Below are positions 1 to 51,289 of a DNA stretch of 51,289 nt, piece after piece (within the stretch, counting starts at the first letter, position 1; the number at the start of each line of letters is the position of its first letter). The notes below the pieces were generated by a model. That model was given only the letters and a program-made list of their open reading frames with translations. It had not been told where the DNA came from and did not search any database. The position numbers and the translations under genes were made by a program. Origin of the DNA: a virus (lineage: Duplodnaviria > Caudoviricetes); IMG/VR virus record IMGVR_UViG_3300037246_001819, positions 1 to 51,289 of that record; one strand, 5' to 3'.

Positions 1-127
1 CCCTACTGACTGCAGCGCCGCTCGAATCGACAAGATGGCCAGGAACGATCTCGTCTGCGGCAATCGCAATGTGATTCACCCACCCGCCAGTCTGATTCCG
101 ATGATCGACGACGCTGATCGCCACGTC
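1..127. repeat. Terminal direct repeat, copy 1 (identical to 51163-51289); circular assembly overlap
   Basis: Exact 127-nt match between window start and end; an ORF reads through the junction. Confidence 0.95.
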
Positions 128-586
128 AAAGACATCGAAGTACCTGTGGACATCAACGGTGTACGGCGGCCAGACGCGTTTGGCGAAGTGGTTTTGCAGG
201 ATTGCGCAGACCGGATCTTCCTTCCAGTTGTTGAGGATGTCGGCCCGTTGCGCAGACCCGCTAACCGTCGCGCCCATGTCGCGGACCTTCTCGACCAGGA
301 CGGGCCGATCATCAAGCGTGGGCGAGTACGTGACCGGCACGCCCTTGAAGGTGATGGGCGGATTATCGAACAAGTCCTGCCCAGACTTGATGATCTTCGT
401 CACGAGCGCCTGATCCTTGGCACTCAACGACGCATAAGGCGTGTTGCCCAAGCCCAGCGTGTGGATGACCCGCTGGACAAGCGCGGCCTGCTCCGGCTCG
501 CGGGAGCATCGAGACCACAGCCAGCCCGCGCCGAGTGCGCCTGCCAGTACACCGACGGCGTTCCTCAGAAAACTGCGTCGATTCAT
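1..586 (-). CDS. 5' part of an origin-spanning 229-aa protein with a twin-arginine (Tat-like) signal; continues at 51162-51059
   Basis: GGAGG RBS then ATG at 586; MNRRSFLRNAVGVLAGALGAGWLW...; no stop to position 1; in frame with ORF 51059..51286. Confidence 0.85.
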   Translation of the reverse strand, partial: MNRRSFLRNAVGVLAGALGAGWLWSRCSREPEQAALVQRVIHTLGLGNTPYASLSAKDQALVTKIIKSGQDLFDNPPITFKGVPVTYSPTLDDRPVLVEKVRDMGATVSGSAQRADILNNWKEDPVCAILQNHFAKRVWPPYTVDVHRYFDVFDVAISVVDHRNQTGGWVNHIAIAADEIVPGHLVDSSGAAVSR

Positions 587-600
587 CGGTCAACCTCCAA

Positions 601-2490
601 TCAAAGTGACCAACCTGATGTCGCGAACTCCAGGCGTTTCGCCTTGGCACGCAAACCACGGCGGAAGGCCAGCGACGTCTCCGGCACACCGTCGTCTTCG
701 GGCCGCTCGCCTTCTGGCCGGCGGACCCGTGGCTGCGAGCCGAGCGCTTTCTCCGCCACCAGGCCGGCAATCACATGATCGCCGTGGTTCTCCGGCTTCG
801 CCGTCGGGTCGTTTCCGGCTACACGCGGTATCGTACCGCTCACGAACCCGCCCGCCGTCTGCCGATAATGAAGCATCTCACGAAAAATGGCCTTGCTCCG
901 ACAAATCACGTTGCCCTCGAGGACCGCATCCCCGAAGTGGCCGATCGCCGCGTCCCGGTTCTTCGGGTTGTTGTGCCAACCCGCCTTCGGGATCACCTTC
1001 GCTGCGCGGCTCTCTTCGTCTGCACGCCGGTACCATAACGCCGAATACCCGATCCCGCGAATCCTTTTCCCGAACCAGCCGCCCGGCCCGTTGGTCTCCC
1101 AGCTCAGCAGCGCGCGGTGGAACCAGCGCGCCATGGCCACACAGAGGCTCGCGAACTCCTTCGGGTCGTGATGGTAGCAGGTCAACTCGGCAACCTGCTC
1201 ACGCGTGTCCTTCCGAAGCACGACCGCAACCGACGGCGTGACGCCAACGCCATTCGAGATGTCCGCGCCGATCACGCAGTCGCCGTCCGGCGGCCCGCCG
1301 TCCGCTCCCAGCCCGCACCACAGTCGCAGCGACCCCGATTCCGCGCGCGTGAAACGCTTCACGTGCGGATCCTCTTCCTCGTCCTCCAAAACCAGGTCGC
1401 CGACCTCCATCGCCGGCCGGGCATCCCGGAGCTCCGCGTTCCGCACCCGTTCCGGCTCCCAGACCGGGAATCCGCTGCCCACGTACTCGATATCCCACTC
1501 GGACGCCATCTGCTGTCGTGTCGCACCCCGCTCGAACTCGTCCCGATCATACAGGATCGAACGCAGCCGCCCATCTTTCACGAACTTGTAACCCGACGGG
1601 AACTGATACTCCACGTCCAGGATCACCAACTGCCCGTCCCGATACTGGTACATCCCCTGATTCAAGATCGGATGGTCCTGCCAGTGCAGCGTGAGCTTGT
1701 CGACGGCCGGCGTACCGGGGGGCGGGTTCATCATCTCGTAGAACCGGCCGTGCGCTCCGTTCGGCGTGCTGATTGCCACCCGGCAATTCGTCGAACGCAT
1801 CGTCGCCGCCCACGCGCCCTCCGCGTCCGTGTCCGAGAACGACGCCAGCTCGTCGATCACGATGGCCAAACGACGCGCCGCCTTGCCCAGATTCTCCGTC
1901 GGAGCCTCGCCGTCAAAAACGGACCCCATCTCTCGGTTGCTCAAGTGGAATTTCCGCCGGTCATGCACCGGAACCATCCAACTCGGCAGGTACCGCAACT
2001 GTAAATCCAGCTTGAAGAACAACGTGTCGACGTCCCCCTCGGACGAGTCCACCAGCTCACGCGTCCGGCTCACCAGCAGGAAGCTCTGGCGCTGGAAGAA
2101 CAGCCACCGCCGGAAACAGCAGCCCGGGATCACCATGAACGTCGCGCCCTCGTCCCGGCTCTTCTCGATCGGGATGTCACGCTTGCCCAGCCGCTTCTCG
2201 ATCTCCAACAGCGTGTCATCCTGGAAATCAAACGTCAGAAATGGGAAGACCGCCGGCCCCATCGGCTCCCGCGGCTCGTACAAGACACAGAACACGTTCA
2301 CGAAATACAGCAAGTCCCGCTTACAGCGTAGCTTCTGCTCGTACTGGAACCCGGGATCGTCTTTGGCCCGCTCCCAGATCGCCTTCCGAAAGGCCAGATT
2401 CGCGTACGGATCCTTCGGCACCAGGCCGTAATGCGGCAGCCCCCGCTCGGCCGCGTAATCCGCCCGTGTCCGGCCCGGGTCAATGCGCAT
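601..2490 (-). CDS. terL: Terminase large subunit
   Basis: Walker A-like EKSRDEGAT, Walker B AIVIDE, motif III STPNG, RNase H-type VIGADISNG, WETNGPG and HGDHVIA; start set at ATG 2490 (ORF open to 2541). Confidence 0.92.
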   Translation of the reverse strand: MRIDPGRTRADYAAERGLPHYGLVPKDPYANLAFRKAIWERAKDDPGFQYEQKLRCKRDLLYFVNVFCVLYEPREPMGPAVFPFLTFDFQDDTLLEIEKRLGKRDIPIEKSRDEGATFMVIPGCCFRRWLFFQRQSFLLVSRTRELVDSSEGDVDTLFFKLDLQLRYLPSWMVPVHDRRKFHLSNREMGSVFDGEAPTENLGKAARRLAIVIDELASFSDTDAEGAWAATMRSTNCRVAISTPNGAHGRFYEMMNPPPGTPAVDKLTLHWQDHPILNQGMYQYRDGQLVILDVEYQFPSGYKFVKDGRLRSILYDRDEFERGATRQQMASEWDIEYVGSGFPVWEPERVRNAELRDARPAMEVGDLVLEDEEEDPHVKRFTRAESGSLRLWCGLGADGGPPDGDCVIGADISNGVGVTPSVAVVLRKDTREQVAELTCYHHDPKEFASLCVAMARWFHRALLSWETNGPGGWFGKRIRGIGYSALWYRRADEESRAAKVIPKAGWHNNPKNRDAAIGHFGDAVLEGNVICRSKAIFREMLHYRQTAGGFVSGTIPRVAGNDPTAKPENHGDHVIAGLVAEKALGSQPRVRRPEGERPEDDGVPETSLAFRRGLRAKAKRLEFATSGWSL

Positions 2491-2740
2491 CGTACGTCGC
2501 CGTCCAGTTCCGGCATAGATCCGTCCGAAAATCCCAGACACAGAAGGCGATGCCGCGATGGCAGACCAGCGGCCCCAGTTGGATACGAACCACTCTCCCG
2601 TGATCCGTGGTCAACCGCGAAAAACGCCACGGTCGGCGCCAGTCCGAAAACAAACTCCAATTCCCGTCAATCCGCAGATGAAACTCCCACGCGCGCCAAC
2701 GCCAGAACAAGTACCATCGCCGTTTGCTTACGAAGATCAT
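2480..2740 (-). CDS. Hypothetical Trp-rich protein
   Basis: Fills the gap between 2737 and terL with overlaps at both ends. Confidence 0.5.
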   Translation of the reverse strand: MIFVSKRRWYLFWRWRAWEFHLRIDGNWSLFSDWRRPWRFSRLTTDHGRVVRIQLGPLVCHRGIAFCVWDFRTDLCRNWTATYDAH

Positions 2741-3408
2741 CCCGGCACCTCCACCCCATGCTCCAACCACCGACCTCGAGCCGACATCTTCGCCGCCTCG
2801 GCCATCTTCTCAACCCCGTCCGTCAGATCGTCCAGCTTCCGACCATCGTCCGAGAACTTCTGCGCCTGCTTCAGGTCCCGGATGCTCGGCAACACTCGCG
2901 GCCACAGCTTCTCAAAGAAGAACTGCCGAGTCGACCGGCTCCGGCTGTAAACCTGCCACATCGCAAACGCTCCACTCGTCGGAGCGTCCTCCGGCCGGAT
3001 CCCCTCAACCGCCAAGTTCTCCTTCACCCAGTCAATCTCCTCCAACTGGCTAACCTGGCCACTGCGACGAAAAACGTCCGCCGGAAATACCTCCAGTTCG
3101 GACGCCTTCCCGGTACTGCTAGAACCTGGCGCCTCACCCTCGGCCGCCGCGCGAGCGTTCCGGCCCCTGGTCTGATCCGAACGATCCTCCCGAACCCGCC
3201 GCTCCGAAATCTCCTCCTCCGTCGGCGCCAGCCCCTCTCCCCGACGTGCCTCCAACTCCTCCTCGCCAAACGGCGGATACGCCTTGTCGAACGCCGACTT
3301 GAACGCCATCCCAACCAACCCCCGAGACCTCAACTCTGCCTTCAAATCAACGTACTCGTCCCAGCGACCCTCTGACCACATCCGAAATGCCGTCTTCGTC
3401 ATCCCCAT
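2737..3408 (-). CDS. Hypothetical protein, possible terminase small subunit
   Basis: 223 aa, charged and helical, just upstream of terL; function from synteny only. Confidence 0.5.
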   Translation of the reverse strand: MGMTKTAFRMWSEGRWDEYVDLKAELRSRGLVGMAFKSAFDKAYPPFGEEELEARRGEGLAPTEEEISERRVREDRSDQTRGRNARAAAEGEAPGSSSTGKASELEVFPADVFRRSGQVSQLEEIDWVKENLAVEGIRPEDAPTSGAFAMWQVYSRSRSTRQFFFEKLWPRVLPSIRDLKQAQKFSDDGRKLDDLTDGVEKMAEAAKMSARGRWLEHGVEVPG

Positions 3409-3620
3409 CAGACCGCCGCCCCCGTAAACTCACCCGGCAACCTCGAGACCTCCTCTTTCTCGGGGCCGTAGATAATGTACTGGACCACTTCAACGCGGAC
3501 GGTGTGCCCATGAGCCCGGGCGTGCCGCGCCGCAACCCCCTGCGCATTCGGCGCCGTCCACCTCTTGCCGCAATCGTCGCATTCTGCGTCGACACAACGA
3601 CGGCCAAGCCTGTAGCTCAT
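3408..3620 (-). CDS. Small C2H2-like zinc-finger protein
   Basis: CDDC...HARAHGH; abuts the next gene. Confidence 0.6.
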   Translation of the reverse strand: MSYRLGRRCVDAECDDCGKRWTAPNAQGVAARHARAHGHTVRVEVVQYIIYGPEKEEVSRLPGEFTGAAV

Positions 3621-4055
3621 ACAGCACCAGCCAACTCAAATCCCATATCTGTAGGATAACCCACAAACCCCCCGCATGCAATCAGCATCTGTAAGATAAT
3701 ACCGTGACCGCTTCCGGACAACGGTGGGGGATGTGGGGGGACGTGAAGGGGGACATACGTAGGGACGGGCCCGCATTTTGCCCGGGGGGCGAATCCGCGG
3801 CCGGCCTGGCGAATGGGTCCCATCCAGCCTGAAACGCATGGAAAGCGGCTCGAAAGCGGCCTCAAAGCGCCAGGATGGGGGTTGAATCCGGGCGCCATAC
3901 GTGCACATGGCGCGAGGATGGGCTGCTCGAGCCGTGCGCTGCGCTCGAATCCACCAGGGCGGGGCGATCTTCGGTCGCGCGCTGGTACGTTCCACCATCC
4001 AGTCCACCCCACTTTGCTCCGGCTTTCCGTCCGCCTTGCTGGCGCTTTGCTCTAC

Positions 4056-4078
4056 CTGTCTGTCTGTCTGTCTGTCTG
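4056..4078. repeat. (CTGT)5+ microsatellite in the non-coding region between divergent operons
   Basis: ctgtctgtctgtctgtctgtctg. Confidence 0.9.
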
Positions 4079-4274
4079 CCTTTGCTCTTGCCTTTCCGGC
4101 GCTTGTCTTTGTATTGAATCCGCTGCTGTTGTGACCGGACGTGCAACACTAGGGTAAACCGTCCAGTTGTATGGCATGCCAAACAGTTGATTGGTGCGCT
4201 TAGCAGTTCGCTGATTAGGTGAGGCGTCGAGTAACTAACGCGGGCGCGCGTAGGCAATCTCAACTATCTACGCG

Positions 4275-4319
4275 CTATTCCGGGAATAGGTTTGACTTCT
4301 TGGAGATAGGCGCCATAAT
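4275..4319 (+). promoter_or_regulatory. Sigma70-like early promoter with an adjacent palindromic operator candidate
   Basis: TTGACT (4292-4297), 16 nt, CATAAT (4314-4319); CTATTCC-G-GGAATAG inverted repeat at 4275-4289; heads the + strand operon. Confidence 0.6.
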
Positions 4320-4365
4320 GGGGGATAGAGCATGAACCAGAGACCTGAGATTGGAGGCACGACCG

Positions 4366-4596
4366 ATGCAAGCTTACTCAGACCCAAGCCGCGAGACCGA
4401 CCCACGCGCCTTGCCGGATGTTGAGGTATTCCACTTGACTGGCAATGAGGAATGGAATCATCCGCTTGATGATTCAGCTCCGCGGCGTGGGTGGTACTGG
4501 TGGTCCTGCTTCCCGGGCTGCCTACCTGACGGCGACCCGATCGGACCATTTGACAGCGAGCGTGAGGCGCTGGCCGACGCGCAGGACGTGCTGTAA
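4366..4596 (+). CDS. Hypothetical early protein
   Basis: GGAGG RBS; GWYWWSCFPGCLPD..PIGPF motif; TAATG coupling to the next gene. Confidence 0.8.
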   Translation: MQAYSDPSRETDPRALPDVEVFHLTGNEEWNHPLDDSAPRRGWYWWSCFPGCLPDGDPIGPFDSEREALADAQDVL

Positions 4597-5255
4597 TGGA
4601 CACACGCCCCCTGTACGAGCGGTACCGTCCGCATGAGCTCGCCGACGTGATCGGGCAGCCGGCCGCGGTCGATGCACTGGCCGGCCTCGAGGCGCGGTCA
4701 GGTTTCGGCGGGCGCGCGTACTGGATAACGGGCGTGTCCGGAGCTGGCAAAACTACGCTCGCGCGGATCATCGCTGCCGGTGTCGCCGATCCGTATTGGG
4801 TGACGGAGTACGACTCGGCGGACCTGGTGACGGCCGCGGTCCTGCGCCAGCTATCCGACGATCTGCACCTCTACGGCGGCGGTTCCAGGGGTGGGCGGGC
4901 GTGGATTGTGAACGAAGCGCATGGACTCCGCGAGCCGATCATTCGGCGGTTTGAAGGGATCCTGGAGCGCTTGCCATCTCACGTAGTGATCATTTTCACG
5001 ACCACGCGCGCAGGCGAGAAGAAGCTATTCGCCGACGGGATTGAGGGCGGCCCGCTACTCTCGCGGTGCCTAGCGATCCCGCTCACTAATCAGGGCCTTG
5101 CCCCAACATTCGCCAAGCGGGCCCGCGAGATTGCCGAGCGTGAGAACTTGAACGGCCGGCCGGAAGCGGATTACGTCAAGCTGCTGCAGCTCCACCACAA
5201 CAACATGCGAGCGGCGCTGCAGGCGATCGAATCAGGCGAGATGCTCGCGAAATGA
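4596..5255 (+). CDS. Clamp-loader-clade AAA+ ATPase (DnaX/RFC/RarA-like), AAA+ module only
   Basis: LYERYRP..LADVIGQ, Walker A GVSGAGKTT, Walker B variant IVNEAH, SRC motif, sensor-2 MRAAL. Confidence 0.88.
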   Translation: MDTRPLYERYRPHELADVIGQPAAVDALAGLEARSGFGGRAYWITGVSGAGKTTLARIIAAGVADPYWVTEYDSADLVTAAVLRQLSDDLHLYGGGSRGGRAWIVNEAHGLREPIIRRFEGILERLPSHVVIIFTTTRAGEKKLFADGIEGGPLLSRCLAIPLTNQGLAPTFAKRAREIAERENLNGRPEADYVKLLQLHHNNMRAALQAIESGEMLAK

Positions 5256-5287
5256 CCGTAACCACTGGCACAGTATGGCATTACCAC

Positions 5288-5305
5288 TTTCGCCAATTGG
5301 CGAAA
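5288..5305. promoter_or_regulatory. 18-bp palindrome TTTCGCCAATTGGCGAAA, copy 1
   Basis: Exact palindrome just upstream of an RBS and ATG 5323. Confidence 0.9.
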
Positions 5306-5322
5306 CACGAAAGGATCAAACC

Positions 5323-5691
5323 ATGAGCGAGACGAAACACACGCCCGGGCCCTTGACTGTGGAGTGTCGCTTCCCGAACCATGAGGTTCCCGATGGCTAC
5401 ACGATTCACGCGCCCCGCGGCTCCCGTTTCCCGCCCGCAGCCGGGTCACCCTCGACGACGTTACTGATCGCACAAATTAGTTCAATTTTCACGCACAGAG
5501 TAGGGCCCGCTGAGGCCAAGGCGACTGTCGACAGGCTCGCGCTAGCGTACAACGCCCACGACGACCTCCTGGCCGCGTGCGAGTTGGTTGCAGGTGCCCG
5601 GCGTGGCGCATATGGGCAAGAGTACAACATGGCCGCTGCGTACAAAGCGGTTGACGCTGCCATCGCCAAGGCGACGCAGAAGCCAGTGTAA
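5323..5691 (+). CDS. Hypothetical protein (KHTPGP...NAHDDLL type), paralog of 9101..9409
   Basis: AAGGA RBS; shares NAHDDLLxACE and AAxAKA with the 9101 gene. Confidence 0.8.
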   Translation: MSETKHTPGPLTVECRFPNHEVPDGYTIHAPRGSRFPPAAGSPSTTLLIAQISSIFTHRVGPAEAKATVDRLALAYNAHDDLLAACELVAGARRGAYGQEYNMAAAYKAVDAAIAKATQKPV

Positions 5692-5717
5692 CCCGTTACC
5701 AGTGCAAGGATTCCCGT

Positions 5718-5735
5718 TTTCGCCAATTGGCGAAA
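5718..5735. promoter_or_regulatory. 18-bp palindrome, copy 2
   Basis: Exact TTTCGCCAATTGGCGAAA, intergenic. Confidence 0.9.
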
Positions 5736-5758
5736 CCTTCAACGAAAGCGAGGGCATC

Positions 5759-5989
5759 ATGTGCTTCGGACACCCTGAAATCCAAGACACCGCGGTTATC
5801 GGCGACGCCTGCCCACGGCCGACTTGGCGACGCGCGCAGGTCACGCTCATTACCGAGACCGGGCGTTACGCTGGCCGACCGGCGTGGATAACCATCAAGC
5901 CGGGCGCCGATCCGATTCGCCTAGGTGTTGAGATGGCCCACGAGGAACAGTGCGGGATCGAGCTACGCATCCCGCGCGACACGTTTTGA
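5759..5989 (+). CDS. Hypothetical protein
   Basis: ATG after GAGG, downstream of palindrome 2. Confidence 0.6.
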   Translation: MCFGHPEIQDTAVIGDACPRPTWRRAQVTLITETGRYAGRPAWITIKPGADPIRLGVEMAHEEQCGIELRIPRDTF

Positions 5990-5998
5990 GCCGCCGCC

Positions 5999-6088
5999 AT
6001 GACCTACCGAGACCGCCAGAACCGATGGATAGTCGCCACGCTCGGCGCGCTGCTCGTGGCCGCGCTGATCGAGCTGGCGACGCACTGA
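5999..6088 (+). CDS. Small single-TM peptide (29 aa)
   Basis: MTYRDRQNRWIVATLGALLVAALIELATH; fills an operon gap; not in the ORF track. Confidence 0.5.
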   Translation: MTYRDRQNRWIVATLGALLVAALIELATH

Positions 6089-6104
6089 CACGGAGAGTAG
6101 ACCG

Positions 6105-6296
6105 ATGAACGTCGAAATCACAGATAAGGCCAGGTCGCTTTGCGACTGCGGGCATACTGGCGACGGGCCGAACAGCCAGCACGAGGATCTTATCCAGCAA
6201 GGGCACGGGCCTTGCCGGCAATGTGACTGCCAGCGATTCAGATGGGTGAAGTTCCTGCCAGAATTCGAGCAGAAACACCCCGTAAAAACCCGATAG
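6105..6296 (+). CDS. Small Cys/His-rich (zinc-binding) protein
   Basis: CDCGH...H...CRQCDC; GGAG RBS. Confidence 0.75.
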   Translation: MNVEITDKARSLCDCGHTGDGPNSQHEDLIQQGHGPCRQCDCQRFRWVKFLPEFEQKHPVKTR

Positions 6297-6374
6297 CCGA
6301 TCTGAGGCGAACGCGCCCCCACGCGGGGCGCGCTGCCCCGGACCGTCAACCCCGGGAGAAACGGAGTTAGAACC

Positions 6375-6710
6375 ATGAGCGAACAGGAAGATTTGTTTGG
6401 CCCGGTCATCTCGACGTACACGAGCGAGCAGGCCATCGAGGATGGGTTTTTGTGCCAGCCGTACCCGAACAAGTTCCCGGGCTGGTGCTTCACGGCTGGC
6501 GTACACGCCGCTATCGAAGCGAAGGATGACGGGCGCACCTACGCCCAGAAGGCCATCCCGCTGCTGATGGACGCGGCAATGATCGTTCGGGCGCAGCCTG
6601 GCGACCATCTGTACACCAAGGGGCTATTCGGCAACGTGACCGACAAGGAGGTTTGGATCGGCGCGAACGAACTCGGCGGCTTTACGCTGATGTTCCCAGA
6701 CGAGTATTAG
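6375..6710 (+). CDS. Hypothetical protein resembling DUF6573
   Basis: FGPVISTYTSEQAIEDG at the N-terminus and TLMFPDEY at the C-terminus; GGAG RBS. Confidence 0.75.
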   Translation: MSEQEDLFGPVISTYTSEQAIEDGFLCQPYPNKFPGWCFTAGVHAAIEAKDDGRTYAQKAIPLLMDAAMIVRAQPGDHLYTKGLFGNVTDKEVWIGANELGGFTLMFPDEY

Positions 6711-6774
6711 CCGAAACGCGCCACCGGGCGCGTCTGCCGGGATTCGGTTTCCCGGCACTGACGAGGCAACCGAA
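6710..6774 (+). ncRNA. Hammerhead ribozyme, type II, with loop-tail pseudoknot
   Basis: GCC-GAAAC-GCGCC(ACCG)GGCGC-GTC^-TGCCGGGA(TTCGGTT)TCCCGGCA-CTGACGA-GGC-AACCGAA; complete catalytic core; predicted cleavage after 6734. Confidence 0.9.
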
Positions 6775-6791
6775 CAGAAGGAAATACGGTT

Positions 6792-7337
6792 ATGAAACGC
6801 TACTACTGCGAACGTCACCTGATTGAGCATTTGCGGTCGGCTCCAGAGCTTGCCGTCAGGGATGCCGCCACGGTGATCCAGACTGCCGCGTGCAACCCAG
6901 CGGACTGTCCGCGCTGCCAAGAGACAACGAGCGAAGTCCCCCCGGAAAGTAACGAGCTCGCGGAGGTCGTGGACAGATTGACCTCTCCCCCCTGCCAGCG
7001 CACCCCGGGGGAGCTCGTGCACGTTGACGCCAAGCTGTGGGCGAAGCTCTGCCAAGCGGTCGCCGACTATCGCCTGTACACCATGGCCCATCTCGAACCG
7101 TTCGCGCTCAAAACGCTCGTAACCGCAACTCGCAACCTGGTCGGCGCATGGCACGCAGCCGGCGCCGACGCCGCGGCCGACGGGATCCTCCAGCAGATCG
7201 ACCGGGCGAAAGTCGAGGACGAGCCGGCCTTAACGGTTCAGGATCTTTCCGCCAAGCTGGACGACGCTTATGGCATCCAGGCAGAGCAAATCAACGTTCT
7301 GGCCGCTCGCCTCGACAAGATTGAGAGTGCCCGATAA
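6792..7337 (+). CDS. Hypothetical protein
   Basis: AAGGA RBS; 181 aa; C-terminal coiled coil. Confidence 0.7.
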   Translation: MKRYYCERHLIEHLRSAPELAVRDAATVIQTAACNPADCPRCQETTSEVPPESNELAEVVDRLTSPPCQRTPGELVHVDAKLWAKLCQAVADYRLYTMAHLEPFALKTLVTATRNLVGAWHAAGADAAADGILQQIDRAKVEDEPALTVQDLSAKLDDAYGIQAEQINVLAARLDKIESAR

Positions 7338-7389
7338 ACGGGCCGCCTGATTTTCCGACCGAAATGCCGCACCAGGCATGAGTTATGAC

Positions 7390-7407
7390 TTTCGCCAATT
7401 GGCGAAA
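7390..7407. promoter_or_regulatory. 18-bp palindrome, copy 3
   Basis: Exact; followed by cacgaaagga..aaccATG as in copy 1. Confidence 0.9.
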
Positions 7408-7425
7408 ACACGAAAGGACAGAACC

Positions 7426-7632
7426 ATGACGCCAAAAGAACAGAAACGCGCCGCCTTATCCGCTGGTCTTGACCAAGCGTGGGCAGCACTTGACCTCGGC
7501 CTTGAAACCTTGGGCCCCGCTGCCCACCGTTGGCCCAAAGATAGCCCCGAGAACATCCTCATAAGCGCGGCACTCCACGTCGTCTGCGCCGAACTATGTG
7601 CTCGGCGCGCCCGCGCGCAGAAACCGACGTAA
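7426..7632 (+). CDS. Hypothetical protein
   Basis: AAGGA RBS; 68 aa. Confidence 0.7.
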   Translation: MTPKEQKRAALSAGLDQAWAALDLGLETLGPAAHRWPKDSPENILISAALHVVCAELCARRARAQKPT

Positions 7633-7679
7633 CCCGCCATTGTGCATCAGCTTACTGTTTTCGCCAATTGGCGAAAACC
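7618..7679 (+). repeat. 62-bp module containing palindrome copy 4 (7659-7676); inverted copy at 21573-21634
   Basis: 57/62 identical to the reverse complement of 21573-21634. Confidence 0.92.
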
Positions 7680-7689
7680 GGAGAACGCC

Positions 7690-7788
7690 ATGCTAATTGA
7701 AGACCAACTCGACCGGGCGTTGCTGCCCCTGGTTCTACTACTGGCGGTCGCGGTGATTGCGTTTGCGGTCATGCGACTCGCCCAATGA
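7690..7788 (+). CDS. Small single-TM peptide (32 aa)
   Basis: GGAGA RBS; MLIEDQLDRALLPLVLLLAVAVIAFAVMRLAQ; not in the ORF track. Confidence 0.65.
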   Translation: MLIEDQLDRALLPLVLLLAVAVIAFAVMRLAQ

Positions 7789-7798
7789 GGAGAAAACC

Positions 7799-8362
7799 AT
7801 GAACGAGACGAAACACGTCTGCCTCGCTTGCGACGAAGCCATGTCGGAAGAGCAATTCGAGGAGTCAGACTTCTGCCAGGAGTGCGACGGTTGGCACGAC
7901 GTGGTGTACTGCACGATCTGTGATGTCTCTACAGCGGACGATCCCGAGTGCCGACACCTGGAGTGGTTGCCCGACGATGGTCTGTGGGGAGGATGCGGTT
8001 CGTCGGAGACGTCGCCAAGGTTTGAGAGTGAACGCGACGGATTGTGGGCGATGCTGGATGCCGTGCCTGAGATGGCGGGCGCGTTGCGACGTGCGATGCG
8101 CAAGCCTCGCCTGTTGAACGTCTTTGAGCACGGCCCGATTATCGGCACAACGACGCTGGACCTAATAGTTGGCAAGCGAGACTTCGGGGGGCGTTTTTGG
8201 CCCGACCTTGATCTGCGCTGCCGCAGCGGCATCTATTGGCTGTCCTCGCTGCTCGGTGGCAGGGCGGGATGGGCGCGTCGGCTTACCGTCCGCTGGATAG
8301 ATCAATGGCGCCGCCATCGCCAACTGGCGAAAAGGAGCATCCAACCATGCCCGAAGAAATGA
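7799..8362 (+). CDS. Hypothetical Cys-rich protein
   Basis: GAGGAG RBS; several CxxC pairs. Confidence 0.7.
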   Translation: MNETKHVCLACDEAMSEEQFEESDFCQECDGWHDVVYCTICDVSTADDPECRHLEWLPDDGLWGGCGSSETSPRFESERDGLWAMLDAVPEMAGALRRAMRKPRLLNVFEHGPIIGTTTLDLIVGKRDFGGRFWPDLDLRCRSGIYWLSSLLGGRAGWARRLTVRWIDQWRRHRQLAKRSIQPCPKK

Positions 8363-9096
8363 AGAAACTAGCCGCCCTCTACGCCCGATTCTCGCCCCGG
8401 CCGGCGACGAAGGTCCGTACCTGCGTCAGCATTGACATGCAGCTCGAGCGGATGCGCGAATACTGCCGCGGGCCCGCCGGCCTGACGATCCTGCACGAGT
8501 TCGACGAGCCGGAAACCAGCGCGTCGACCCCGTTGGTCGAACGGCCCGAGGGCGCGAAGCTGCTCGAGGCGCTGCGATCCCAGCAGGTCAACCAGGTCGT
8601 CGCCTACGCGATGGACCGGTTATTTCGTAACCAGAACGAAGCGATCGAGACGATCGAGAAGTGGCACAAAGTCGGCATCGGCGTCCACATTCTCGACTGG
8701 TGCGGCGCCGGGCAGCTCAACACGAGCACCCCACACGGGTATTTGATCCTGACGATCACCGCGGCCGTCGCCGAATACTCGCGGCGCGACACCGCCGCGC
8801 GGACGCGGGCAGCCGCGGAGTACCGGCAGCGAACCGGAACCGCCATGGGCAACCCGCCGCTCGGCTGGCGACGCGTCAAGCGAGGCGAGACTTGGATCCT
8901 CTTGCCCGAGCCGCGCGAACAGGAAGCGCTGGCCTACATCAAACGCCGCAAGGCCGAAGGCGCGACCTACTACAAGATCGTGCAGGAGTGCAACGAGCTC
9001 GGATTCCCCGCGCGCGGCAAATGCTGGCGCCACTCGACCGTTAAGCGCGCCCTGCGCCGGGCCAACCGTAAGATCGAACCTCAACCACAGGAGTGA
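8347..9096 (+). CDS. Serine recombinase (resolvase/invertase catalytic domain plus short C-terminal DNA-binding region)
   Basis: LYARFS catalytic Ser motif, SIDMQ, ERPEG..LL, DRLFRN, MGNPPLGW; AAGGAG RBS; degenerate palindrome TCGCCAACTGGCGAAAA at 8317-8333. Confidence 0.9.
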   Translation: MPEEMKKLAALYARFSPRPATKVRTCVSIDMQLERMREYCRGPAGLTILHEFDEPETSASTPLVERPEGAKLLEALRSQQVNQVVAYAMDRLFRNQNEAIETIEKWHKVGIGVHILDWCGAGQLNTSTPHGYLILTITAAVAEYSRRDTAARTRAAAEYRQRTGTAMGNPPLGWRRVKRGETWILLPEPREQEALAYIKRRKAEGATYYKIVQECNELGFPARGKCWRHSTVKRALRRANRKIEPQPQE

Positions 9097-9100
9097 AACC

Positions 9101-9409
9101 ATGAGCGAGACGGAACACACGTCGTTGCTGCCGTTGACGTGGAACAACACTACCCGAGAGATCAGAAATGCTGAAGGTTACATTGTCGTCGAGGTGAAAG
9201 CCCATCGAGCCATGGGGTATGGTCCGTTACTTGTCCGCGCCGTCAACGCCCACGACGACCTCCTGACCGCCTGCGAACGAATCTTGGACAGCCACGGCGA
9301 ATGTTCCAAATCCGATGTCGCCGATCAGGTTGTGAGGCTGCGCGTACCAATGGCGACGATGGCCGCAGTAGGAGCTGCCGTCGCGAAGGCCAACCCGACA
9401 GGTTCGTAA
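9101..9409 (+). CDS. Hypothetical protein, paralog of 5323..5691
   Basis: AGGAG RBS; NAHDDLLTACE. Confidence 0.75.
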   Translation: MSETEHTSLLPLTWNNTTREIRNAEGYIVVEVKAHRAMGYGPLLVRAVNAHDDLLTACERILDSHGECSKSDVADQVVRLRVPMATMAAVGAAVAKANPTGS

Positions 9410-9479
9410 GTCCAGAAGAAGCCGGCCCGGCCGCGAAGCCACCTGCCACGCGACTGGGCCAACCCGAAAGGAGATACGA

Positions 9480-9683
9480 CTATTCTCGCCCAGGCTCCGC
9501 CGGCGTGCAAGCCTGGGAGTTCCATGGAACATCCACGAATTTGATTTTGCGGCGATTCCGCTCCAGCCAGCGCTCCAGGGTTTCGTAACTCTCGGCGCTC
9601 AGCGGCGCTGGCCATTCCAAAACGACCTCGCCTTCCTCAAGCGTAAGAACCTCTCGTTTTGTCACACAGTCTCGGACACGCAT
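9480..9683 (-). CDS. Hypothetical protein
   Basis: GGAGG RBS; last gene of the - strand block. Confidence 0.6.
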   Translation of the reverse strand: MRVRDCVTKREVLTLEEGEVVLEWPAPLSAESYETLERWLERNRRKIKFVDVPWNSQACTPAEPGRE

Positions 9684-9685
9684 GC

Positions 9686-10024
9686 TCAATCCTCCGGCGT
9701 GCAAGCCTGCCGCTCGACGAGGGCTTCGCGCCATCTCAAATGTACAGCCGCCCGCTTGATATGGGTGTCATACTCGTCGGGTTCGATGGCCGCAGCGAGT
9801 ACCTCGTCGAGTGCCTGATCGCATCGGTTCCGCAGCCGCCCGACCTCGGCCTTTGCCTCGACCATTGCGACGCGGTAATCACGGGCATGTCTGCGGTACA
9901 TGTCACAGTTACGATTCAACCGCTCGACGTCAGCCTTGAGCGCGGCATACCCTTGCTTAAGCTGCATGGCCGCCCACGCCGGATCACCTCCTGGCAGTTG
10001 GACATTATCGTTTTCCTTTGTCAT
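9686..10024 (-). CDS. Hypothetical coiled-coil protein
   Basis: GGAGG RBS; ALKADVERL heptads. Confidence 0.7.
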   Translation of the reverse strand: MTKENDNVQLPGGDPAWAAMQLKQGYAALKADVERLNRNCDMYRRHARDYRVAMVEAKAEVGRLRNRCDQALDEVLAAAIEPDEYDTHIKRAAVHLRWREALVERQACTPED

Positions 10025-10397
10025 CGGAACCTCCAGTCTCGTGCTCGATCCTCACCCGCACGCTGTACTCCCATGCCCGGCCCTTCTCTTGAGCCACGGC
10101 CCAGACCGCCTGCGTCTCGTCGCCGTCGTCGATCTTCAGGCTGTCCGCGATCCCGTCACGGACGTGCTTCATCGCACCCGCCAGGTTGTCGTCGTCCAGC
10201 CGACGCGGGCCAATTCGTACCAACGTGATCCGCAATGGCCGACCCGCCGGGACCTCACGCAGATGCGTGTTCATCGCCAACTCCGCCACGCCACGTTGAT
10301 TCCGGTGCCGGTGCAGGTGGACGAAGCGACTCTTGCCCCAGTCAGTCCGGCGGTTCGCTTCGCTGATCGTCTTTATCGGCAGGTTGAACTCGAGCAT
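10005..10397 (-). CDS. RusA-like Holliday junction resolvase/endonuclease
   Basis: SEAN, LDDDNL...KHVRDGIAD..IDDG acidic motifs; GAGGA RBS. Confidence 0.75.
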   Translation of the reverse strand: MLEFNLPIKTISEANRRTDWGKSRFVHLHRHRNQRGVAELAMNTHLREVPAGRPLRITLVRIGPRRLDDDNLAGAMKHVRDGIADSLKIDDGDETQAVWAVAQEKGRAWEYSVRVRIEHETGGSDDKGKR

Positions 10398-10408
10398 CGG
10401 TCGTTCCT

Positions 10409-10621
10409 CTACGTAAACCTCGCCCAAGACTCGAACTCCTCGTCGAGATGCCAACCGCGTGCTTCGAGTGCAGCGACGTCTTCCGCTGGCAACTTGGCGT
10501 GATCCGACCCCGCGTAGATAATGTCGTGCTCCGCGCACACTGAATGGCTGTTGGGGTCTTCGTGCTTCATCAGAATCTGTAGCCCTTCGGCCACGTCTCG
10601 CATGGTTGCCATATCACTCAA
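10409..10621 (-). CDS. Hypothetical protein
   Basis: CAEHDIIY...LEARGW motif; fills an operon gap. Confidence 0.7.
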   Translation of the reverse strand: MSDMATMRDVAEGLQILMKHEDPNSHSVCAEHDIIYAGSDHAKLPAEDVAALEARGWHLDEEFESWARFT

Positions 10622-10640
10622 TCCCTTTCTCGCAAATCAC

Positions 10641-11423
10641 TCATCGTCGTGCTCCTAGCCATTCTCTCGCGTCCTTGAACTCCGGCGGCGGCCGTTTCAG
10701 CTCCGCCATCCCATGCGGCAACGCGTCGATCAACTGCATCGCACCCTCAAGCGTCGCCGCCCGGGCCGGATGCCCAGGCGGATCGTTGTCGATCAGGACG
10801 ATCACCCGGCTCGGCATCGCCTCCTCGAGGAAATGCGTCAGGTCGAGTAGCCCGCCCGTGTTGCTCGGTCGGCCGATCGTGTACACGCCACGCGACAGCA
10901 GCGCCGCACAGTCGGTCGGACCCTCGCACACCCAAACTTCGTCGGGCACGCAACCGCTCGGGATGAACAAAGCGTTCCGGCTCCGCGGCACGCAGAAGTA
11001 CCGTTTTTTCGGCGGGCTGCTCTTCGGGCGACGCAGCCTGATCCCGACGATCCGCATCTTGCCGTCCCGCATCGGAAACGCCACCGCATCGTACGGGCGC
11101 GACCAGCCCGCCCACAGCCGGTCCAGCGACTCGACCGACACCCCCAACGAGTAGGCCACCTCATGCGGCTGGAAGTCAGCCCGGTACCCCCCGCACAGGC
11201 TGAGCCAGTCGATCGGCGGCCGTTTCGGCTCAGGCTTGCTCGGCGGGCGCCACTGGACCGCGTGGCCGTTCAGCCGATGGATCCAGCCGCCGGACGCTAC
11301 CGACTTCACGGACGACACACGCATGCACTTCGCCACGGCCCCATCGGTTGTGTACGTGCACCAGTGGTTGTGGTCACAGATCGCACAGTGATGCTTCCGC
11401 GAGGTTTCAAGCCACTTTGACAT
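10641..11423 (-). CDS. DNA primase-like protein (Zn finger plus TOPRIM)
   Basis: CAICDH..WC; VCEGPTD; LIDND; KDAREW. Confidence 0.85.
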   Translation of the reverse strand: MSKWLETSRKHHCAICDHNHWCTYTTDGAVAKCMRVSSVKSVASGGWIHRLNGHAVQWRPPSKPEPKRPPIDWLSLCGGYRADFQPHEVAYSLGVSVESLDRLWAGWSRPYDAVAFPMRDGKMRIVGIRLRRPKSSPPKKRYFCVPRSRNALFIPSGCVPDEVWVCEGPTDCAALLSRGVYTIGRPSNTGGLLDLTHFLEEAMPSRVIVLIDNDPPGHPARAATLEGAMQLIDALPHGMAELKRPPPEFKDAREWLGARR

Positions 11424-11498
11424 CGGTTCCTCGCGGGACGGCGCCGGGCCCGTTGGGCAGGGTTTCCGACGCCGCCCCTTCCTGAGGAGGAATCAGTG

Positions 11499-11629
11499 GA
11501 GGCGCGGGGCTCCTTGGCATCCGGCGAGGCTGCCGCCCCGCGCCTCTGTGGGGGATGTCCGCGAGCCCGACGGGCCGGCACACCCGCGACGCCGGAGTCA
11601 CCACGTCACGACCGACCCGCCGGGCTCGC
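11499..11629 (-). ncRNA. Two long intergenic hairpins upstream of primase
   Basis: 12-bp stem 11499-11510/11535-11546; 19-bp stem 11561-11579/11611-11629 whose mismatches are G-U pairs on the - strand. Confidence 0.5.
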
Positions 11630-11799
11630 TAGCGCCCCTTACTGATCGCCGAGCGGAACGCAACGCCAGTCCACATCGTAATCACAGAACCGATGACTCC
11701 GGCTAGTTCGTTACTTATCCAGCCCTGAGTCCATAAAATCCCAACCAGTCCGGCCGCGATCGACCCCAGGTACCCCTTCTTGCCGTTCAACCACTTCAT
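11629..11799 (-). CDS. Holin-like two-TM protein (56 aa)
   Basis: GGAGA RBS; MKWLNGKKGYLGSIAAGLVGILWTQGWISNELAGVIGSVITMWTGVAFRSAISKGR; not in the ORF track. Confidence 0.7.
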   Translation of the reverse strand: MKWLNGKKGYLGSIAAGLVGILWTQGWISNELAGVIGSVITMWTGVAFRSAISKGR

Positions 11800-11968
11800 C
11801 GTTCATCTCCATGATCGTTGTAGCTGGTGCAGCATGCCAGTGAACGTGCAACGTACAGCCCGTGCAGGTTGCAACCCAGATCGCGACAGAGAGGAGCACC
11901 AGCGCCGATACCGTTAGCCAGCCGCGTAGACACGGGCTGATACCCCGCTTGCGGTGCTTAGCCATCAC
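11711..11968 (-). CDS. Possible lipoprotein or membrane protein, overlapping the holin-like gene
   Basis: Basic N-terminus, hydrophobic stretch, TGC lipobox-like motif; AGGAG RBS. Confidence 0.5.
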   Translation of the reverse strand: MMAKHRKRGISPCLRGWLTVSALVLLSVAIWVATCTGCTLHVHWHAAPATTIMEMNDEVVERQEGVPGVDRGRTGWDFMDSGLDK

Positions 11969-12128
11969 TCAGGCTCCTTGGTCTCTGGCGTGACAGCATC
12001 GACCCAATCGTCCAGACTGCACACGGTTCTATTGCCTTGCCGCAACGCGGGCACGCATCAGAAACCACGATGCACGTGTGGTGACATTGCAAGCAAGTGT
12101 GGCAGATGTCCGCGAAAACCTTGATCAT
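11958..12128 (-). CDS. Small zinc-ribbon protein
   Basis: CLQC...CPRC. Confidence 0.5.
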   Translation of the reverse strand: MIKVFADICHTCLQCHHTCIVVSDACPRCGKAIEPCAVWTIGSMLSRQRPRSLSDG

Positions 12129-12136
12129 CTCAACTA

Positions 12137-12388
12137 TCACTCCGGCTCTTCGGTCGGCTCGGGCTCCCACGGCTCCTCGGGGCCGCCCGGCCACACACCA
12201 GCGAACTCAGCCTTCGAACTCTTAGCCTCCCACCACAAGCCCGTGTCAACGCGCCAATGAAGGCCCCAGCTCGGGTTATCCATCTTGACCTTGTACGCCG
12301 AGCCGCAGCCCGTTGAGAACCACACGGCCGTGATTGCCACAACCCAACCCAACATCTCAAGTAATCGCCACTTCGTTCTCGGTCTCAT
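12137..12388 (-). CDS. Putative lipoprotein
   Basis: AGGAGA RBS; signal peptide ending FSTG-C; Pro/Glu-rich tail. Confidence 0.7.
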   Translation of the reverse strand: MRPRTKWRLLEMLGWVVAITAVWFSTGCGSAYKVKMDNPSWGLHWRVDTGLWWEAKSSKAEFAGVWPGGPEEPWEPEPTEEPE

Positions 12389-12443
12389 CGTCGGTCTCCT
12401 TTGTGTAGGTCCGTTACCACACATTACCTACCTGGCTTCGTAA

Positions 12444-12704
12444 TCAAAAGAGGGCCTTGTTTAGCTCACCCTCTACCTTGTCGAGCCGGGTGCATATCGT
12501 ATCGAGAGTCGCAGGCAAATCAGCCAGAAGGGCAGCCAGGCACGGCGCATGCGCGCGCGGTCCATCAGTCTCTGCCATCGCCTTCTCAGGCTCACATATT
12601 TTGCAGACGAGACCTTCCAGTTGCTCCACGTGATTTTGCACACGCAGTACCGCGCTGTGGATAAGTGAAGCTTTCCCTTCAGTGCATCCTTCGTCGTGTG
12701 ACAT
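12444..12704 (-). CDS. Hypothetical protein
   Basis: GGAGA RBS; 86 aa. Confidence 0.65.
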   Translation of the reverse strand: MSHDEGCTEGKASLIHSAVLRVQNHVEQLEGLVCKICEPEKAMAETDGPRAHAPCLAALLADLPATLDTICTRLDKVEGELNKALF

Positions 12705-12722
12705 CTCAGTCTCCCTTGCCCC

Positions 12723-13046
12723 CTACTTGTTCCTTCTCACTATGGTCTGGACCAGTTCGTGCATGTCCTTCTGCTGCTCCGTTATCCGGCTCAGAATCTC
12801 TCGTTGCTGGATCATCACCTCGCGAAGCCCTTGAATGGCCTCCGTCAGATCCTTGACGTTCTCGGTCAACGCTTGCCGCACGTACCACTTCGGAGCCCCA
12901 TCACTATCCATGGCGTTCGCCCCGAGGTGCACTCGATGTAGTTCGCAGGTCTGGCGCGATATCTTCCGCAACATCGCCCACAACGTAGCTACGCCAGCCG
13001 CTAGGACCGCCTGCGCAATCCAAACATAATCCTGCTCGTCCATCAT
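12723..13046 (-). CDS. N-terminal TM plus coiled-coil protein (possible lysis accessory)
   Basis: Hydrophobic N-terminus, C-terminal heptads. Confidence 0.7.
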   Translation of the reverse strand: MMDEQDYVWIAQAVLAAGVATLWAMLRKISRQTCELHRVHLGANAMDSDGAPKWYVRQALTENVKDLTEAIQGLREVMIQQREILSRITEQQKDMHELVQTIVRRNK

Positions 13047-13471
13047 GTCCCCGTTTCGAGTAGTGCCTGTCGTGTCATCGTCACCACCTCGGCGGAGACT
13101 TCGCGGTCGTCACCAAACGCTTCCCGCATGAGAGCCTCCTTTCCTAGGGTCGCCTTAGCATCAAAGCATACCTGAACCGGACAGTTTACGAAGTGCGCAG
13201 GATGCGACCATGCACCGTGTGCGTTTCGCGCCGCCCAATAGCCAAGATTCTCCAATGATGACATCCGCTCCTTCAACCGCTCGATCTCGGCCTCGGCCGT
13301 CTCAGCACGTTTGTACTCGGCTTGGGCGTACTGTGTCCACGTTAGCCCATTACCGCCGTACGGAGAGTCTGGCGTGTCGCAGGCTGGTGATAAATACCAT
13401 TGTTGCTGTCGCAACTGCTGAACCTCAGCCTTGAGCGCGTCACGTTCACGTACCAGATCTACGTCAGGCAT
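13043..13471 (-). CDS. Hypothetical coiled-coil protein
   Basis: GGAGG RBS; ALKAEVQQL and AEIERLK. Confidence 0.7.
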   Translation of the reverse strand: MPDVDLVRERDALKAEVQQLRQQQWYLSPACDTPDSPYGGNGLTWTQYAQAEYKRAETAEAEIERLKERMSSLENLGYWAARNAHGAWSHPAHFVNCPVQVCFDAKATLGKEALMREAFGDDREVSAEVVTMTRQALLETGT

Positions 13472-13708
13472 CGTTTCAACCTCCCACCCTCGCGGCCCAG
13501 GCCAGGTACTCGAATCGCACCAGCCAGGCGAACACCGCCAGCGATAACAGCCACAGCCCCCCCGCCATCGTCAGGCCCCACCGCTGGTCATAGCTGCGAG
13601 CCAAAGGCATAATACCACCAAGTCCTGACGAGTCGTTCGATGATTTCGAGCAGCATGAATCCGAAAGGCATGGCACAGTCTCCTTGTTGAAGCCTACGCG
13701 CCGGAAGC

Positions 13709-14032
13709 CTACCCACTAGGGCCGCTGGGGTCAACCTGCTCGGCGAGGACAGCGCGTTCAACTTGCGCCGGATCGCAGCCCGCCAGTTTCGCCATGTCAC
13801 GGAATTGGCGTTGTATCGCGTCAAGCTCAGTTTCCAACACGGCTAACTCGTCCCGCAGCCGAGCGTTCTCGCCTACAACATCTGCGAGGATGCCATCATC
13901 TTTGGCTTTCTGGTGCAGGATCGCCTCCCAGGGAGTCATCGGTTCCGGGTTTCGCTGCCCAGCCAACTGCATCTTCAGCCGCTCGACCTCGACCTTGAGC
14001 GCGTCGTGTATCAGTTGCTCAGCTTGTGTCAT
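13709..14032 (-). CDS. Hypothetical coiled-coil protein
   Basis: GAGG RBS; ALKVEVERL. Confidence 0.7.
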   Translation of the reverse strand: MTQAEQLIHDALKVEVERLKMQLAGQRNPEPMTPWEAILHQKAKDDGILADVVGENARLRDELAVLETELDAIQRQFRDMAKLAGCDPAQVERAVLAEQVDPSGPSG

Positions 14033-14041
14033 GCCGTCACC

Positions 14042-14239
14042 TCAATCCTTCCAGCACGTCCGATGAATGTCCCAGGCGCGCAATTCACGCTTCAGCGCCG
14101 AGAGCACATCAGGGACTACATTAGCCCAGCGCAAACGTCCGCAACACAGGAGGGATAGTTCGCGTATGACCCTATCACCCTCGCCAACAGTCTTGCGGGC
14201 AGAATGAATCGCATCGGTCGCTTCACGCCAGTCCATCAC
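14042..14239 (-). CDS. Hypothetical protein
   Basis: Coupled to the upstream gene; 65 aa. Confidence 0.7.
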   Translation of the reverse strand: MMDWREATDAIHSARKTVGEGDRVIRELSLLCCGRLRWANVVPDVLSALKRELRAWDIHRTCWKD

Positions 14240-15012
14240 GTCACCTCGATTCCTTCGGGGAACTCACGTTTCGCCCAGCTCGGCCAGCGCGGGTCGGCCA
14301 TATCCTTTACGAGCTTGCCGTCGACGCTCACGGCCTTGTTGAAGCAAGGCACGCCCGCGTTGCGGCACTGCTCGTTGATGCTCTCTTGCCATTCCAGCTT
14401 ACACGGGCGATGCTTCGCACCGGTCTCGGGGCCGACGATGACCCAATCAATATCGAACTCATTCATGCAGACAGAACCGTCACGCAAAACCCCATCGCTG
14501 CTAGACCAGCAACAATGACAGCCAGGGCAGCGAAGCTGAATCGGCCCCAACAGCGGCTCGACGGACAGCATGCGCACGCTAGTCGGACACGCCAGCAGTT
14601 GCGGTATCCGCACGTCGGCCCAGTGCTGGTTCTCGACGGTCGTGGCAGCGATGATGTTGTCGGCGAACATGCTTGAATCACACTTCGCGAGGCGTTCGAT
14701 GCGCTTGGTGAGAACCACGAAACGGTGCCAATTTGCCGACCGCATCACAATGAAGGCCGCGCGTAGCTCGAGGGCGATGACGCGCCTGTGAAAGAGATCA
14801 TTCCACGCAGCCCAGAGCGTAGGCTTGCGAACCGAGAACGGCAGTTTCAGCTTATCCTCCCGAAACCGCACCGACCCGTCGCGCCTGTACTGGCGCTCCA
14901 TGCCGAGCGCCCAACAGTTATCGCACGCTTCGCTGACCTTCGTACAGCCAGTGACCAGCCCCCACGGCCGTTGCCACCACATCCCTTTCGCCACACGCTC
15001 AGCGCTAATCAC
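14236..15012 (-). CDS. Gp37/Gp68 (DUF5131) family protein
   Basis: TGCTKVSEACDNCWA, DLFH, LTKR, TVENQ, LSVEPLLG, IDWVIVGPETG. Confidence 0.9.
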   Translation of the reverse strand: MISAERVAKGMWWQRPWGLVTGCTKVSEACDNCWALGMERQYRRDGSVRFREDKLKLPFSVRKPTLWAAWNDLFHRRVIALELRAAFIVMRSANWHRFVVLTKRIERLAKCDSSMFADNIIAATTVENQHWADVRIPQLLACPTSVRMLSVEPLLGPIQLRCPGCHCCWSSSDGVLRDGSVCMNEFDIDWVIVGPETGAKHRPCKLEWQESINEQCRNAGVPCFNKAVSVDGKLVKDMADPRWPSWAKREFPEGIEVT

Positions 15013-15797
15013 GACTCGCCCTCCTCTGACTCTGGGAAGAACCGCATACCATCGAGCCCAGTTTCCGGCCAGAGATTCCGACCCAGCTCGACAGCTCTCG
15101 GATCAGGGTAGAACCACAAGCCGGGTTGACCGCGTGGTGCGCCGTTCAGGCTGCTGCTCCAGCGGAGCCCATGCAGGCGCAGCCCAGCCAAGGTACCGAT
15201 GCCCTCACCGAACACGACATCCTGGTGCCCGCAGTAAACGTCGCCGCTCGCTCGCGAGACCTGTGCCAGCTTGATTGCGAAGCGCAGTTCCTTGCCACCT
15301 ACCTGCGCGCCCACACGCAGATTATCAAAGCGCACCTCAGCGAAACGCTTGTCCCGGCCGTCAGCCTGAAAGCCGATCGCGGACCAATCGCTTCGGATAT
15401 GACAGCTACGGCAGGCGCAGTTAGTAACAAGCAGCCTCGCGTCTTCCCGGCCGTCGCTGTGACACTGAGTGCCCTTGAGCTGGTAGCCCCAGAACTGGCA
15501 TCCATGCAGGATCGCATCGCCCGCAGACATCAGGGCGATCTCGGCTTTGCCTAGACAGTCGAGCGCGGTGCCGATCAGTATGCTATCCGTAGCACTCACG
15601 AGACAATTCTCTGTTTCTGCCCAGGATGCGAGCAACAGGGAGTCGCGCCCGAAGAGCACGTGCCCGTGAAGGCTGAGCGGTGCCGGCAGGCTGTAAGTTA
15701 CGCCGGGAGCCAGCACGAGCACAGCGCCATGGTTAGCCGACGCGATCCCCTGGAGATCGGCGTCATACGGTACATGGATGATCGCGGGCATGATCAA
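15009..15797 (-). CDS. Hypothetical protein, possible beta-helix fold
   Basis: VLVLAPGVTY motif followed by repetitive beta-strand pattern; coupled to both neighbours. Confidence 0.55.
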   Translation of the reverse strand: MIMPAIIHVPYDADLQGIASANHGAVLVLAPGVTYSLPAPLSLHGHVLFGRDSLLLASWAETENCLVSATDSILIGTALDCLGKAEIALMSAGDAILHGCQFWGYQLKGTQCHSDGREDARLLVTNCACRSCHIRSDWSAIGFQADGRDKRFAEVRFDNLRVGAQVGGKELRFAIKLAQVSRASGDVYCGHQDVVFGEGIGTLAGLRLHGLRWSSSLNGAPRGQPGLWFYPDPRAVELGRNLWPETGLDGMRFFPESEEGES

Positions 15798-17494
15798 GAA
15801 CCTCCACCTTTGCGCTTACTCCAGCCCTGCTTGGCGGCGATCGTGTCGATAATCACGCTCGCCTCTGAACGCGATATGTCGATGGCATAGCCGTTTCGTT
15901 TTAGCACCTTCGCCTGAGCGAACGTGCAGCGACCGGCCTTCACTCGAATCATGCACTGCCCGATCAGCGTCGAAGCGCTGCGCTTCGTCAGGCCATCGAT
16001 GGGCACCTTGAACTTCTTCAGCAACTCAACCTGTTTCGGCGAAGCCGGGACGTCGTGCTCGTAGCCGAGCTCACGGGGCGCGCGCACGCCGAAGACGCTG
16101 AACGGGTCGATCGTCCCACCCTTGCGGTACGTGACCCGAACGCGCTGGTTGGCGTACCGTTCGGCCGCCCTTTCGGCCCGCTTTCGGAGTTCTTCGCGGG
16201 CGTACTCGAGGTGCTCGCTCGGCGAGCCACCCTTGCCGCGGATCCTCTCGTTCGCAAGATCAATCTCCGCATCGCTGTACCGCCCGCCGAGAATATCAAC
16301 CGGCGTCGCGAGGCTGTGCTGACCGCTGTTCAGCGTGAATTCAAAGATCGTGAGGCACGGCTTGCTGCTCTCCGCGATGAGAGCGCGCCGCACTTCCTGT
16401 GGGCTGCAGGATTTGCCGTTGTGCATAATGTGCTGGTCGTCATCCGGGATCGAGTCGACCAAACCAGCAAGCGGGCGAGTGCCGCGGCCGATCATCTGGG
16501 CATGCAGGAGGCGGCTCTTCGTCGGCCGCGCCATCGCGACACACTCGATGTCCGGCACGTCGAAGCCCTCGGTCGGCACGCCAACGCCCACCAGGAACCG
16601 AAACTTGCTGGCCCGGAACCCGTCGAGCATTACCCTCCGCTCGTCGGCCTCCGTCTTGCCCGTGATGACTCTGCTGCAGCCTGGCTCGTAGCCATTCAGG
16701 AGTTCGTCGATCAGCTTCGCGTGATCCACGCCACTCGCAAAAATCAACGTCTTCCGGCCATCGCTTTCCTTGAACGTGGGCTTCGCGATCGCGTGGAACC
16801 GCTCCTCCCCCTTCGTCATCGCAGCGTCCAGATCGCGCGCCACGAGATCCTTCCCGGTCGTGCCGACCCACGAAATATCGACCTGCTCGGCATGAATCGG
16901 CTGGATGTCGAACGGCACCAGCCAGCCGTCCTCGATCGCGTCGGCTATATCGTACCGATACGCTACGGAATCGAAGACCCCACCGAGCGCTGTGCCGTCC
17001 GTCCGATCCGGTGTCGCCGTGCAGCCCATGTACCGGAGCTTGTCGTTCTGTGTGTAATGCTCGATGCAGGCCCGGAAGCTCGCGCCGGTTGCCCGGTGAG
17101 CTTCATCCAGCACGAGCAATCCGAAGTCATTTGGCTTGAACTTCTCGAATCGGCGCCGGCCGTTCCGTTTACTGACCTGACTCTGGACGGTCGATACCAC
17201 GACATCGGCCGGCTGGTACAGCCCGCCGTGGTAATCGCAGACGTGGCGATCGCCCTGCTCGAAGTCGGCGAGTTTGCCGGTCCAATCCCGGGCGGTTAGG
17301 GCGGCTTGGTCGATGAGAATGTCGCGGTGTGCCACGATCATCGTCCGGCCATCGACGTACAAACTCATCGTAACGAAGACCACGGTCTTGCCCGTGCCTG
17401 TCGGCAAAACGAGCAGCGTGCTCCGGTCCTGCTTGAACTCGCGCAGGATCGCGTTGCATGCCGCCTTCTGGTATCCGCGCAGGACGAGTTTCAT
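15794..17494 (-). CDS. Superfamily 2 (DEAH) helicase
   Basis: LRGYQ, PTGTGKT, DEAH, TAT, EGFD, QMIGRGTR. Confidence 0.95.
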   Translation of the reverse strand: MKLVLRGYQKAACNAILREFKQDRSTLLVLPTGTGKTVVFVTMSLYVDGRTMIVAHRDILIDQAALTARDWTGKLADFEQGDRHVCDYHGGLYQPADVVVSTVQSQVSKRNGRRRFEKFKPNDFGLLVLDEAHRATGASFRACIEHYTQNDKLRYMGCTATPDRTDGTALGGVFDSVAYRYDIADAIEDGWLVPFDIQPIHAEQVDISWVGTTGKDLVARDLDAAMTKGEERFHAIAKPTFKESDGRKTLIFASGVDHAKLIDELLNGYEPGCSRVITGKTEADERRVMLDGFRASKFRFLVGVGVPTEGFDVPDIECVAMARPTKSRLLHAQMIGRGTRPLAGLVDSIPDDDQHIMHNGKSCSPQEVRRALIAESSKPCLTIFEFTLNSGQHSLATPVDILGGRYSDAEIDLANERIRGKGGSPSEHLEYAREELRKRAERAAERYANQRVRVTYRKGGTIDPFSVFGVRAPRELGYEHDVPASPKQVELLKKFKVPIDGLTKRSASTLIGQCMIRVKAGRCTFAQAKVLKRNGYAIDISRSEASVIIDTIAAKQGWSKRKGGGS

Positions 17495-17745
17495 TCGTCG
17501 GCCTCGCGTCGGCGTTTCTCGGCGACCATATCGGTAGCCCAGGCATATCGGTCCACTGGGCTTGTTCCGGCTTCCGCTGGTGCGTGTACCGCGAAGTAGT
17601 CCAGCAGGGTCATGCCGGGTGCGCCACTATTAACCCATAACTGGTTTCCGCACGCATCTTTCGCCATGAACCCAGCTACATCTGGTCCGATGTCGCTGGT
17701 GTAGTGCTTTAACGGATACGCCGGCCCGCCTGTGTCGGTTGCCAT
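17491..17745 (-). CDS. Hypothetical protein (GGPAYP...GMTLxDYFA type)
   Basis: Motif typical of small phage proteins; coupled to the helicase. Confidence 0.75.
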   Translation of the reverse strand: MATDTGGPAYPLKHYTSDIGPDVAGFMAKDACGNQLWVNSGAPGMTLLDYFAVHAPAEAGTSPVDRYAWATDMVAEKRRREADE

Positions 17746-17764
17746 GTCGTTCCCTTTCATTCGA

Positions 17765-18172
17765 TCAGCCCGAGAGTAGCTTCTGTATCTTCAGCCCGGG
17801 CAGTTTGCCGGCTTTGATGTCCGGCACCATTCTCTCCGCGACGGTTTCGCCTGTCTCGGTCATAATGTCGGAAAGGAAGGCCGACTCGAAAACCTCGATG
17901 CCCTCCTCGATGGCGACCAGCTTCGCCTTGACCAACATTTCGGCGCATCGCCAGAGACGAGCCTCCTCGTGATCGCTGACCGGGTTGCCCTCCCCGTCAG
18001 TGTTGGGAACACGAATCCGAACGGCAAGTTTCTCGTACTTGAAGAGAATCTGCGTGCGACCATCGGAGTGCCCCTGGATGTAGTCGGTGGCGCCGAAGCG
18101 TTCGAGCAGCCGAATGATGTTCTGCACGCTTCGAGAAACGGGAACCTTCGTGTTGTAGGCGTAGCTCGTCAT
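17765..18172 (-). CDS. Hypothetical protein
   Basis: TKVPVSRS..I..LL.RFGA and WR.....VKAKL motifs. Confidence 0.75.
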   Translation of the reverse strand: MTSYAYNTKVPVSRSVQNIIRLLERFGATDYIQGHSDGRTQILFKYEKLAVRIRVPNTDGEGNPVSDHEEARLWRCAEMLVKAKLVAIEEGIEVFESAFLSDIMTETGETVAERMVPDIKAGKLPGLKIQKLLSG

Positions 18173-18222
18173 AACGATCCCGATGCTTCCACTTTCATTC
18201 GATCAGCCTCATGCGTATCAGA

Positions 18223-18375
18223 ATGCGGCGGGCCAGCCTGGGCCGACACGGAGACTGGCTTGCCTTGTCAAGAGCAAAGTCCTTCCGAGGCTGAGTCGCT
18301 CGTGCCCGGCTTTCTCTTGGGTGGTTGACGCCACCCTCAACCGGGGCCTCCACAAGCGGTCAGCCACCGCCGCAT
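18223..18375 (-). ncRNA. Candidate structured RNA (multi-stem, closed by ATGCGGCGG/CCGCCGCAT)
   Basis: At least five helices, two with G-U pairs on the - strand; intergenic. Confidence 0.55.
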
Positions 18376-18384
18376 CTTCCGTTG

Positions 18385-18579
18385 TCAAAGCAAGGGCTCT
18401 ATCTTAAGCTGATCACTGCCAGGCCCCATTACTTCGTTCATGAATCCCGAAACGACAATCTCTTGAAACCACCACGATGGGTAGCCATTGCACTTGGCCT
18501 TTACGGTTTCGCAATTGGCGTCCCACTCTTGCTCGTTGTTGCTTGAGCGCATCAGCGCTTTCACTTCATCTACGGTCAT
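18385..18579 (-). CDS. Hypothetical protein
   Basis: GGAGA RBS; 64 aa. Confidence 0.7.
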   Translation of the reverse strand: MTVDEVKALMRSSNNEQEWDANCETVKAKCNGYPSWWFQEIVVSGFMNEVMGPGSDQLKIEPLL

Positions 18580-18590
18580 GTGTGTTCTCC

Positions 18591-18770
18591 CTATGTTTCG
18601 ATCAGCCCCATTTTTCTCGCGATGCCCTCCAGCGCCCGCGACTGGCTCTCGGTCAACTCGCGGTCTCGCCAGTTCTCGTCTAGGTTGTCGAGAAACTCGA
18701 TTTCCCAGGCGGTCAGGCCCGCTTCCAGTTCGAGCAGTTCTTCGACGACCGACACGTGGTCTGTAATCAT
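18591..18770 (-). CDS. Hypothetical protein
   Basis: LTAWEIEFLDNL...LTESQ motif; ATGA coupling. Confidence 0.7.
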   Translation of the reverse strand: MITDHVSVVEELLELEAGLTAWEIEFLDNLDENWRDRELTESQSRALEGIARKMGLIET

Positions 18771-19690
18771 GGCTTCACCCCTGGCTCGTACCGCTTCATC
18801 TGCTCGTAGAGCGCCTTGGGCACCCAGCCCTGCCGTTTGCACGCATCACAGCCCACGCCGGCGCACTTGCAGACCGCGTACGGCATCGCCCACTTGACGG
18901 CCATCCAGGCGTTTTTCAAATCCCTCGGCGCGTCGTCGTCGATGTGTGCCCCGATGGGTTCCTCCGCGAGCTTCGAGACCTCGTGGTAGATGGCGTTGAT
19001 CCGTCGGGCCAGATCCACAATCCTTTCACTCTGATTGAAAATTGCCGCCTGGTCGCTCGTCAACGCGTTGCCCACGCTGTCTTTAGGGCTGCTTTCGCCA
19101 ATTGGCGAAACTCGTCGCTTCCGACCTTTCTCCGCTTTGGCCACCTGCGCATCCACCCCCCGCACCGTTTTCTCGCCGGCCTCGATCGCAGGTACTTGGC
19201 TCGGGGCGTGACGGATCACGCGGGCGGCTGCGTCGACGACGCGCACGCCGATCCCGAGAACTTGAGCCAGATGTTGGCGGATGGCCTGTATGCCAAGCTG
19301 CTTGTCCGTCAGACCGGCTCGGAGTCGTTCAGCGTTCTCGGCGTTCCAGTATTGGGCCAGTCGCTCAGCCGCCAACCCCTTGTCGCTGACGCTCATGTGC
19401 CGCCTCACGCACTCGCGGGAGAGAACGGCATCAACAACGCTCTCGTCGGCCCGCAAGCGCTGATATTTCGGCTCGATGCCGAGCTCGTCGCACACCAGGT
19501 ACCGATGCCGGCCGGAGATGATCTTGCCCTCGGCATTCGTCAGGATCGGCTCACGCACTCCGTTGAGCTGGATATCCGCCTTCAGCGCCTCATATTCGGG
19601 CTTGGTGAGCGGTCGCTGCGCGAACACAATCGAGTGCATATCGCGGTGCTCGATGTTCCCTGATCCTGCTCGGCCTGGGCGGGTCGTCAT
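18767..19690 (-). CDS. ParB-like protein (ParB/Srx N-domain, HTH-like region, C-terminal Cys cluster)
   Basis: EYEALKADIQLNGVREPI..IISGRHR (GxxR box); RRHMSVSDK; LAQVLGIGVRVV; CKC..GCDAC. Confidence 0.85.
   Translation of the reverse strand: MTTRPGRAGSGNIEHRDMHSIVFAQRPLTKPEYEALKADIQLNGVREPILTNAEGKIISGRHRYLVCDELGIEPKYQRLRADESVVDAVLSRECVRRHMSVSDKGLAAERLAQYWNAENAERLRAGLTDKQLGIQAIRQHLAQVLGIGVRVVDAAARVIRHAPSQVPAIEAGEKTVRGVDAQVAKAEKGRKRRVSPIGESSPKDSVGNALTSDQAAIFNQSERIVDLARRINAIYHEVSKLAEEPIGAHIDDDAPRDLKNAWMAVKWAMPYAVCKCAGVGCDACKRQGWVPKALYEQMKRYEPGVKP
19093..19110. promoter_or_regulatory. 18-bp palindrome, copy 5 (inside the ParB-like CDS)
   Basis: Exact; encodes SPIGE. Confidence 0.9.
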
Positions 19691-19704
19691 CCGTCGATCC
19701 CTCT

Positions 19705-20022
19705 TCAGTCTTCCGGCACGTCAACATGGACCACACCGCGAGCCTCGCCAATGTAGCGTACCGTGCCGAGAGCGGGGCAGTGGCCGACCAGCGCAACCAC
19801 CTCGGCCCTGGTCAAGCGGTTTTCATCGGCAAGGAGCAAGGGTGGTACCCAACCACGGCCACTGACAAGGTTAACAAACACGGCCTGGCCATTGGGCATC
19901 ACGGCCAGTACGTGCGGTTGTCCATCGTCGTTACCCAGCATTACAACGCTGCCTCGTCCGATCGACGAAGGTGGCGGGAGTTTCGGATGCTCGGGGTAGA
20001 TCTCTGCCAGTGTGACACTCAT
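19705..20022 (-). CDS. Hypothetical protein
   Basis: GAGGAG RBS; 105 aa. Confidence 0.7.
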   Translation of the reverse strand: MSVTLAEIYPEHPKLPPPSSIGRGSVVMLGNDDGQPHVLAVMPNGQAVFVNLVSGRGWVPPLLLADENRLTRAEVVALVGHCPALGTVRYIGEARGVVHVDVPED

Positions 20023-20043
20023 GGGTCTCTCCTCGTTCGCATC

Positions 20044-20304
20044 GGGCGCCAGAACGCCCACAGGCGTTTGCCCCTACTGCAAGTACCCCAGGGCGCTAGG
20101 AAACCTCGTGGCGCGTCTACAGCCGGCACCGGGGCGTGAGCGTGGGGCGGGGCAACCGATACGCTGCACGCCTCACCGGTGCCATTCGGGCCATGGGCGA
20201 CGGATTATCGCGAACCGTCGCGCGGGACGCGAAATAACCGATGGCAGGGCCAGTAGGGGGTGAACCCTGCCATGCTCGGCGATTACCGCTCGGACCATGG
20301 CCCG
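20044..20304. ncRNA. Candidate large structured RNA with a long-range pseudoknot
   Basis: Multiple perfect 5-10 bp helices plus a 9-nt pairing 20071-20079/20251-20259. Confidence 0.55.
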
Positions 20305-20315
20305 TTCGCTCCTTG

Positions 20316-21557
20316 TTACGCTTCAAACGTCTGATCGCCCGCATCATCAGATTCCGGCGCCTGGCCCTCAAGCATCGCGCGGGCCTGCGCCAGCACGTCT
20401 GGCAACATCGCCTCAGGGACGTCGTTCGTGGCTCGCGCCTGCCCCTCTGTGAGGGTGTCGAAAATCCCCCAGACGGTCTCCCGCTCCTCCGGCGTCACCT
20501 TCTGCATGTCCTTGCCCGTCAAACTCGCCAGCTCCGTGACGAGCGCGCGCAGTTCCGTGCGCATCTCGTCCACCGTCGGGCCCTTCACCTGCGCCTCCGG
20601 GTGGGTGATCTTCTGGTGGTTCGCCAGATGTTCGGGTGGGAAGTGCAGACCGCAGTGCTCGCAGGTCAAATACCGGGCCGCAGGCGCTTCCGCTTGCGGC
20701 TTCTCGGGATCCAGGGCCGGCTCAGGCTTCGTCTCAGGCTCGGCCGTTTTCGTCACCTTTTCCATGCCCGTATCGCCGTGGCCGCGGTTCGGTTCAGCGC
20801 TTGCCTTGAAACCCTCCAGATCGACCGAGCCATGGTCACGCGGTTTGCGGGCCGTATCAGTCAGATCGCCAACCTCGCCATCCGGCAACGGAGCCGTCGC
20901 ACCGGTCAGCCTGGCATAGACCGCTTTGAACACCTTCCGCGTCGCCTTGCCAGTGATCGCATCGTTGCCCATTCCAGCTTGCACCTTCACGGGGATCCGC
21001 TCGTCAAGGTAGCCATCCGCGCCGCGCTTGCCGCGCTCGATTCGCTCCTCGACCATCTCCTCCCCGTCCAGCAACCAGCGCACGGTGAATGGTACGAGCG
21101 CCCCGTCGCCAACCATCTGCGCTACGCCGGGTGTCGGGACCACATTCGTCACCCCAGGAAACTCCATGACCTTGCGGACGAAATACTCTTTCGTCAGGTA
21201 GCAGCCCCCAAACAGGACGTTGAACTCGTTTCCGGTCACCCGCGCCCCACGCAAAAGGGCTTCGATCAGCGGGTCTATCACTTCCGCGGGCGTGTACGCT
21301 GGCTTCTTCTGCCTCGCGTCTGGGCGATCCGTCTTGAACCCCAGGCTGGTATTCATCAGCCCCATGATGTCAGAGGTGACCAGCGAGAGCGATACGATGT
21401 CCCGCATGCGCTGGATCGCGTGGGAGAGCTTGATCGACTCTCGCAGCCCCTTGTCCGCCTTCAACAACGACGGCCCGTGCGTCTCTACGATCTGGTCAAT
21501 CTCGTCCAAGATCGCGTCCGTGAAGTGAGCCTCAACGTGTTCTGGCTGTTCGGCCAT
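20316..21557 (-). CDS. Putative RecT-like ssDNA-annealing protein
   Basis: MNTSLGFKTD..IEA..G..GNEFNV..G.CYLTKE core with acidic Pro-rich tail; syntenic with the nuclease and ATPase; function inferred. Confidence 0.55.
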   Translation of the reverse strand: MAEQPEHVEAHFTDAILDEIDQIVETHGPSLLKADKGLRESIKLSHAIQRMRDIVSLSLVTSDIMGLMNTSLGFKTDRPDARQKKPAYTPAEVIDPLIEALLRGARVTGNEFNVLFGGCYLTKEYFVRKVMEFPGVTNVVPTPGVAQMVGDGALVPFTVRWLLDGEEMVEERIERGKRGADGYLDERIPVKVQAGMGNDAITGKATRKVFKAVYARLTGATAPLPDGEVGDLTDTARKPRDHGSVDLEGFKASAEPNRGHGDTGMEKVTKTAEPETKPEPALDPEKPQAEAPAARYLTCEHCGLHFPPEHLANHQKITHPEAQVKGPTVDEMRTELRALVTELASLTGKDMQKVTPEERETVWGIFDTLTEGQARATNDVPEAMLPDVLAQARAMLEGQAPESDDAGDQTFEA

Positions 21558-21572
21558 GGTTCGATCCTTTCA

Positions 21573-21634
21573 GGTTTTCGCCAATTGGCGAAAGGCGTAA
21601 GCTGATGCACAATAACGGGTTACGTCGGTTTCTG
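21573..21634 (-). repeat. 62-bp module containing palindrome copy 6 (21576-21593)
   Basis: Inverted 57/62 match to 7618-7679; precedes the RBS of the 21557 gene. Confidence 0.92.
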
Positions 21635-21640
21635 ATCCTC

Positions 21641-23155
21641 TCAAATCTGTAGCAGGCCCTGCGGTGGCCCCTGGTCGTACGCCTCTCCCCGGAGATCGCC
21701 ATCATCGGCCTCGGCTGTGAGCAAGTACACCTCTCTCTCGACGGCCAGTTCGTGTAGCTGACGACGAGTTTCGGGCGACAGTTCGCCGTACGCGGCTTGC
21801 GGTAGCACGATCAGCCGATTCCGGCTGGCAGCGATTCCCAGGATGACCGGCCATCGCTCCCCATCAGACAAGTCCTCAAACGGCTCCTCGGAGCTGCGAT
21901 CGGTCGCGATCACCAGCCGCGGGTCGCCGTCTGGATTCGGCACTATGAACAGCGGGCAATCGGGCACGCTCGCTACGGCGTCGGCGAGCACATCGCGGCC
22001 GGCTGCCCGAGCAGCCTCACGCAGCCGCGCGGCACGCTGCCCAGCTTCCTTGGCTTCATCGCTCGACACCGCCGCGCGCTTCTGAGCCGCCAGGGCCTCT
22101 CGGACCTTGACGCCGTACATGACCGCCCCTTGTGCCGTCTCGCATCGGTCGTGCGCTTTGACCAGTTCTGCGCCAGTCGGCATCTGCACATCCGCGCCAG
22201 CCTTGATCGTTGCCTCCCACTTCGCGAGGGTTTCGGCCTGACGAAAGGCCGATAAAAAAGCGTCCGCCGCGCGGCCATGCGAAGCCTCCGCACTAAGGAG
22301 GCAGCTCTCTGCTTCCGCAAGAGCATCCTTGCACTCCTGCACGCGGGCCTCCCAATCCGCCGCATCCCCAGAACAGGTAGAAACCGCCCCTTCCAGCTCC
22401 GCCAGGTCGGGCCCGCGTCCAAGGGCGTCGAGTTCAGCTTGAGCCTTTCCAGCCGCGGCAACTACCTCGGCAGCGTCCCTGTTCCGTTGCTGCAACGCAG
22501 CCCGGTGCTCGCCCGCGGCCCCGAGCTCAACACTCAGCGCGCTCTCGTCATGCGGCGCCGCCAGGTCCACACCTTCCACGAGCTGTACCGCCGCCCGTGC
22601 ATCGGCCAGGCGGCTGTCCTTCACTCGTTCGTGCTCCTGGGCCCGGCGCTCGACAGCCCGCTTGATTCGCGCGGCCATCTCAACCAGGTCGTCGGTCTCC
22701 AGGTCGTGCGTGCTGACGATTTCGCGAAACGCATCGGCCCCGCCAACTACATCGTGAAATCGCGAGGCGTCGGCAGCAACGCCGATCAACCTGAGCAGCA
22801 CGTTGATCCGGTGCCGATCGCGGATCACCGCCGTCTTGAACTTCGGCGAGTGCAACGCCGCGATATCCAGGTCGCCGAGCCCGTCAACAGTGATCGCGCC
22901 TTCTTCCTGGATCCGCTTCGCAATAGTCAGCACTTTTCCAGCAACGGTGGCCTCACCGCGCCGGGTCGCATCACGCTTCGTCGGCTTGATGTCGGTGCGG
23001 CCATCGGTCGCCAACTGCACGGTTCGCAGGACCGTCGTCTTACCCGCACCTTGTTTGCCCCGTAGGACGTGCAGACCTGGGCCGGTCATCTTGTACTCGA
23101 ACTCTATTACTGGGCCGATGTCTCGCACTGCGATCAAGGTTTCTGCCTTACTCAT
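21641..23155 (-). CDS. SMC/Rad50-like ABC-type ATPase with coiled coil
   Basis: Walker A GKQGAGKTT, long Ala-rich coil, signature-like LSDGER; AAGGAG RBS. Confidence 0.8.
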   Translation of the reverse strand: MSKAETLIAVRDIGPVIEFEYKMTGPGLHVLRGKQGAGKTTVLRTVQLATDGRTDIKPTKRDATRRGEATVAGKVLTIAKRIQEEGAITVDGLGDLDIAALHSPKFKTAVIRDRHRINVLLRLIGVAADASRFHDVVGGADAFREIVSTHDLETDDLVEMAARIKRAVERRAQEHERVKDSRLADARAAVQLVEGVDLAAPHDESALSVELGAAGEHRAALQQRNRDAAEVVAAAGKAQAELDALGRGPDLAELEGAVSTCSGDAADWEARVQECKDALAEAESCLLSAEASHGRAADAFLSAFRQAETLAKWEATIKAGADVQMPTGAELVKAHDRCETAQGAVMYGVKVREALAAQKRAAVSSDEAKEAGQRAARLREAARAAGRDVLADAVASVPDCPLFIVPNPDGDPRLVIATDRSSEEPFEDLSDGERWPVILGIAASRNRLIVLPQAAYGELSPETRRQLHELAVEREVYLLTAEADDGDLRGEAYDQGPPQGLLQI

Positions 23156-23180
23156 ACCGCTGCTCCTTCGATTGCCAAGA

Positions 23181-23310
23181 ATGCGGCGCGCCGGACTCGA
23201 ACCGGCCCCTTCCATCTCCCAGAGGCGTAACCGCTCCGGGGCTAGCTGTTGGCCTGGCACCTAGCAATGTTGGATAGGTCTTCCAACGTCATGTTACGCC
23301 GCCGCCGCAT
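23181..23310 (-). ncRNA. tRNA-like structured RNA (acceptor-like stem plus T-arm, non-canonical interior)
   Basis: GCCGG-TTCGAGT-CCGGC T-arm next to an ATGCGGCG/CGCCGCAT stem; no D or anticodon arm. Confidence 0.6.
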
Positions 23311-23443
23311 AGTTCAAAGCCCCGTTTACCGCATTCGGCACCATTACCCATGACGGCACGGGGCCACACCGCCTGGACCATCCGTGTCCATATGAACACG
23401 GCGGCTGTCGCAGTTGTTAAAGCCACACTTCGGTCTCCTATCT

Positions 23444-23668
23444 TCACCCAGCGTGGTTATCGCAGAGGATGATTTCCGGTTCACCGTACTCGTCGATTCT
23501 GGTGCAGGTGGTCAGTGGGGGGTCTTCCCAGATATAACCCTCGTTGGCCGATGAGGTGTTGGCCATCTCTCGGGCGTCCGTCGCGGTCTCTGCTCGGATG
23601 ACGAAGCCATCGGTTACGTCGTACTGGCCAGGACGGATATTTTTTCGTTCGAGGAGCCAGAGCTTCAT
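23444..23668 (-). CDS. Hypothetical protein
   Basis: MKLWLL...YD..DGFVIRAET...AREMA motif. Confidence 0.75.
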   Translation of the reverse strand: MKLWLLERKNIRPGQYDVTDGFVIRAETATDAREMANTSSANEGYIWEDPPLTTCTRIDEYGEPEIILCDNHAG

Positions 23669-23910
23669 TGGCCTTCTCCGGGCGTGTCGGGCTGATCGCC
23701 CAACTCCTTTGCTACCACTTTTGCCACCCAACTCCTCCAGCAATCTTCGCACTGGTCGCGAGGCGCATCCACGGCCTCCTCGCCCGGTGCAAAAAACGAA
23801 CTCTTGATGTGAAGAATGCGGTGATCGACCCTCAGGTTCGCCTTCCAAGGTGTGCCCGCCTCATGCCGCCTCATTTTCTTGCCGCAATGATCGCATGTAA
23901 CTTTAATCAC
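23665..23910 (-). CDS. Zinc-finger protein
   Basis: CDHC...CEDC; GTGA coupling; AGGAG RBS. Confidence 0.7.
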   Translation of the reverse strand: MIKVTCDHCGKKMRRHEAGTPWKANLRVDHRILHIKSSFFAPGEEAVDAPRDQCEDCWRSWVAKVVAKELGDQPDTPGEGQ

Positions 23911-24728
23911 AACGCTGCTCCTGTCGTGTGAACGGTGCGCCCGCGAACGTACGGGCACGAATCGTAGTAGCCGCACCATTTCGGGCCACACCACCAGTCC
24001 GAGCGGCGGGCCGGCGTAAACACCCCGCTCTCGACTACCTTGGCAGCGTTCTCGAGCCGACGCGCGAAAATCTCAACGTCCACCGCGTCGCGGATCGTAG
24101 CTTGTTGCTTGAGCACCGGACCCGCCTTCAGATCGACGATGCAGTCCAACCACATCGCGGTCGGGAGCTCGCCGACCTGAGCGTACTTCGCGAGCGCGTA
24201 CATGGTGAGCTGGTCCGAGTAGTCCGCCTCACCCTGGCTCGGGCTCTTCCCCTTGGTCTTCAGGTCGCGAAGCACCGGCCCCAGTTCCTCGACGTCGATT
24301 ATGCCCACAAAATCAAACGGGTACCCTTCGCACTCGATGACCCAAGACCGCTCGACCGCGATCGGCTTTAGCAGCGGCGCCAGGTAGCCCGCGTGGAACT
24401 TGGACAGCCTGACGACCTTATCGACGGCCTCCCCGCGAACCACAGCCTCGCCCTGCTTACGCTCGTCGTTGTTCAGTCCGACCCCTTCATAGTCCCAGCG
24501 AGCAACCAGAGCGTCGCGTGCCAACTGGGCGCACTCGTCAACGCTCAGCAGATCCCCGGTGTCGATCTTTTTCTGGAGGGAATCGCGTGCAGCGTCATGC
24601 ACCGATGAGCCGACGGTCATCGCGATTGCCGGCGGGACGATCTCGCCCTCGACGTAGCGGCGCCGGTACTGCTCGCCGCACTTGTGCAGCATGTCGAGAG
24701 CCGACTGGTGGAATTGAGGCTTGCTCAT
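23907..24728 (-). CDS. PD-(D/E)xK exonuclease (RecB/Cas4-like)
   Basis: N-terminal Cys, GSSVH, GIID, DLKT, QLTMY, WCGPKWCGYYDSC. Confidence 0.9.
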   Translation of the reverse strand: MSKPQFHQSALDMLHKCGEQYRRRYVEGEIVPPAIAMTVGSSVHDAARDSLQKKIDTGDLLSVDECAQLARDALVARWDYEGVGLNNDERKQGEAVVRGEAVDKVVRLSKFHAGYLAPLLKPIAVERSWVIECEGYPFDFVGIIDVEELGPVLRDLKTKGKSPSQGEADYSDQLTMYALAKYAQVGELPTAMWLDCIVDLKAGPVLKQQATIRDAVDVEIFARRLENAAKVVESGVFTPARRSDWWCGPKWCGYYDSCPYVRGRTVHTTGAAL

Positions 24729-24976
24729 TCCTTGCTCTTCTTCTGTTCAGTGGTCGCAGATGCGCTGACCGGTGGCCACCCGACAAGCGATCGAACCATT
24801 GGGGCAAGCAGGAATAGACCGAAGCAGTGCCAAAAAGGGATTGACAAATACACGGACGGGAGCCAGTAAAAGTACGTTGGCGCAAGCCAGTTCCACACGA
24901 TCCAAAACGGAATCGCGATACAGAACGCGAATCCGATAGCCAGCGCCCAACCTATTACTGGGATGTAGTTCAGCAT
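24725..24976 (-). CDS. Small membrane protein
   Basis: Two hydrophobic segments, WIVWNW. Confidence 0.7.
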   Translation of the reverse strand: MLNYIPVIGWALAIGFAFCIAIPFWIVWNWLAPTYFYWLPSVYLSIPFWHCFGLFLLAPMVRSLVGWPPVSASATTEQKKSKE

Positions 24977-24998
24977 GCGATTACTCCGCATTGAGGCT

Positions 24999-25379
24999 TC
25001 ACAGCCCACACGCTTTCAAAACCACCACGGCGATCAAGAGCCCGAGGAACACGGCGACGCAGACCACAACGGCGAGCCCAGACTCAAGGGTTCGGCGAGA
25101 CGAGCAGCCGTAGAGTTCACGCTGGACCTCCTTGACCGTCGCGGCGATCTTCTCGGCGGTCTCGTACTCACCCTTGTCGATTCCGGAACGGATGCGTCTG
25201 ACGCGATCTTTAACTTCATCACTCTGGGAGTCGAGGAGGATGTCAAGGAGAAAGATGAGGCGCTTTGTCGTCTCCAGGTACATGCCCTTCGTGATACGTC
25301 CCATCCGTTTATCCTTTTCAGCGAGATGGATTTCAGAGAGGAGGACGTCGATCTTCACATTCATATCGGTTTTGCTCAT
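24999..25379 (-). CDS. Hypothetical protein with a C-terminal TM
   Basis: ATGA coupling; hydrophobic C-terminus. Confidence 0.65.
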   Translation of the reverse strand: MSKTDMNVKIDVLLSEIHLAEKDKRMGRITKGMYLETTKRLIFLLDILLDSQSDEVKDRVRRIRSGIDKGEYETAEKIAATVKEVQRELYGCSSRRTLESGLAVVVCVAVFLGLLIAVVVLKACGL

Positions 25380-25765
25380 GGCGTCACCGTCTCCAAGGTC
25401 CGCCCGATCATTTGCCAAAGACCAACGGCTACCAGCAAGACGAGACAAACCCCGACGATGGACGCCGCAACCAAGTTCCCCTTGTCCTTCCGGGCGGCTT
25501 TCTCTAGTATCCTGATCTGGCGCTGCTTCTCGACGGCCGGACTTAGGCTTCCTGGAACGAAATAGTCACAGACAAAACACTCGCTTCCGTTGAATACGCA
25601 CCACCCGCACGCCGGACAGAACGTCAACTTATCGCCACGAGCTGGGTACCGGCGATCTTCGCGTGGCCCGTAAATGCGATCAAGCCATTGGCGCTCTTTC
25701 TTCGTGGGCGGCTTGCGCTTCTTCATGTTGGAACGGATGCTTTTGATACTATCTTCATGCGACAT
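25376..25765 (-). CDS. Zn-ribbon protein with a C-terminal TM
   Basis: CPAC...CFVC; AAGGGG RBS. Confidence 0.65.
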   Translation of the reverse strand: MSHEDSIKSIRSNMKKRKPPTKKERQWLDRIYGPREDRRYPARGDKLTFCPACGWCVFNGSECFVCDYFVPGSLSPAVEKQRQIRILEKAARKDKGNLVAASIVGVCLVLLVAVGLWQMIGRTLETVTP

Positions 25766-25866
25766 GCTGTGCCCCTTACGTTTGCGAGACAAAAGCGCCG
25801 CCCCTACCCAATGGCACAAGCATGCTGTCAGGGCATAATGGGATCGGGGCGGCTTTCACGGAGGAA

Positions 25867-26043
25867 TTACCGCGAACTACCGTTGGCCTTGGCGGGCGCG
25901 GGCTTCATGCCCTGACGCTCGCGCACCCATAGTCGGCAGGCGAACTCGACCCGCTGGGCGATCTTCCGAGGCCCACGGATATTGGCTGGTACGAACTGCT
26001 CCAATTCGTTCGCCAAATCAGTTGGAAACTTGATTCTCGCCAT
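25867..26043 (-). CDS. Putative ribbon-helix-helix (Arc/CopG-like) regulator, 58 aa, leaderless
   Basis: MARIKFPTDLANELEQFVPANIRGPRKIAQRVEFACRLWVRE...; beta-helix-helix pattern; not in the ORF track. Confidence 0.6.
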   Translation of the reverse strand: MARIKFPTDLANELEQFVPANIRGPRKIAQRVEFACRLWVRERQGMKPAPAKANGSSR

Positions 26044-26049
26044 GAGTGG

Positions 26050-26078
26050 AGTCTACCCCACGTTTCGGTATTTGGCAA
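26050..26078 (-). promoter_or_regulatory. Sigma70-like promoter for the regulatory/replication block
   Basis: TTGCCA-17 nt-TAGACT, then 6 nt to the ATG at 26043. Confidence 0.7.
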
Positions 26079-26111
26079 ATGATCTTGTAGATATATCTGT
26101 AAGTTATTGGT

Positions 26112-29100
26112 CTACAGGCCCTTAGTCGTCGCCAGGAACCGTCTTTTGTACGCTGCCCGGGTATTGCCCTGCTCGGGCCTCGGATACTGCTCGAGGAGGT
26201 GTTCCCAGTAGACGTCTTCCAGTTGCTCCACCGTCAACGGTTGTTTGCCCAGCCATTCTAACGCTGCATCCCGCTCGTCCTGCCACCGCCCCAGCGTGTC
26301 GAAGAATGTCTCGTCTCCCTTGGCCGTCTTGACCGGCCGTGGCTTCGCCAGCGCGTCCAGCATAGGACCCGGGTCGACTTGGTAGGTTTGTAAGCCGAGT
26401 CCAAAGATGGCCGTCAAACCCAGAGCGACACCCTTGGAAATGCCGTGTTCCTCGATCGCCTCATACACGTCTCGAAGCGCGAGTGGGATGGACAAATCCA
26501 GGGGCAGGCTGGTCACCGTGACCGGTTCCCCAATGTAGCCTTCCCTCGCTGTAACATCAACGACCGCTCCGGCAGCCGGTGATAGCTTCGCCCGCAAAAA
26601 CCGTGCCAGCACGTCAACGATGTCCGATTTGCCGAACGGCTTGTCTTTGCCAGACAGATCCTGAAGCCGACCGTAAGCATCCTTTGTCTGTCCACCTGCG
26701 ACACGCGAGAGTAGCACCGTTGTCTGTGACAGGCCAAATAGCGGGTCGATCCGCGTGTTTCCGATCTTGATCTTGCCGAAGTCAGCCGACCGTGGATCGC
26801 TCTCAATTTGGACGTACTCTTCCGGTTCTCCCCCATAAAACGCGGCGAACATTTCCGCCGCGGCCATGACCATCGAGTAGAAGATCCCGAGACCGAGCGC
26901 GGTGCGGGCATATTCTTTCGCGATCGCCACCTTGACCCGGCCAGTCGCGCCTTCATGGAAAAAGGGGGCGCCGAATAACAACTGGAATCGGCTGGTGGCG
27001 TATCGTGGCGAGAAGAACACGGTAGCCAAACCGACCGCCGCTTGCTTGAACTTCCAAAGCGTGCCTCGGCCCGTGGCGCCGTTCACGAAATTCGCAAGCG
27101 CTTCGGCCTCCGCATCGCTGACCGTGCCCTTGCGGCCAACGAATGCAACCAGGGCGTCGAACATATCTGCCCGCTGCCGGTTCAGGAACGCCACGTAGGC
27201 GCGCGCAGATGCGGCAACTATGGGAATCTTCTGGGTCCAACGGCCCATGTAGGCTTCTTCCATCTTGCCGAGCACGCCCTCCAGCTCGGTCAATTCCAAG
27301 CCCGCCCGCTGATACAAAGCCCAGTTCGGCCGTTCCCGTAGCGACTCAGCAGCCGCTACGGCACCTTGCCGCGACAGCCCCGCACGGAACATTTGCGGCA
27401 GTTCCTGGACCATCTGGATCGGATGCCCGAAGTTGAAGAACCCGCCTTGTCGAGCGACCGCTGAAACATCCGCGCTGGTCAGAACGGAACGTATTGTCCT
27501 CCAGGTCTCGGCCGAGAGATCCGTCACCTTCTGGCCAGCCGAACGGTTGGCCCACTTGAACGCTTCCAGGCCGCGCATGTATGCGAGTTTGGCTTCCAGG
27601 TTCTCCTTTCTTAATCGCATGGCCTCCTTGTCGAGTGACAGGGGCTTCCGTTTCGGTTTCGGGGCGAAATCGCTGCGCGCCAGCTTCTCTTTCAATTCGG
27701 CCGTGCGATTGACCAACCGCGTCTTGAGCGACTGAAGCGCAATCTGTTCGGCCGTCTTCTTCGGTCGGGCAACCTCTTGCAGCTCCCGTAGTTGCTCCTT
27801 CCATGCGTCACGGCGAGCGCGAGCGGCAGCCAACTCGGCCGTCATCGGAGTCCTAGACGGCTTGCGGCCTGGAAACAGATCCCGCTCCTTGACTCGTCGC
27901 TCATATTCCGCGGCCGATTTCTCAACTGCCGCGATCGCCATCTTCACGCGCCGCTCATCGCTGAGTTCCCGTTGGCCAAACATCTCGTCGTACTCAGCCC
28001 GAAGTGCGTCACGGCGTTCCCGTAGGGCCGTGGCCTCATCGTCATACGGTAGGCCGGCTCTGTCTCGAATGAGTTGCGTGCCGGTCGCGAGTTGTTCTTC
28101 GAGATCGGCGATCTGATTCCTGAGTCGGGTCTTCACCCCATCGAGCGCGGATTTCAACTGGGTCACCGGGTCTGTGACCTCGAAGCCATATTTCTTCTTG
28201 GCCTCGTTCACTTCTTGGATCAGCCGCCGCTCTTCGTCGCTCGGCTCTCTGCGCTGGACCCCGGTCTTCAGCGGCGCTAGGCCAGCAACCATGTCCTGCA
28301 ACTTGCCGACCTGCTGCATCTGTCCCTTCAGGTCGCGGAGCTGGACCTTGATCTCGTCCTGATCGAGCAGCTTGTACTGCCCGTAGCCGGAGATCGCGTC
28401 CATCGCCTGCCGTCGCGTGAGGTCCGGCACGACCTCCAACAACTCAGCGTAGACCGCATCAATGAGTTCGTCGCGATCGGTAACGCCCTCAGCGACAAAC
28501 TGCTCCGCCAACTGCCTCGCGAGTTTGCCCACTGCCGGGTTATCCAAAGGTCCAGCTCGCCTAGGGGGAGCGACCCGCACGATCTCAGGGGGTTCGTCTT
28601 GGGCCGCCGGCCCCGGCTCGCTCTGGATTCTCGCTTTCGCCTTGGCTACCCGCTTCTTGAGCTTTTCGAGCGCATCCTTCGATTGAGCCTGCGCGGCTTG
28701 GTCGTCGGCCTCTTGGACATAATCGTCGAACGCTTGCTGTGTGCCGGCGATGTCGCGCTGGGTTTCCACGACCGCCGCCCGATCCTCGGCAGTCAAGTCC
28801 GTGCCTTTCGCCTTCCTGGTCTGGGCGAGCATCGGCATCAGCGTGAACGCCTCATCAGCGAGCATCTTGCGGGCGTTGAGGGCTCGCCCGGTTTCCGTTC
28901 CGACCTTCTTGTCGACGTCGTAATACTCGACCAGTTGCGATGCGAGCAGGGCTTCGGATGTCTCAGCCCGCGCGATCTCAACCGGGTCGCCCCCTTCGCG
29001 CGCGGCCTCGAGGCGTTCGATCGACTTGTCGTAGTCGTTCTGAAGCGTGATCTGCCTGTGCAGCAGCAGCGCATCTTCGAGGGCGCCCGAAACGGCGCGA

Positions 29101-30860
29101 GGTTTGGCCTGCAACTCACTCACAAGTGCGGCCGGGGCGGTGGGATCTTCCACGACAACCGCCATCGCTTCGTCCCACACATCGGAGAATGCTTGCCTAG
29201 CGGCCTCCATCGCTGGGGGCAGGCCCCGGGCAGCACGCTCTTGATCGACAATGGCGTTCTGGATGCTCGTTACGCCTGGTGGTGGTGGCGGCGCAGGTGA
29301 TCCAGGCGTGGGGGGTTCGACTACTGCCGCTTTTTCTTGGCCGCTTTCTTGACCTTGTCCAGCGTCCCGAAGACGTACGCCTTCGCCCGCTTCCCCTTTA
29401 GCCCCTTCTTTCGGGCTGATTTCTTCAGCTCCCGGTGCAGTTTCTCGGGCATCGGTGATCTCCTCTGCTGGCTTCTTTTCGCCAATTGGCGAAACTACCC
29501 CCTGTTCGTCCCGGACCTGCGCCAGTCCCCGGGCGACCGTTTCTCGGTCAGCGGCCCGTGGAACGTCCGGCATGTCCTTACGTGAAATCGCCTGACCGGC
29601 GGCCTGCTTCTCGATCAGCTTGTCGACGGGGTCGGTTGGCTGTTCGCGTTCGGCCTTGGTTGGCTGGTCAAGTGGCTCGCCGGCAAGGCGGGTGTCGATC
29701 AGGTCAACAATCGCCCGCGAACCAGCACTGGTCTTGTACTGACCCGCGTGCCGCTTGCGCAGCGTGACCATCCCATCGGGCTCGAGTTGCCCCACAAAGC
29801 GGCGCAGCTCGGCGTGCTCACGCATCAGCGTCCGGGCGTCACGGGCAACGCCGGTAAGTTCGTCAGCGGTCTTCGAGCCGACAAACTCGCCCTTGTAGAA
29901 TTTGCGCATCGACCGGTAGCCCGCGAATGACGGCGGGATCAGCATGGCGATGACTATGTCTGTTTCGTCGCCGCCGCCAGCCGCTGCCAGACCGCCGAAG
30001 ATGCTTGACTCGGCCGCGACCTTGCCGGCCTTGCCCGCGAGCGACTTAGCCGGGATCGCCCCGATGCCCTGCAACGCGCCACCCATCGCCAGCCCGGCGC
30101 CAGGGGTTCCGCCGTTGACCAGGTTCTCAATCTCGAACGCCAGCGGCGTCTTCCAACTCTCTGATATGAACTTGGGAATGTACTTTCTTGTGACCAGTAT
30201 TTGGAGAATAGCGCTCCCCAGGCCGATGACGGTGTCGCCCACCTTCTCGGGTATGGTCTCGGCCGGCGGGATTTCCAAATCCCAGCGGCCACGTTGGTCG
30301 TGCAGCTTCGTCTTCTCGGCGTCGACGTACGACTGGCCCAGATAGGCTTTGGCTTCGCCGCCCAGACGCAGCAGCCAGCGCACACCGGGGCTGATTTCTT
30401 TGTCGCCCTTTTCGGCACGCATCTCTTGCAGCATCTGGTCGACTTCGCGGTTAGCGTAGATTCGCTGGATCTGCCAGCCGCGCATCCGGGCTTCGATCGT
30501 GCTGGGGCGCAAGTTCTCGGCGGCACCCAGCGGGATGTTCGCGACGTCCTTAACCAAGCGGTCGGCGTACGCACCAACCGCAGTGTCTGGCATTCCGCTG
30601 GGCTTCAACGGTGGATAGAGTTGACCGCCGGCGCCCGGTAGCGGGCCTGCCAACTGCTCAGGCGGGACGTCCGTGCTACCGCGTTGCCACGGGAACATCG
30701 CCGGCCGCCGTGCCGGTGGCTTCAGAAGTTCGTCGGCCTGGTCGAGCAGGGCGTCGCCGAGCTTGAGCAGGTCAGCGTCATTGATCGCACCCAGATCGGC
30801 GAGAGCGGCATCCGATGCACTCAGCAGCTCGGCGTCGCTTATCGTCGTCATCTGCGTCAC
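26112..30860 (-). CDS. Large internal virion (DNA ejection) protein
   Basis: 1582 aa, helical; last gene of the virion block; DPRSADFGKIKIG motif; function from synteny. Confidence 0.7.
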   Translation of the reverse strand: MTQMTTISDAELLSASDAALADLGAINDADLLKLGDALLDQADELLKPPARRPAMFPWQRGSTDVPPEQLAGPLPGAGGQLYPPLKPSGMPDTAVGAYADRLVKDVANIPLGAAENLRPSTIEARMRGWQIQRIYANREVDQMLQEMRAEKGDKEISPGVRWLLRLGGEAKAYLGQSYVDAEKTKLHDQRGRWDLEIPPAETIPEKVGDTVIGLGSAILQILVTRKYIPKFISESWKTPLAFEIENLVNGGTPGAGLAMGGALQGIGAIPAKSLAGKAGKVAAESSIFGGLAAAGGGDETDIVIAMLIPPSFAGYRSMRKFYKGEFVGSKTADELTGVARDARTLMREHAELRRFVGQLEPDGMVTLRKRHAGQYKTSAGSRAIVDLIDTRLAGEPLDQPTKAEREQPTDPVDKLIEKQAAGQAISRKDMPDVPRAADRETVARGLAQVRDEQGVVSPIGEKKPAEEITDARETAPGAEEISPKEGAKGEAGEGVRLRDAGQGQESGQEKAAVVEPPTPGSPAPPPPPGVTSIQNAIVDQERAARGLPPAMEAARQAFSDVWDEAMAVVVEDPTAPAALVSELQAKPRAVSGALEDALLLHRQITLQNDYDKSIERLEAAREGGDPVEIARAETSEALLASQLVEYYDVDKKVGTETGRALNARKMLADEAFTLMPMLAQTRKAKGTDLTAEDRAAVVETQRDIAGTQQAFDDYVQEADDQAAQAQSKDALEKLKKRVAKAKARIQSEPGPAAQDEPPEIVRVAPPRRAGPLDNPAVGKLARQLAEQFVAEGVTDRDELIDAVYAELLEVVPDLTRRQAMDAISGYGQYKLLDQDEIKVQLRDLKGQMQQVGKLQDMVAGLAPLKTGVQRREPSDEERRLIQEVNEAKKKYGFEVTDPVTQLKSALDGVKTRLRNQIADLEEQLATGTQLIRDRAGLPYDDEATALRERRDALRAEYDEMFGQRELSDERRVKMAIAAVEKSAAEYERRVKERDLFPGRKPSRTPMTAELAAARARRDAWKEQLRELQEVARPKKTAEQIALQSLKTRLVNRTAELKEKLARSDFAPKPKRKPLSLDKEAMRLRKENLEAKLAYMRGLEAFKWANRSAGQKVTDLSAETWRTIRSVLTSADVSAVARQGGFFNFGHPIQMVQELPQMFRAGLSRQGAVAAAESLRERPNWALYQRAGLELTELEGVLGKMEEAYMGRWTQKIPIVAASARAYVAFLNRQRADMFDALVAFVGRKGTVSDAEAEALANFVNGATGRGTLWKFKQAAVGLATVFFSPRYATSRFQLLFGAPFFHEGATGRVKVAIAKEYARTALGLGIFYSMVMAAAEMFAAFYGGEPEEYVQIESDPRSADFGKIKIGNTRIDPLFGLSQTTVLLSRVAGGQTKDAYGRLQDLSGKDKPFGKSDIVDVLARFLRAKLSPAAGAVVDVTAREGYIGEPVTVTSLPLDLSIPLALRDVYEAIEEHGISKGVALGLTAIFGLGLQTYQVDPGPMLDALAKPRPVKTAKGDETFFDTLGRWQDERDAALEWLGKQPLTVEQLEDVYWEHLLEQYPRPEQGNTRAAYKRRFLATTKGL
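29477..29494. promoter_or_regulatory. 18-bp palindrome, copy 7 (inside the 1582-aa CDS)
   Basis: Exact; encodes SPIGE in a low-complexity linker. Confidence 0.9.
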
Positions 30861-32392
30861 GGGGTCGCCCCCGCAAGCACGTCACGCGCGGCCTGCAACA
30901 CGTTGCGCTCTTCTGGCGTGATCTGCCCGCCAGCGTGTCGCTTAGCCAGCAGTTCACGGATGGTCCGTCGGGCTTCGTCAACCGCTGGGGATGCGGGAGT
31001 CGGTTGGGGCGTCTCCGGCTGTGGGGTTTCGAGCAGTTGGTACGCCTGCTGGAAGGATTTTTCCTCTTCAGGTGTTAGCTGCTCGCCCCGCTCCCGTTTT
31101 CGTCGGAACTGTGCGATTATCTGCTCTGCCGCTTTCTGCACCTTCGCGAAGTCTTCGGGTTGGTACGACTGACGTGCCCGCTGATCCGCTCGCTGGGTTA
31201 CTGCCCGGTCTTCCCGGCTGACCCGCGGGCCTTGCGTCGGAGGCGCGGTGGAACGCTCGCGGCCCTGTATCAGCGCCTCTATCCTTTTGGCGATCTCGGC
31301 TTCATCCCTGATCGGTTCCCACTCGCCGGTTTCCTCATTTTCAACTTGGATGTTTCTCACCACTTTGTCGGCCCATGTGTAGACCTTGCCGACGTCTGCC
31401 CCATCGTCATCCGGCGTCCAGGTCGTGACGCGTTCATAGCTCCCGTCTTGGTTGTAATAAACCCTGTCAAAACCGCCATCCGGATTCTGAAATATCTCGG
31501 TCCGTTTTTCTCGGTCCTCACGGATCGCGGCTCGATCAGGCTGCGTTTTCACCAGGGCATTTCGGACATCGGCAAACGCTTCCTTGGCCGTTGCCTGTGT
31601 TTGCTTGGCCCAACCCCCTTGCGTCAGCCCATCGGGAATGCCGTGGCCCTGCTGTGCAGCGCTCGCAATAACTTCGGCCTCACGGAAACGAGCGAGAGCT
31701 TGTCCAACCTCCGAGTTCGGTTGGGTCTGAGCGTAGGTCTGAGCCGCCCGTAATATCTGCCCTTGTTCTTCTGCCTGTCTCACCACTTGCAACTGTCGGG
31801 CTTGATCCTGGGCCTGCCGCTGCTGTCCGAACGCTATCCCGTACTCCTGCCACGTTCCATAGCCAGTGCCAGCCGCGCCACCGCCCGCTGTCCAGTTTGC
31901 CTCTAATACATCGGGAGGAAGGCCGGTCTTCCTGGTCCAGTGCTGATACTGCGCCCTAGCAAAGGCCGGCTCATTCGCGAGCTTATTCCGCGCTATTTCG
32001 AGCTTCCGCTGGTACTGGACGATCGTCGTGTCTGCCGGGACCGTGCCGTTGGCGATCTCGAGATCAAGTGCCGGCCTAATTTGCTGCTCCGTCATGCCGA
32101 AGTAGCGCAGGTAGGCCGTGTCGTAGAGCCGCTGGTTTGACTGCTCGAACTGTTGCTGCTGCTGGGCCAGCCCGGCCTCGAACTGCTGAGCCTGCTGATA
32201 CGCAGCGGCACCCTGGCGCAGACCGGACATTCCCGACTGAAACGACTGCTGGGCCTGGGCCGACCACTGAAGGGCGGACTGGTCCTGCTGCACCGCAACC
32301 TGGTGTGCCATCTGGCGACGCTGCCCCCAAAACGAACTCGCGACCTGGAGGAACGGCGTCGGTTCGTAACTGAGATTGATCGGCGGTGGCAT
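30857..32392 (-). CDS. Putative ejection/internal virion protein
   Basis: 511 aa, Gln/Ala-rich; synteny. Confidence 0.65.
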   Translation of the reverse strand: MPPPINLSYEPTPFLQVASSFWGQRRQMAHQVAVQQDQSALQWSAQAQQSFQSGMSGLRQGAAAYQQAQQFEAGLAQQQQQFEQSNQRLYDTAYLRYFGMTEQQIRPALDLEIANGTVPADTTIVQYQRKLEIARNKLANEPAFARAQYQHWTRKTGLPPDVLEANWTAGGGAAGTGYGTWQEYGIAFGQQRQAQDQARQLQVVRQAEEQGQILRAAQTYAQTQPNSEVGQALARFREAEVIASAAQQGHGIPDGLTQGGWAKQTQATAKEAFADVRNALVKTQPDRAAIREDREKRTEIFQNPDGGFDRVYYNQDGSYERVTTWTPDDDGADVGKVYTWADKVVRNIQVENEETGEWEPIRDEAEIAKRIEALIQGRERSTAPPTQGPRVSREDRAVTQRADQRARQSYQPEDFAKVQKAAEQIIAQFRRKRERGEQLTPEEEKSFQQAYQLLETPQPETPQPTPASPAVDEARRTIRELLAKRHAGGQITPEERNVLQAARDVLAGATP

Positions 32393-32406
32393 CAGGTGTC
32401 CTTTGC

Positions 32407-33435
32407 TTAAAAGCCCCCCATGCCGAACGCGCTGCCCACAACGTTGGCTGCCATGCCAGCGTACTGTTGGAACTGCTGCATTCCGCTCGGCCCGTAATCG
32501 GGCACCGGGTAGCTACCAGGACCTTGCGCGCCTGCAAGTTGCAGGTTCATCTGCGACGGGTAGCCGATGTTCACGTTCCCCACCGTATTCAGGTAATCGC
32601 CGCTCAGGCCGGCGAACATATTCATTTGCCCGCCGAAGAGTGATTGGTACGCGCCCAGTTGGTCGCCGCTCAGCCCGGTCATCAGGTTCAGCTGGTTCGC
32701 CATCATTCCCTCCTGCATGCCAAGCTGGCCCAGCCCCATCCGTTCCCTCGCGCCGAGCGCCTGCTGGCCCAGCCCCATCTGAGCACCCAACGCCTGCCCG
32801 GTGAGTTGCGACCTGACGTTGATGTTCTCGCGACGCAAGCCTTCTTCGAGCCTGCCGAGTTCGGCGCCTTTTTCGCGCTGGACGCCCGCCTCAACCGACG
32901 CGCCGACCGTGCTGCCACCAAACCCGCGAGCCGACAAAGCCTGTTGACGCTGTGTGCTCACATCGCCGTAGCGGCGGTCGATGTCCTTCCGTGCCTGCTC
33001 ACCAAGCCCCTCAAGCTTCGCGGTGATATCGCGTGTGCGTTGGTCGAACTGTTCGCCGAACTTGCTGGCCTGGTCTTCATAGCCGCGCTCCAACGCCCCC
33101 CGCATAATGCCGTACCCCCCCATGATTTGCTGTTCACGCATGCCGAACTCCCCGAGCGCCCCGGCCGTGCGACCGGCGGCCTGCCCGAGAATCCCCTCCA
33201 TGCCGGCACCGAAGGCGCCCATGCCCGCCTCAAAGCGGCTGCCCGCGATGTCCTTTGTCTCGCCGTAGATTTCCTCTGCGCGCCCGCGAGCTCGCCGTTG
33301 CTGCCACCATTGCCCAGCAGCGAGCCCCAGCGGTAGGCCGTAGTTCAACAGGTTTTGCCACATTTCCGGCTCTTGCGTCTCGTCATCCCCGCCCCAAAAC
33401 ACGGGGCCTGCCACTGCATCCCAGACGTTGCTCAT
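32407..33435 (-). CDS. Putative ejection/pilot protein
   Basis: 342 aa, Gly/Gln/Ala/Met-rich; synteny. Confidence 0.65.
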   Translation of the reverse strand: MSNVWDAVAGPVFWGGDDETQEPEMWQNLLNYGLPLGLAAGQWWQQRRARGRAEEIYGETKDIAGSRFEAGMGAFGAGMEGILGQAAGRTAGALGEFGMREQQIMGGYGIMRGALERGYEDQASKFGEQFDQRTRDITAKLEGLGEQARKDIDRRYGDVSTQRQQALSARGFGGSTVGASVEAGVQREKGAELGRLEEGLRRENINVRSQLTGQALGAQMGLGQQALGARERMGLGQLGMQEGMMANQLNLMTGLSGDQLGAYQSLFGGQMNMFAGLSGDYLNTVGNVNIGYPSQMNLQLAGAQGPGSYPVPDYGPSGMQQFQQYAGMAANVVGSAFGMGGF

Positions 33436-33444
33436 CTCGTTCTC

Positions 33445-34359
33445 CTATGGACGCACGAACAGCATCATAACCGACAGATCCTCCGCGTCGCCGTTCGACC
33501 CAACCACCGCCAGGTTAATCTCCAGCGCCTCGTTGTTCTGAAGGTCGTACTGGGCTGAGTCGACGTTCACGAGCCCGTTGTGGACCCAAGCCGTGCCGAC
33601 TTGGATTCCGTTCCCGCCATCGGCGTCCGACACCGCAACCGCGTTCACCTTCACGTTGAGCTTCGGTTGGTTCGCGCCCGTGTCGTCGGTCTTGTGCTGC
33701 ATCGCAAAATGCACCAAGTACATCGCCGGGCCAAGGTTGCGGTAGGCCCGCCCGTCGATCGTGTCGAGCAGGTCGGCCACCCCGCCGTCGTAGTTGCCAC
33801 TGATGAAGAAGTTAAGCGGGAACAGCATCTCGGGCTGGCCGACCGCCAAAGCCGTCAGATCATCGCCCACGTCGAACGGCGCCCCATTCAGATCAAAGCT
33901 CGTGTTGCCGACGATGGCGTCCACCACGCCGTAGAACGTCCCGCTCGCATCGGTGTAGCGGATCGGCATTCCAACCGCCAGATCGGTCGTGTCGCTCATG
34001 GTGATCTGGCTGCTGCTCGCCGGCGTGGCGGTGTACTTGCTGGTCGCGATCGGTGTCCAGCGTTCCAGCGTGTTCGCCAGCTCCCGAGCCGCCTGCTCGG
34101 TCGGCAGCTTGGTATCGACACCCGGGGTCGCGACGCTGGTTGAGAGCGGGAGCCCGTCTTTGAGCAGCCGCGTAGTCGCATTCCACTGGGGCACACTATT
34201 CTCGGTCGTGGCCGCCGGGCCGACGATAATCTTGCGCAGCGTCTCGTGGTCGGACATCTCGACCTTCTTGTTGACGCCCGAAACGACAACGTGCATCAAG
34301 TCGGTCGCGCCGATCGCCGAGTCTTCCTTGCTGAGTTCGCTGATCTTTTTAACTGCCAT
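33445..34359 (-). CDS. Virion fibre/appendage protein
   Basis: MAVKKISEL N-terminus; beta-rich. Confidence 0.65.
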   Translation of the reverse strand: MAVKKISELSKEDSAIGATDLMHVVVSGVNKKVEMSDHETLRKIIVGPAATTENSVPQWNATTRLLKDGLPLSTSVATPGVDTKLPTEQAARELANTLERWTPIATSKYTATPASSSQITMSDTTDLAVGMPIRYTDASGTFYGVVDAIVGNTSFDLNGAPFDVGDDLTALAVGQPEMLFPLNFFISGNYDGGVADLLDTIDGRAYRNLGPAMYLVHFAMQHKTDDTGANQPKLNVKVNAVAVSDADGGNGIQVGTAWVHNGLVNVDSAQYDLQNNEALEINLAVVGSNGDAEDLSVMMLFVRP

Positions 34360-34368
34360 GATCTATCC

Positions 34369-35472
34369 TCAAACGGTATCCATCGCGATGATCGGCTCGG
34401 CCGCGGCATCCGTGGTCACAGCTTGCGTGCCGAGGGGGGTTGCGTCGTCCTCCTCCGTGATCGTGAGCGTGCCCCCAGCCAGACTGAGCTTGTTCACGAG
34501 CTTGGCCATTGCCCCGAGCAGCGAACGGAACGACTTGGCATCGCCATTTGCGGAATCGCAGGCGTTCACGAAGCTACGCCGGATTATGTGGTCGGCGATC
34601 TTGTTCATCTGAGCCGCCGACAACACGACCCCATCTGTGCCGGTGTCCAGGACGATCGCATCCACTATGGCGTCGATGATGTCCTGTTTGGCTTCGGTGG
34701 CCAGTAGCCCGTGGGCCGTGTCCATCTCGGCCTTGGTCGCTGGGGCGAAACTTGCCAGAGAGGCGTCGGCTCCCACCTCGGCCGCCGCATCCAGGGCATC
34801 CGTTGCATCGCCACCCTCGATCAGAGTGGTGTCGGCCGCGACGTAGTTGCCCGTGCCGAGCGCAGCCTGAAGCCGGTCGGCTTCCGTTGACCCACCGCTG
34901 ATCTTGACCGCGTTGGCGTCAATCTGGCCGTTGGCTTCCTGGTTAATCTGGCCAGCGCCGGAGCCGCGCGTGTAAACACCACCAGCAGCTTCCGCAGCAA
35001 CCGCGGGCAGCGCTGTCCCCGTCAGCCCCCGAGTAGCCGAGTGGTTCGCACACGCCGTTTCGAGATTATTGGCTTCGGTCTCCTGAGCGTCGGCGCGCCC
35101 GATGGTCTTGATGTTCACATCCATGAAGCCGACGTCTTTGGCAACGTACAGGCTATCCCACGCCGCTTCGGAGAGCACCATATACTCCTGTTTCACGGGC
35201 AGGCAGTCGGAGTCATCCTGCACGATCACCACCAGCATCCCCTCAGTGTTGGTGTGCGCCGTAGTCAGTGTCAGCGAGTAGTAGCCCCGACAGTTGGTGA
35301 CAGCAGCCCAGGTAGCACCCGAGATGTCAACGACCGTAGTGGAGCCATGCTTCAGCAGTTCAGCTTCATTGCCCGCGAGTGCAATATCGGTCTGGGGGGT
35401 GAACCCATCTCCCACGTCCACGAATGGACCCACTGTCACAATCACCTGAGTGTTGGCGCGAAGGTGCTGCAT
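34369..35472 (-). CDS. Virion structural protein (fibre/collar-like)
   Basis: VGPFVD..DGFTP...GYYSLTLT motif; Ala/Thr/Asp-rich. Confidence 0.65.
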   Translation of the reverse strand: MQHLRANTQVIVTVGPFVDVGDGFTPQTDIALAGNEAELLKHGSTTVVDISGATWAAVTNCRGYYSLTLTTAHTNTEGMLVVIVQDDSDCLPVKQEYMVLSEAAWDSLYVAKDVGFMDVNIKTIGRADAQETEANNLETACANHSATRGLTGTALPAVAAEAAGGVYTRGSGAGQINQEANGQIDANAVKISGGSTEADRLQAALGTGNYVAADTTLIEGGDATDALDAAAEVGADASLASFAPATKAEMDTAHGLLATEAKQDIIDAIVDAIVLDTGTDGVVLSAAQMNKIADHIIRRSFVNACDSANGDAKSFRSLLGAMAKLVNKLSLAGGTLTITEEDDATPLGTQAVTTDAAAEPIIAMDTV

Positions 35473-36947
35473 CAGTTCACTCCCTGCAACTGCCGGTAGT
35501 GGTGCGCGGCAATCGGGATGCTGAGACCGCCCGCCGCCTCCGTGATACTGAGGTAGGGGCGGTAGGCTTGGGTTGCGTGTTCCTGCGTGGCAGGATTAGC
35601 ATACTCATTCCCACTTGGTACGTCTTCGGCAATATCCCTGGAACTCACAAGCGCGTATTGTGTCGTTCCATCTACTTCGATGTGCGCGGTATTCAGGTTG
35701 GGTGAACCATGAGACGTATTCAGAACTACATCGGCTGTGTTGCGCCAAGTCACGTCCTTGGCCGCTGCTAGGGCTGCGTCGTAGTTTGCCTCTCGGTTGC
35801 CCCCACCAATCGGTGAAGCCCAAGTGCACTTCATAATCTCGACATCAAACTCGGTATCGCTCGAATCAGATGTACAAGTCAAATACAAATTGGCTTGACT
35901 TACCGCTCCAGCAATGCCGGAGGTGTCGAATTCCAGAAATGTGCGGTAACAGTAATACAGAGGATCAACAAATCGCTGGCCTACAGTTGTATAGTCAACG
36001 CCTACATCGGCACCGAAGGACGTTGAACGAGCGGTAGCATAGTTAGCGTCCCGCCCGTAAATACGCCCGTCTGTCGTCTCGCCGTAGTAGGTATCGGGGT
36101 CAACCACCACCGGATAGACCGCAGTTTCAAGCCACGCCCACGGCACACGCACGGAGACGTATAGTGAGTTGCCCTGTTTCTTGAGTTCGATTGTGCCGGG
36201 TTGGTCTTCGCCGTCAGCATCCCTGGCACGCGGCACACCCCACCACCAATGAACCGTCTCACCATCGCGGAACTCGATCCGCTCGGCGGTCTCTACCCGC
36301 TCGTTGCGGTCCCAGAGTTCGCCGTCCACGTACAGGTCGAGGTCGCTCTCGAAGATGAACGACAGCGACACCGCCGGGTTCCCGCCGTCGAGGATGTACT
36401 GGGCCGGCGTGCCTAGTGCTGCCAGATTCGCGATCGTCAGTAGCTTGCGGAAGAAGTGCGTACTTGGGATGTATGCGAAGTCCAGGCCCGCTCCGTAACC
36501 GTCTGCCCAGTCGATGCGACCTTGCTGGCACAGTTCCGTCTCGCCGGAGTTGCTGACCACCCCGTCCACGGTCTCGGGCATACTGATCTGCTGGATCTGG
36601 TGGAGGTCATTGGTGAAGTTCAGCGCCATCGGCTGAAACGTCAGGTAGTGCCCGGCCTTTTCCAGCCGGAGGATTTGCCCGGCGTCGAGCCGCTGGAGCA
36701 CCCGAGCCTGATACTCCGCGTAGACCATCTGGTAATCCCATGGCACGGTGTCTGGCAGCCAGCGGCAGTCGATCTCTTCCCACGCTTCGCCGACCTGATA
36801 GTGCATTGGCCCCGAGATGATGTACTGGCGGCGGCCGTCTGGCAGGTCGAAGCACGCCCCGGACTTCCAGCGGCGCGCAGCATCCTCCACGGCCTCTGGA
36901 TGGAGGCCCGGCTTAGTGATCGGTCTACCGTTAGCGCGTTGTGCCAA
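35472..36947 (-). CDS. Virion protein with a C-terminal DNRLRE-like beta-sandwich
   Basis: YPVVVDP followed by RTFLEFDTS.I...VSQANLYL...RPYLSI. Confidence 0.6.
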   Translation of the reverse strand: MAQRANGRPITKPGLHPEAVEDAARRWKSGACFDLPDGRRQYIISGPMHYQVGEAWEEIDCRWLPDTVPWDYQMVYAEYQARVLQRLDAGQILRLEKAGHYLTFQPMALNFTNDLHQIQQISMPETVDGVVSNSGETELCQQGRIDWADGYGAGLDFAYIPSTHFFRKLLTIANLAALGTPAQYILDGGNPAVSLSFIFESDLDLYVDGELWDRNERVETAERIEFRDGETVHWWWGVPRARDADGEDQPGTIELKKQGNSLYVSVRVPWAWLETAVYPVVVDPDTYYGETTDGRIYGRDANYATARSTSFGADVGVDYTTVGQRFVDPLYYCYRTFLEFDTSGIAGAVSQANLYLTCTSDSSDTEFDVEIMKCTWASPIGGGNREANYDAALAAAKDVTWRNTADVVLNTSHGSPNLNTAHIEVDGTTQYALVSSRDIAEDVPSGNEYANPATQEHATQAYRPYLSITEAAGGLSIPIAAHHYRQLQGVN

Positions 36948-36965
36948 TCGTTTGTTCTCCTCGAC

Positions 36966-37418
36966 TCACAGACCGCCAGCAACCAACCGATTCTCAACCT
37001 GATCCAACCAGCCGCCGAGCGTGAAGTACACCAACTCTCCATCTTCGTAAGCAAGAGGCAGATCCGCAGCCAGACCACTTCCGCTACCACCAACCGTAAC
37101 CCCGGTTAGCGCCAGGAGATCCCAAAAGCCCGGATCGCCAGCTCCCCCTTCCAGCACGATGTAGCCCGTATCCACGCCACCGAGCGACCACAAGAGCCTC
37201 TTCAACTCCTCCATCATCGTCAGGAATTCTTGCTCGGTGGTCTCGCCGCTTTCGGTCCCCATGACGAGCGCGCCACTTTCCATCAGGACACGACCGCCGC
37301 CGCCGGCCCCGCTGGTGAGCATCACATCAAGAGCTTCGAGCGCATCCAGCCGCATCGCGATCGACTGCAACGCCCGTCGGACTTCGATCAGGCTTTTCTC
37401 GCTCGGGCGCGTGCTCAT
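36966..37418 (-). CDS. Hypothetical virion protein
   Basis: ATGA coupling to the nozzle gene; 150 aa. Confidence 0.65.
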   Translation of the reverse strand: MSTRPSEKSLIEVRRALQSIAMRLDALEALDVMLTSGAGGGGRVLMESGALVMGTESGETTEQEFLTMMEELKRLLWSLGGVDTGYIVLEGGAGDPGFWDLLALTGVTVGGSGSGLAADLPLAYEDGELVYFTLGGWLDQVENRLVAGGL

Positions 37419-40150
37419 AGCAGCCGGTGCCTCCCAGCGTCCCGTAGTACCGCAGAAATTGTCTCGATCGCCCAACGGCTGTTGCCAGCGACGCTGATCC
37501 TCAGAACCGCGCTGTGTGCTCGCCGCCGCGTAAGCTGGACCTTGTTGGCGCCAGCGTGAAGCGCGCCGCTTTCTACCGGCGTCGTTGAAGCGAGCGCCGC
37601 TTCGGCCGAGTCGCCAGTGTAGAGCAGCCACGCCACACTATCAGATTCATCCCCGAGCGCGACGACAAGCTCGGTTATCAGCCCGGCCAACAGATTATTC
37701 GACCCCAACCGGAACGGCCCGTACTTCACGTACGAGAAGATCCCCTCATCATCGTCGGTCTGATAAACCATGCCCGTCTTGTAGACGTGGCCGCCTCGGC
37801 CACCGATCAACAGCCCGGCGCGCGAGGTCCCCGGCAGGAAGCCGGAGTGGGAATACATGACGACTCGATCGTTCGCCAGCGGCGAGCTGTCCGGCCAGAA
37901 CGAACCCGCCTTGGGATCAAACCAGTAGGACTTTGCCGTAGTCCCGTCGTATTGCTTGGGAGTGAAATTGATGAGCACGCCGCGCTCACTCGGCTCGTAC
38001 GCCAAGCAAATCCGCTGCTCGTGCCAATCGAGTTGGAGCAGTTCCTTTGGGATCCTGTCGCGCGAAAGCGGGATCGGGTAGACGTTGGCGCCCGGCGGCA
38101 GGCGATACAATCCGTCCGCGGCCAGGAAGATCAAGTCGCCTTCTGGCAACCAGCACCAAGCGTGCGGCCCGACGATCCCAACATTCTGGCTCAGGTTGTC
38201 TAGCGTACCGCCAAGGCCAGGATCGCCGCGCATGATCCAGAGCGCACCCAGCGTTCCGATGACGAGGTAATCATCCGAGAACGGCGCCGCCGAAGTGATC
38301 TCACGACCGTACAGGCCCAGCAGGGAGCCAGCGATCGCCGCGCCCGAGTCGGTCTGGCCGTAATCCCAGTCGTCGGGATCACCGTGTCTGCACAAGTAGT
38401 AGGCGAACGGCAGGCGCGGATCACCGGCCAGGAAGATTCGTTCGCCGAACTTGGCCCCAACCCGACAGCCGAGCGGAAAATAACGCGGCATATCACCCGC
38501 TTGGCTGCCGGAGAGGTTATCGACGGTCATCCAACTCGACAGCATGTGCACCCCGTCCTCGTCTGAGTAGGTGATGACCTTCGGCGAACGGTTCATGTAA
38601 AACTTAGCGTCCTGCGGTTCTGTATTTTGGCTAAAGCCTGTCGGATGCTTGAACACCAGTCCATCGGTGTCGCTGCCGTAGTAACCGATGTCGTAAATCT
38701 GGTAAGTGCCGGGATAGTCAGCCGCATAGATCAGGAGCGCACAGTTGCTGTAATCTTGGATCGAACCCTGAGTCAGAAAGATCGACGTCCAGTCGAAGAA
38801 GTTCTCCCCGTCCGGTTTCCACTTGAGATAGCCAAAGCCATCCCCGCCGAGGTATTTCCAGTAAACGTCGACGTTACCGGGCGTTTCTTCCTCGGCCTTG
38901 GTTGGGCCGCCCTGGTCGAGGATGTACGTCTTCTTGTAAAACGGGATCGCTTGCAGGAAGTCGCTGGACCCAAGCAAGATGCTGGTGTTGATGCTAGAGG
39001 GGGGCGGGACCGGATTTGCAGAATGGCTCAACGTCTCGTAATACGCTCTACCCTGGGCAACGACAATCGCCGCTTCCCGCCAGGTTCGTTCCTCGGTCGT
39101 ACGGTAGTATGCCAGGCGGAACACCTTGACCTTGCCGGTCGTGCCGATTTCGTTGTTCTCGATCTGGAAGCCGAAACGTCGCACTGGGGTTTCGCTCGGG
39201 GCCGGCACGGCCGAAGTCCCGGAGTAGAGGACCACCCCACGGAAGATGACTTGGATGCGGCCGTTGAACCGGTGACGCACCATCAGCCAGCCCGCATCGA
39301 CGTGCGAGAACGTCTTCTGCGCGAACGTGATCGTGGCGCCCTCTTGGGCACCCCCGGTGAACTTCTTGAACGTACCGTTCACGACGCCATCGGACCCGTT
39401 GGCGACGATCTCCACCTCGAACGAAGCGTAGTCCTTGTCGGGATCGTTGTCGTCCAGATAGCAGTACAGCCGGTACTTGCCACTGTACTTGCCATTGTCG
39501 GGCACGATCAGCATCTCAACCACGAGCTCGTGCCAGCTAGCCCAAGGAGCAACGCCCTTGGCCATGTCGAGCGGTTGGTGGACCGCCGTGACCGTCACGC
39601 CATAGGGACAGGTCGCCATCCCGTCGGTCACGGTCGGCAGCGTGGTCCCGACCTTCGTCGGCGCCTCCCACCGGGCGCTCAGGCCGTGCTGGAAGTCATC
39701 TTCAAGCACTGCCGCGCCGTCGGCCACCACGTAGGGCAGCGACGTGATGCACTGGATCATCGCGCGCGCGAGCAAGACCGCGACATTGCCGGACTCTGTG
39801 AACGGCTCAGTCACAGTACAGTTCACGGCGCTGATAACGAACTCGATGGTCCTAGACGTGGCTCCGATCGTAATGGTGTCGCCAACCATGTAATCGGCGA
39901 ACACCGGATCGTTGACTTTGACGTCTCGCGTCGTGTCATGGTCCCCGTTCAGGGTGCTGTCCCAGATGAAGTCCCTGATGAAGTGCCGGGTTACGCCAGG
40001 TCGGGAGCCGCCGCGTTCGCGCTGGTCGAACACGTCACGCGGGCGCACGTTCTGGGCATCGGGCGTGGTGTACGGAGGTTGGCGCTGAAGCGCCGCGCCC
40101 CGGTGCAGGCCCGCGAGCGGATAGACCAGATCAATTGCCCGCGTTGGCAT
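37415..40150 (-). CDS. Tail nozzle/DNA stabilisation-like protein (beta-propeller type)
   Basis: 911 aa; N-terminal AQNVRP..RGGSRPG; RIFLAG..GDPDDWD; FLAADGLY; position typical of P22 gp10/T7 gp12 equivalents. Confidence 0.7.
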   Translation of the reverse strand: MPTRAIDLVYPLAGLHRGAALQRQPPYTTPDAQNVRPRDVFDQRERGGSRPGVTRHFIRDFIWDSTLNGDHDTTRDVKVNDPVFADYMVGDTITIGATSRTIEFVISAVNCTVTEPFTESGNVAVLLARAMIQCITSLPYVVADGAAVLEDDFQHGLSARWEAPTKVGTTLPTVTDGMATCPYGVTVTAVHQPLDMAKGVAPWASWHELVVEMLIVPDNGKYSGKYRLYCYLDDNDPDKDYASFEVEIVANGSDGVVNGTFKKFTGGAQEGATITFAQKTFSHVDAGWLMVRHRFNGRIQVIFRGVVLYSGTSAVPAPSETPVRRFGFQIENNEIGTTGKVKVFRLAYYRTTEERTWREAAIVVAQGRAYYETLSHSANPVPPPSSINTSILLGSSDFLQAIPFYKKTYILDQGGPTKAEEETPGNVDVYWKYLGGDGFGYLKWKPDGENFFDWTSIFLTQGSIQDYSNCALLIYAADYPGTYQIYDIGYYGSDTDGLVFKHPTGFSQNTEPQDAKFYMNRSPKVITYSDEDGVHMLSSWMTVDNLSGSQAGDMPRYFPLGCRVGAKFGERIFLAGDPRLPFAYYLCRHGDPDDWDYGQTDSGAAIAGSLLGLYGREITSAAPFSDDYLVIGTLGALWIMRGDPGLGGTLDNLSQNVGIVGPHAWCWLPEGDLIFLAADGLYRLPPGANVYPIPLSRDRIPKELLQLDWHEQRICLAYEPSERGVLINFTPKQYDGTTAKSYWFDPKAGSFWPDSSPLANDRVVMYSHSGFLPGTSRAGLLIGGRGGHVYKTGMVYQTDDDEGIFSYVKYGPFRLGSNNLLAGLITELVVALGDESDSVAWLLYTGDSAEAALASTTPVESGALHAGANKVQLTRRRAHSAVLRISVAGNSRWAIETISAVLRDAGRHRLL

Positions 40151-40162
40151 CTCATCACACCA

Positions 40163-40507
40163 CTAGGACGGATTCTCCTGAATGCGCCAGCGCAGATTCG
40201 CCCCGACGTACACGGAGAACAGGAATAGCGTCTCCCCATCGGCATCGAACAGCGCCTTATCGTCGCCGGCCTGGTTGAAGCCCGTCGCGCACGTCACCTC
40301 AATGCTGGTCGTCACGGTCTTGGCGTTGAGGATCAACTGCTGGCCGGCCCGGGCTGGGGCTGCCAGCGTCCGCGTCTCGGCCCCAGCGCTAACCATCACG
40401 CACAGGCCCGATTGCGTGACCGGGATCGCCCCGGCATCGCGCGGGTCCGTAATCCGCTCGGTATCCCACGCCTCGGTCATCTCGTGTAAGTGGTTGTGAA
40501 CACCCAT
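40163..40507 (-). CDS. Small virion/decoration protein
   Basis: GGAGA RBS; ETRTLAAP..GQQL. Confidence 0.7.
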   Translation of the reverse strand: MGVHNHLHEMTEAWDTERITDPRDAGAIPVTQSGLCVMVSAGAETRTLAAPARAGQQLILNAKTVTTSIEVTCATGFNQAGDDKALFDADGETLFLFSVYVGANLRWRIQENPS

Positions 40508-40522
40508 TGTTCGTCTCCAAGG

Positions 40523-40594
40523 TTTCGCCAATTGGCGAAAGTCGTAACTCTTGACCCGACAATTACTTACGGGCCTTTTCGCCAGTCGGCGAAA
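40523..40594. promoter_or_regulatory. Palindrome copy 8 (40523-40540), GTAA-N19-TTAC element and a degenerate copy (40577-40594)
   Basis: Exact palindrome before the RBS; TTTCGCCAGTCGGCGAAA on the far side. Confidence 0.88.
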
Positions 40595-40600
40595 CTGATC

Positions 40601-41986
40601 TCAGGCACTCCATGCCCGATAACTCTGCCGCTCCAGCCAAGCCAAAGTCTTGACCATGTCCGCCTTCGTGTGGCGGGCCTGGTACACCAAAAGGTCGCGA
40701 ATCCATCCATCCCAGGCGGCTGTCTTGCCCACGTCTGCGCCGAACGTGAGCGGCCCGTGCGATGGCGGCGTAACGGTCGCATCCAGCGAAGTGTCGATCG
40801 TGCCCGCGACGATGTCCCTCACCAGGAACTGGGCATCATTTGTATCAACCGCGAACGCGAAGGCGTACGCCTGGTGCCGCTTGACCGCAACCGCGCTATT
40901 GCAAATGCCTTCACTTCCGGCACTTACGGCCACGCCCGCCCGGAGAATGTTGCTACTGCCAACGTGCATGACGTATGCACCTTTCCCGGCAGCACGCGCA
41001 TCGAAGACGTGGTGGTCGTTGTCCTCGTCGGCCCCTTCCCAGCTAGGTGTAATTAGCCCGTAGACCGTAATCGCGCCGGTGCCGAAGTCGGTCGCACTGT
41101 TGTACACGAGGTCGTCAATCACACGCTCGACCGCCGCCGCCACTGTGGGGATGTACGTCGAAGCGAAACTGCCAGCCTCAAACTGCGCCCCCCAGAAGCT
41201 CGCGCTACCGCTCGTCGGCGGGCCGGTTGTTCCGGCCGGGTAAATCCGCATCCGGTGCGTGTTGGCGCCAATGACCGTGTTCACCGGGATCACGCCGACC
41301 AGCCGATACCAACCGCTGCCGCAGTCAACAACGTAGCCCGTGCCGACCGTCTCCGTATCGACGGCGATGACGCCTGCCGTTACAGAAAACGTCACATCCA
41401 GCCGATCCGCCACAGCCCCTTCGTCCGAGACTACCAACGCGATCTCGGTCCCGGTCCCCGCCTTGGCGAACACACTGAACGCATACATGAGGTTGTCTGT
41501 AAGCGTGCTCGCTTGATAGAGGTAGCTATTGGCCGTTACGATCGTCAGCGTATCAGCAGTTGTGGTCCCATCCGGCGCGAGCAGGGCGTTGACCGATGGA
41601 GTTAGATTCGCGTCCAGGCGGTCCCAGTCGTTGGCGTGCGTCAGCTCGGCGCTGTACGTCAGCAGATTGGTCCGCGTTTCCTCGAACAGTCCGCCTCGAT
41701 ATGGCGTGGCCTCCGTAGGCCCTCCGCAACGTACGGTGTTCAGAGTCGCGGATTTCCAGCCACCGCCGTCGATGTAGGTGCCATCTTTGTCGATTACCAG
41801 CGCGGTCGGCGTCTTGGTGCCCCCTGCGATCAGCTTTCCGCCTAGCGACCAGGGCCCAGCCCACATCTTCGGAAGCCCTACCGGCGGCGTGATGCGTGGA
41901 TGGAAAAACGGGGCGCACCAGACAGGATGTCCGTGCGGTCGCCGAACCATTGGCACACGATACAGGCTGGTTGACTCGATTCCCAC
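40601..41986 (-). CDS. Head/tail fibre protein with carbohydrate-binding and ConA/LamG-like regions
   Basis: LFEETRTNLL.YS, WGAQFEAGSFASTYIPT, WDGWIRDLLVY. Confidence 0.75.
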   Translation of the reverse strand: MGIESTSLYRVPMVRRPHGHPVWCAPFFHPRITPPVGLPKMWAGPWSLGGKLIAGGTKTPTALVIDKDGTYIDGGGWKSATLNTVRCGGPTEATPYRGGLFEETRTNLLTYSAELTHANDWDRLDANLTPSVNALLAPDGTTTADTLTIVTANSYLYQASTLTDNLMYAFSVFAKAGTGTEIALVVSDEGAVADRLDVTFSVTAGVIAVDTETVGTGYVVDCGSGWYRLVGVIPVNTVIGANTHRMRIYPAGTTGPPTSGSASFWGAQFEAGSFASTYIPTVAAAVERVIDDLVYNSATDFGTGAITVYGLITPSWEGADEDNDHHVFDARAAGKGAYVMHVGSSNILRAGVAVSAGSEGICNSAVAVKRHQAYAFAFAVDTNDAQFLVRDIVAGTIDTSLDATVTPPSHGPLTFGADVGKTAAWDGWIRDLLVYQARHTKADMVKTLAWLERQSYRAWSA

Positions 41987-42001
41987 AAGCGCCTCGTGCT
42001 C

Positions 42002-42340
42002 TTAGTAATCACCGTGGTACGGCGGGCCCGCGACAATCTGGAAGGCCACGTCAGCGCTCGCCGTCTTGTACGAGATCGTCCTGAGCCCTGGCGGAAGCGG
42101 GATCGCAACACCATCCGGCAGCATCAGCTTGTTCACGCCAGCCGCCGCAGTCGCCACCACGGCGCCCGACTCGAACGCGAAGTAGATCGCCTCGGGTGTC
42201 GGAGTCCCCGCGGCGCCAACAACGCCAAGATGCAGCAGCGAATACGGGCGCCCAGGAGTGACGGTTAGGCTGGCCTCCACGGTCGTCGCAACCAGAAGTT
42301 GCGCGATCTGTTTGAGATCGGATTCGTCACCGAATGCCAT
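42002..42340 (-). CDS. Hypothetical virion protein
   Basis: AGGAG RBS; beta-rich, 112 aa. Confidence 0.7.
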   Translation of the reverse strand: MAFGDESDLKQIAQLLVATTVEASLTVTPGRPYSLLHLGVVGAAGTPTPEAIYFAFESGAVVATAAAGVNKLMLPDGVAIPLPPGLRTISYKTASADVAFQIVAGPPYHGDY

Positions 42341-42351
42341 TGTTCATACTC

Positions 42352-43347
42352 CTATCGCAGCACGCCCCCAACGGTCACGTAAATGTCCCCGGCGTGCGAC
42401 ATGCCGGAATGAACTCCCCGGCCGCCCGGTACGCCGAACGATTCGGCCGCATGAGCCTCCCGATCAAACAGGATCGCGGGCGCGAGGTGAGTCATAAATG
42501 CCTGATACTCCGGTCCCCGGCCATCTTGCGTGCGTTCCTCGGCCACGGCTAGGCACGCCTGCAAGATCAGTTCGGAGTGGTCGGCCGCCCCCGGGAAGAC
42601 TTTGTTCGTGGTGTCGTCAAACTCGCTCAGCCGCACGCTGTAGCGATAGGTGAGCGGGTAGTTCGTGTCCGGCGCCGGGTACACCAGCAGGTCGAATTCC
42701 TGCGTCGCGATCTGCGACGGCGTAAGCGGCCGGATCGCCGCGAGTGACGTGACCCCGGTTCCGGTACTCCAGCGGCGCAGCCGGCGAATCTCGGTTTCGC
42801 TCCTGATGTTGACCGGCGGATAGCCACTTTCGGCCGCGTGTGTCATCGGGCCGACCATGGCGCCGAACGCCGCTGGCAGCCGGTAGGCTCCGTCTTGCGT
42901 GACGCTGCACTCGGCCTCGTCCACCTCTCCGCTGGCATCTCCAGTGACAACGCAAACGGTCGTGCTGGTCACGGCCGTAATCGTGTATTCGTTCGACCCG
43001 ATGGTCAGTATCACGCCTCCTTCGTCGACCATGTTGTCGTAGAACATCGCGTCATCGACGGTGACGGTAGACAAGTTGGTAGGTATATCGTGGACGGGCG
43101 CGCCGTCAAGCGTGCTCGAGACCGAAGGCCAGATGTTGATCGTGGCGATCGGTTTGAGGAAGGACCATTCATGCACCCGCCGCATCCCTTGCAGGAGCGG
43201 CGGGCGCACGAACAGGTTGTACCCGGAATTGATGATGCTCGTCAGGAGCGTCTTCTCGTTGGCACTCGGCAACGACGCATACGCCGTGTAGCCCAAGCCC
43301 AGCTTGTAGGCGACCCGCTGAACGACATCACCAAATCCGTATTCCAC
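42352..43347 (-). CDS. Head-tail adaptor (tail tubular A-like)
   Basis: Helical N-terminus with HEWSFL, YRLP..F, LVYPAPD..Y; downstream of the capsid genes. Confidence 0.75.
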   Translation of the reverse strand: MEYGFGDVVQRVAYKLGLGYTAYASLPSANEKTLLTSIINSGYNLFVRPPLLQGMRRVHEWSFLKPIATINIWPSVSSTLDGAPVHDIPTNLSTVTVDDAMFYDNMVDEGGVILTIGSNEYTITAVTSTTVCVVTGDASGEVDEAECSVTQDGAYRLPAAFGAMVGPMTHAAESGYPPVNIRSETEIRRLRRWSTGTGVTSLAAIRPLTPSQIATQEFDLLVYPAPDTNYPLTYRYSVRLSEFDDTTNKVFPGAADHSELILQACLAVAEERTQDGRGPEYQAFMTHLAPAILFDREAHAAESFGVPGGRGVHSGMSHAGDIYVTVGGVLR

Positions 43348-43356
43348 GCCGGGCTC

Positions 43357-44184
43357 CTAGAGTGCAGCCGCCAGTCTCCACCAGTCGATGTATACCGTGT
43401 TGGCGGCGCCCTCGGCGTTGTTCATGCCAAACATCGGAGCCATCAGTTGCTCGTCAGGGAAATTGGTGTCACCCGGCACGGCAGAATCGGCCAGGACCAC
43501 GCCATCGGCGTAGAAGTACACGGTCGTCCCGTCGAAGTACATGCCGACCTTCTTCCAGGTCAGCGCAACAAGCGTGATCGCGTCAGTCGCGACTTCGACT
43601 ACCGCGCCGCCATTGAGGCTGTGAACGGTGCTCAGCTTGTCACCGTCAGCTTCGTCGCGCCAGAACCCGATGAAGTCCTTGTCGGCGCAAACGCCCGCAT
43701 CGTCGAGCACGCCGTCGCTAATGGCCGTCCCGGCCTCCATCAGGCCACAGAACGCGCCGCATTGCGTATTGGTAATCACGTCGACCGCGATGCGGGCCTC
43801 AAACCACCAGGGCTTCAGGTAAGTCGCCTGGCCGGCGGCGATGACACCGACGTTGCCGCCCATGAAAACCTGGTCGTCGTCGTCGGTGTCCGTCACCAGA
43901 AGCAGGACGCCGACCTGCGGACCAGATCCGGCAGGAAGCAGGGCGGCTCCCGAGCCATCCGCGATGGCACAGCCGGTGTCGACGAAAGTCTGGTAGTTCT
44001 GCATCGTCACTTCGGCCGCAACTGCGCCGGGGCAGACGATGAAGTCATCGAAGAAGGTCACGCCGAGTTCGGGATCGCGGACCATCTCATCCCATGGGCA
44101 GTTCTCCCAAATGGCCGGAGACGGTCCGCGTCCAGCGGTCGTTCCATATGCCCGCTTAGAACGCATCATTATGCACACCTCCAT
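43357..44184 (-). CDS. Capsid decoration/minor structural protein, paralog 2
   Basis: Highly similar over its full length to 44189..45010. Confidence 0.75.
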   Translation of the reverse strand: MEVCIMMRSKRAYGTTAGRGPSPAIWENCPWDEMVRDPELGVTFFDDFIVCPGAVAAEVTMQNYQTFVDTGCAIADGSGAALLPAGSGPQVGVLLLVTDTDDDDQVFMGGNVGVIAAGQATYLKPWWFEARIAVDVITNTQCGAFCGLMEAGTAISDGVLDDAGVCADKDFIGFWRDEADGDKLSTVHSLNGGAVVEVATDAITLVALTWKKVGMYFDGTTVYFYADGVVLADSAVPGDTNFPDEQLMAPMFGMNNAEGAANTVYIDWWRLAAAL

Positions 44185-44188
44185 GCGG

Positions 44189-45010
44189 CTAGAGTGCAGC
44201 CGCTAGTCTCCACCAGTCGATGTACGCCTGGTTAACGGCGGACTCGGCGTTGTTGATGCCGAACGCAGGGGCCATCAGTTGCTCGTCAGGGAAATTGGCG
44301 TCGGCCGGGTCGCACTTGTCGGCCAGGACCACGCCATCGGCGTAGAAATATACGTCGGTCCCATCGAAGTACATGCCGACCTTCTTCCAGGTCAGCGCAA
44401 CGAGCGTGACCGCATCGGCCTTGACCGTGACATCCGCTCCACCATTCAGATTGTGAACGGTATCGAGCATGTCACCGTCAGCTTCGAGCCGGTGGAAACC
44501 GATGTAGTCCACGTCGGCCATCGTTGCGGCATCGACGATAATGCCGTTGGTAATGGCGACACCCGGCTCCATCAGGCCGACAAACAAGCCGCATTGCGTG
44601 TTGGTAATCAACTCGACCGCGATGCGGGCCTCGAACCACCAGGGCTTCAGGTAAGTTGTCTGGCCAGCGGCGATGATGCCGACGTTGCCGGCCATGAAAA
44701 TCTGGTCGTCGTCGGTGTTGTCCATCAGAAAGTTCAGGACGCCGCACTGCGGACCAGACCCGGCCGGAAGCAGGCTGGCTCCCGAGCCAGTTGCGATGAC
44801 GCCACCGGCGTCGATGTAAGTCTGATAGTTCTGCATCGTCACTTCGGCCGCGACTGCGCCGGGGCAGACGATGAAGTCATCGAAGAAGGTCACGCCGAGT
44901 TCGGGATCGCGGACCATCTCGTCCCATGGGCAGTTCTCCCAAATGGCCGGAGACGGTCCGCGCCCAGCGGTCGTTCCATGCGCTGGTCTCATGCTCACAC
45001 CAGGCATCAC
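44189..45010 (-). CDS. Capsid decoration/minor structural protein, paralog 1
   Basis: FFDDF...WFEARI...YFYADG...IDWWR beta-sandwich pattern; follows the capsid genes. Confidence 0.75.
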   Translation of the reverse strand: MMPGVSMRPAHGTTAGRGPSPAIWENCPWDEMVRDPELGVTFFDDFIVCPGAVAAEVTMQNYQTYIDAGGVIATGSGASLLPAGSGPQCGVLNFLMDNTDDDQIFMAGNVGIIAAGQTTYLKPWWFEARIAVELITNTQCGLFVGLMEPGVAITNGIIVDAATMADVDYIGFHRLEADGDMLDTVHNLNGGADVTVKADAVTLVALTWKKVGMYFDGTDVYFYADGVVLADKCDPADANFPDEQLMAPAFGINNAESAVNQAYIDWWRLAAAL

Positions 45011-45465
45011 GCACCTCCATCCAGCAGAATTTGCAGAGCACCCTTCGGCGACAAAGCTATCGCTTGCAGCGCTTCCGCAACCACCGTGCCTTGTCCTGCC
45101 CCGGTAAGCTCCCAGTCGTCCACGTTAATCATCAGGAGCTGTGCATGCGTGTACGTCTCTGCCTTGCAATAGCCGAGACACACTTGACCGATCCGGCCAT
45201 CAACGATCGTGAGCCGAATCGGGCCGGCCTTGCCCGCGCTGGGCAGGCCGACGGCGAGCCCCGCAAACTTGGTGAGTTTGCCGGTGCTGGGCTTCTCGAC
45301 CGTCGAAGCACGCTCCCAATCGACCTCATCAGCCGTGCCGATATCCCGGTTGTAGCAGAAGGCGTAGCCGTTGTAGATCGTCTCAGTCCCAGCGTAATAG
45401 ACACGCTTGTGGGATTCCTTTTCGCCGGGGGCCGCCCCCAGCACTTGCACTTTGTCTCCAGGCAT
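45007..45465 (-). CDS. Capsid cement/decoration protein
   Basis: 152 aa directly after the major capsid gene. Confidence 0.65.
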   Translation of the reverse strand: MPGDKVQVLGAAPGEKESHKRVYYAGTETIYNGYAFCYNRDIGTADEVDWERASTVEKPSTGKLTKFAGLAVGLPSAGKAGPIRLTIVDGRIGQVCLGYCKAETYTHAQLLMINVDDWELTGAGQGTVVAEALQAIALSPKGALQILLDGGA

Positions 45466-45525
45466 TTCAGTTCTCCAAGCGCCGAGGGGCAGGCCCTGCG
45501 GCGCTGACCATCACTTATCCATCGG

Positions 45526-46560
45526 CTACGCAGCCGTGGACATCTCGAAGCCCGCTTCACGCGGGTTGAAGACCACCAGGTTGAAACTGGTGTCGATCCA
45601 GTGCGCGTACGAACGCGGCTGGTACGGCAACCGCTGGGCCGGAAGCTCGTTCATAAACTCGTTCGTCAGGAACGTGAACTTCACCTGGTCCCAGTTGATC
45701 CCGTAGAACGGGTCATTGCTGTCGCTGTCCAGGTACGGCGTGTACGCGATCGGATTGCCGTGGAACAGCACCCGGCCTTCGAGCGCCGTCAGGTCCGGCC
45801 CGAGCCGGTCGTTCTGGTTCTGGGCAAGCTCGGTGAGCAGTTCCCACACGTTATAGTTCGTGTAGTAGCCCATCTTCCTCCCCCCGCCGGTCGTCCCCGG
45901 AGTCGGGTTCGGGTACGGGTTGAGGAATCGGCTCTTGTTGGCCAGTTCGCGTGCCTTGCGCACGAAGTCCGTACGCGAGACGTTCGTGTACTGGCCCGTC
46001 CAGCTCTTCCAGGCTGCGTAGTCGCCCCGGCTGATGCCGGCAACATTCGCAAACCCGGTCGGGTTGTGCCCGTTCTGGCCGACCGTCGCGTTGTGAGTGA
46101 AGTAGTACAGCAGCCCGTAGGGATCGTCCCCGGTGCCGCCGGTGGCCCAGAAGTACCGTTCCATCTGGTCCGCCAGGTCTTGGAAAGCGCCGAGTCGTCG
46201 CACGTTGACGATATTGACGATCCGCGTCTTCTCGTTCGATTGGAAGGCCGCCTCAAGCTCGTTGCTGACCCAGTAAGCGGTGACGTGTCGCCAGGGCACG
46301 TTGGCCTCGTCGAGAAGCATCGGCACATCGACATTCCGCTTCATGTACAGCCCGACCGCCTGAGCGGTATCGGTTTTTTTCACCTTGACCTGCCAGGTTA
46401 TTTTCTCGCCGGCCTGCGAGTTATCGCGCGCGTTGCGCATCAACTCCGGCAGGGCGACGTACTTCTGGTAGTCGAAGGAGATATCGACCCACACGTCCTG
46501 CTTGGCGGAATCTCTTGTCGCCGAAATGAGGTCCGCGTGGTCGCTGATCTGCATTGCCAT
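45526..46560 (-). CDS. Major capsid protein (HK97-like)
   Basis: 344 aa after the scaffold; GEKITW, PYGL.Y, FHGNPI.Y.P.LD, FYGINW. Confidence 0.85.
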   Translation of the reverse strand: MAMQISDHADLISATRDSAKQDVWVDISFDYQKYVALPELMRNARDNSQAGEKITWQVKVKKTDTAQAVGLYMKRNVDVPMLLDEANVPWRHVTAYWVSNELEAAFQSNEKTRIVNIVNVRRLGAFQDLADQMERYFWATGGTGDDPYGLLYYFTHNATVGQNGHNPTGFANVAGISRGDYAAWKSWTGQYTNVSRTDFVRKARELANKSRFLNPYPNPTPGTTGGGRKMGYYTNYNVWELLTELAQNQNDRLGPDLTALEGRVLFHGNPIAYTPYLDSDSNDPFYGINWDQVKFTFLTNEFMNELPAQRLPYQPRSYAHWIDTSFNLVVFNPREAGFEMSTAA

Positions 46561-46579
46561 TCTTCAATCCTTCACCGGC

Positions 46580-47572
46580 TCAGAGCTTGCCCTGCTTCCG
46601 CAGCATCTCATCCACGGCCCGTAGTTGGGCTGGTACGCCGCGGTTGTCCGGGTCAGCCACTTTGGTCTCGCTGGGCCGCGACACCGCGCTTTTGGCGCGT
46701 CTCTGCACGGCAGCGGCAAGCTGCTTCGCCTTTGGGTTGAATCCATTGGTCGCCGCGACTGCGTAAGCGGCGCGCTTGATATGCGCCGCCGTCACTCGTC
46801 GTGGCTGTCCGCCCGGAGTTGGCCCTTCGGCCTGCGCAAGTGCGAGAGCGGTCTGGTCGATCTTGAAGCGACGCTGAAAATGGTCGCCCTTCTGATCGAG
46901 TTCCAAGCTCGCGCCCCGACCGATGAACTCGTCCCATTCCGAGTCGAGTTTTCTGAGCTCGCCATCGAAGAATTGGACCGCAGCGGCCTGTTGCATCCCG
47001 GCCACCGCGCCCCGCATCTGATCCATTTGTTGGGACATGGTTACCATCGCCTTGTTGTAATGGTTGGTCATGTCCGTGAACGAGCTGATGATCTCCGTGC
47101 CGAGATTTTCTTGCTGCTCATCGCTCAGGTTGAGATTGAAGCCCGTGGGAGCCGGCGTGTCGGGCGGACTCGGTTGTGCCTCCGGCTTCGCCTTTTCAGT
47201 TGGCTTGCCTTCGGCTGGCTCTGGGGGCTCTTCGCCGGGCGGCTTCATCGCCTGTATCGTGATTTCGGCCACTTTGGCATCCGAATGAGCCAGGAAGTTC
47301 TCGAGTTGCTCGACGGTGCCAAGCGCGTGTGGATCTTCAATCCCGTAGCCCTTGGCGCGGTCAACCAGCTCGTCTGGCCACTCGTCAGCTTTGTCCTCGG
47401 CCGGATCCGACTCGGCAGCCGGCTCAGTCACCGCGCCGGAAACGTCATCGGCGGCGGGCTGATCCACGGCGGGTTCGGTGATGCTTTCGGGCTGCTCCTC
47501 CACCACTGGCGGTTCAGTTTCGCCAGATGGCGGATCGGCAACTGCCGTACCTGGGGATGGTTCATCAGGCAT
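46580..47572 (-). CDS. Capsid scaffolding protein
   Basis: Acidic Pro-rich N-terminus, helical middle, basic C-terminus; precedes the major capsid gene. Confidence 0.75.
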   Translation of the reverse strand: MPDEPSPGTAVADPPSGETEPPVVEEQPESITEPAVDQPAADDVSGAVTEPAAESDPAEDKADEWPDELVDRAKGYGIEDPHALGTVEQLENFLAHSDAKVAEITIQAMKPPGEEPPEPAEGKPTEKAKPEAQPSPPDTPAPTGFNLNLSDEQQENLGTEIISSFTDMTNHYNKAMVTMSQQMDQMRGAVAGMQQAAAVQFFDGELRKLDSEWDEFIGRGASLELDQKGDHFQRRFKIDQTALALAQAEGPTPGGQPRRVTAAHIKRAAYAVAATNGFNPKAKQLAAAVQRRAKSAVSRPSETKVADPDNRGVPAQLRAVDEMLRKQGKL

Positions 47573-47756
47573 CGCTGTCCCTTACTTTTTGGGGCGGACC
47601 GCTTCACAAGCGGCCCTCCCGCAAGGGCAGCGATCGTTACGGGACGATCTTACGGGACTGCAAAGCCCGTTTTCGCCACGTCCGGCGAAGACCACCTGTG
47701 AGGCGGCCTGCCAGAACTCCATTTAAGGCTATCACGCCCAACGCCGGGCGTCCAGT

Positions 47757-48035
47757 CTATTTTCGGCCCCGTAGCGTGTATCCACGCTCGAATGCCTCAC
47801 CCGGGCTGTACGACTCGTAGCCGTCCTCGTACACCACGTAGTATCCGCCGATCTTGGGGCGATGCTTCTCGGCCCAGGCGATAGGCAGTTCGATCACGGC
47901 GTAGCTCTCATCGGCCGGCCGCAGCAGTACGGTTCCGCTGCCGGTTGAGACTTCCGCGATCTTGAGCGCGTGGACTTCCTTGTGACACTTGTACTTTGGC
48001 ATCTCTCTCGATGCGGTTTCGGGTTCGCCTGACAT
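47757..48035 (-). CDS. Small phage protein (YKCHKEV.ALKI...GYYVVYEDGYESYSP..AFE.GY)
   Basis: AGGAG RBS; recognisable motif. Confidence 0.8.
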   Translation of the reverse strand: MSGEPETASREMPKYKCHKEVHALKIAEVSTGSGTVLLRPADESYAVIELPIAWAEKHRPKIGGYYVVYEDGYESYSPGEAFERGYTLRGRK

Positions 48036-48044
48036 CAGGGGCTC

Positions 48045-48245
48045 CTATTTGGATTTCTTGGCCTTGGCAACCTTCTCCAGTTCCTCGGCCTTGATGCGCT
48101 GCTCCTTCGCCATTCGCATCGCGGCGATCAGCGCGCGGTTCATCCGCTTTTTGTCGCGCTTAATCTCACCAGCGCGGGCCAGCGTGTCCGCGTCGGATTC
48201 AGCTTCCCATTCCTTGTCAGTTTTCGGCGCAGTAGCTGCCATCAC
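48045..48245 (-). CDS. Hypothetical basic protein
   Basis: EWEAESDADTL..A.EIK.D..R; GGAGG RBS. Confidence 0.7.
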   Translation of the reverse strand: MMAATAPKTDKEWEAESDADTLARAGEIKRDKKRMNRALIAAMRMAKEQRIKAEELEKVAKAKKSK

Positions 48246-48622
48246 GGCCTCCCGGACCAGTTGTCGTCGTGGTTACAGATGTTCCCCCGCATCACTTTCT
48301 GGCAGAATTCACGCTGGTGCTTGCGGCTGGTAATGATCGCCTGGCCAGCCCATAGATCCTTGTCTGGGCAGTCGCGTCGCACGAATTTCGTCGGGACGCC
48401 GCGTTCGACGGCCGTGCGTTCGGCATCGTTGATCTGCTCGGGATGCACGGCCAGCGCGTCGGAGTAGATCGGCCAGCCGGCGGCTCGCGGCTTGGCCTGA
48501 GACGCCCCGGTCATGCGCGCGCCGCAGTCGCACAGCGGAGCCCGCGGCCGGACCTGGCTGGCGTGCCGGCGCTCCCTCACCAGCCGCTTGCACTGCTCGC
48601 ACTTGAAAACGTAGATCGGCAC
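48242..48622 (-). CDS. FmdB-like zinc-ribbon protein
   Basis: GTG start (M)PIYVFKCEQC...CDCG; usual position after the portal. Confidence 0.75.
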   Translation of the reverse strand: MPIYVFKCEQCKRLVRERRHASQVRPRAPLCDCGARMTGASQAKPRAAGWPIYSDALAVHPEQINDAERTAVERGVPTKFVRRDCPDKDLWAGQAIITSRKHQREFCQKVMRGNICNHDDNWSGRP

Positions 48623-48624
48623 GG

Positions 48625-48906
48625 TCAGCCGTCCTCGACGATCGTCGGCACGGTTTCCTTCAGCGGCTCGACTGCCCGCGTTTGGAAATACTCGGACATC
48701 GCGAACGCGAGATTGATGAGTTCCTTGCACTTCGGCAGATTCGGCGTATCCTGCTCCCTGCCCAGTAGACAATGCAGCATCCCCATCGCCATGTTGGCGC
48801 GGCCCTGAGCAGCCTTCACCACCTGCTTCGCGTGCTGCTCCATTATCTGGTCAAGATGCACACCGCTCCCTGGCGGGAGCCCTGGGTTGTTCATGCGACC
48901 GCTCAT
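48625..48906 (-). CDS. Hypothetical protein
   Basis: ATGA coupling to the portal; AGGAG RBS. Confidence 0.7.
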   Translation of the reverse strand: MSGRMNNPGLPPGSGVHLDQIMEQHAKQVVKAAQGRANMAMGMLHCLLGREQDTPNLPKCKELINLAFAMSEYFQTRAVEPLKETVPTIVEDG

Positions 48907-50627
48907 GCGATTTCTCCTGGTTCGCTACGGTTGCCGGCGCCCATCAACTGTGCGGTCAGCGCGTCGTCCTGGTTCTCTTGCGACCGACCAGCGGCCGGCT
49001 CTCTGGGTGGACCGGCCTGCGGCGGCGGTTGGAGTTCGATCTGCGGCTCACGCCGGGTTGTCGTCTTGAAGATTTCAGCCAGTTCCGGCTGATCGCGGAG
49101 CCGGCTCAGCAGCCGGACGATTTCGGCAACGTCGATTGTCCCGCCCTGCGCTTGATACAGGGGATAAAGCGACATGAGCATCTGGATCGACTGCAAGAGC
49201 GACGCCATCCGCTCCTCTGGACTGCGATGCTGCAGCGCGTACACATCGACCTGAACGTCGTGCTCGAGGAAGCTGCCCAAGCGTGTTTCGGGGGTCCACG
49301 GTAGCGGAACCTCATAGGTCAGACCGCGCCGCTGGATCTTCTCAAAGAACTGCCGTTCGCGGATCGGGTCGGTCCACTCGTACCACGCCAACGCTTTCAC
49401 GATCCCGCGCGAGAAGTCCTCGACCCGCTTACTCATCGCCTTCATGCGTTTGGAGGCCGCCCGGCTCAGAATCCGGTCCTGACCCAGCGTCTCGCTTGGT
49501 GCCCGCATCCCGCCCATGATCTCAATCCCGCCGCCGAGCCAACTGAACAGGCTGCGCATCTGGATCACCGCGCCCGCCAGGTCACCCCCGATCCCGCCAA
49601 TCCGGTACTGTTTCACCGGGTCGGGGTTGCCGGTCCCGCGCAGCCATTCGCCGTCGAACGCCTTGTTGAGCCGGTCAACCAGATCCTGATCGTCGGCCTG
49701 GGTCAGCCCGACCTCTTTGGTTCGTTCGATTCGACCGAGCACTTTGCACATGGCGGTGTTCGCGCTCTGGTGCATCGCCTTTAGGATCGCCAGCGGAGAA
49801 ATCTGCGAGAGTTCGCCCGGGATGTCGTTGTACGTCAGATAGTGGTACGGCCCGACCTCCGGCCCGTCCCAGTCCTTCTCGTCGAGCACGTTCCAGGTCT
49901 TCGGCTCCATCGTGACGATCTTGCCCGAATCGCCCTCCATCGGAAGCCAGGCCATGGCGAGTTGCGTATGCGGTAGGTAGCGGTCCTTCTCGGATCGCGT
50001 GTCCTTGCCCGTGGGCAGCCCGGTGGAGCTGATAACGTCCTGGAGCTTTTGCGCGCGGAGTTCCTTGCGCGCCTTACGATTGAACCCCTTGAATTCCTGA
50101 GCCCAGTCGAGCGGTACCGTGAAAATCTCGCCAGAGAAAGTGATATAGGGCCAGCGCTCGGCCTCCACATCGTAGAAGAAGCGGTTCATCGGCACGGCGC
50201 GCACCGAGGTAGCGCTGGTCTGGATCGTACCCAGCCCCTCGACGTCGACCTCACCGGTCGTTTCTTCGGTGACTCGCACCACGCCCATCAAGAACAGCGA
50301 GTCGCCCAGAGCAGACTCCACCTCGCGTGAGGCGTGCGTCTCGATGATCCGTTCGTTGGTCCCGCGTTCGAGCCCACGCGCGGCTGCAGTCGCCGCCGGG
50401 TGTCGCGGTGTCACCAGTACCCGAAGGTCGCCCGGCATGAGTTCCTGTTGGTACGTGTTCCGGGCCACCTCAAGCAGGTTCACCGGCCTCGGCATGTCGT
50501 CCGACCCGTCCGGGTGCTGGTCGGCCATCACTTCTTGGATCAGGCTCCTGCGCTTGCGTCGGTGCTTCTCAAGCACCTGGGTCTGTGCGTCCTCGATCAC
50601 CTTACCAAGCGTCTTGCGCGTTTCCAT
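48903..50627 (-). CDS. Portal protein
   Basis: 574 aa between terminase and scaffold; PVNLL, FFYD, SETLGQD.IL, Gln/Pro-rich tail. Confidence 0.85.
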   Translation of the reverse strand: METRKTLGKVIEDAQTQVLEKHRRKRRSLIQEVMADQHPDGSDDMPRPVNLLEVARNTYQQELMPGDLRVLVTPRHPAATAAARGLERGTNERIIETHASREVESALGDSLFLMGVVRVTEETTGEVDVEGLGTIQTSATSVRAVPMNRFFYDVEAERWPYITFSGEIFTVPLDWAQEFKGFNRKARKELRAQKLQDVISSTGLPTGKDTRSEKDRYLPHTQLAMAWLPMEGDSGKIVTMEPKTWNVLDEKDWDGPEVGPYHYLTYNDIPGELSQISPLAILKAMHQSANTAMCKVLGRIERTKEVGLTQADDQDLVDRLNKAFDGEWLRGTGNPDPVKQYRIGGIGGDLAGAVIQMRSLFSWLGGGIEIMGGMRAPSETLGQDRILSRAASKRMKAMSKRVEDFSRGIVKALAWYEWTDPIRERQFFEKIQRRGLTYEVPLPWTPETRLGSFLEHDVQVDVYALQHRSPEERMASLLQSIQMLMSLYPLYQAQGGTIDVAEIVRLLSRLRDQPELAEIFKTTTRREPQIELQPPPQAGPPREPAAGRSQENQDDALTAQLMGAGNRSEPGEIA

Positions 50628-50639
50628 GGCAATCCACCA

Positions 50640-51062
50640 TCAAATCGGGAGCACCGGTCGCGTTCCGGCGACCCGGGGGTCGTCCGGGTCGTTCTTTAAG
50701 GTCAACTCCAACTCGACGGGCGCGCCAGCCAAGTCCATATGCCCACAGAGCACCGCAAGTTCCGTCCGCATACTACGGCCCATCTGCTCGATCTTCGCCT
50801 TCAGGTCCGCCGCGCGCCCGGGCGCGACCACCGCGAGCGTCACGCCCTTGATTTTCCGCTCGATCCGTTCGGGCATCCGTTCAAGGCTGACGCCTTCTCT
50901 GAGTGTACCGCTCACCCGGCAGCTCAGCAGCAGCGTGAACTTGCCCGGCTCGGCCTCTTCGAGTTCCATCGTCCAGTCCGATAGCGTCGGCTGAATCTCC
51001 ATCTTCACAATGGCTGCGCGAATCCGCTCAGCCGGGCCTTCAGTCTTCGGTGCAACGCTCAT
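50640..51062 (-). CDS. Hypothetical protein
   Basis: AGGAG RBS, ATGA coupling. Confidence 0.65.
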   Translation of the reverse strand: MSVAPKTEGPAERIRAAIVKMEIQPTLSDWTMELEEAEPGKFTLLLSCRVSGTLREGVSLERMPERIERKIKGVTLAVVAPGRAADLKAKIEQMGRSMRTELAVLCGHMDLAGAPVELELTLKNDPDDPRVAGTRPVLPI

Positions 51063-51162
51063 GCTTGTACTCCTGTCATCAACTGGAGCCAATCTTGTGT
51101 GAAGCCTTCGGCAGCCGGCCAGAGTCGCAGGGCTTTGAAAGCGTCGTCGAACTTCTTGTCCA
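51059..51162 (-). CDS. 3' part of the origin-spanning Tat-signal protein (starts at 586)
   Basis: In frame across the 127-nt overlap. Confidence 0.85.
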
Positions 51163-51289
51163 CCCTACTGACTGCAGCGCCGCTCGAATCGACAAGATGG
51201 CCAGGAACGATCTCGTCTGCGGCAATCGCAATGTGATTCACCCACCCGCCAGTCTGATTCCGATGATCGACGACGCTGATCGCCACGTC
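51163..51289. repeat. Terminal direct repeat, copy 2
   Basis: Identical to 1-127. Confidence 0.95.

What the first reader, a model, noticed from the sequence alone, without database searches (positions are those of the whole stretch)
1..586. Tat-signal protein built from copied fragments of the phage's own adaptor and capsid proteins
Seen: closing the circle gives a 229-aa ORF (586 to 1, then 51162 to 51059) between terL and the portal block. It starts MNRRSFL plus a hydrophobic stretch. Next comes VQRVIHTLGLGNTPYASLSAKDQALVTKIIKSGQDLFDNPP, which matches the adaptor N-terminus VQRVAYKLGLGYTAYASLPSANEKTLLTSIINSGYNLFVRPP. The match is visible in the DNA too (about 426-475 vs 43271-43320). Directly after is FKGVPVTYSPTLD, matching FHGNPIAYTPYLD of the major capsid protein (7/13 identical). 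Established: RRxFL is the twin-arginine export motif, and virion proteins are known triggers of host sensors such as CapRel and Avs. Inference: a membrane-targeted mosaic of self virion epitopes, perhaps a decoy for immune sensors, a superinfection-exclusion factor or a membrane tether for assembly.
Basis: partly seen in the sequence, partly recalled or inferred. Interest (0 to 1): 0.82.

Follow-up and report, generated by a model that had tools for sequence, protein, structure and literature searches.

The report
Phage export-signal protein carrying virion-protein fragments
A small phage gene next to the terminase gene encodes an export-signal protein whose middle part is an old in-frame copy of the start of the phage's own tail adaptor; related phages carry pieces of their capsid or terminase protein there instead, an unexplained pattern.

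Summary
The 229-aa ORF across the circle junction is real. It has a good ribosome site, an ATGA overlap with the next gene, coding-type GC3 and syntenic homologs. Its N-terminus is a twin-arginine-type signal, just above the TIGR01409 cut-off and not found by Pfam.

Residues 36-78 are a diverged in-frame copy of adaptor residues 8-51: 25/44 aa, 99/129 nt, 0/300 shuffles reach it. The capsid match alone is no better than shuffles genome-wide (53/300). It is weakly supported against a capsid profile (5/500), and the motif recurs in homologs.

The pattern generalises. Of 9 Tat-like ORFs beside terL in related phages, 6 carry a significant fragment:
- Adaptor: 1.
- One capsid segment: 3, one of which matches its own capsid best of 66.
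- Another capsid segment: 1.
- TerL: 1, weaker.

The gene evolves much faster than its neighbours (30% identity against 75-83%).

Function is unknown. My best guess (0.4) is a Tat-targeted bait or mimic of morphogenesis proteins. The main rival (0.3) is neutral filler in a tolerant linker; dN/dS of about 1 fits that. No library or paper search found anything like it.

The parts
1..586 (-). ORF229, codons 1-195 plus the first base of codon 196. The ATG is at 586..584.
51059..51162 (-). ORF229, rest of codon 196 to codon 229 and the stop (51061..51059), reached by closing the circle. The same letters as window 1..127 recur at 51163..51289.
506..586 (-). Residues 1-27: twin-arginine-type signal or anchor. 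It consists of MNRRSFLRN, a Gly/Ala-rich 15-residue hydrophobic stretch, then basic residues. No AxA site is seen by eye.
   Evidence: 24 of 27 residues identical in P0002 and P0003, 16 of 27 in P0034
353..481 (-). Residues 36-78: diverged in-frame copy of the adaptor N-terminus (the cassette).
   Evidence: In a relative from run X2, window 355..515 is replaced by 105 other letters.
305..355 (-). Residues 78-94 (ITFKGVPVTYSPTLDDR): a family motif that aligns with capsid-profile positions 264-280. Weak.
   Evidence: the motif is also in P0003 and L018_A
1..241 (-). Residues about 116-195 of the conserved C-terminal domain, which continues at 51162..51062. In the P0034 model it is helix, three strands, helix, with pLDDT about 80.
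   Evidence: no structural relative at E<=0.001
43195..43326 (-). Donor segment: adaptor residues 8-51. It is conserved throughout the adaptor family.
42352..43347 (-). Adaptor-like gene (331 aa).
   Evidence: homologs P0005 and P0010 reach Pfam SU10_adaptor at 30.9 and 33.3 bits against a gathering score of 27. The window's own protein gives no Pfam hit at E<=1.
45526..46560 (-). Major capsid protein, HK97 fold (344 aa). The segments copied in the relatives' proteins are residues about 87-163 and 182-225. The segment 264-280 is the weak match in ORF229.
   Evidence: (366 PDB matches at E<=0.001, capsid proteins at the top)
601..2541 (-). Large terminase, directly upstream of ORF229.
   Evidence: phrog_2, E 5e-11
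50640..51062 (-). Downstream gene (140 aa, no family). Its ATG overlaps the ORF229 stop. It is syntenic in L036 and G001.
48903..50627 (-). Portal-like gene (574 aa), named by position and length only.
   Evidence: no family hit; 52% identical to the G001 counterpart

Best explanation
ORF229 belongs to a very small, fast-evolving family of accessory proteins encoded beside terL. The phages concerned are uncultured, from marine sediment, and have an HK97-fold capsid and an SU10-type adaptor.

Shown:
- The protein has a twin-arginine-type N-terminal signal or anchor, a variable cassette and, in the window's subclade, a small alpha/beta C-terminal domain.
- The cassette is repeatedly made of in-frame, sense copies of conserved segments of the phage's own morphogenesis and packaging proteins. 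These are the adaptor N-terminus here, two different capsid segments in relatives, and probably a TerL segment in one relative.

Inferred:
- The protein is made late with the structural genes.
- It is taken to the Tat translocon and held at, or moved across, the cytoplasmic membrane by an apparently uncleaved signal.
- Its cassette works as a bait or mimic of virion-protein segments. The bait would engage a factor that recognises those segments, such as a host sensor of late phage proteins or a competing element's protein.

The swapping of the copied protein between close relatives would then reflect an arms race.
For: Real gene with conserved ends in synteny.

Signal:
- TIGR01409 is at or above its cut-off in 4 of 9 Tat-like ORFs, below it in 2, and gives no hit in 3.
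- The RRxF[LF] motif and the hydrophobic stretch are kept in all 8 aligned N-termini, from phages whose capsids are only about 30% identical.

Self-fragments, found in 6 of 9 ORFs:
- ORF229 to adaptor: 0/300 and 0/500 shuffles.
- P0034 and P0037 to capsid 182-225: 52.4 and 43.9 bits, 0/300; 34.5 and 30.5 bits against the capsid profile, 0/500.
- L018_A to its own capsid, same segment: 30.0 bits, 0/300, and its own capsid ranks first of 66.
- G001_110 to its own capsid 87-163: 1/300; 14.8 bits against the profile, 0/500.
- P0002 to TerL: 26.9 bits, 0/300; 2/500 against the TerL profile.

The same capsid segment occurs in three ORFs from two distant clades, and two members (G001_110, L018_A) have no C-domain. 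Both points argue against mere spacer junk.

Fast evolution: window against L036 gives TerL 78%, downstream gene 74% and portal 83% identity, but this protein only 30%.

Cassette swap between conserved flanks in an independent study's contig.

MCP and the portal adaptor are among the phage proteins that bacterial Avs sensors detect (abstract of bioRxiv 10.64898/2026.01.04.697583). A capsid protein activates CapRel (start of abstract of PMC9712102).
Against: - No export, binding, expression or phenotype was observed.
- dN/dS of the adaptor copy against its source is 1.01 (43 codons), which is what neutral drift gives.
- The copied pieces are core elements of their folds: a strand plus the spine helix, an A-domain strand plus helix, and what are probably helices of the adaptor's helix bundle (inferred, not modelled). 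The linker is modelled as disordered, with pLDDT below 50 at residues 18-78 of P0034.
- Avs sensors are described as recognising structure (abstract). They are also cytoplasmic (recalled), whereas Tat export would put the bait outside.
- 3 of 9 Tat-like ORFs show no fragment: P0003, L018_B and L005_55.
- Pfam TAT_signal is below its gathering score in all 8 proteins scanned, best 14.6 bits against 22.7.
- Two related loci that contain terL (L041, L044) have no such ORF.
Confidence: 0.4

Rival explanations
1. Neutral filler. The working parts are the signal and, where present, the C-domain. The stretch between them tolerates any open sequence and collects pieces of the phage's own DNA through illegitimate or template-switch recombination. 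These pieces then decay.
For: - dN/dS is 1.01 and 21 of the 25 identical residues use identical codons, so the copy is fairly recent and drifting.
- The linker is predicted to be disordered.
- Relatives replace the cassette by unrelated sequence of another length.
- P0003, L018_B and L005_55 have no detectable fragment.
Against: - All significant fragments are sense and in the donor's own reading frame, and no out-of-frame match was found by six-frame search.
- The same 40-residue capsid segment recurs in P0034, P0037 and the distant L018_A, and tracks the owner's clade or its own capsid.
- G001_110 and L018_A consist of little more than the signal plus the fragment.
- Capsid-invariant residues are retained in the copies (by eye against alignment A6).
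Confidence: 0.3
2. Assembly or packaging helper. This would be a membrane-anchored protein that binds the phage's own capsid, adaptor or terminase subunits through segments resembling them. It would tether or time head and tail assembly at the membrane.
For: - It sits in the terL-portal block and is translationally coupled to its neighbours.
- The fragments track the phage's own proteins.
- T4 proheads are said to start on the inner membrane (recalled, no call).
Against: - Morphogenesis factors are normally conserved, yet this gene is the fastest-evolving in its block.
- It is absent from the related loci L041 and L044.
- Which protein is mimicked differs between phages with near-identical capsids. 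P0039 is 91% identical to the window's capsid and appears to lie on P0002's contig, judged only by equal contig length and source.
- The predicted topology would put the mature part outside the cytoplasm.
Confidence: 0.15
3. Archive for gene conversion. The diverged copies would serve as donor cassettes, letting the phage change several residues of a sensed or targeted segment of its capsid, adaptor or terminase gene in one recombination step.
For: - DNA identity (77%) is higher than protein identity (57%), with exact runs of up to 13 nt.
- The copies cover the most conserved segments of their donors.
- The analogy is to the silent pilin cassettes of Neisseria (recalled).
Against: - The copies sit in frame inside a conserved ORF with an export signal, which an archive does not need.
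- The exact runs are short for homologous recombination.
- Older copies (G001_110) are saturated at synonymous sites, where the dS formula failed.
Confidence: 0.05
4. Artefact. The ORF would be an assembly chimera or a chance open frame in a GC-rich genome.
For: - The genome is 62% GC and full of long spurious frames.
- The ORF spans the contig ends.
Against: - The copy is 77% identical to its source, not 100%.
- A second assembler reproduces window 1..2600 without a difference.
- The ORF has a ribosome site, a coupled stop/start and coding-type GC3.
- Homologs from other samples, two confirmed in the same synteny (L036, G001), have matching N- and C-termini.
Confidence: 0.02

Closest known systems
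Twin-arginine (Tat) signal peptides, uncleaved Tat signal anchors and 'hitchhiker' co-export
   Same: It has the [ST/N]-R-R-x-F-[LF]-[KR] motif, a moderately hydrophobic Gly/Ala-rich h-region and basic residues after it. TIGR01409 is reached. Tat exports folded complexes in which only one partner carries the signal (abstracts of PMC4273604 and PMC10924467).
   Different: It is phage-encoded, sits beside terL, has no cofactor enzyme domain and fails the Pfam model. The passages of the 2026 Tat review that mention phage describe no phage-encoded Tat substrate of this kind. Export was not tested.
Phage late proteins as triggers of bacterial sensors (Avs families, CapRel; Lit with the Gol peptide of the T4 capsid protein)
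   Same: The copied proteins (capsid, portal adaptor, large terminase) belong to the set that such sensors detect. Sources: abstract; start of abstract of PMC9712102. TerL sensing by Avs1-3 and the roughly 30-residue Gol peptide are recalled.
   Different: Those are host proteins sensing whole phage proteins in the cytoplasm. My paper searches listed no phage-encoded bait made of fragments of its own triggers, and nothing here shows an interaction.
Phage mimic or decoy counter-defence proteins and fast-evolving accessory genes
   Same: It is small, rapidly diverging and variably present, and lies between conserved core genes. Accessory genes of this kind are thought mostly to counter defences or other viruses (start of abstract of bioRxiv 10.1101/2023.04.06.535777).
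   Different: There are no PADLOC, Pfam or PHROG hits apart from the signal model and one AbiEii hit for P0003 at E 0.028. Known mimics that I recall imitate DNA or signalling molecules rather than the phage's own structural proteins.
Signal-anchor-release (SAR) domains and cleavable signals of phage lysis proteins
   Same: It has an N-terminal, weakly hydrophobic Gly/Ala-rich helix after basic residues. SAR features are as described in PMC9239132 (passages read).
   Different: There is no muralytic domain. The gene is not in a recognisable lysis cassette. The twin-arginine consensus is conserved across the family.
SU10/T7-type portal adaptor (donor of the copied segment)
   Same: The copied 44 residues are the conserved N-terminus of the adaptor family. 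Homologs reach Pfam SU10_adaptor. The SU10 adaptor has a helix-bundle domain that contacts the nozzle, a fibre dock and an embracing loop (PMC9509320, passages read).
   Different: Only the first 44 or so residues were copied, so the piece cannot form the adaptor fold. That these residues lie in the helix bundle is inferred, not modelled here.

Membership tests
Tat (twin-arginine) signal, TIGR01409 / PF10518 | Twin-arginine consensus S/T-R-R-x-F-L-K near the N-terminus | tested here: met
   ORF229 has N-R-R-S-F-L-R at residues 2-8. RRxF[LF] is kept in all 8 aligned N-termini.
Tat (twin-arginine) signal, TIGR01409 / PF10518 | Curated HMM score | tested here: inconclusive
   TIGR01409 scores 17.4 bits against a cut-off of 16.7. 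Across the 9 Tat-like ORFs, 4 are at or above the cut-off, 2 are below and 3 give no hit. Pfam PF10518 gives no hit for ORF229 at E<=5, and the best of the 8 scanned is 14.6 bits against a gathering score of 22.7.
Tat (twin-arginine) signal, TIGR01409 / PF10518 | Moderately hydrophobic h-region followed by a c-region with a signal-peptidase site | tested here: inconclusive
   The h-region AVGVLAGALGAGWLW has a mean hydropathy of 1.57. Basic residues follow it. No AxA site is seen by eye, so it may be an uncleaved anchor. No SignalP or TatP was available.
Tat (twin-arginine) signal, TIGR01409 / PF10518 | Export that depends on TatABC and on the arginine pair | not testable with these tools
   Needs reporter fusions in tat+ and tat- cells.
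SU10-type portal adaptor (PF24175), for the donor gene 42352..43347 | Pfam model reached | tested here: inconclusive
   The window protein gives no hit at E<=1. Its homologs P0005 (68% identical) and P0010 reach 30.9 and 33.3 bits against a gathering score of 27. A PDB sequence-profile search found no adaptor.
HK97-fold major capsid protein, for 45526..46560 | HK97 fold | tested here: met
   The AF2 model has pLDDT 73.7. Foldseek against the PDB gives 366 matches at E<=0.001, with phage capsid proteins at the top, including T5, HK97 and SU10. The Atlas neighbours are named capsid protein.
Large terminase, for 601..2541 | Family profile | tested here: met
   phrog_2 terminase large subunit, E 5.2e-11.
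Bacterial lipoprotein signal | Lipobox L-[AS]-[GA]-C at the end of the signal (motif recalled) | tested here: not met
   The sequence before Cys27 is W-S-R, and the cysteine is not kept in P0002, P0003 or P0034.
SAR endolysin / lysis protein | Muralytic or holin domain behind the N-terminal helix | tested here: not met
   No Pfam, PHROG or NCBIfam domain was found. The C-domain model has no PDB relative at E<=0.001.
Known anti-phage defence proteins (PADLOC) | Match to any of the 5027 models | tested here: not met
   0 hits for ORF229 and for 5 of the other 6 proteins scanned. P0003 alone has an AbiEii hit at E 0.028.

The most novel reading that the evidence does not exclude
A 'bait and expel' counter-defence. 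The Tat signal is there because Tat, alone among export routes, carries folded complexes. The cassette imitates the segment of the capsid, adaptor or terminase protein that a cytoplasmic host sensor, or a satellite's hijacking protein, grips. The phage protein binds that factor and drags it through the Tat translocon out of the cytoplasm as a hitchhiker, or jams it at the membrane. Swapping the cassette retargets the device to another sensor. This would explain why phages with near-identical capsids carry different fragments.
Probability: 0.07. Interest if true: 0.95.

Novelty: categorically new. Interest (0 to 1): 0.72.

Why it matters
If the cassette is functional, this is a compact, modular device: an export signal plus a swappable imitation of one of the phage's own core proteins. 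It would point to which segments of capsid, adaptor and terminase proteins matter to whatever recognises them. It would also give a sequence rule for finding similar genes in uncultured phages: a Tat-like signal beside terL followed by a self-match.

If the cassette is only filler, the family still shows how new coding sequence is recruited from a phage's own genes into a fast-evolving accessory protein. It would also show that short self-matches inside phage genomes need family-wide controls before they are read as mimicry.

Either way the gene is currently invisible to Pfam, PHROGs, NCBIfam (apart from the signal), PADLOC, the PDB and 50,697 GenBank phage records.

Tried and rejected
Searches and scans that found nothing:
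- Close-relative scans of IMG/VR with ORF229 and with TerL.
- A family-alignment scan of IMG/VR.
- The metagenome scan, which returned only the P0034 contig.
- The 1.84-billion-protein profile search gave 6 hits. One (P0038) is the window's own C-terminal piece. Another (P0036, a 1259-aa repeat protein matched 17 times over 44 profile positions) I dropped as spurious.
- Tblastn of the capsid protein and of ORF229 against 50,697 GenBank phage records.
- A search of G001 with the family profile at E<=10. The positional equivalent there shares only the signal.

Structure and profile comparisons that led nowhere:
- The C-domain has no PDB relative at E<=0.001; the best is CsgE at E 0.05, TM 0.41. 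The Atlas gave nothing usable.
- hhalign of the family against the capsid profile returned only the P0034 segment (E 0.01), because the family's linkers are not homologous to one another. Against the TerL profile it found nothing (E 0.74).
- The idea that P0003 keeps a decayed adaptor module is not supported: it has no adaptor-profile hit.
- The idea that the whole family is a decayed capsid paralog was rejected. The adaptor and TerL pieces do not fit it, the motif order in L018_A is reversed relative to the capsid, and the C-domain has no capsid-profile match.

Jobs that gave no usable answer:
- Complex prediction of the adaptor with ORF229 residues 28-110 returned no verdict.
- No RNA holder was listed for the stretch, so expression could not be examined.
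- The five MAG-derived loci with a related capsid gene showed no Tat-like ORF. Only L041 and L044 include terL.

The genomes that own P0002, P0003, P0034 and P0037 therefore could not be read. Their fragments were compared with the window and G001 genomes and with a panel of 66 capsid proteins instead.
- No paper supplements were consulted.
Full report
**1. The ORF**

The window is an IMG/VR virus record with direct terminal repeats. Bases 1..127 are identical to 51163..51289, so the unique circle is 51,162 nt.

On the minus strand an ORF starts at 586, runs to base 1 and continues at 51162 to a TGA at 51061..51059, giving 229 aa.

Several features mark it as a real gene:
- GGAGG lies 7 nt before the ATG, which follows the terL stop by 14 nt.
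- Its stop overlaps the ATG of the next gene as ATGA.
- Its GC1/2/3 values (0.63/0.44/0.73) follow the pattern of the terminase, portal, capsid and adaptor genes.
- The part gained by closing the circle aligns with the C-termini of homologs from other samples.

A contig of 21,340 nt made by another assembler from run X1 covers window 1..2600 without a difference and continues beyond position 1. X1 is probably the source sample, so this checks the assembly and is not an independent observation.

**2. The signal**

Residues 2-8 are NRRSFLR. They are followed by AVGVLAGALGAGWLW (mean hydropathy 1.57) and then basic residues.

TIGR01409 gives 17.4 bits against a curated cut-off of 16.7. Pfam's TAT_signal gives nothing for this protein, and at most 14.6 bits (gathering score 22.7) among the 8 proteins scanned. 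Of the nine Tat-like ORFs discussed below, 4 reach the TIGR01409 cut-off, 2 fall just short and 3 give no hit.

I see no AxA site and no lipobox. An uncleaved Tat-type anchor is therefore my reading, and it is an inference.

**3. The adaptor copy**

The evidence that residues 36-78 copy adaptor residues 8-51:
- BLASTP against the 331-aa protein at 43347..42352: 25/44 identical, E 2e-11.
- Genome-wide six-frame search: 47.0 bits, while 300 shuffles of the linker reach at most 26.2.
- Profile of 14 adaptor homologs: 23.9 bits, 0 of 500 shuffles.
- In an all-against-all of 614 six-frame ORFs, the only repeats in the genome are this one and a pair of tandem paralogs.

The 331-aa protein itself gets no Pfam hit. 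Its homologs at 68% and 39% identity reach SU10_adaptor. The copied N-terminus is conserved throughout that family, so the adaptor is the donor.

In DNA the two copies share 99/129 bases. Of the 25 identical residues, 21 use identical codons. dS is 0.276 and dN is 0.279, a ratio of 1.01. So this is a fairly recent copy with no sign of purifying selection on its protein sequence. It is also far too diverged to be a misassembly.

**4. The capsid match in this protein**

FKGVPVTYSPTLD against FHGNPIAYTPYLD is there (7/15, pairwise E 0.01). It does not survive a genome-wide test: it is not listed at E<=10, and 53 of 300 shuffles do as well somewhere in the genome.

Against a profile of 23 capsid homologs it lands on the homologous positions 264-280, with 5 of 500 shuffles reaching its score. 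The same motif in P0003 lands there too, at 23 of 500.

A distant relative's ORF (L018_A) has KVYFKGQEVVMVPRMDEH, which matches the G001-type capsid protein (P0041/L004) at residues 261-281 with 9/18 identical.

I read this as an old motif intrinsic to the family, possibly of capsid origin. It is not a copy of this phage's capsid gene.

That 46560..45526 encodes the capsid protein is now tested. An AF2 model (pLDDT 73.7) gives 366 PDB matches at E<=0.001. Phage HK97-fold capsids lead the list, SU10 among them.

**5. The family**

The family is tiny:
- Two hits among 5.8 billion clustered proteins.
- Six hits in a profile search of 1.84 billion representatives. One of the six is the window's own fragment and one is a repeat-protein artefact that I dropped.

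The members share the signal (24/27, 24/27 and 16/27 identical residues for P0002, P0003 and P0034) and a C-terminal domain of about 90 residues (37-40% identical). They differ between these two parts.

P0034 lies on a 2,093-nt contig with the same gene order: terL end, this gene, the coupled downstream gene, portal start.

Between the window and that contig the identities are:
- TerL: 78%
- Downstream gene: 74%
- Portal: 83%
- This protein: 30%

The nearest complete relative, G001 (TerL 53% identical), has a 110-aa ORF directly after terL. It shares only the Tat-type signal.

A distant relative (L018, capsid 30% identical) has two such ORFs upstream of terL, and L005 has a 55-aa one.

In the six-frame signal-profile scan, six ORFs matched at E<0.1. 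They lie in five sequences: the window, G001, L036, L018 (two ORFs) and L005. Many of the loci scanned are fragments without the terL region.

Two further loci that do contain terL (L041, L044) have none.

**6. The pattern across the family**

I tested the region after the signal in nine Tat-like ORFs. P0035 was left out because it has no signal or linker. The tests were against whole genomes in six frames with 300 shuffles, and against capsid, adaptor and TerL profiles with 500 shuffles.

Six carry a fragment of a morphogenesis or packaging protein:

| ORF | Source of the fragment | Evidence |
|---|---|---|
| ORF229 | Adaptor 8-51 | See section 3 |
| P0034 | Capsid 182-225 | 21/40 identical, E 6e-12 pairwise; 52.4 bits, 0/300; 34.5 profile bits, 0/500 |
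| P0037 | Capsid 182-225 | E 3e-11 pairwise; 43.9 bits, 0/300; 30.5 profile bits, 0/500 |
| L018_A | Same segment of its own capsid gene | 30.0 bits, 0/300 |
| G001_110 | Its own capsid 87-163 | 27.7 bits, 1/300; 14.8 profile bits, 0/500 |
| P0002 | TerL around MASEWDIEYVG | 26.9 bits, 0/300 (maximum 24.6); 2/500 with a TerL profile; the weakest of the six |

Three carry none: P0003 (37/300 and 16/300), L018_B (74/300) and L005_55 (294/300).

In a panel of 66 capsid proteins:
- L018_A matches its own capsid best (ranks 1-2; L018 and L019 are identical there).
- P0034 and P0037 match the window-clade capsids best.
- G001_110 shows no such preference (own capsid at ranks 4-5).

In the capsid model the copied segments are the P-domain strand plus the spine helix (87-163) and an A-domain strand plus helix (182-225). 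These are core elements, not surface patches.

An independent study's contig (run X2) keeps the signal, the FKG motif and part of the C-domain. It replaces window 355..515, that is the end of the signal through the adaptor copy, by 105 other letters. It replaces 230..335 by 373 letters.

**7. What it is and how it may work**

Shown: a real, late-operon gene for a protein with a Tat-type N-terminus. Its variable region is repeatedly built from in-frame pieces of the phage's own core proteins, and it evolves far faster than its neighbours.

Not shown: export, cleavage, expression, any partner or any phenotype.

*Points favouring a functional cassette over filler:*
- The same capsid segment recurs in two distant clades.
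- The copies follow the owner's clade or its own capsid.
- Two members are little more than signal plus fragment.
- Every detected piece is in the donor's frame.

*Points favouring filler:*
- dN/dS is about 1 for the one copy whose donor I could read.
- The linker is predicted to be disordered.
- Three members have no detectable fragment.

The copied proteins are of the kinds that bacterial sensors are reported to detect: the capsid protein and the portal adaptor in the abstract read, the capsid protein for CapRel, and terminase from recall. That makes a bait or mimic role attractive.

There are difficulties. Those sensors are described as recognising structure, and they work in the cytoplasm (recalled), while a Tat signal sends its cargo out. 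The one mechanism that reconciles both is co-export of a bound partner, which Tat is known to do (abstract of PMC4273604). I give that reading a low probability.

An assembly-tether role fits the location of the gene. It does not fit the rapid turnover, nor the absence of the gene from related loci.

**8. Comparison with what is known, and novelty**

The protein and its C-domain have no match in:
- Pfam, PHROGs and PADLOC;
- NCBIfam, other than the signal model;
- PDB sequences or folds;
- the ESM Atlas;
- GenBank phage records.

Three paper searches on Tat signals in phages and on capsid decoys listed nothing that describes such a protein. The phage passages of a 2026 Tat review concern other matters. 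These searches cover open-access text only.

**9. Host and setting**

The stretch is held by marine-sediment metagenome runs.

Five contigs in species-representative genomes encode a related capsid protein (28-33% identical by tblastn):
- Three are from MAGs labelled Planctomycetota (Brocadiaceae, Planctomycetota, Planctomycetaceae).
- One is from Sumerlaeota.
- One is from an unclassified bacterium.

Binning is a weak host clue.

**10. Limits**

- The genomes that own four of the members could not be read.
- Shuffle tests keep composition but not local order.
- About 27 protein-against-profile tests were run (three profiles against nine or ten proteins each), so single results near 2-5 in 500 are only leads. 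These are P0002 against TerL, ORF229 residues 91-108 against the TerL Walker-A-like region, and the FKG motif.
- That P0039 (capsid 91% identical to the window's) lies on P0002's contig, and that P0003, P0005 and P0035 share one contig, is inferred from equal contig lengths and sources only.

Noticed in passing
window 43357-44184 and 44189-45010, minus strand: Two tandem paralogs of 275 and 273 aa lie between the capsid block and the adaptor gene. About 55 N-terminal residues are near-identical by eye. One has a sub-threshold Laminin_G_3 hit (19.5 bits against 27.6). They are the only other repeat in the genome.
   Followed up: partly
window about 263-313 (ORF229 residues 91-108) against TerL around 2140-2190: ORF229 has VEKVRDMGAT, which resembles the conserved IEKSRDxGA[ST] stretch of the TerL family. 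From recall, that stretch looks like the Walker A region. It is 10/20 identical to G001's TerL, pairwise E 0.07, and 3 of 500 shuffles reach the TerL-profile score. It may be a third self-fragment, or chance given the number of tests.
   Followed up: partly
L018 24-302 and 1051-1404; L005 590-757: In more distant relatives the Tat-like small ORFs lie upstream of terL rather than downstream, and L018 has two of them. L005's 55-aa ORF has the best TIGR01409 score of all (21.3 bits) but no self-match.
   Followed up: partly
L038 2350-3084 (G001): G001's counterpart of the downstream 140-aa gene sits in a 244-aa open frame. Its extra N-terminal part looks, by eye and from recall, like a helix-extension-helix DNA-binding motif. 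The window's version lacks it.
   Followed up: no
window 48242-48772, minus strand: A 176-aa ORF after the portal gene has a sub-threshold FmdB-type CxxC zinc-ribbon hit (19 bits against 31.3). G001 has a counterpart after its portal gene.
   Followed up: no
L041-L045: Relatives of the capsid gene sit on MAG contigs labelled Planctomycetota (3 of 5), Sumerlaeota (1) and unclassified bacterium (1). This is a weak hint at the host range of this uncultured phage group. No relative was found among 50,697 GenBank phage records.
   Followed up: partly
window 15794-17494, 21641-23260, 23907-24728, minus strand: The replication and recombination block holds a ResIII/DEAD helicase, a protein with a weak AAA_23 hit and a PD-(D/E)XK nuclease. 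Among the ten large ORFs scanned against Pfam, no integrase-family hit appeared.
   Followed up: no
window 230-335 (ORF229 residues about 85-119): In the X2 relative this stretch, between the FKG motif and the C-domain, is replaced by 373 other letters. That suggests a second variable site in the gene.
   Followed up: no

Follow-up and report, generated by a model that had tools for sequence, protein, structure and literature searches.

A dispersed 18-bp palindrome and an orphan ParB-like protein as a putative ParA-less, KorB-like operator system in a marine sediment phage

A phage from marine sediment probably carries a ParA-less, KorB-like global operator system, in which an orphan ParB-like protein encoded by the phage itself would bind as a dimer to an 18-bp site in double-stranded DNA. 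The window, i.e. the whole stretch of DNA that was analysed, is the entire IMG/VR virus record of this phage, a complete genome of 51.3 kb with a 127-bp direct terminal repeat at its ends and an estimated completeness of 100%. It contains eight exact and two near copies of the perfect 18-bp palindrome TTTCGCCAATTGGCGAAA. All eight exact copies reported by an earlier sequence-only reading were found again, as was its near copy at 40577, whereas its other near copy, placed at 8317, starts at 8315. The copies, given without strand, are as follows:

5288 to 5305, exact palindrome in a 67-nt spacer (5256-5322), 17 nt from ATG 5323 of a 122-aa gene
5718 to 5735, exact palindrome in a 67-nt spacer (5692-5758), 23 nt from ATG 5759 of a 76-aa gene
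7390 to 7407, exact palindrome in an 88-nt spacer, 18 nt from ATG 7426 of a 68-aa gene
7659 to 7676, exact palindrome in a 57-nt spacer, 13 nt from ATG 7690 (a 32-aa membrane-like peptide, followed by a 187-aa gene)
8315 to 8332, near copy CATCGCCAACTGGCGAAA with 3 mismatches in the 3' end of gene 7799-8362, 14 nt from ATG 8347 of a 249-aa serine recombinase (8347-9096)
19093 to 19110, exact palindrome within the ParB-like gene, 3' of the HTH, read as VSPIGE
21576 to 21593, exact palindrome in an 83-nt spacer, 18 nt from minus-strand ATG 21557
29477 to 29494, exact palindrome within a 1582-aa ORF, read as VSPIGE
40523 to 40540, exact palindrome in a 93-nt spacer, 15 nt from minus-strand ATG 40507 (a 114-aa gene, followed by a 911-aa gene)
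40577 to 40594, near copy TTTCGCCAGTCGGCGAAA with 2 mismatches and the centre AGTC, sharing the spacer of 40523 at a distance of 36 nt

In order to estimate the chance level, matches with up to 3 mismatches were counted in 100 dinucleotide-preserving shuffles, which gave a mean of 0.04 and a maximum of 2, compared to the 10 matches in the genome. Seven of the ten copies lie in six short spacers (57-93 nt) 5' of start codons, these being six of the 29 intergenic gaps of at least 40 nt, and the remaining three are intragenic. The proposal that six exact copies lie closely upstream of starts was borne out, with 13-23 nt measured from the end of the palindrome to the ATG, and this proximity suggests direct operators rather than action over long range. 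Likewise, two exact copies do lie within coding sequences and include SPIGE in their translation, one of them in the ParB-like gene; the other, at 29477, has GGAG behind it and, at a distance of 24 nt, an ATG in a frame other than that of the 1582-aa ORF. The palindrome is invariant between copies, whereas the flanking sequence has diverged. The former description of the sites as genome-wide was too strong, since the packaging and head block of about 16 kb (from 40.6 kb across the genome ends to 5.3 kb) is devoid of them.

Most of the spacers also share an element upstream of the palindrome. The motif GTAAC-N18-TTAC occurs four times in the genome compared to 0.19 expected, and every occurrence adjoins a palindrome, the fourth being an exact plus-strand match at 40544:

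5258 to 5284, plus strand, promoter-like GTAAC-N18-TTAC ending 3 nt before palindrome 5288
7629 to 7655, plus strand, promoter-like GTAAC-N18-TTAC preceding site 7659
21597 to 21623, minus strand, promoter-like GTAAC-N18-TTAC preceding site 21576
40544 to 40570, minus strand, looser GTAAGT...TTAC between the two palindromes of the spacer

In four of the six spacers, the upstream element ends 2-3 nt before the exact copy, which is in turn followed within 13-23 nt by a Shine-Dalgarno sequence and an ATG. A 65-nt module, to which the element at site 7659 belongs, is 91% identical to 21570-21634; the two lie 14 kb from each other and face in opposite directions. The copies within the ParB-like and the 1582-aa genes lack the element. 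No sigma-70-like promoter was predicted beside any site, the sole call between 3400 and 9600 being 4292-4319, and the placement of an operator over a promoter thus depends on this unusual motif. Repeated palindromes at several putative promoters, an arrangement known from the operators of KorB, are found here.

The candidate binder is encoded downstream of site 21576, which stands at the head of a minus-strand gene run:

19705 to 21557, minus strand, 413-aa gene (RecT/ERF-like, as a lead only) and 78-aa gene between site 21576 and the ParB-like gene
18767 to 19690, minus strand, orphan ParB-like protein of 307 aa with a ParB N-domain (ISGRHRY), an HTH (LGIGVRVVDAAARV) and a C-terminal four-Cys domain

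Judged by its predicted fold and by profile comparison, this protein is genuinely homologous to ParB, though divergent. The top Foldseek matches of the AlphaFold2 model (pLDDT 92) were Spo0J (1vz0; E 4.5e-5), pNOB8 ParB-N, Myxococcus ParB, KorB (8qa8/8qa9) and Noc, with a probability of 1.00 against Spo0J, ParB, Noc and KorB chains, and the family profile matched Caulobacter ParB (6t1f) with an E-value of 1.9e-10; both methods thus recover the N-terminal domain with the CTPase fold of ParB. The GxxR box and HTH claimed for this protein are both there, the HTH following the N-domain: the alignments to ParB and Noc extend through the HTH (profile positions 16-197), and helices are modelled in this region at residues 134-145 and 149-161. 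The divergence is evident from the absence of any Pfam match at E <=0.01, from the weakness of the ParB-like matches in the PHROGs scan and from the boxes themselves. The canonical box II, GERRxR, is not present, the window having SGRHRY and the family DGRNR/DGRHR compared to AGERRWR in Caulobacter ParB, and in the region of box III (canonical ENLQRxDL), RECVRRHM of the window and NLHRRHL of the family align to ENVQRADL. The modelled fold of the C-domain, with its four-Cys motif, is unlike that of the canonical ParB C-domain. A homodimer model of this domain (residues 205-307) scored 0.70 compared to 0.23 for the best control, with at least 98% contact agreement between runs and a partner pLDDT of at least 79; in the calibration of the tool, 20 of 30 proteins solved as pairs attained the homodimer mark, as did 1 of 23 solved as single chains. 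The absence of a visible ParA, as noted earlier, was confirmed by zero matches of PF13614 and PF01656 in the complete genome, while the controls were positive in 14 of 14 reference genomes; the ParA ATPase partner of a ParABS system is therefore not encoded alongside.

It had been proposed to check whether the parB genes of relatives carry a different palindrome, and this was found for those of 72% identity. In close relatives (P0002 and P0004; 81-83% identical), the site in the parB-like gene is read as FRQLAK instead of SPIGE, these being two frames of the same 18-mer. In more distant ones (L104 and L105; 72% identical), a 16-bp perfect palindrome, TCCGCACATGTGCGGA, stands at the same spot with three symmetric position pairs changed. 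The in-gene site is conserved as DNA across reading frames, with compensated change in the relatives of 72% identity. The recognition helices of the window and L104/L105 differ only by D to E at position 7, though their sites differ at three pairs. The second intragenic site, 29477, is kept as VSPIGE amid indels in another relative (P0167), which has a second VSPIGE 55 aa beyond the first.

This pattern extends to the wider family. Among 80 viral homologues, 48 contain a perfect palindrome within the gene, just 5' of the HTH, which is loop-free and symmetric through its centre; the centre is AATT in 45 of these 48, and all three frames are used. DNA methyltransferase fusions (MT-A70, Dam or N6_N4) were found in 31 of the 80 members. 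The base at half-site position -3 (C/A) covaries with position 8 of the recognition helix (Arg/non-Arg) with counts of 10/0/0/30, Arg going with C (48 distinct combinations from 59 loci; Fisher 1.2e-9, uncorrected for phylogeny). On an N-domain tree, there are 11 changes of one trait and 10 of the other, and the four independent pairs on supported branches all point in the same direction, but are too few for significance (median p 0.125). Two predictions from this putative code held. The helix of a second phage, G011, VAPRTVASAREL, belongs to the TGCAAA class, and the dispersed palindrome of this genome is the predicted one, with seven exact ACTGCAAATTTGCAGT-type copies, six intergenic and one directly upstream of the ParB-like gene. 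Similarly, the helix of L119, VSPRSVATAKEV, is nearly identical to that of L185, VSPRSVATAKKV, and the sole AATT-centred palindrome of L119 (core GATGCAAATTTGCATC), about 180 nt upstream of the gene, matches the in-gene ATGCAAATTTGCAT of L185. The window is an exception to the family code, as its helix IGVRVVDAAARV has Ala instead of Arg at position 8 despite C at -3, and its in-gene site lies 3' of the HTH, unlike the family position 5' of it. Dispersed sites are rare: of nine records, complete or partial, that contain a full-length homologue, two have them, and a second copy of the in-gene 14-bp core (at most 1 mismatch) was found at 2 of 80 loci (L162 exact, L135 with one mismatch).

Taken together, the relatives point to the lone ParB-like protein as the putative binder of the palindrome, and most copies would serve as operators. 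Since the element lies 2-3 nt 5' of the palindrome and the Shine-Dalgarno sequence and ATG within 13-23 nt 3' of it, a bound dimer would cover the point at which transcription probably starts in six units, and would presumably repress them; these comprise the early small genes, the RecT-like/ParB-like/helicase block and the tail block. The degenerate seventh copy at 8315 precedes the recombinase gene in like manner. As the ParB-like gene is downstream of site 21576, the protein would also regulate its own gene via this site. For the copies in the ParB-like and 1582-aa genes, a role as roadblocks is possible, or one as additional sites for loading or bridging, and closure or sliding of a nucleotide-driven clamp is conceivable.

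Another binder, be it a host regulator, the serine recombinase or an unannotated small phage protein, with the ParB-like gene merely holding a copy, we consider unlikely. It would account for the departure of the window helix from the family code, for the near copy just 5' of the recombinase gene and for the small genes 5323-5691 and 7426-7632, each lying between two sites like an ArsR gene in MAGs. Moreover, the identical 18-mer is used elsewhere by unrelated binders, namely in an ArsR-type regulon and in CI/Cro-type operators, so that the sequence alone names no binder. These points are countered by the relatives of the ParB-like gene, in which the in-gene copy persists across frames and changes with compensation. 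When 49 of the 66 called proteins, small ones among them, were scanned with Pfam or PHROGs, no further DNA-binding protein or domain was recognised beyond the serine recombinase, and at least eight dispersed recombination sites for the recombinase would scramble the genome. As to the host, the 18-mer, which might have been an abundant host repeat, is not abundant in any of 185,579 species genomes scanned; the maximum was six copies, and genomes with five to six have a GC content of 34-42% compared to 62% in the phage.

Quite unlikely, too, is that the ParB-like protein mainly organises, condenses or protects the phage DNA by a mechanism like that of ParB or Noc (nucleotide-driven loading, sliding and bridging), with effects on transcription being secondary. 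The architecture of ParB N-domain, HTH and modelled dimerising C-domain would suit this role, as would the two exact intragenic copies without a promoter element, and the single internal site of most family members fits, together with the methyltransferase fusions, a protein that loads and then acts along DNA. Such a role does not explain why seven of ten copies lie at fixed short distances from gene starts and is at odds with the non-canonical box II and the 16-kb block without sites.

It is very unlikely that the palindrome acts in 5' leaders as an RNA hairpin, with AAUU as the loop on a 7-bp stem, stabilising mRNA or serving an RNA-binding protein as translational operator. Eight of the ten copies do lie 13-24 nt before an ATG with a Shine-Dalgarno sequence between, the near copy at 40577 retains the stem and alters the loop alone, and the hairpin is predicted in the centroid folds of most leaders. 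However, dyad symmetry through the centre favours a DNA site, as the loop of an RNA hairpin needs no such symmetry, and the window, L104/L105 and the 48 family loci all have a self-complementary centre, mostly AATT; a conserved stem with a loop free to vary was not what we found. Fold z-scores of the single-site leaders are modest (-0.2 to -2.7), transcripts would begin within the palindrome if GTAAC-N18-TTAC is the promoter, and the covariation between helix and base indicates a DNA-reading HTH. That the copies were spread when a small cassette (element, palindrome and Shine-Dalgarno sequence), mobile or recombinogenic, was duplicated, and that they mark module boundaries without regulation, is hardly credible: the shared 65-nt module and the filling of otherwise tight gene junctions would fit, but the palindrome is invariant next to diverged flanks, the intragenic copies lack the cassette, and relatives retain or compensate the in-gene copy.

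The ParA-less operator system that we favour resembles several known ones. Plasmid RK2 has 12 OB sites for KorB. KorB (PMC11790492) is a global regulator of the ParB family with an HTH, and OB is a short perfect palindrome repeated near promoters. Repeated palindromes around a mobile replicon are common to both systems, and KorB structures are among the fold matches of the phage protein. KorB, however, has a ParA (IncC), the clamp-locking partners KorA/TrbA and a canonical CTP pocket, whereas the phage has no ParA and SGRHR in box II, and its sites lie between promoter-like element and Shine-Dalgarno sequence, not upstream or distant. In chromosomal ParB-parS systems, a parS is found inside spo0J/parB; the putative cognate palindrome in the phage protein's own gene is similar, as are fold and profile homology, but the phage lacks ParA and a segregation context, its site is AATT-centred with another sequence, and the family site falls at a fixed codon position, in the loop that precedes the HTH, and uses all three frames. 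L5 gp71 with its stoperators and P1 C1 with its operators are examples of one phage protein acting on many operons through many dispersed sites. Their sites are asymmetric and their binders are not known to be ParB-like, whereas the sites of the window are symmetric and the putative binder is ParB-like.

A similar layout is found in the cluster O mycobacteriophages: according to the accessible part of the report, which also mentions stoperators, Corndog has more than 30 copies of the invariant dyad-symmetric TGTTCGGNNNCCGAACA, many between or just inside ORFs, a ParB-like gene (gp90) without ParA and no known binder of the repeat, and the authors do not link gp90 to it there (PMC4351075). As far as that part goes, the combination of dispersed dyad-symmetric repeat and ParB-like gene without ParA is that of the window phage. 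Corndog gp90 differs by its AGQRR box and does not match the family HMM of the window protein, and the Corndog repeat has a 3-nt spacer whereas the window palindrome is continuous. The right 34.8 kb hold 26 copies of the repeat, all of them outside gp90; those nearest to it stand about 150 nt beyond it on the downstream side and 26 nt ahead of gp91. Orphan phage proteins with a ParB-CTPase fold, often fused to methyltransferases, have been described (PMC12704722), and our family belongs to the same broad class, being orphan, on mobile elements and in part fused to the same kinds of methyltransferase; the stem 'palindrom' is absent from the main text of that survey, and the passages available describe no in-gene sites.

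The dispersed-operator arrangement of this phage is thus of a kind already known. In-gene sites of such ParB-like proteins were not found in the literature searched, and the comparison of homologous genes points to a large phage protein family in which the putative binding site is often hidden in the protein's own gene.

The 18-bp perfect palindrome TTTCGCCAATTGGCGAAA is a real feature of this phage, the IMG/VR genome of which is complete at 51,289 bp, carries a 127-bp terminal repeat and has a GC content of about 62%. We counted ten matches, compared to 0.04 expected from shuffled sequences, and the eight exact positions and two near copies that the sequence-only reading had reported were confirmed, as was its statement that two copies are intragenic and read as SPIGE, one of them in the ParB-like gene.

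Copies of the palindrome in the window
5288, exact
5718, exact
7390, exact
7659, exact
8315, near copy (3 mismatches), within the 3' end of one gene and 14 nt before the serine-recombinase ATG
19093, exact, within the ParB-like ORF, read as VSPIGE
21576, exact, heading the 413-aa gene
29477, exact, within the 1582-aa ORF, read as VSPIGE
40523, exact
40577, near copy (2 mismatches)

According to our own crude gene calls (66 proteins), a small plus-strand block occupies 4366-9409 and the remainder of the genome runs in one long minus-strand direction. Seven sites sit in six of the 29 intergenic gaps of at least 40 nt defined by these calls, and all gap palindromes are followed by a Shine-Dalgarno sequence and then, 13-23 nt on, an ATG. 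The phage was detected in one DNA sequencing run, a marine sediment metagenome that is probably its source; no RNA run containing it was listed. Neither the 18-mer nor its 16-nt core was found in the literature searched, the coverage of which lacked many journals; a 12-mer match in one paper and several 10-mer matches were discarded, as their topics (Drosophila, LAMP assays, etc.) look unrelated.

Four exact copies are preceded by the element GTAAC-N18-TTAC, which ends 2-3 nt from the palindrome. This element occurs four times in the genome versus 0.19 expected, every match adjoining a palindrome, and a looser form lies ahead of the palindrome at 40523. Two of the resulting cassettes, at 7618-7682 and 21570-21634, are 91% identical across 65 nt. 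A sigma-70 consensus scan revealed a canonical promoter at none of the sites, the sole sigma-70-like promoter within 3400-9600 being TTGACT-16-CATAAT at 4292-4319. The cassettes may represent unusual promoters in which the palindrome would cover the transcription start. The divergent intergenic region that parts the two transcription directions (3621-4365, 745 nt) contains no copy of the palindrome and harbors (GTCT)5 at 4058-4077 in addition to the sigma-70-like promoter. Within the plus-strand block, the genes starting at 5323, 7799 and 9101 have near-identical first DNA and peptide sequences (MSETKHT, MNETKHV and MSETEHT), and the genes 5323-5691 and 9101-9409 have a 33-nt stretch of 94% identity in common.

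The 307-aa ParB-like protein gave no Pfam match at E ≤0.01 and only weak ParB-like matches in PHROGs (best named match 4.4e-6). An AlphaFold2 model based on 41 homologues reached a pLDDT of 92.2, and its best matches in the PDB were Spo0J, pNOB8 ParB-N, Myxococcus ParB, Caulobacter ParB, Noc and KorB. The family profile matched Caulobacter ParB with an E-value of 1.9e-10, aligning DGrhR to GERR and NLhRRhL to ENVQRADL; this makes the protein a genuine ParB homologue that has an HTH, albeit with a non-canonical box II (SGRHR in the window). The C-terminal 103 residues contain four conserved cysteines and gave a homodimer model score of 0.70 compared to 0.23 for the best control, a mark reached in the calibration of the tool by 20 of 30 pair-solved and 1 of 23 single-chain-solved proteins. 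The contacts agreed between model runs by at least 98%, with partner pLDDT values of at least 79, and this modelling supports dimerisation via the C-domain. No ParA-type ATPase is encoded in the complete genome. Both the ParB-like identity with its HTH and the absence of ParA that had been proposed from the sequence were borne out. Among the 49 of 66 called proteins that were scanned, the recombinase was the only other one with a recognised DNA-binding domain, and the protein atlas returned nothing usable for the 68-aa protein.

Further genes of the window
14236-15012, minus strand, DUF5131 protein (E 1.5e-46)
20316-21557, minus strand, 413-aa gene with a weak likeness to RecT/ERF single-strand annealing proteins (0.80 in the atlas, to be taken as a lead only)
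29321-29452, minus strand, very basic 43-aa ORF (MPEKLHRELKK...), out of frame within the 1582-aa gene
43357-44085 and 44189-44917, minus strand, adjacent 242-aa paralogues forming an 832-bp tandem duplication (DNA about 81% identical)

Five close relatives of the ParB-like protein are known from Logan/ENA as proteins alone. The VSPIGE of the window corresponds to FRQLAK in two of them (P0002 and P0004), which is the same 18-mer read in a different frame, and to FREIAK in P0003 and FRTCAD in P0005. At the equivalent place, two JGI contigs encoding 72%-identical proteins (L104 and L105) have TCCGCACATGTGCGGA, which is perfectly palindromic over 16 bp and departs from the palindrome of the window in three symmetric position pairs; relatives with a different palindrome inside the parB-like gene, as envisaged by the sequence-only reading, thus exist. 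Judging from these comparisons, the internal copy of the ParB-like gene is under selection as DNA. TCCGCACATGTGCGGA itself gave only unrelated single matches in IMG/VR, from which no close relatives of the phage were retrieved when the ParB-like protein and the major capsid protein were each used as a query. Likewise, blastn/tblastn searches of INPHARED with 5000-9000, the capsid protein and the ParB-like protein gave no match; a family member as query gave four distant matches only, one of which, Acidovorax phage AP1, lacks a pre-HTH palindrome. Regarding the other intragenic copy, the VSPIGE of the 1582-aa gene is kept amid an indel-rich stretch in the relative P0167, which has a second VSPIGE 55 aa further. 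The 43-aa ORF starts 24 nt past this palindrome (29477) with GGAG ahead of its ATG, which is the layout of the intergenic cassettes, and the main-frame peptide overlapping it, PAEEITDARETAP, is unchanged in P0167, with variable flanks.

At E ≤0.001, the ParB-like family numbers 12,867 cluster representatives, and it has at least 530 relatives in IMG/VR, of which the best 80 loci were examined. Perfect palindromes of 14 bp or more, the longest measuring 32 bp, occur in the ParB-like ORF of 45 of these 80 loci; their density is 0.57 per kb within the ORFs versus 0.12 per kb outside. The palindrome lies 289-339 nt past the match start, i.e. in the loop before the HTH, in 40 of the 45 loci. With the threshold set to 12 bp, a loop-free perfect palindrome occupies the pre-HTH position in 48 of 80 loci, 45 of them with an AATT centre. 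Each of the three frames is used (by 19, 16 and 13 loci), GCAAATTTGC for example being read as ANL, QIC or KF; this excludes a motif at the protein level alone and speaks against an RNA hairpin. Plain pattern scans located the exact 18-mer of the window in the pre-HTH loop of seven homologous genes (L008, L009, L012, L055, L061, L074 and L078). DNA methyltransferase fusions were found in 31 of the 80 proteins (MT-A70 in 21, Dam in 8 and N6_N4 in 2), and MT-A70 or N6_N4 domains were present in all four of the seven 18-mer homologues that were scanned. Dispersal of the site is rare within the family: a second copy of the in-gene 14-bp core with at most one mismatch was present in 2 of 80 loci (exact in L162, one mismatch in L135), and dispersed copies in two of nine records with full-length homologues.

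The half-site of the in-gene palindrome covaries with the recognition helix. In 48 distinct combinations of half-site and helix from 59 loci, a C at half-site position -3 is always paired with Arg at helix position 8, and an A always with a residue other than Arg (counts 10/0/0/30; Fisher test 1.2e-9, uncorrected). Half-site positions -6 to -4 follow helix position 7, with GGC where this is R, CGC where it is Q and TGC where it is A or F. On a tree of the N-domain only, one trait undergoes 11 changes and the other 10, and the four independent pairs on supported branches are all concordant, a number too small for significance. The full-length homologue encoded by the viral record G011, which spans 34.5 kb and is 42% complete, has no internal site. 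A 26-28-bp palindrome with the core ACTGCAAATTTGCAGT occurs seven times exactly in this record; six copies are intergenic, and one sits immediately upstream of the ParB-like gene, preceding a promoter-like TTGACA-N17-TAAGTT. The helix of this homologue belongs to the TGCAAA class. The loci L119 and L185 have a common helix, and the palindrome core of L185 is located about 180 nt upstream of the L119 gene rather than inside it. As out-of-sample checks, G011 and L119 are consistent with the code. The helix of the window, IGVRVVDAAARV, is an exception to the family code, and its in-gene site is positioned after the HTH. In another viral record (G019, 35.7 kb), five copies of GCGCGT-N6-ACGCGC, 90-180 nt apart, are found at one end (79-706), about 30 kb from a full-length ParB-like homologue; this array could be iteron- or centromere-like.

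The idea that the palindrome is an abundant host repeat was not supported by a genome scan. Across 185,579 species (one genome each), the 18-mer occurred in 82 stretches, and the five multi-hit genomes searched whole contained at most six copies each; none of the sampled hosts thus has the 18-mer as an abundant repeat. Nor is the exact 18-mer a signature of the ParB-like family, and its use as a pointer to its binder was rejected, since other regulators also have it as an operator, namely an ArsR type in low-GC MAGs and CI/Cro in a provirus. In the MAGs (2.2-2.5 Mb, one named WOR-3), it forms the core of a 34-bp palindrome, TTTCGGTA-18-mer-TACCGAAA, flanking a gene for a 103-108-aa ArsR-type winged-helix protein; with 5-6 copies per genome, this looks like a small regulon.

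Sites on MAG contigs
L059, 1647
L059, 2015
L056, 4460

In the provirus G003, three copies (L007 2222, 2256 and 3434) surround a divergent CI-like/Cro-like pair, the CI-like protein having 264 aa and an XRE HTH, and one palindrome immediately follows TTGACA. A second HTH family without Pfam match (W..LGY.SW.E...EFG.S.S.aYR...; L005, L015, L070, L083, L084 and L090) has the exact 18-mer right after the recognition helix, reading (I/V/L)SPIGE; in this family, SPIGE may be a coincidental motif of the protein or else reflect DNA-level selection.

These data are best explained by a ParB-like regulator that acts without ParA on dispersed operators, one of them within its own gene. Very likely, the palindrome is bound by a dimer as double-stranded DNA, and the binder is probably the ParB-like protein. 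The main effect would, on a slight balance, be on transcription, and involvement of a nucleotide-gated clamp seems rather unlikely. By analogy, the arrangement would work like KorB and the OB operators on RK2 (PMC11790492), ParA and any known locking partner being absent here. A further parallel is provided by the Cluster O mycobacteriophages, in which, according to a 2015 paper (PMC4351075), a ParB-like gene and a dyad repeat occur together, the binder not being known at that time. In the right 34.8 kb of Corndog, none of the 26 repeat copies lies inside gp90, which differs from the window protein in being a more canonical ParB; searches combining Corndog, ParB and CTP retrieved nothing relevant. 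A 2025 survey of ParB-fold proteins reported phage methyltransferase fusions (PMC12704722); the stem 'palindrom' is absent from its main text, and the passages accessible mention neither DNA targets nor in-gene sites. We have not seen the gene-internal site and the helix code in print in the literature searched, which left many journals outside its coverage.

Taken as one joint reading, the orphan phage ParB-like family would encode its own in-gene parS-like site (AATT-centred, in the pre-HTH loop, in any frame, and read by the recognition helix in a simple code of Arg with C/G at +/-3), the protein would load there as a nucleotide-gated clamp and carry the fused methyltransferase along the phage DNA, and in the window phage and G011 the site would have been copied to operon starts, yielding a ParA-less master switch of the infection programme; as a whole, we regard this as a tentative and somewhat improbable proposal. 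Of the genes on phages and prophages that still lack an explanation, those for orphan ParB-fold proteins rank with the most common. If the link holds, each orphan ParB-like protein would have its binding site inside its own gene, thousands of protein-DNA pairs would become predictable and their recognition code readable, the window phage and G011 would be natural examples of genome-wide ParB-like regulators without ParA, and the repeats of the Cluster O mycobacteriophages might find an explanation.
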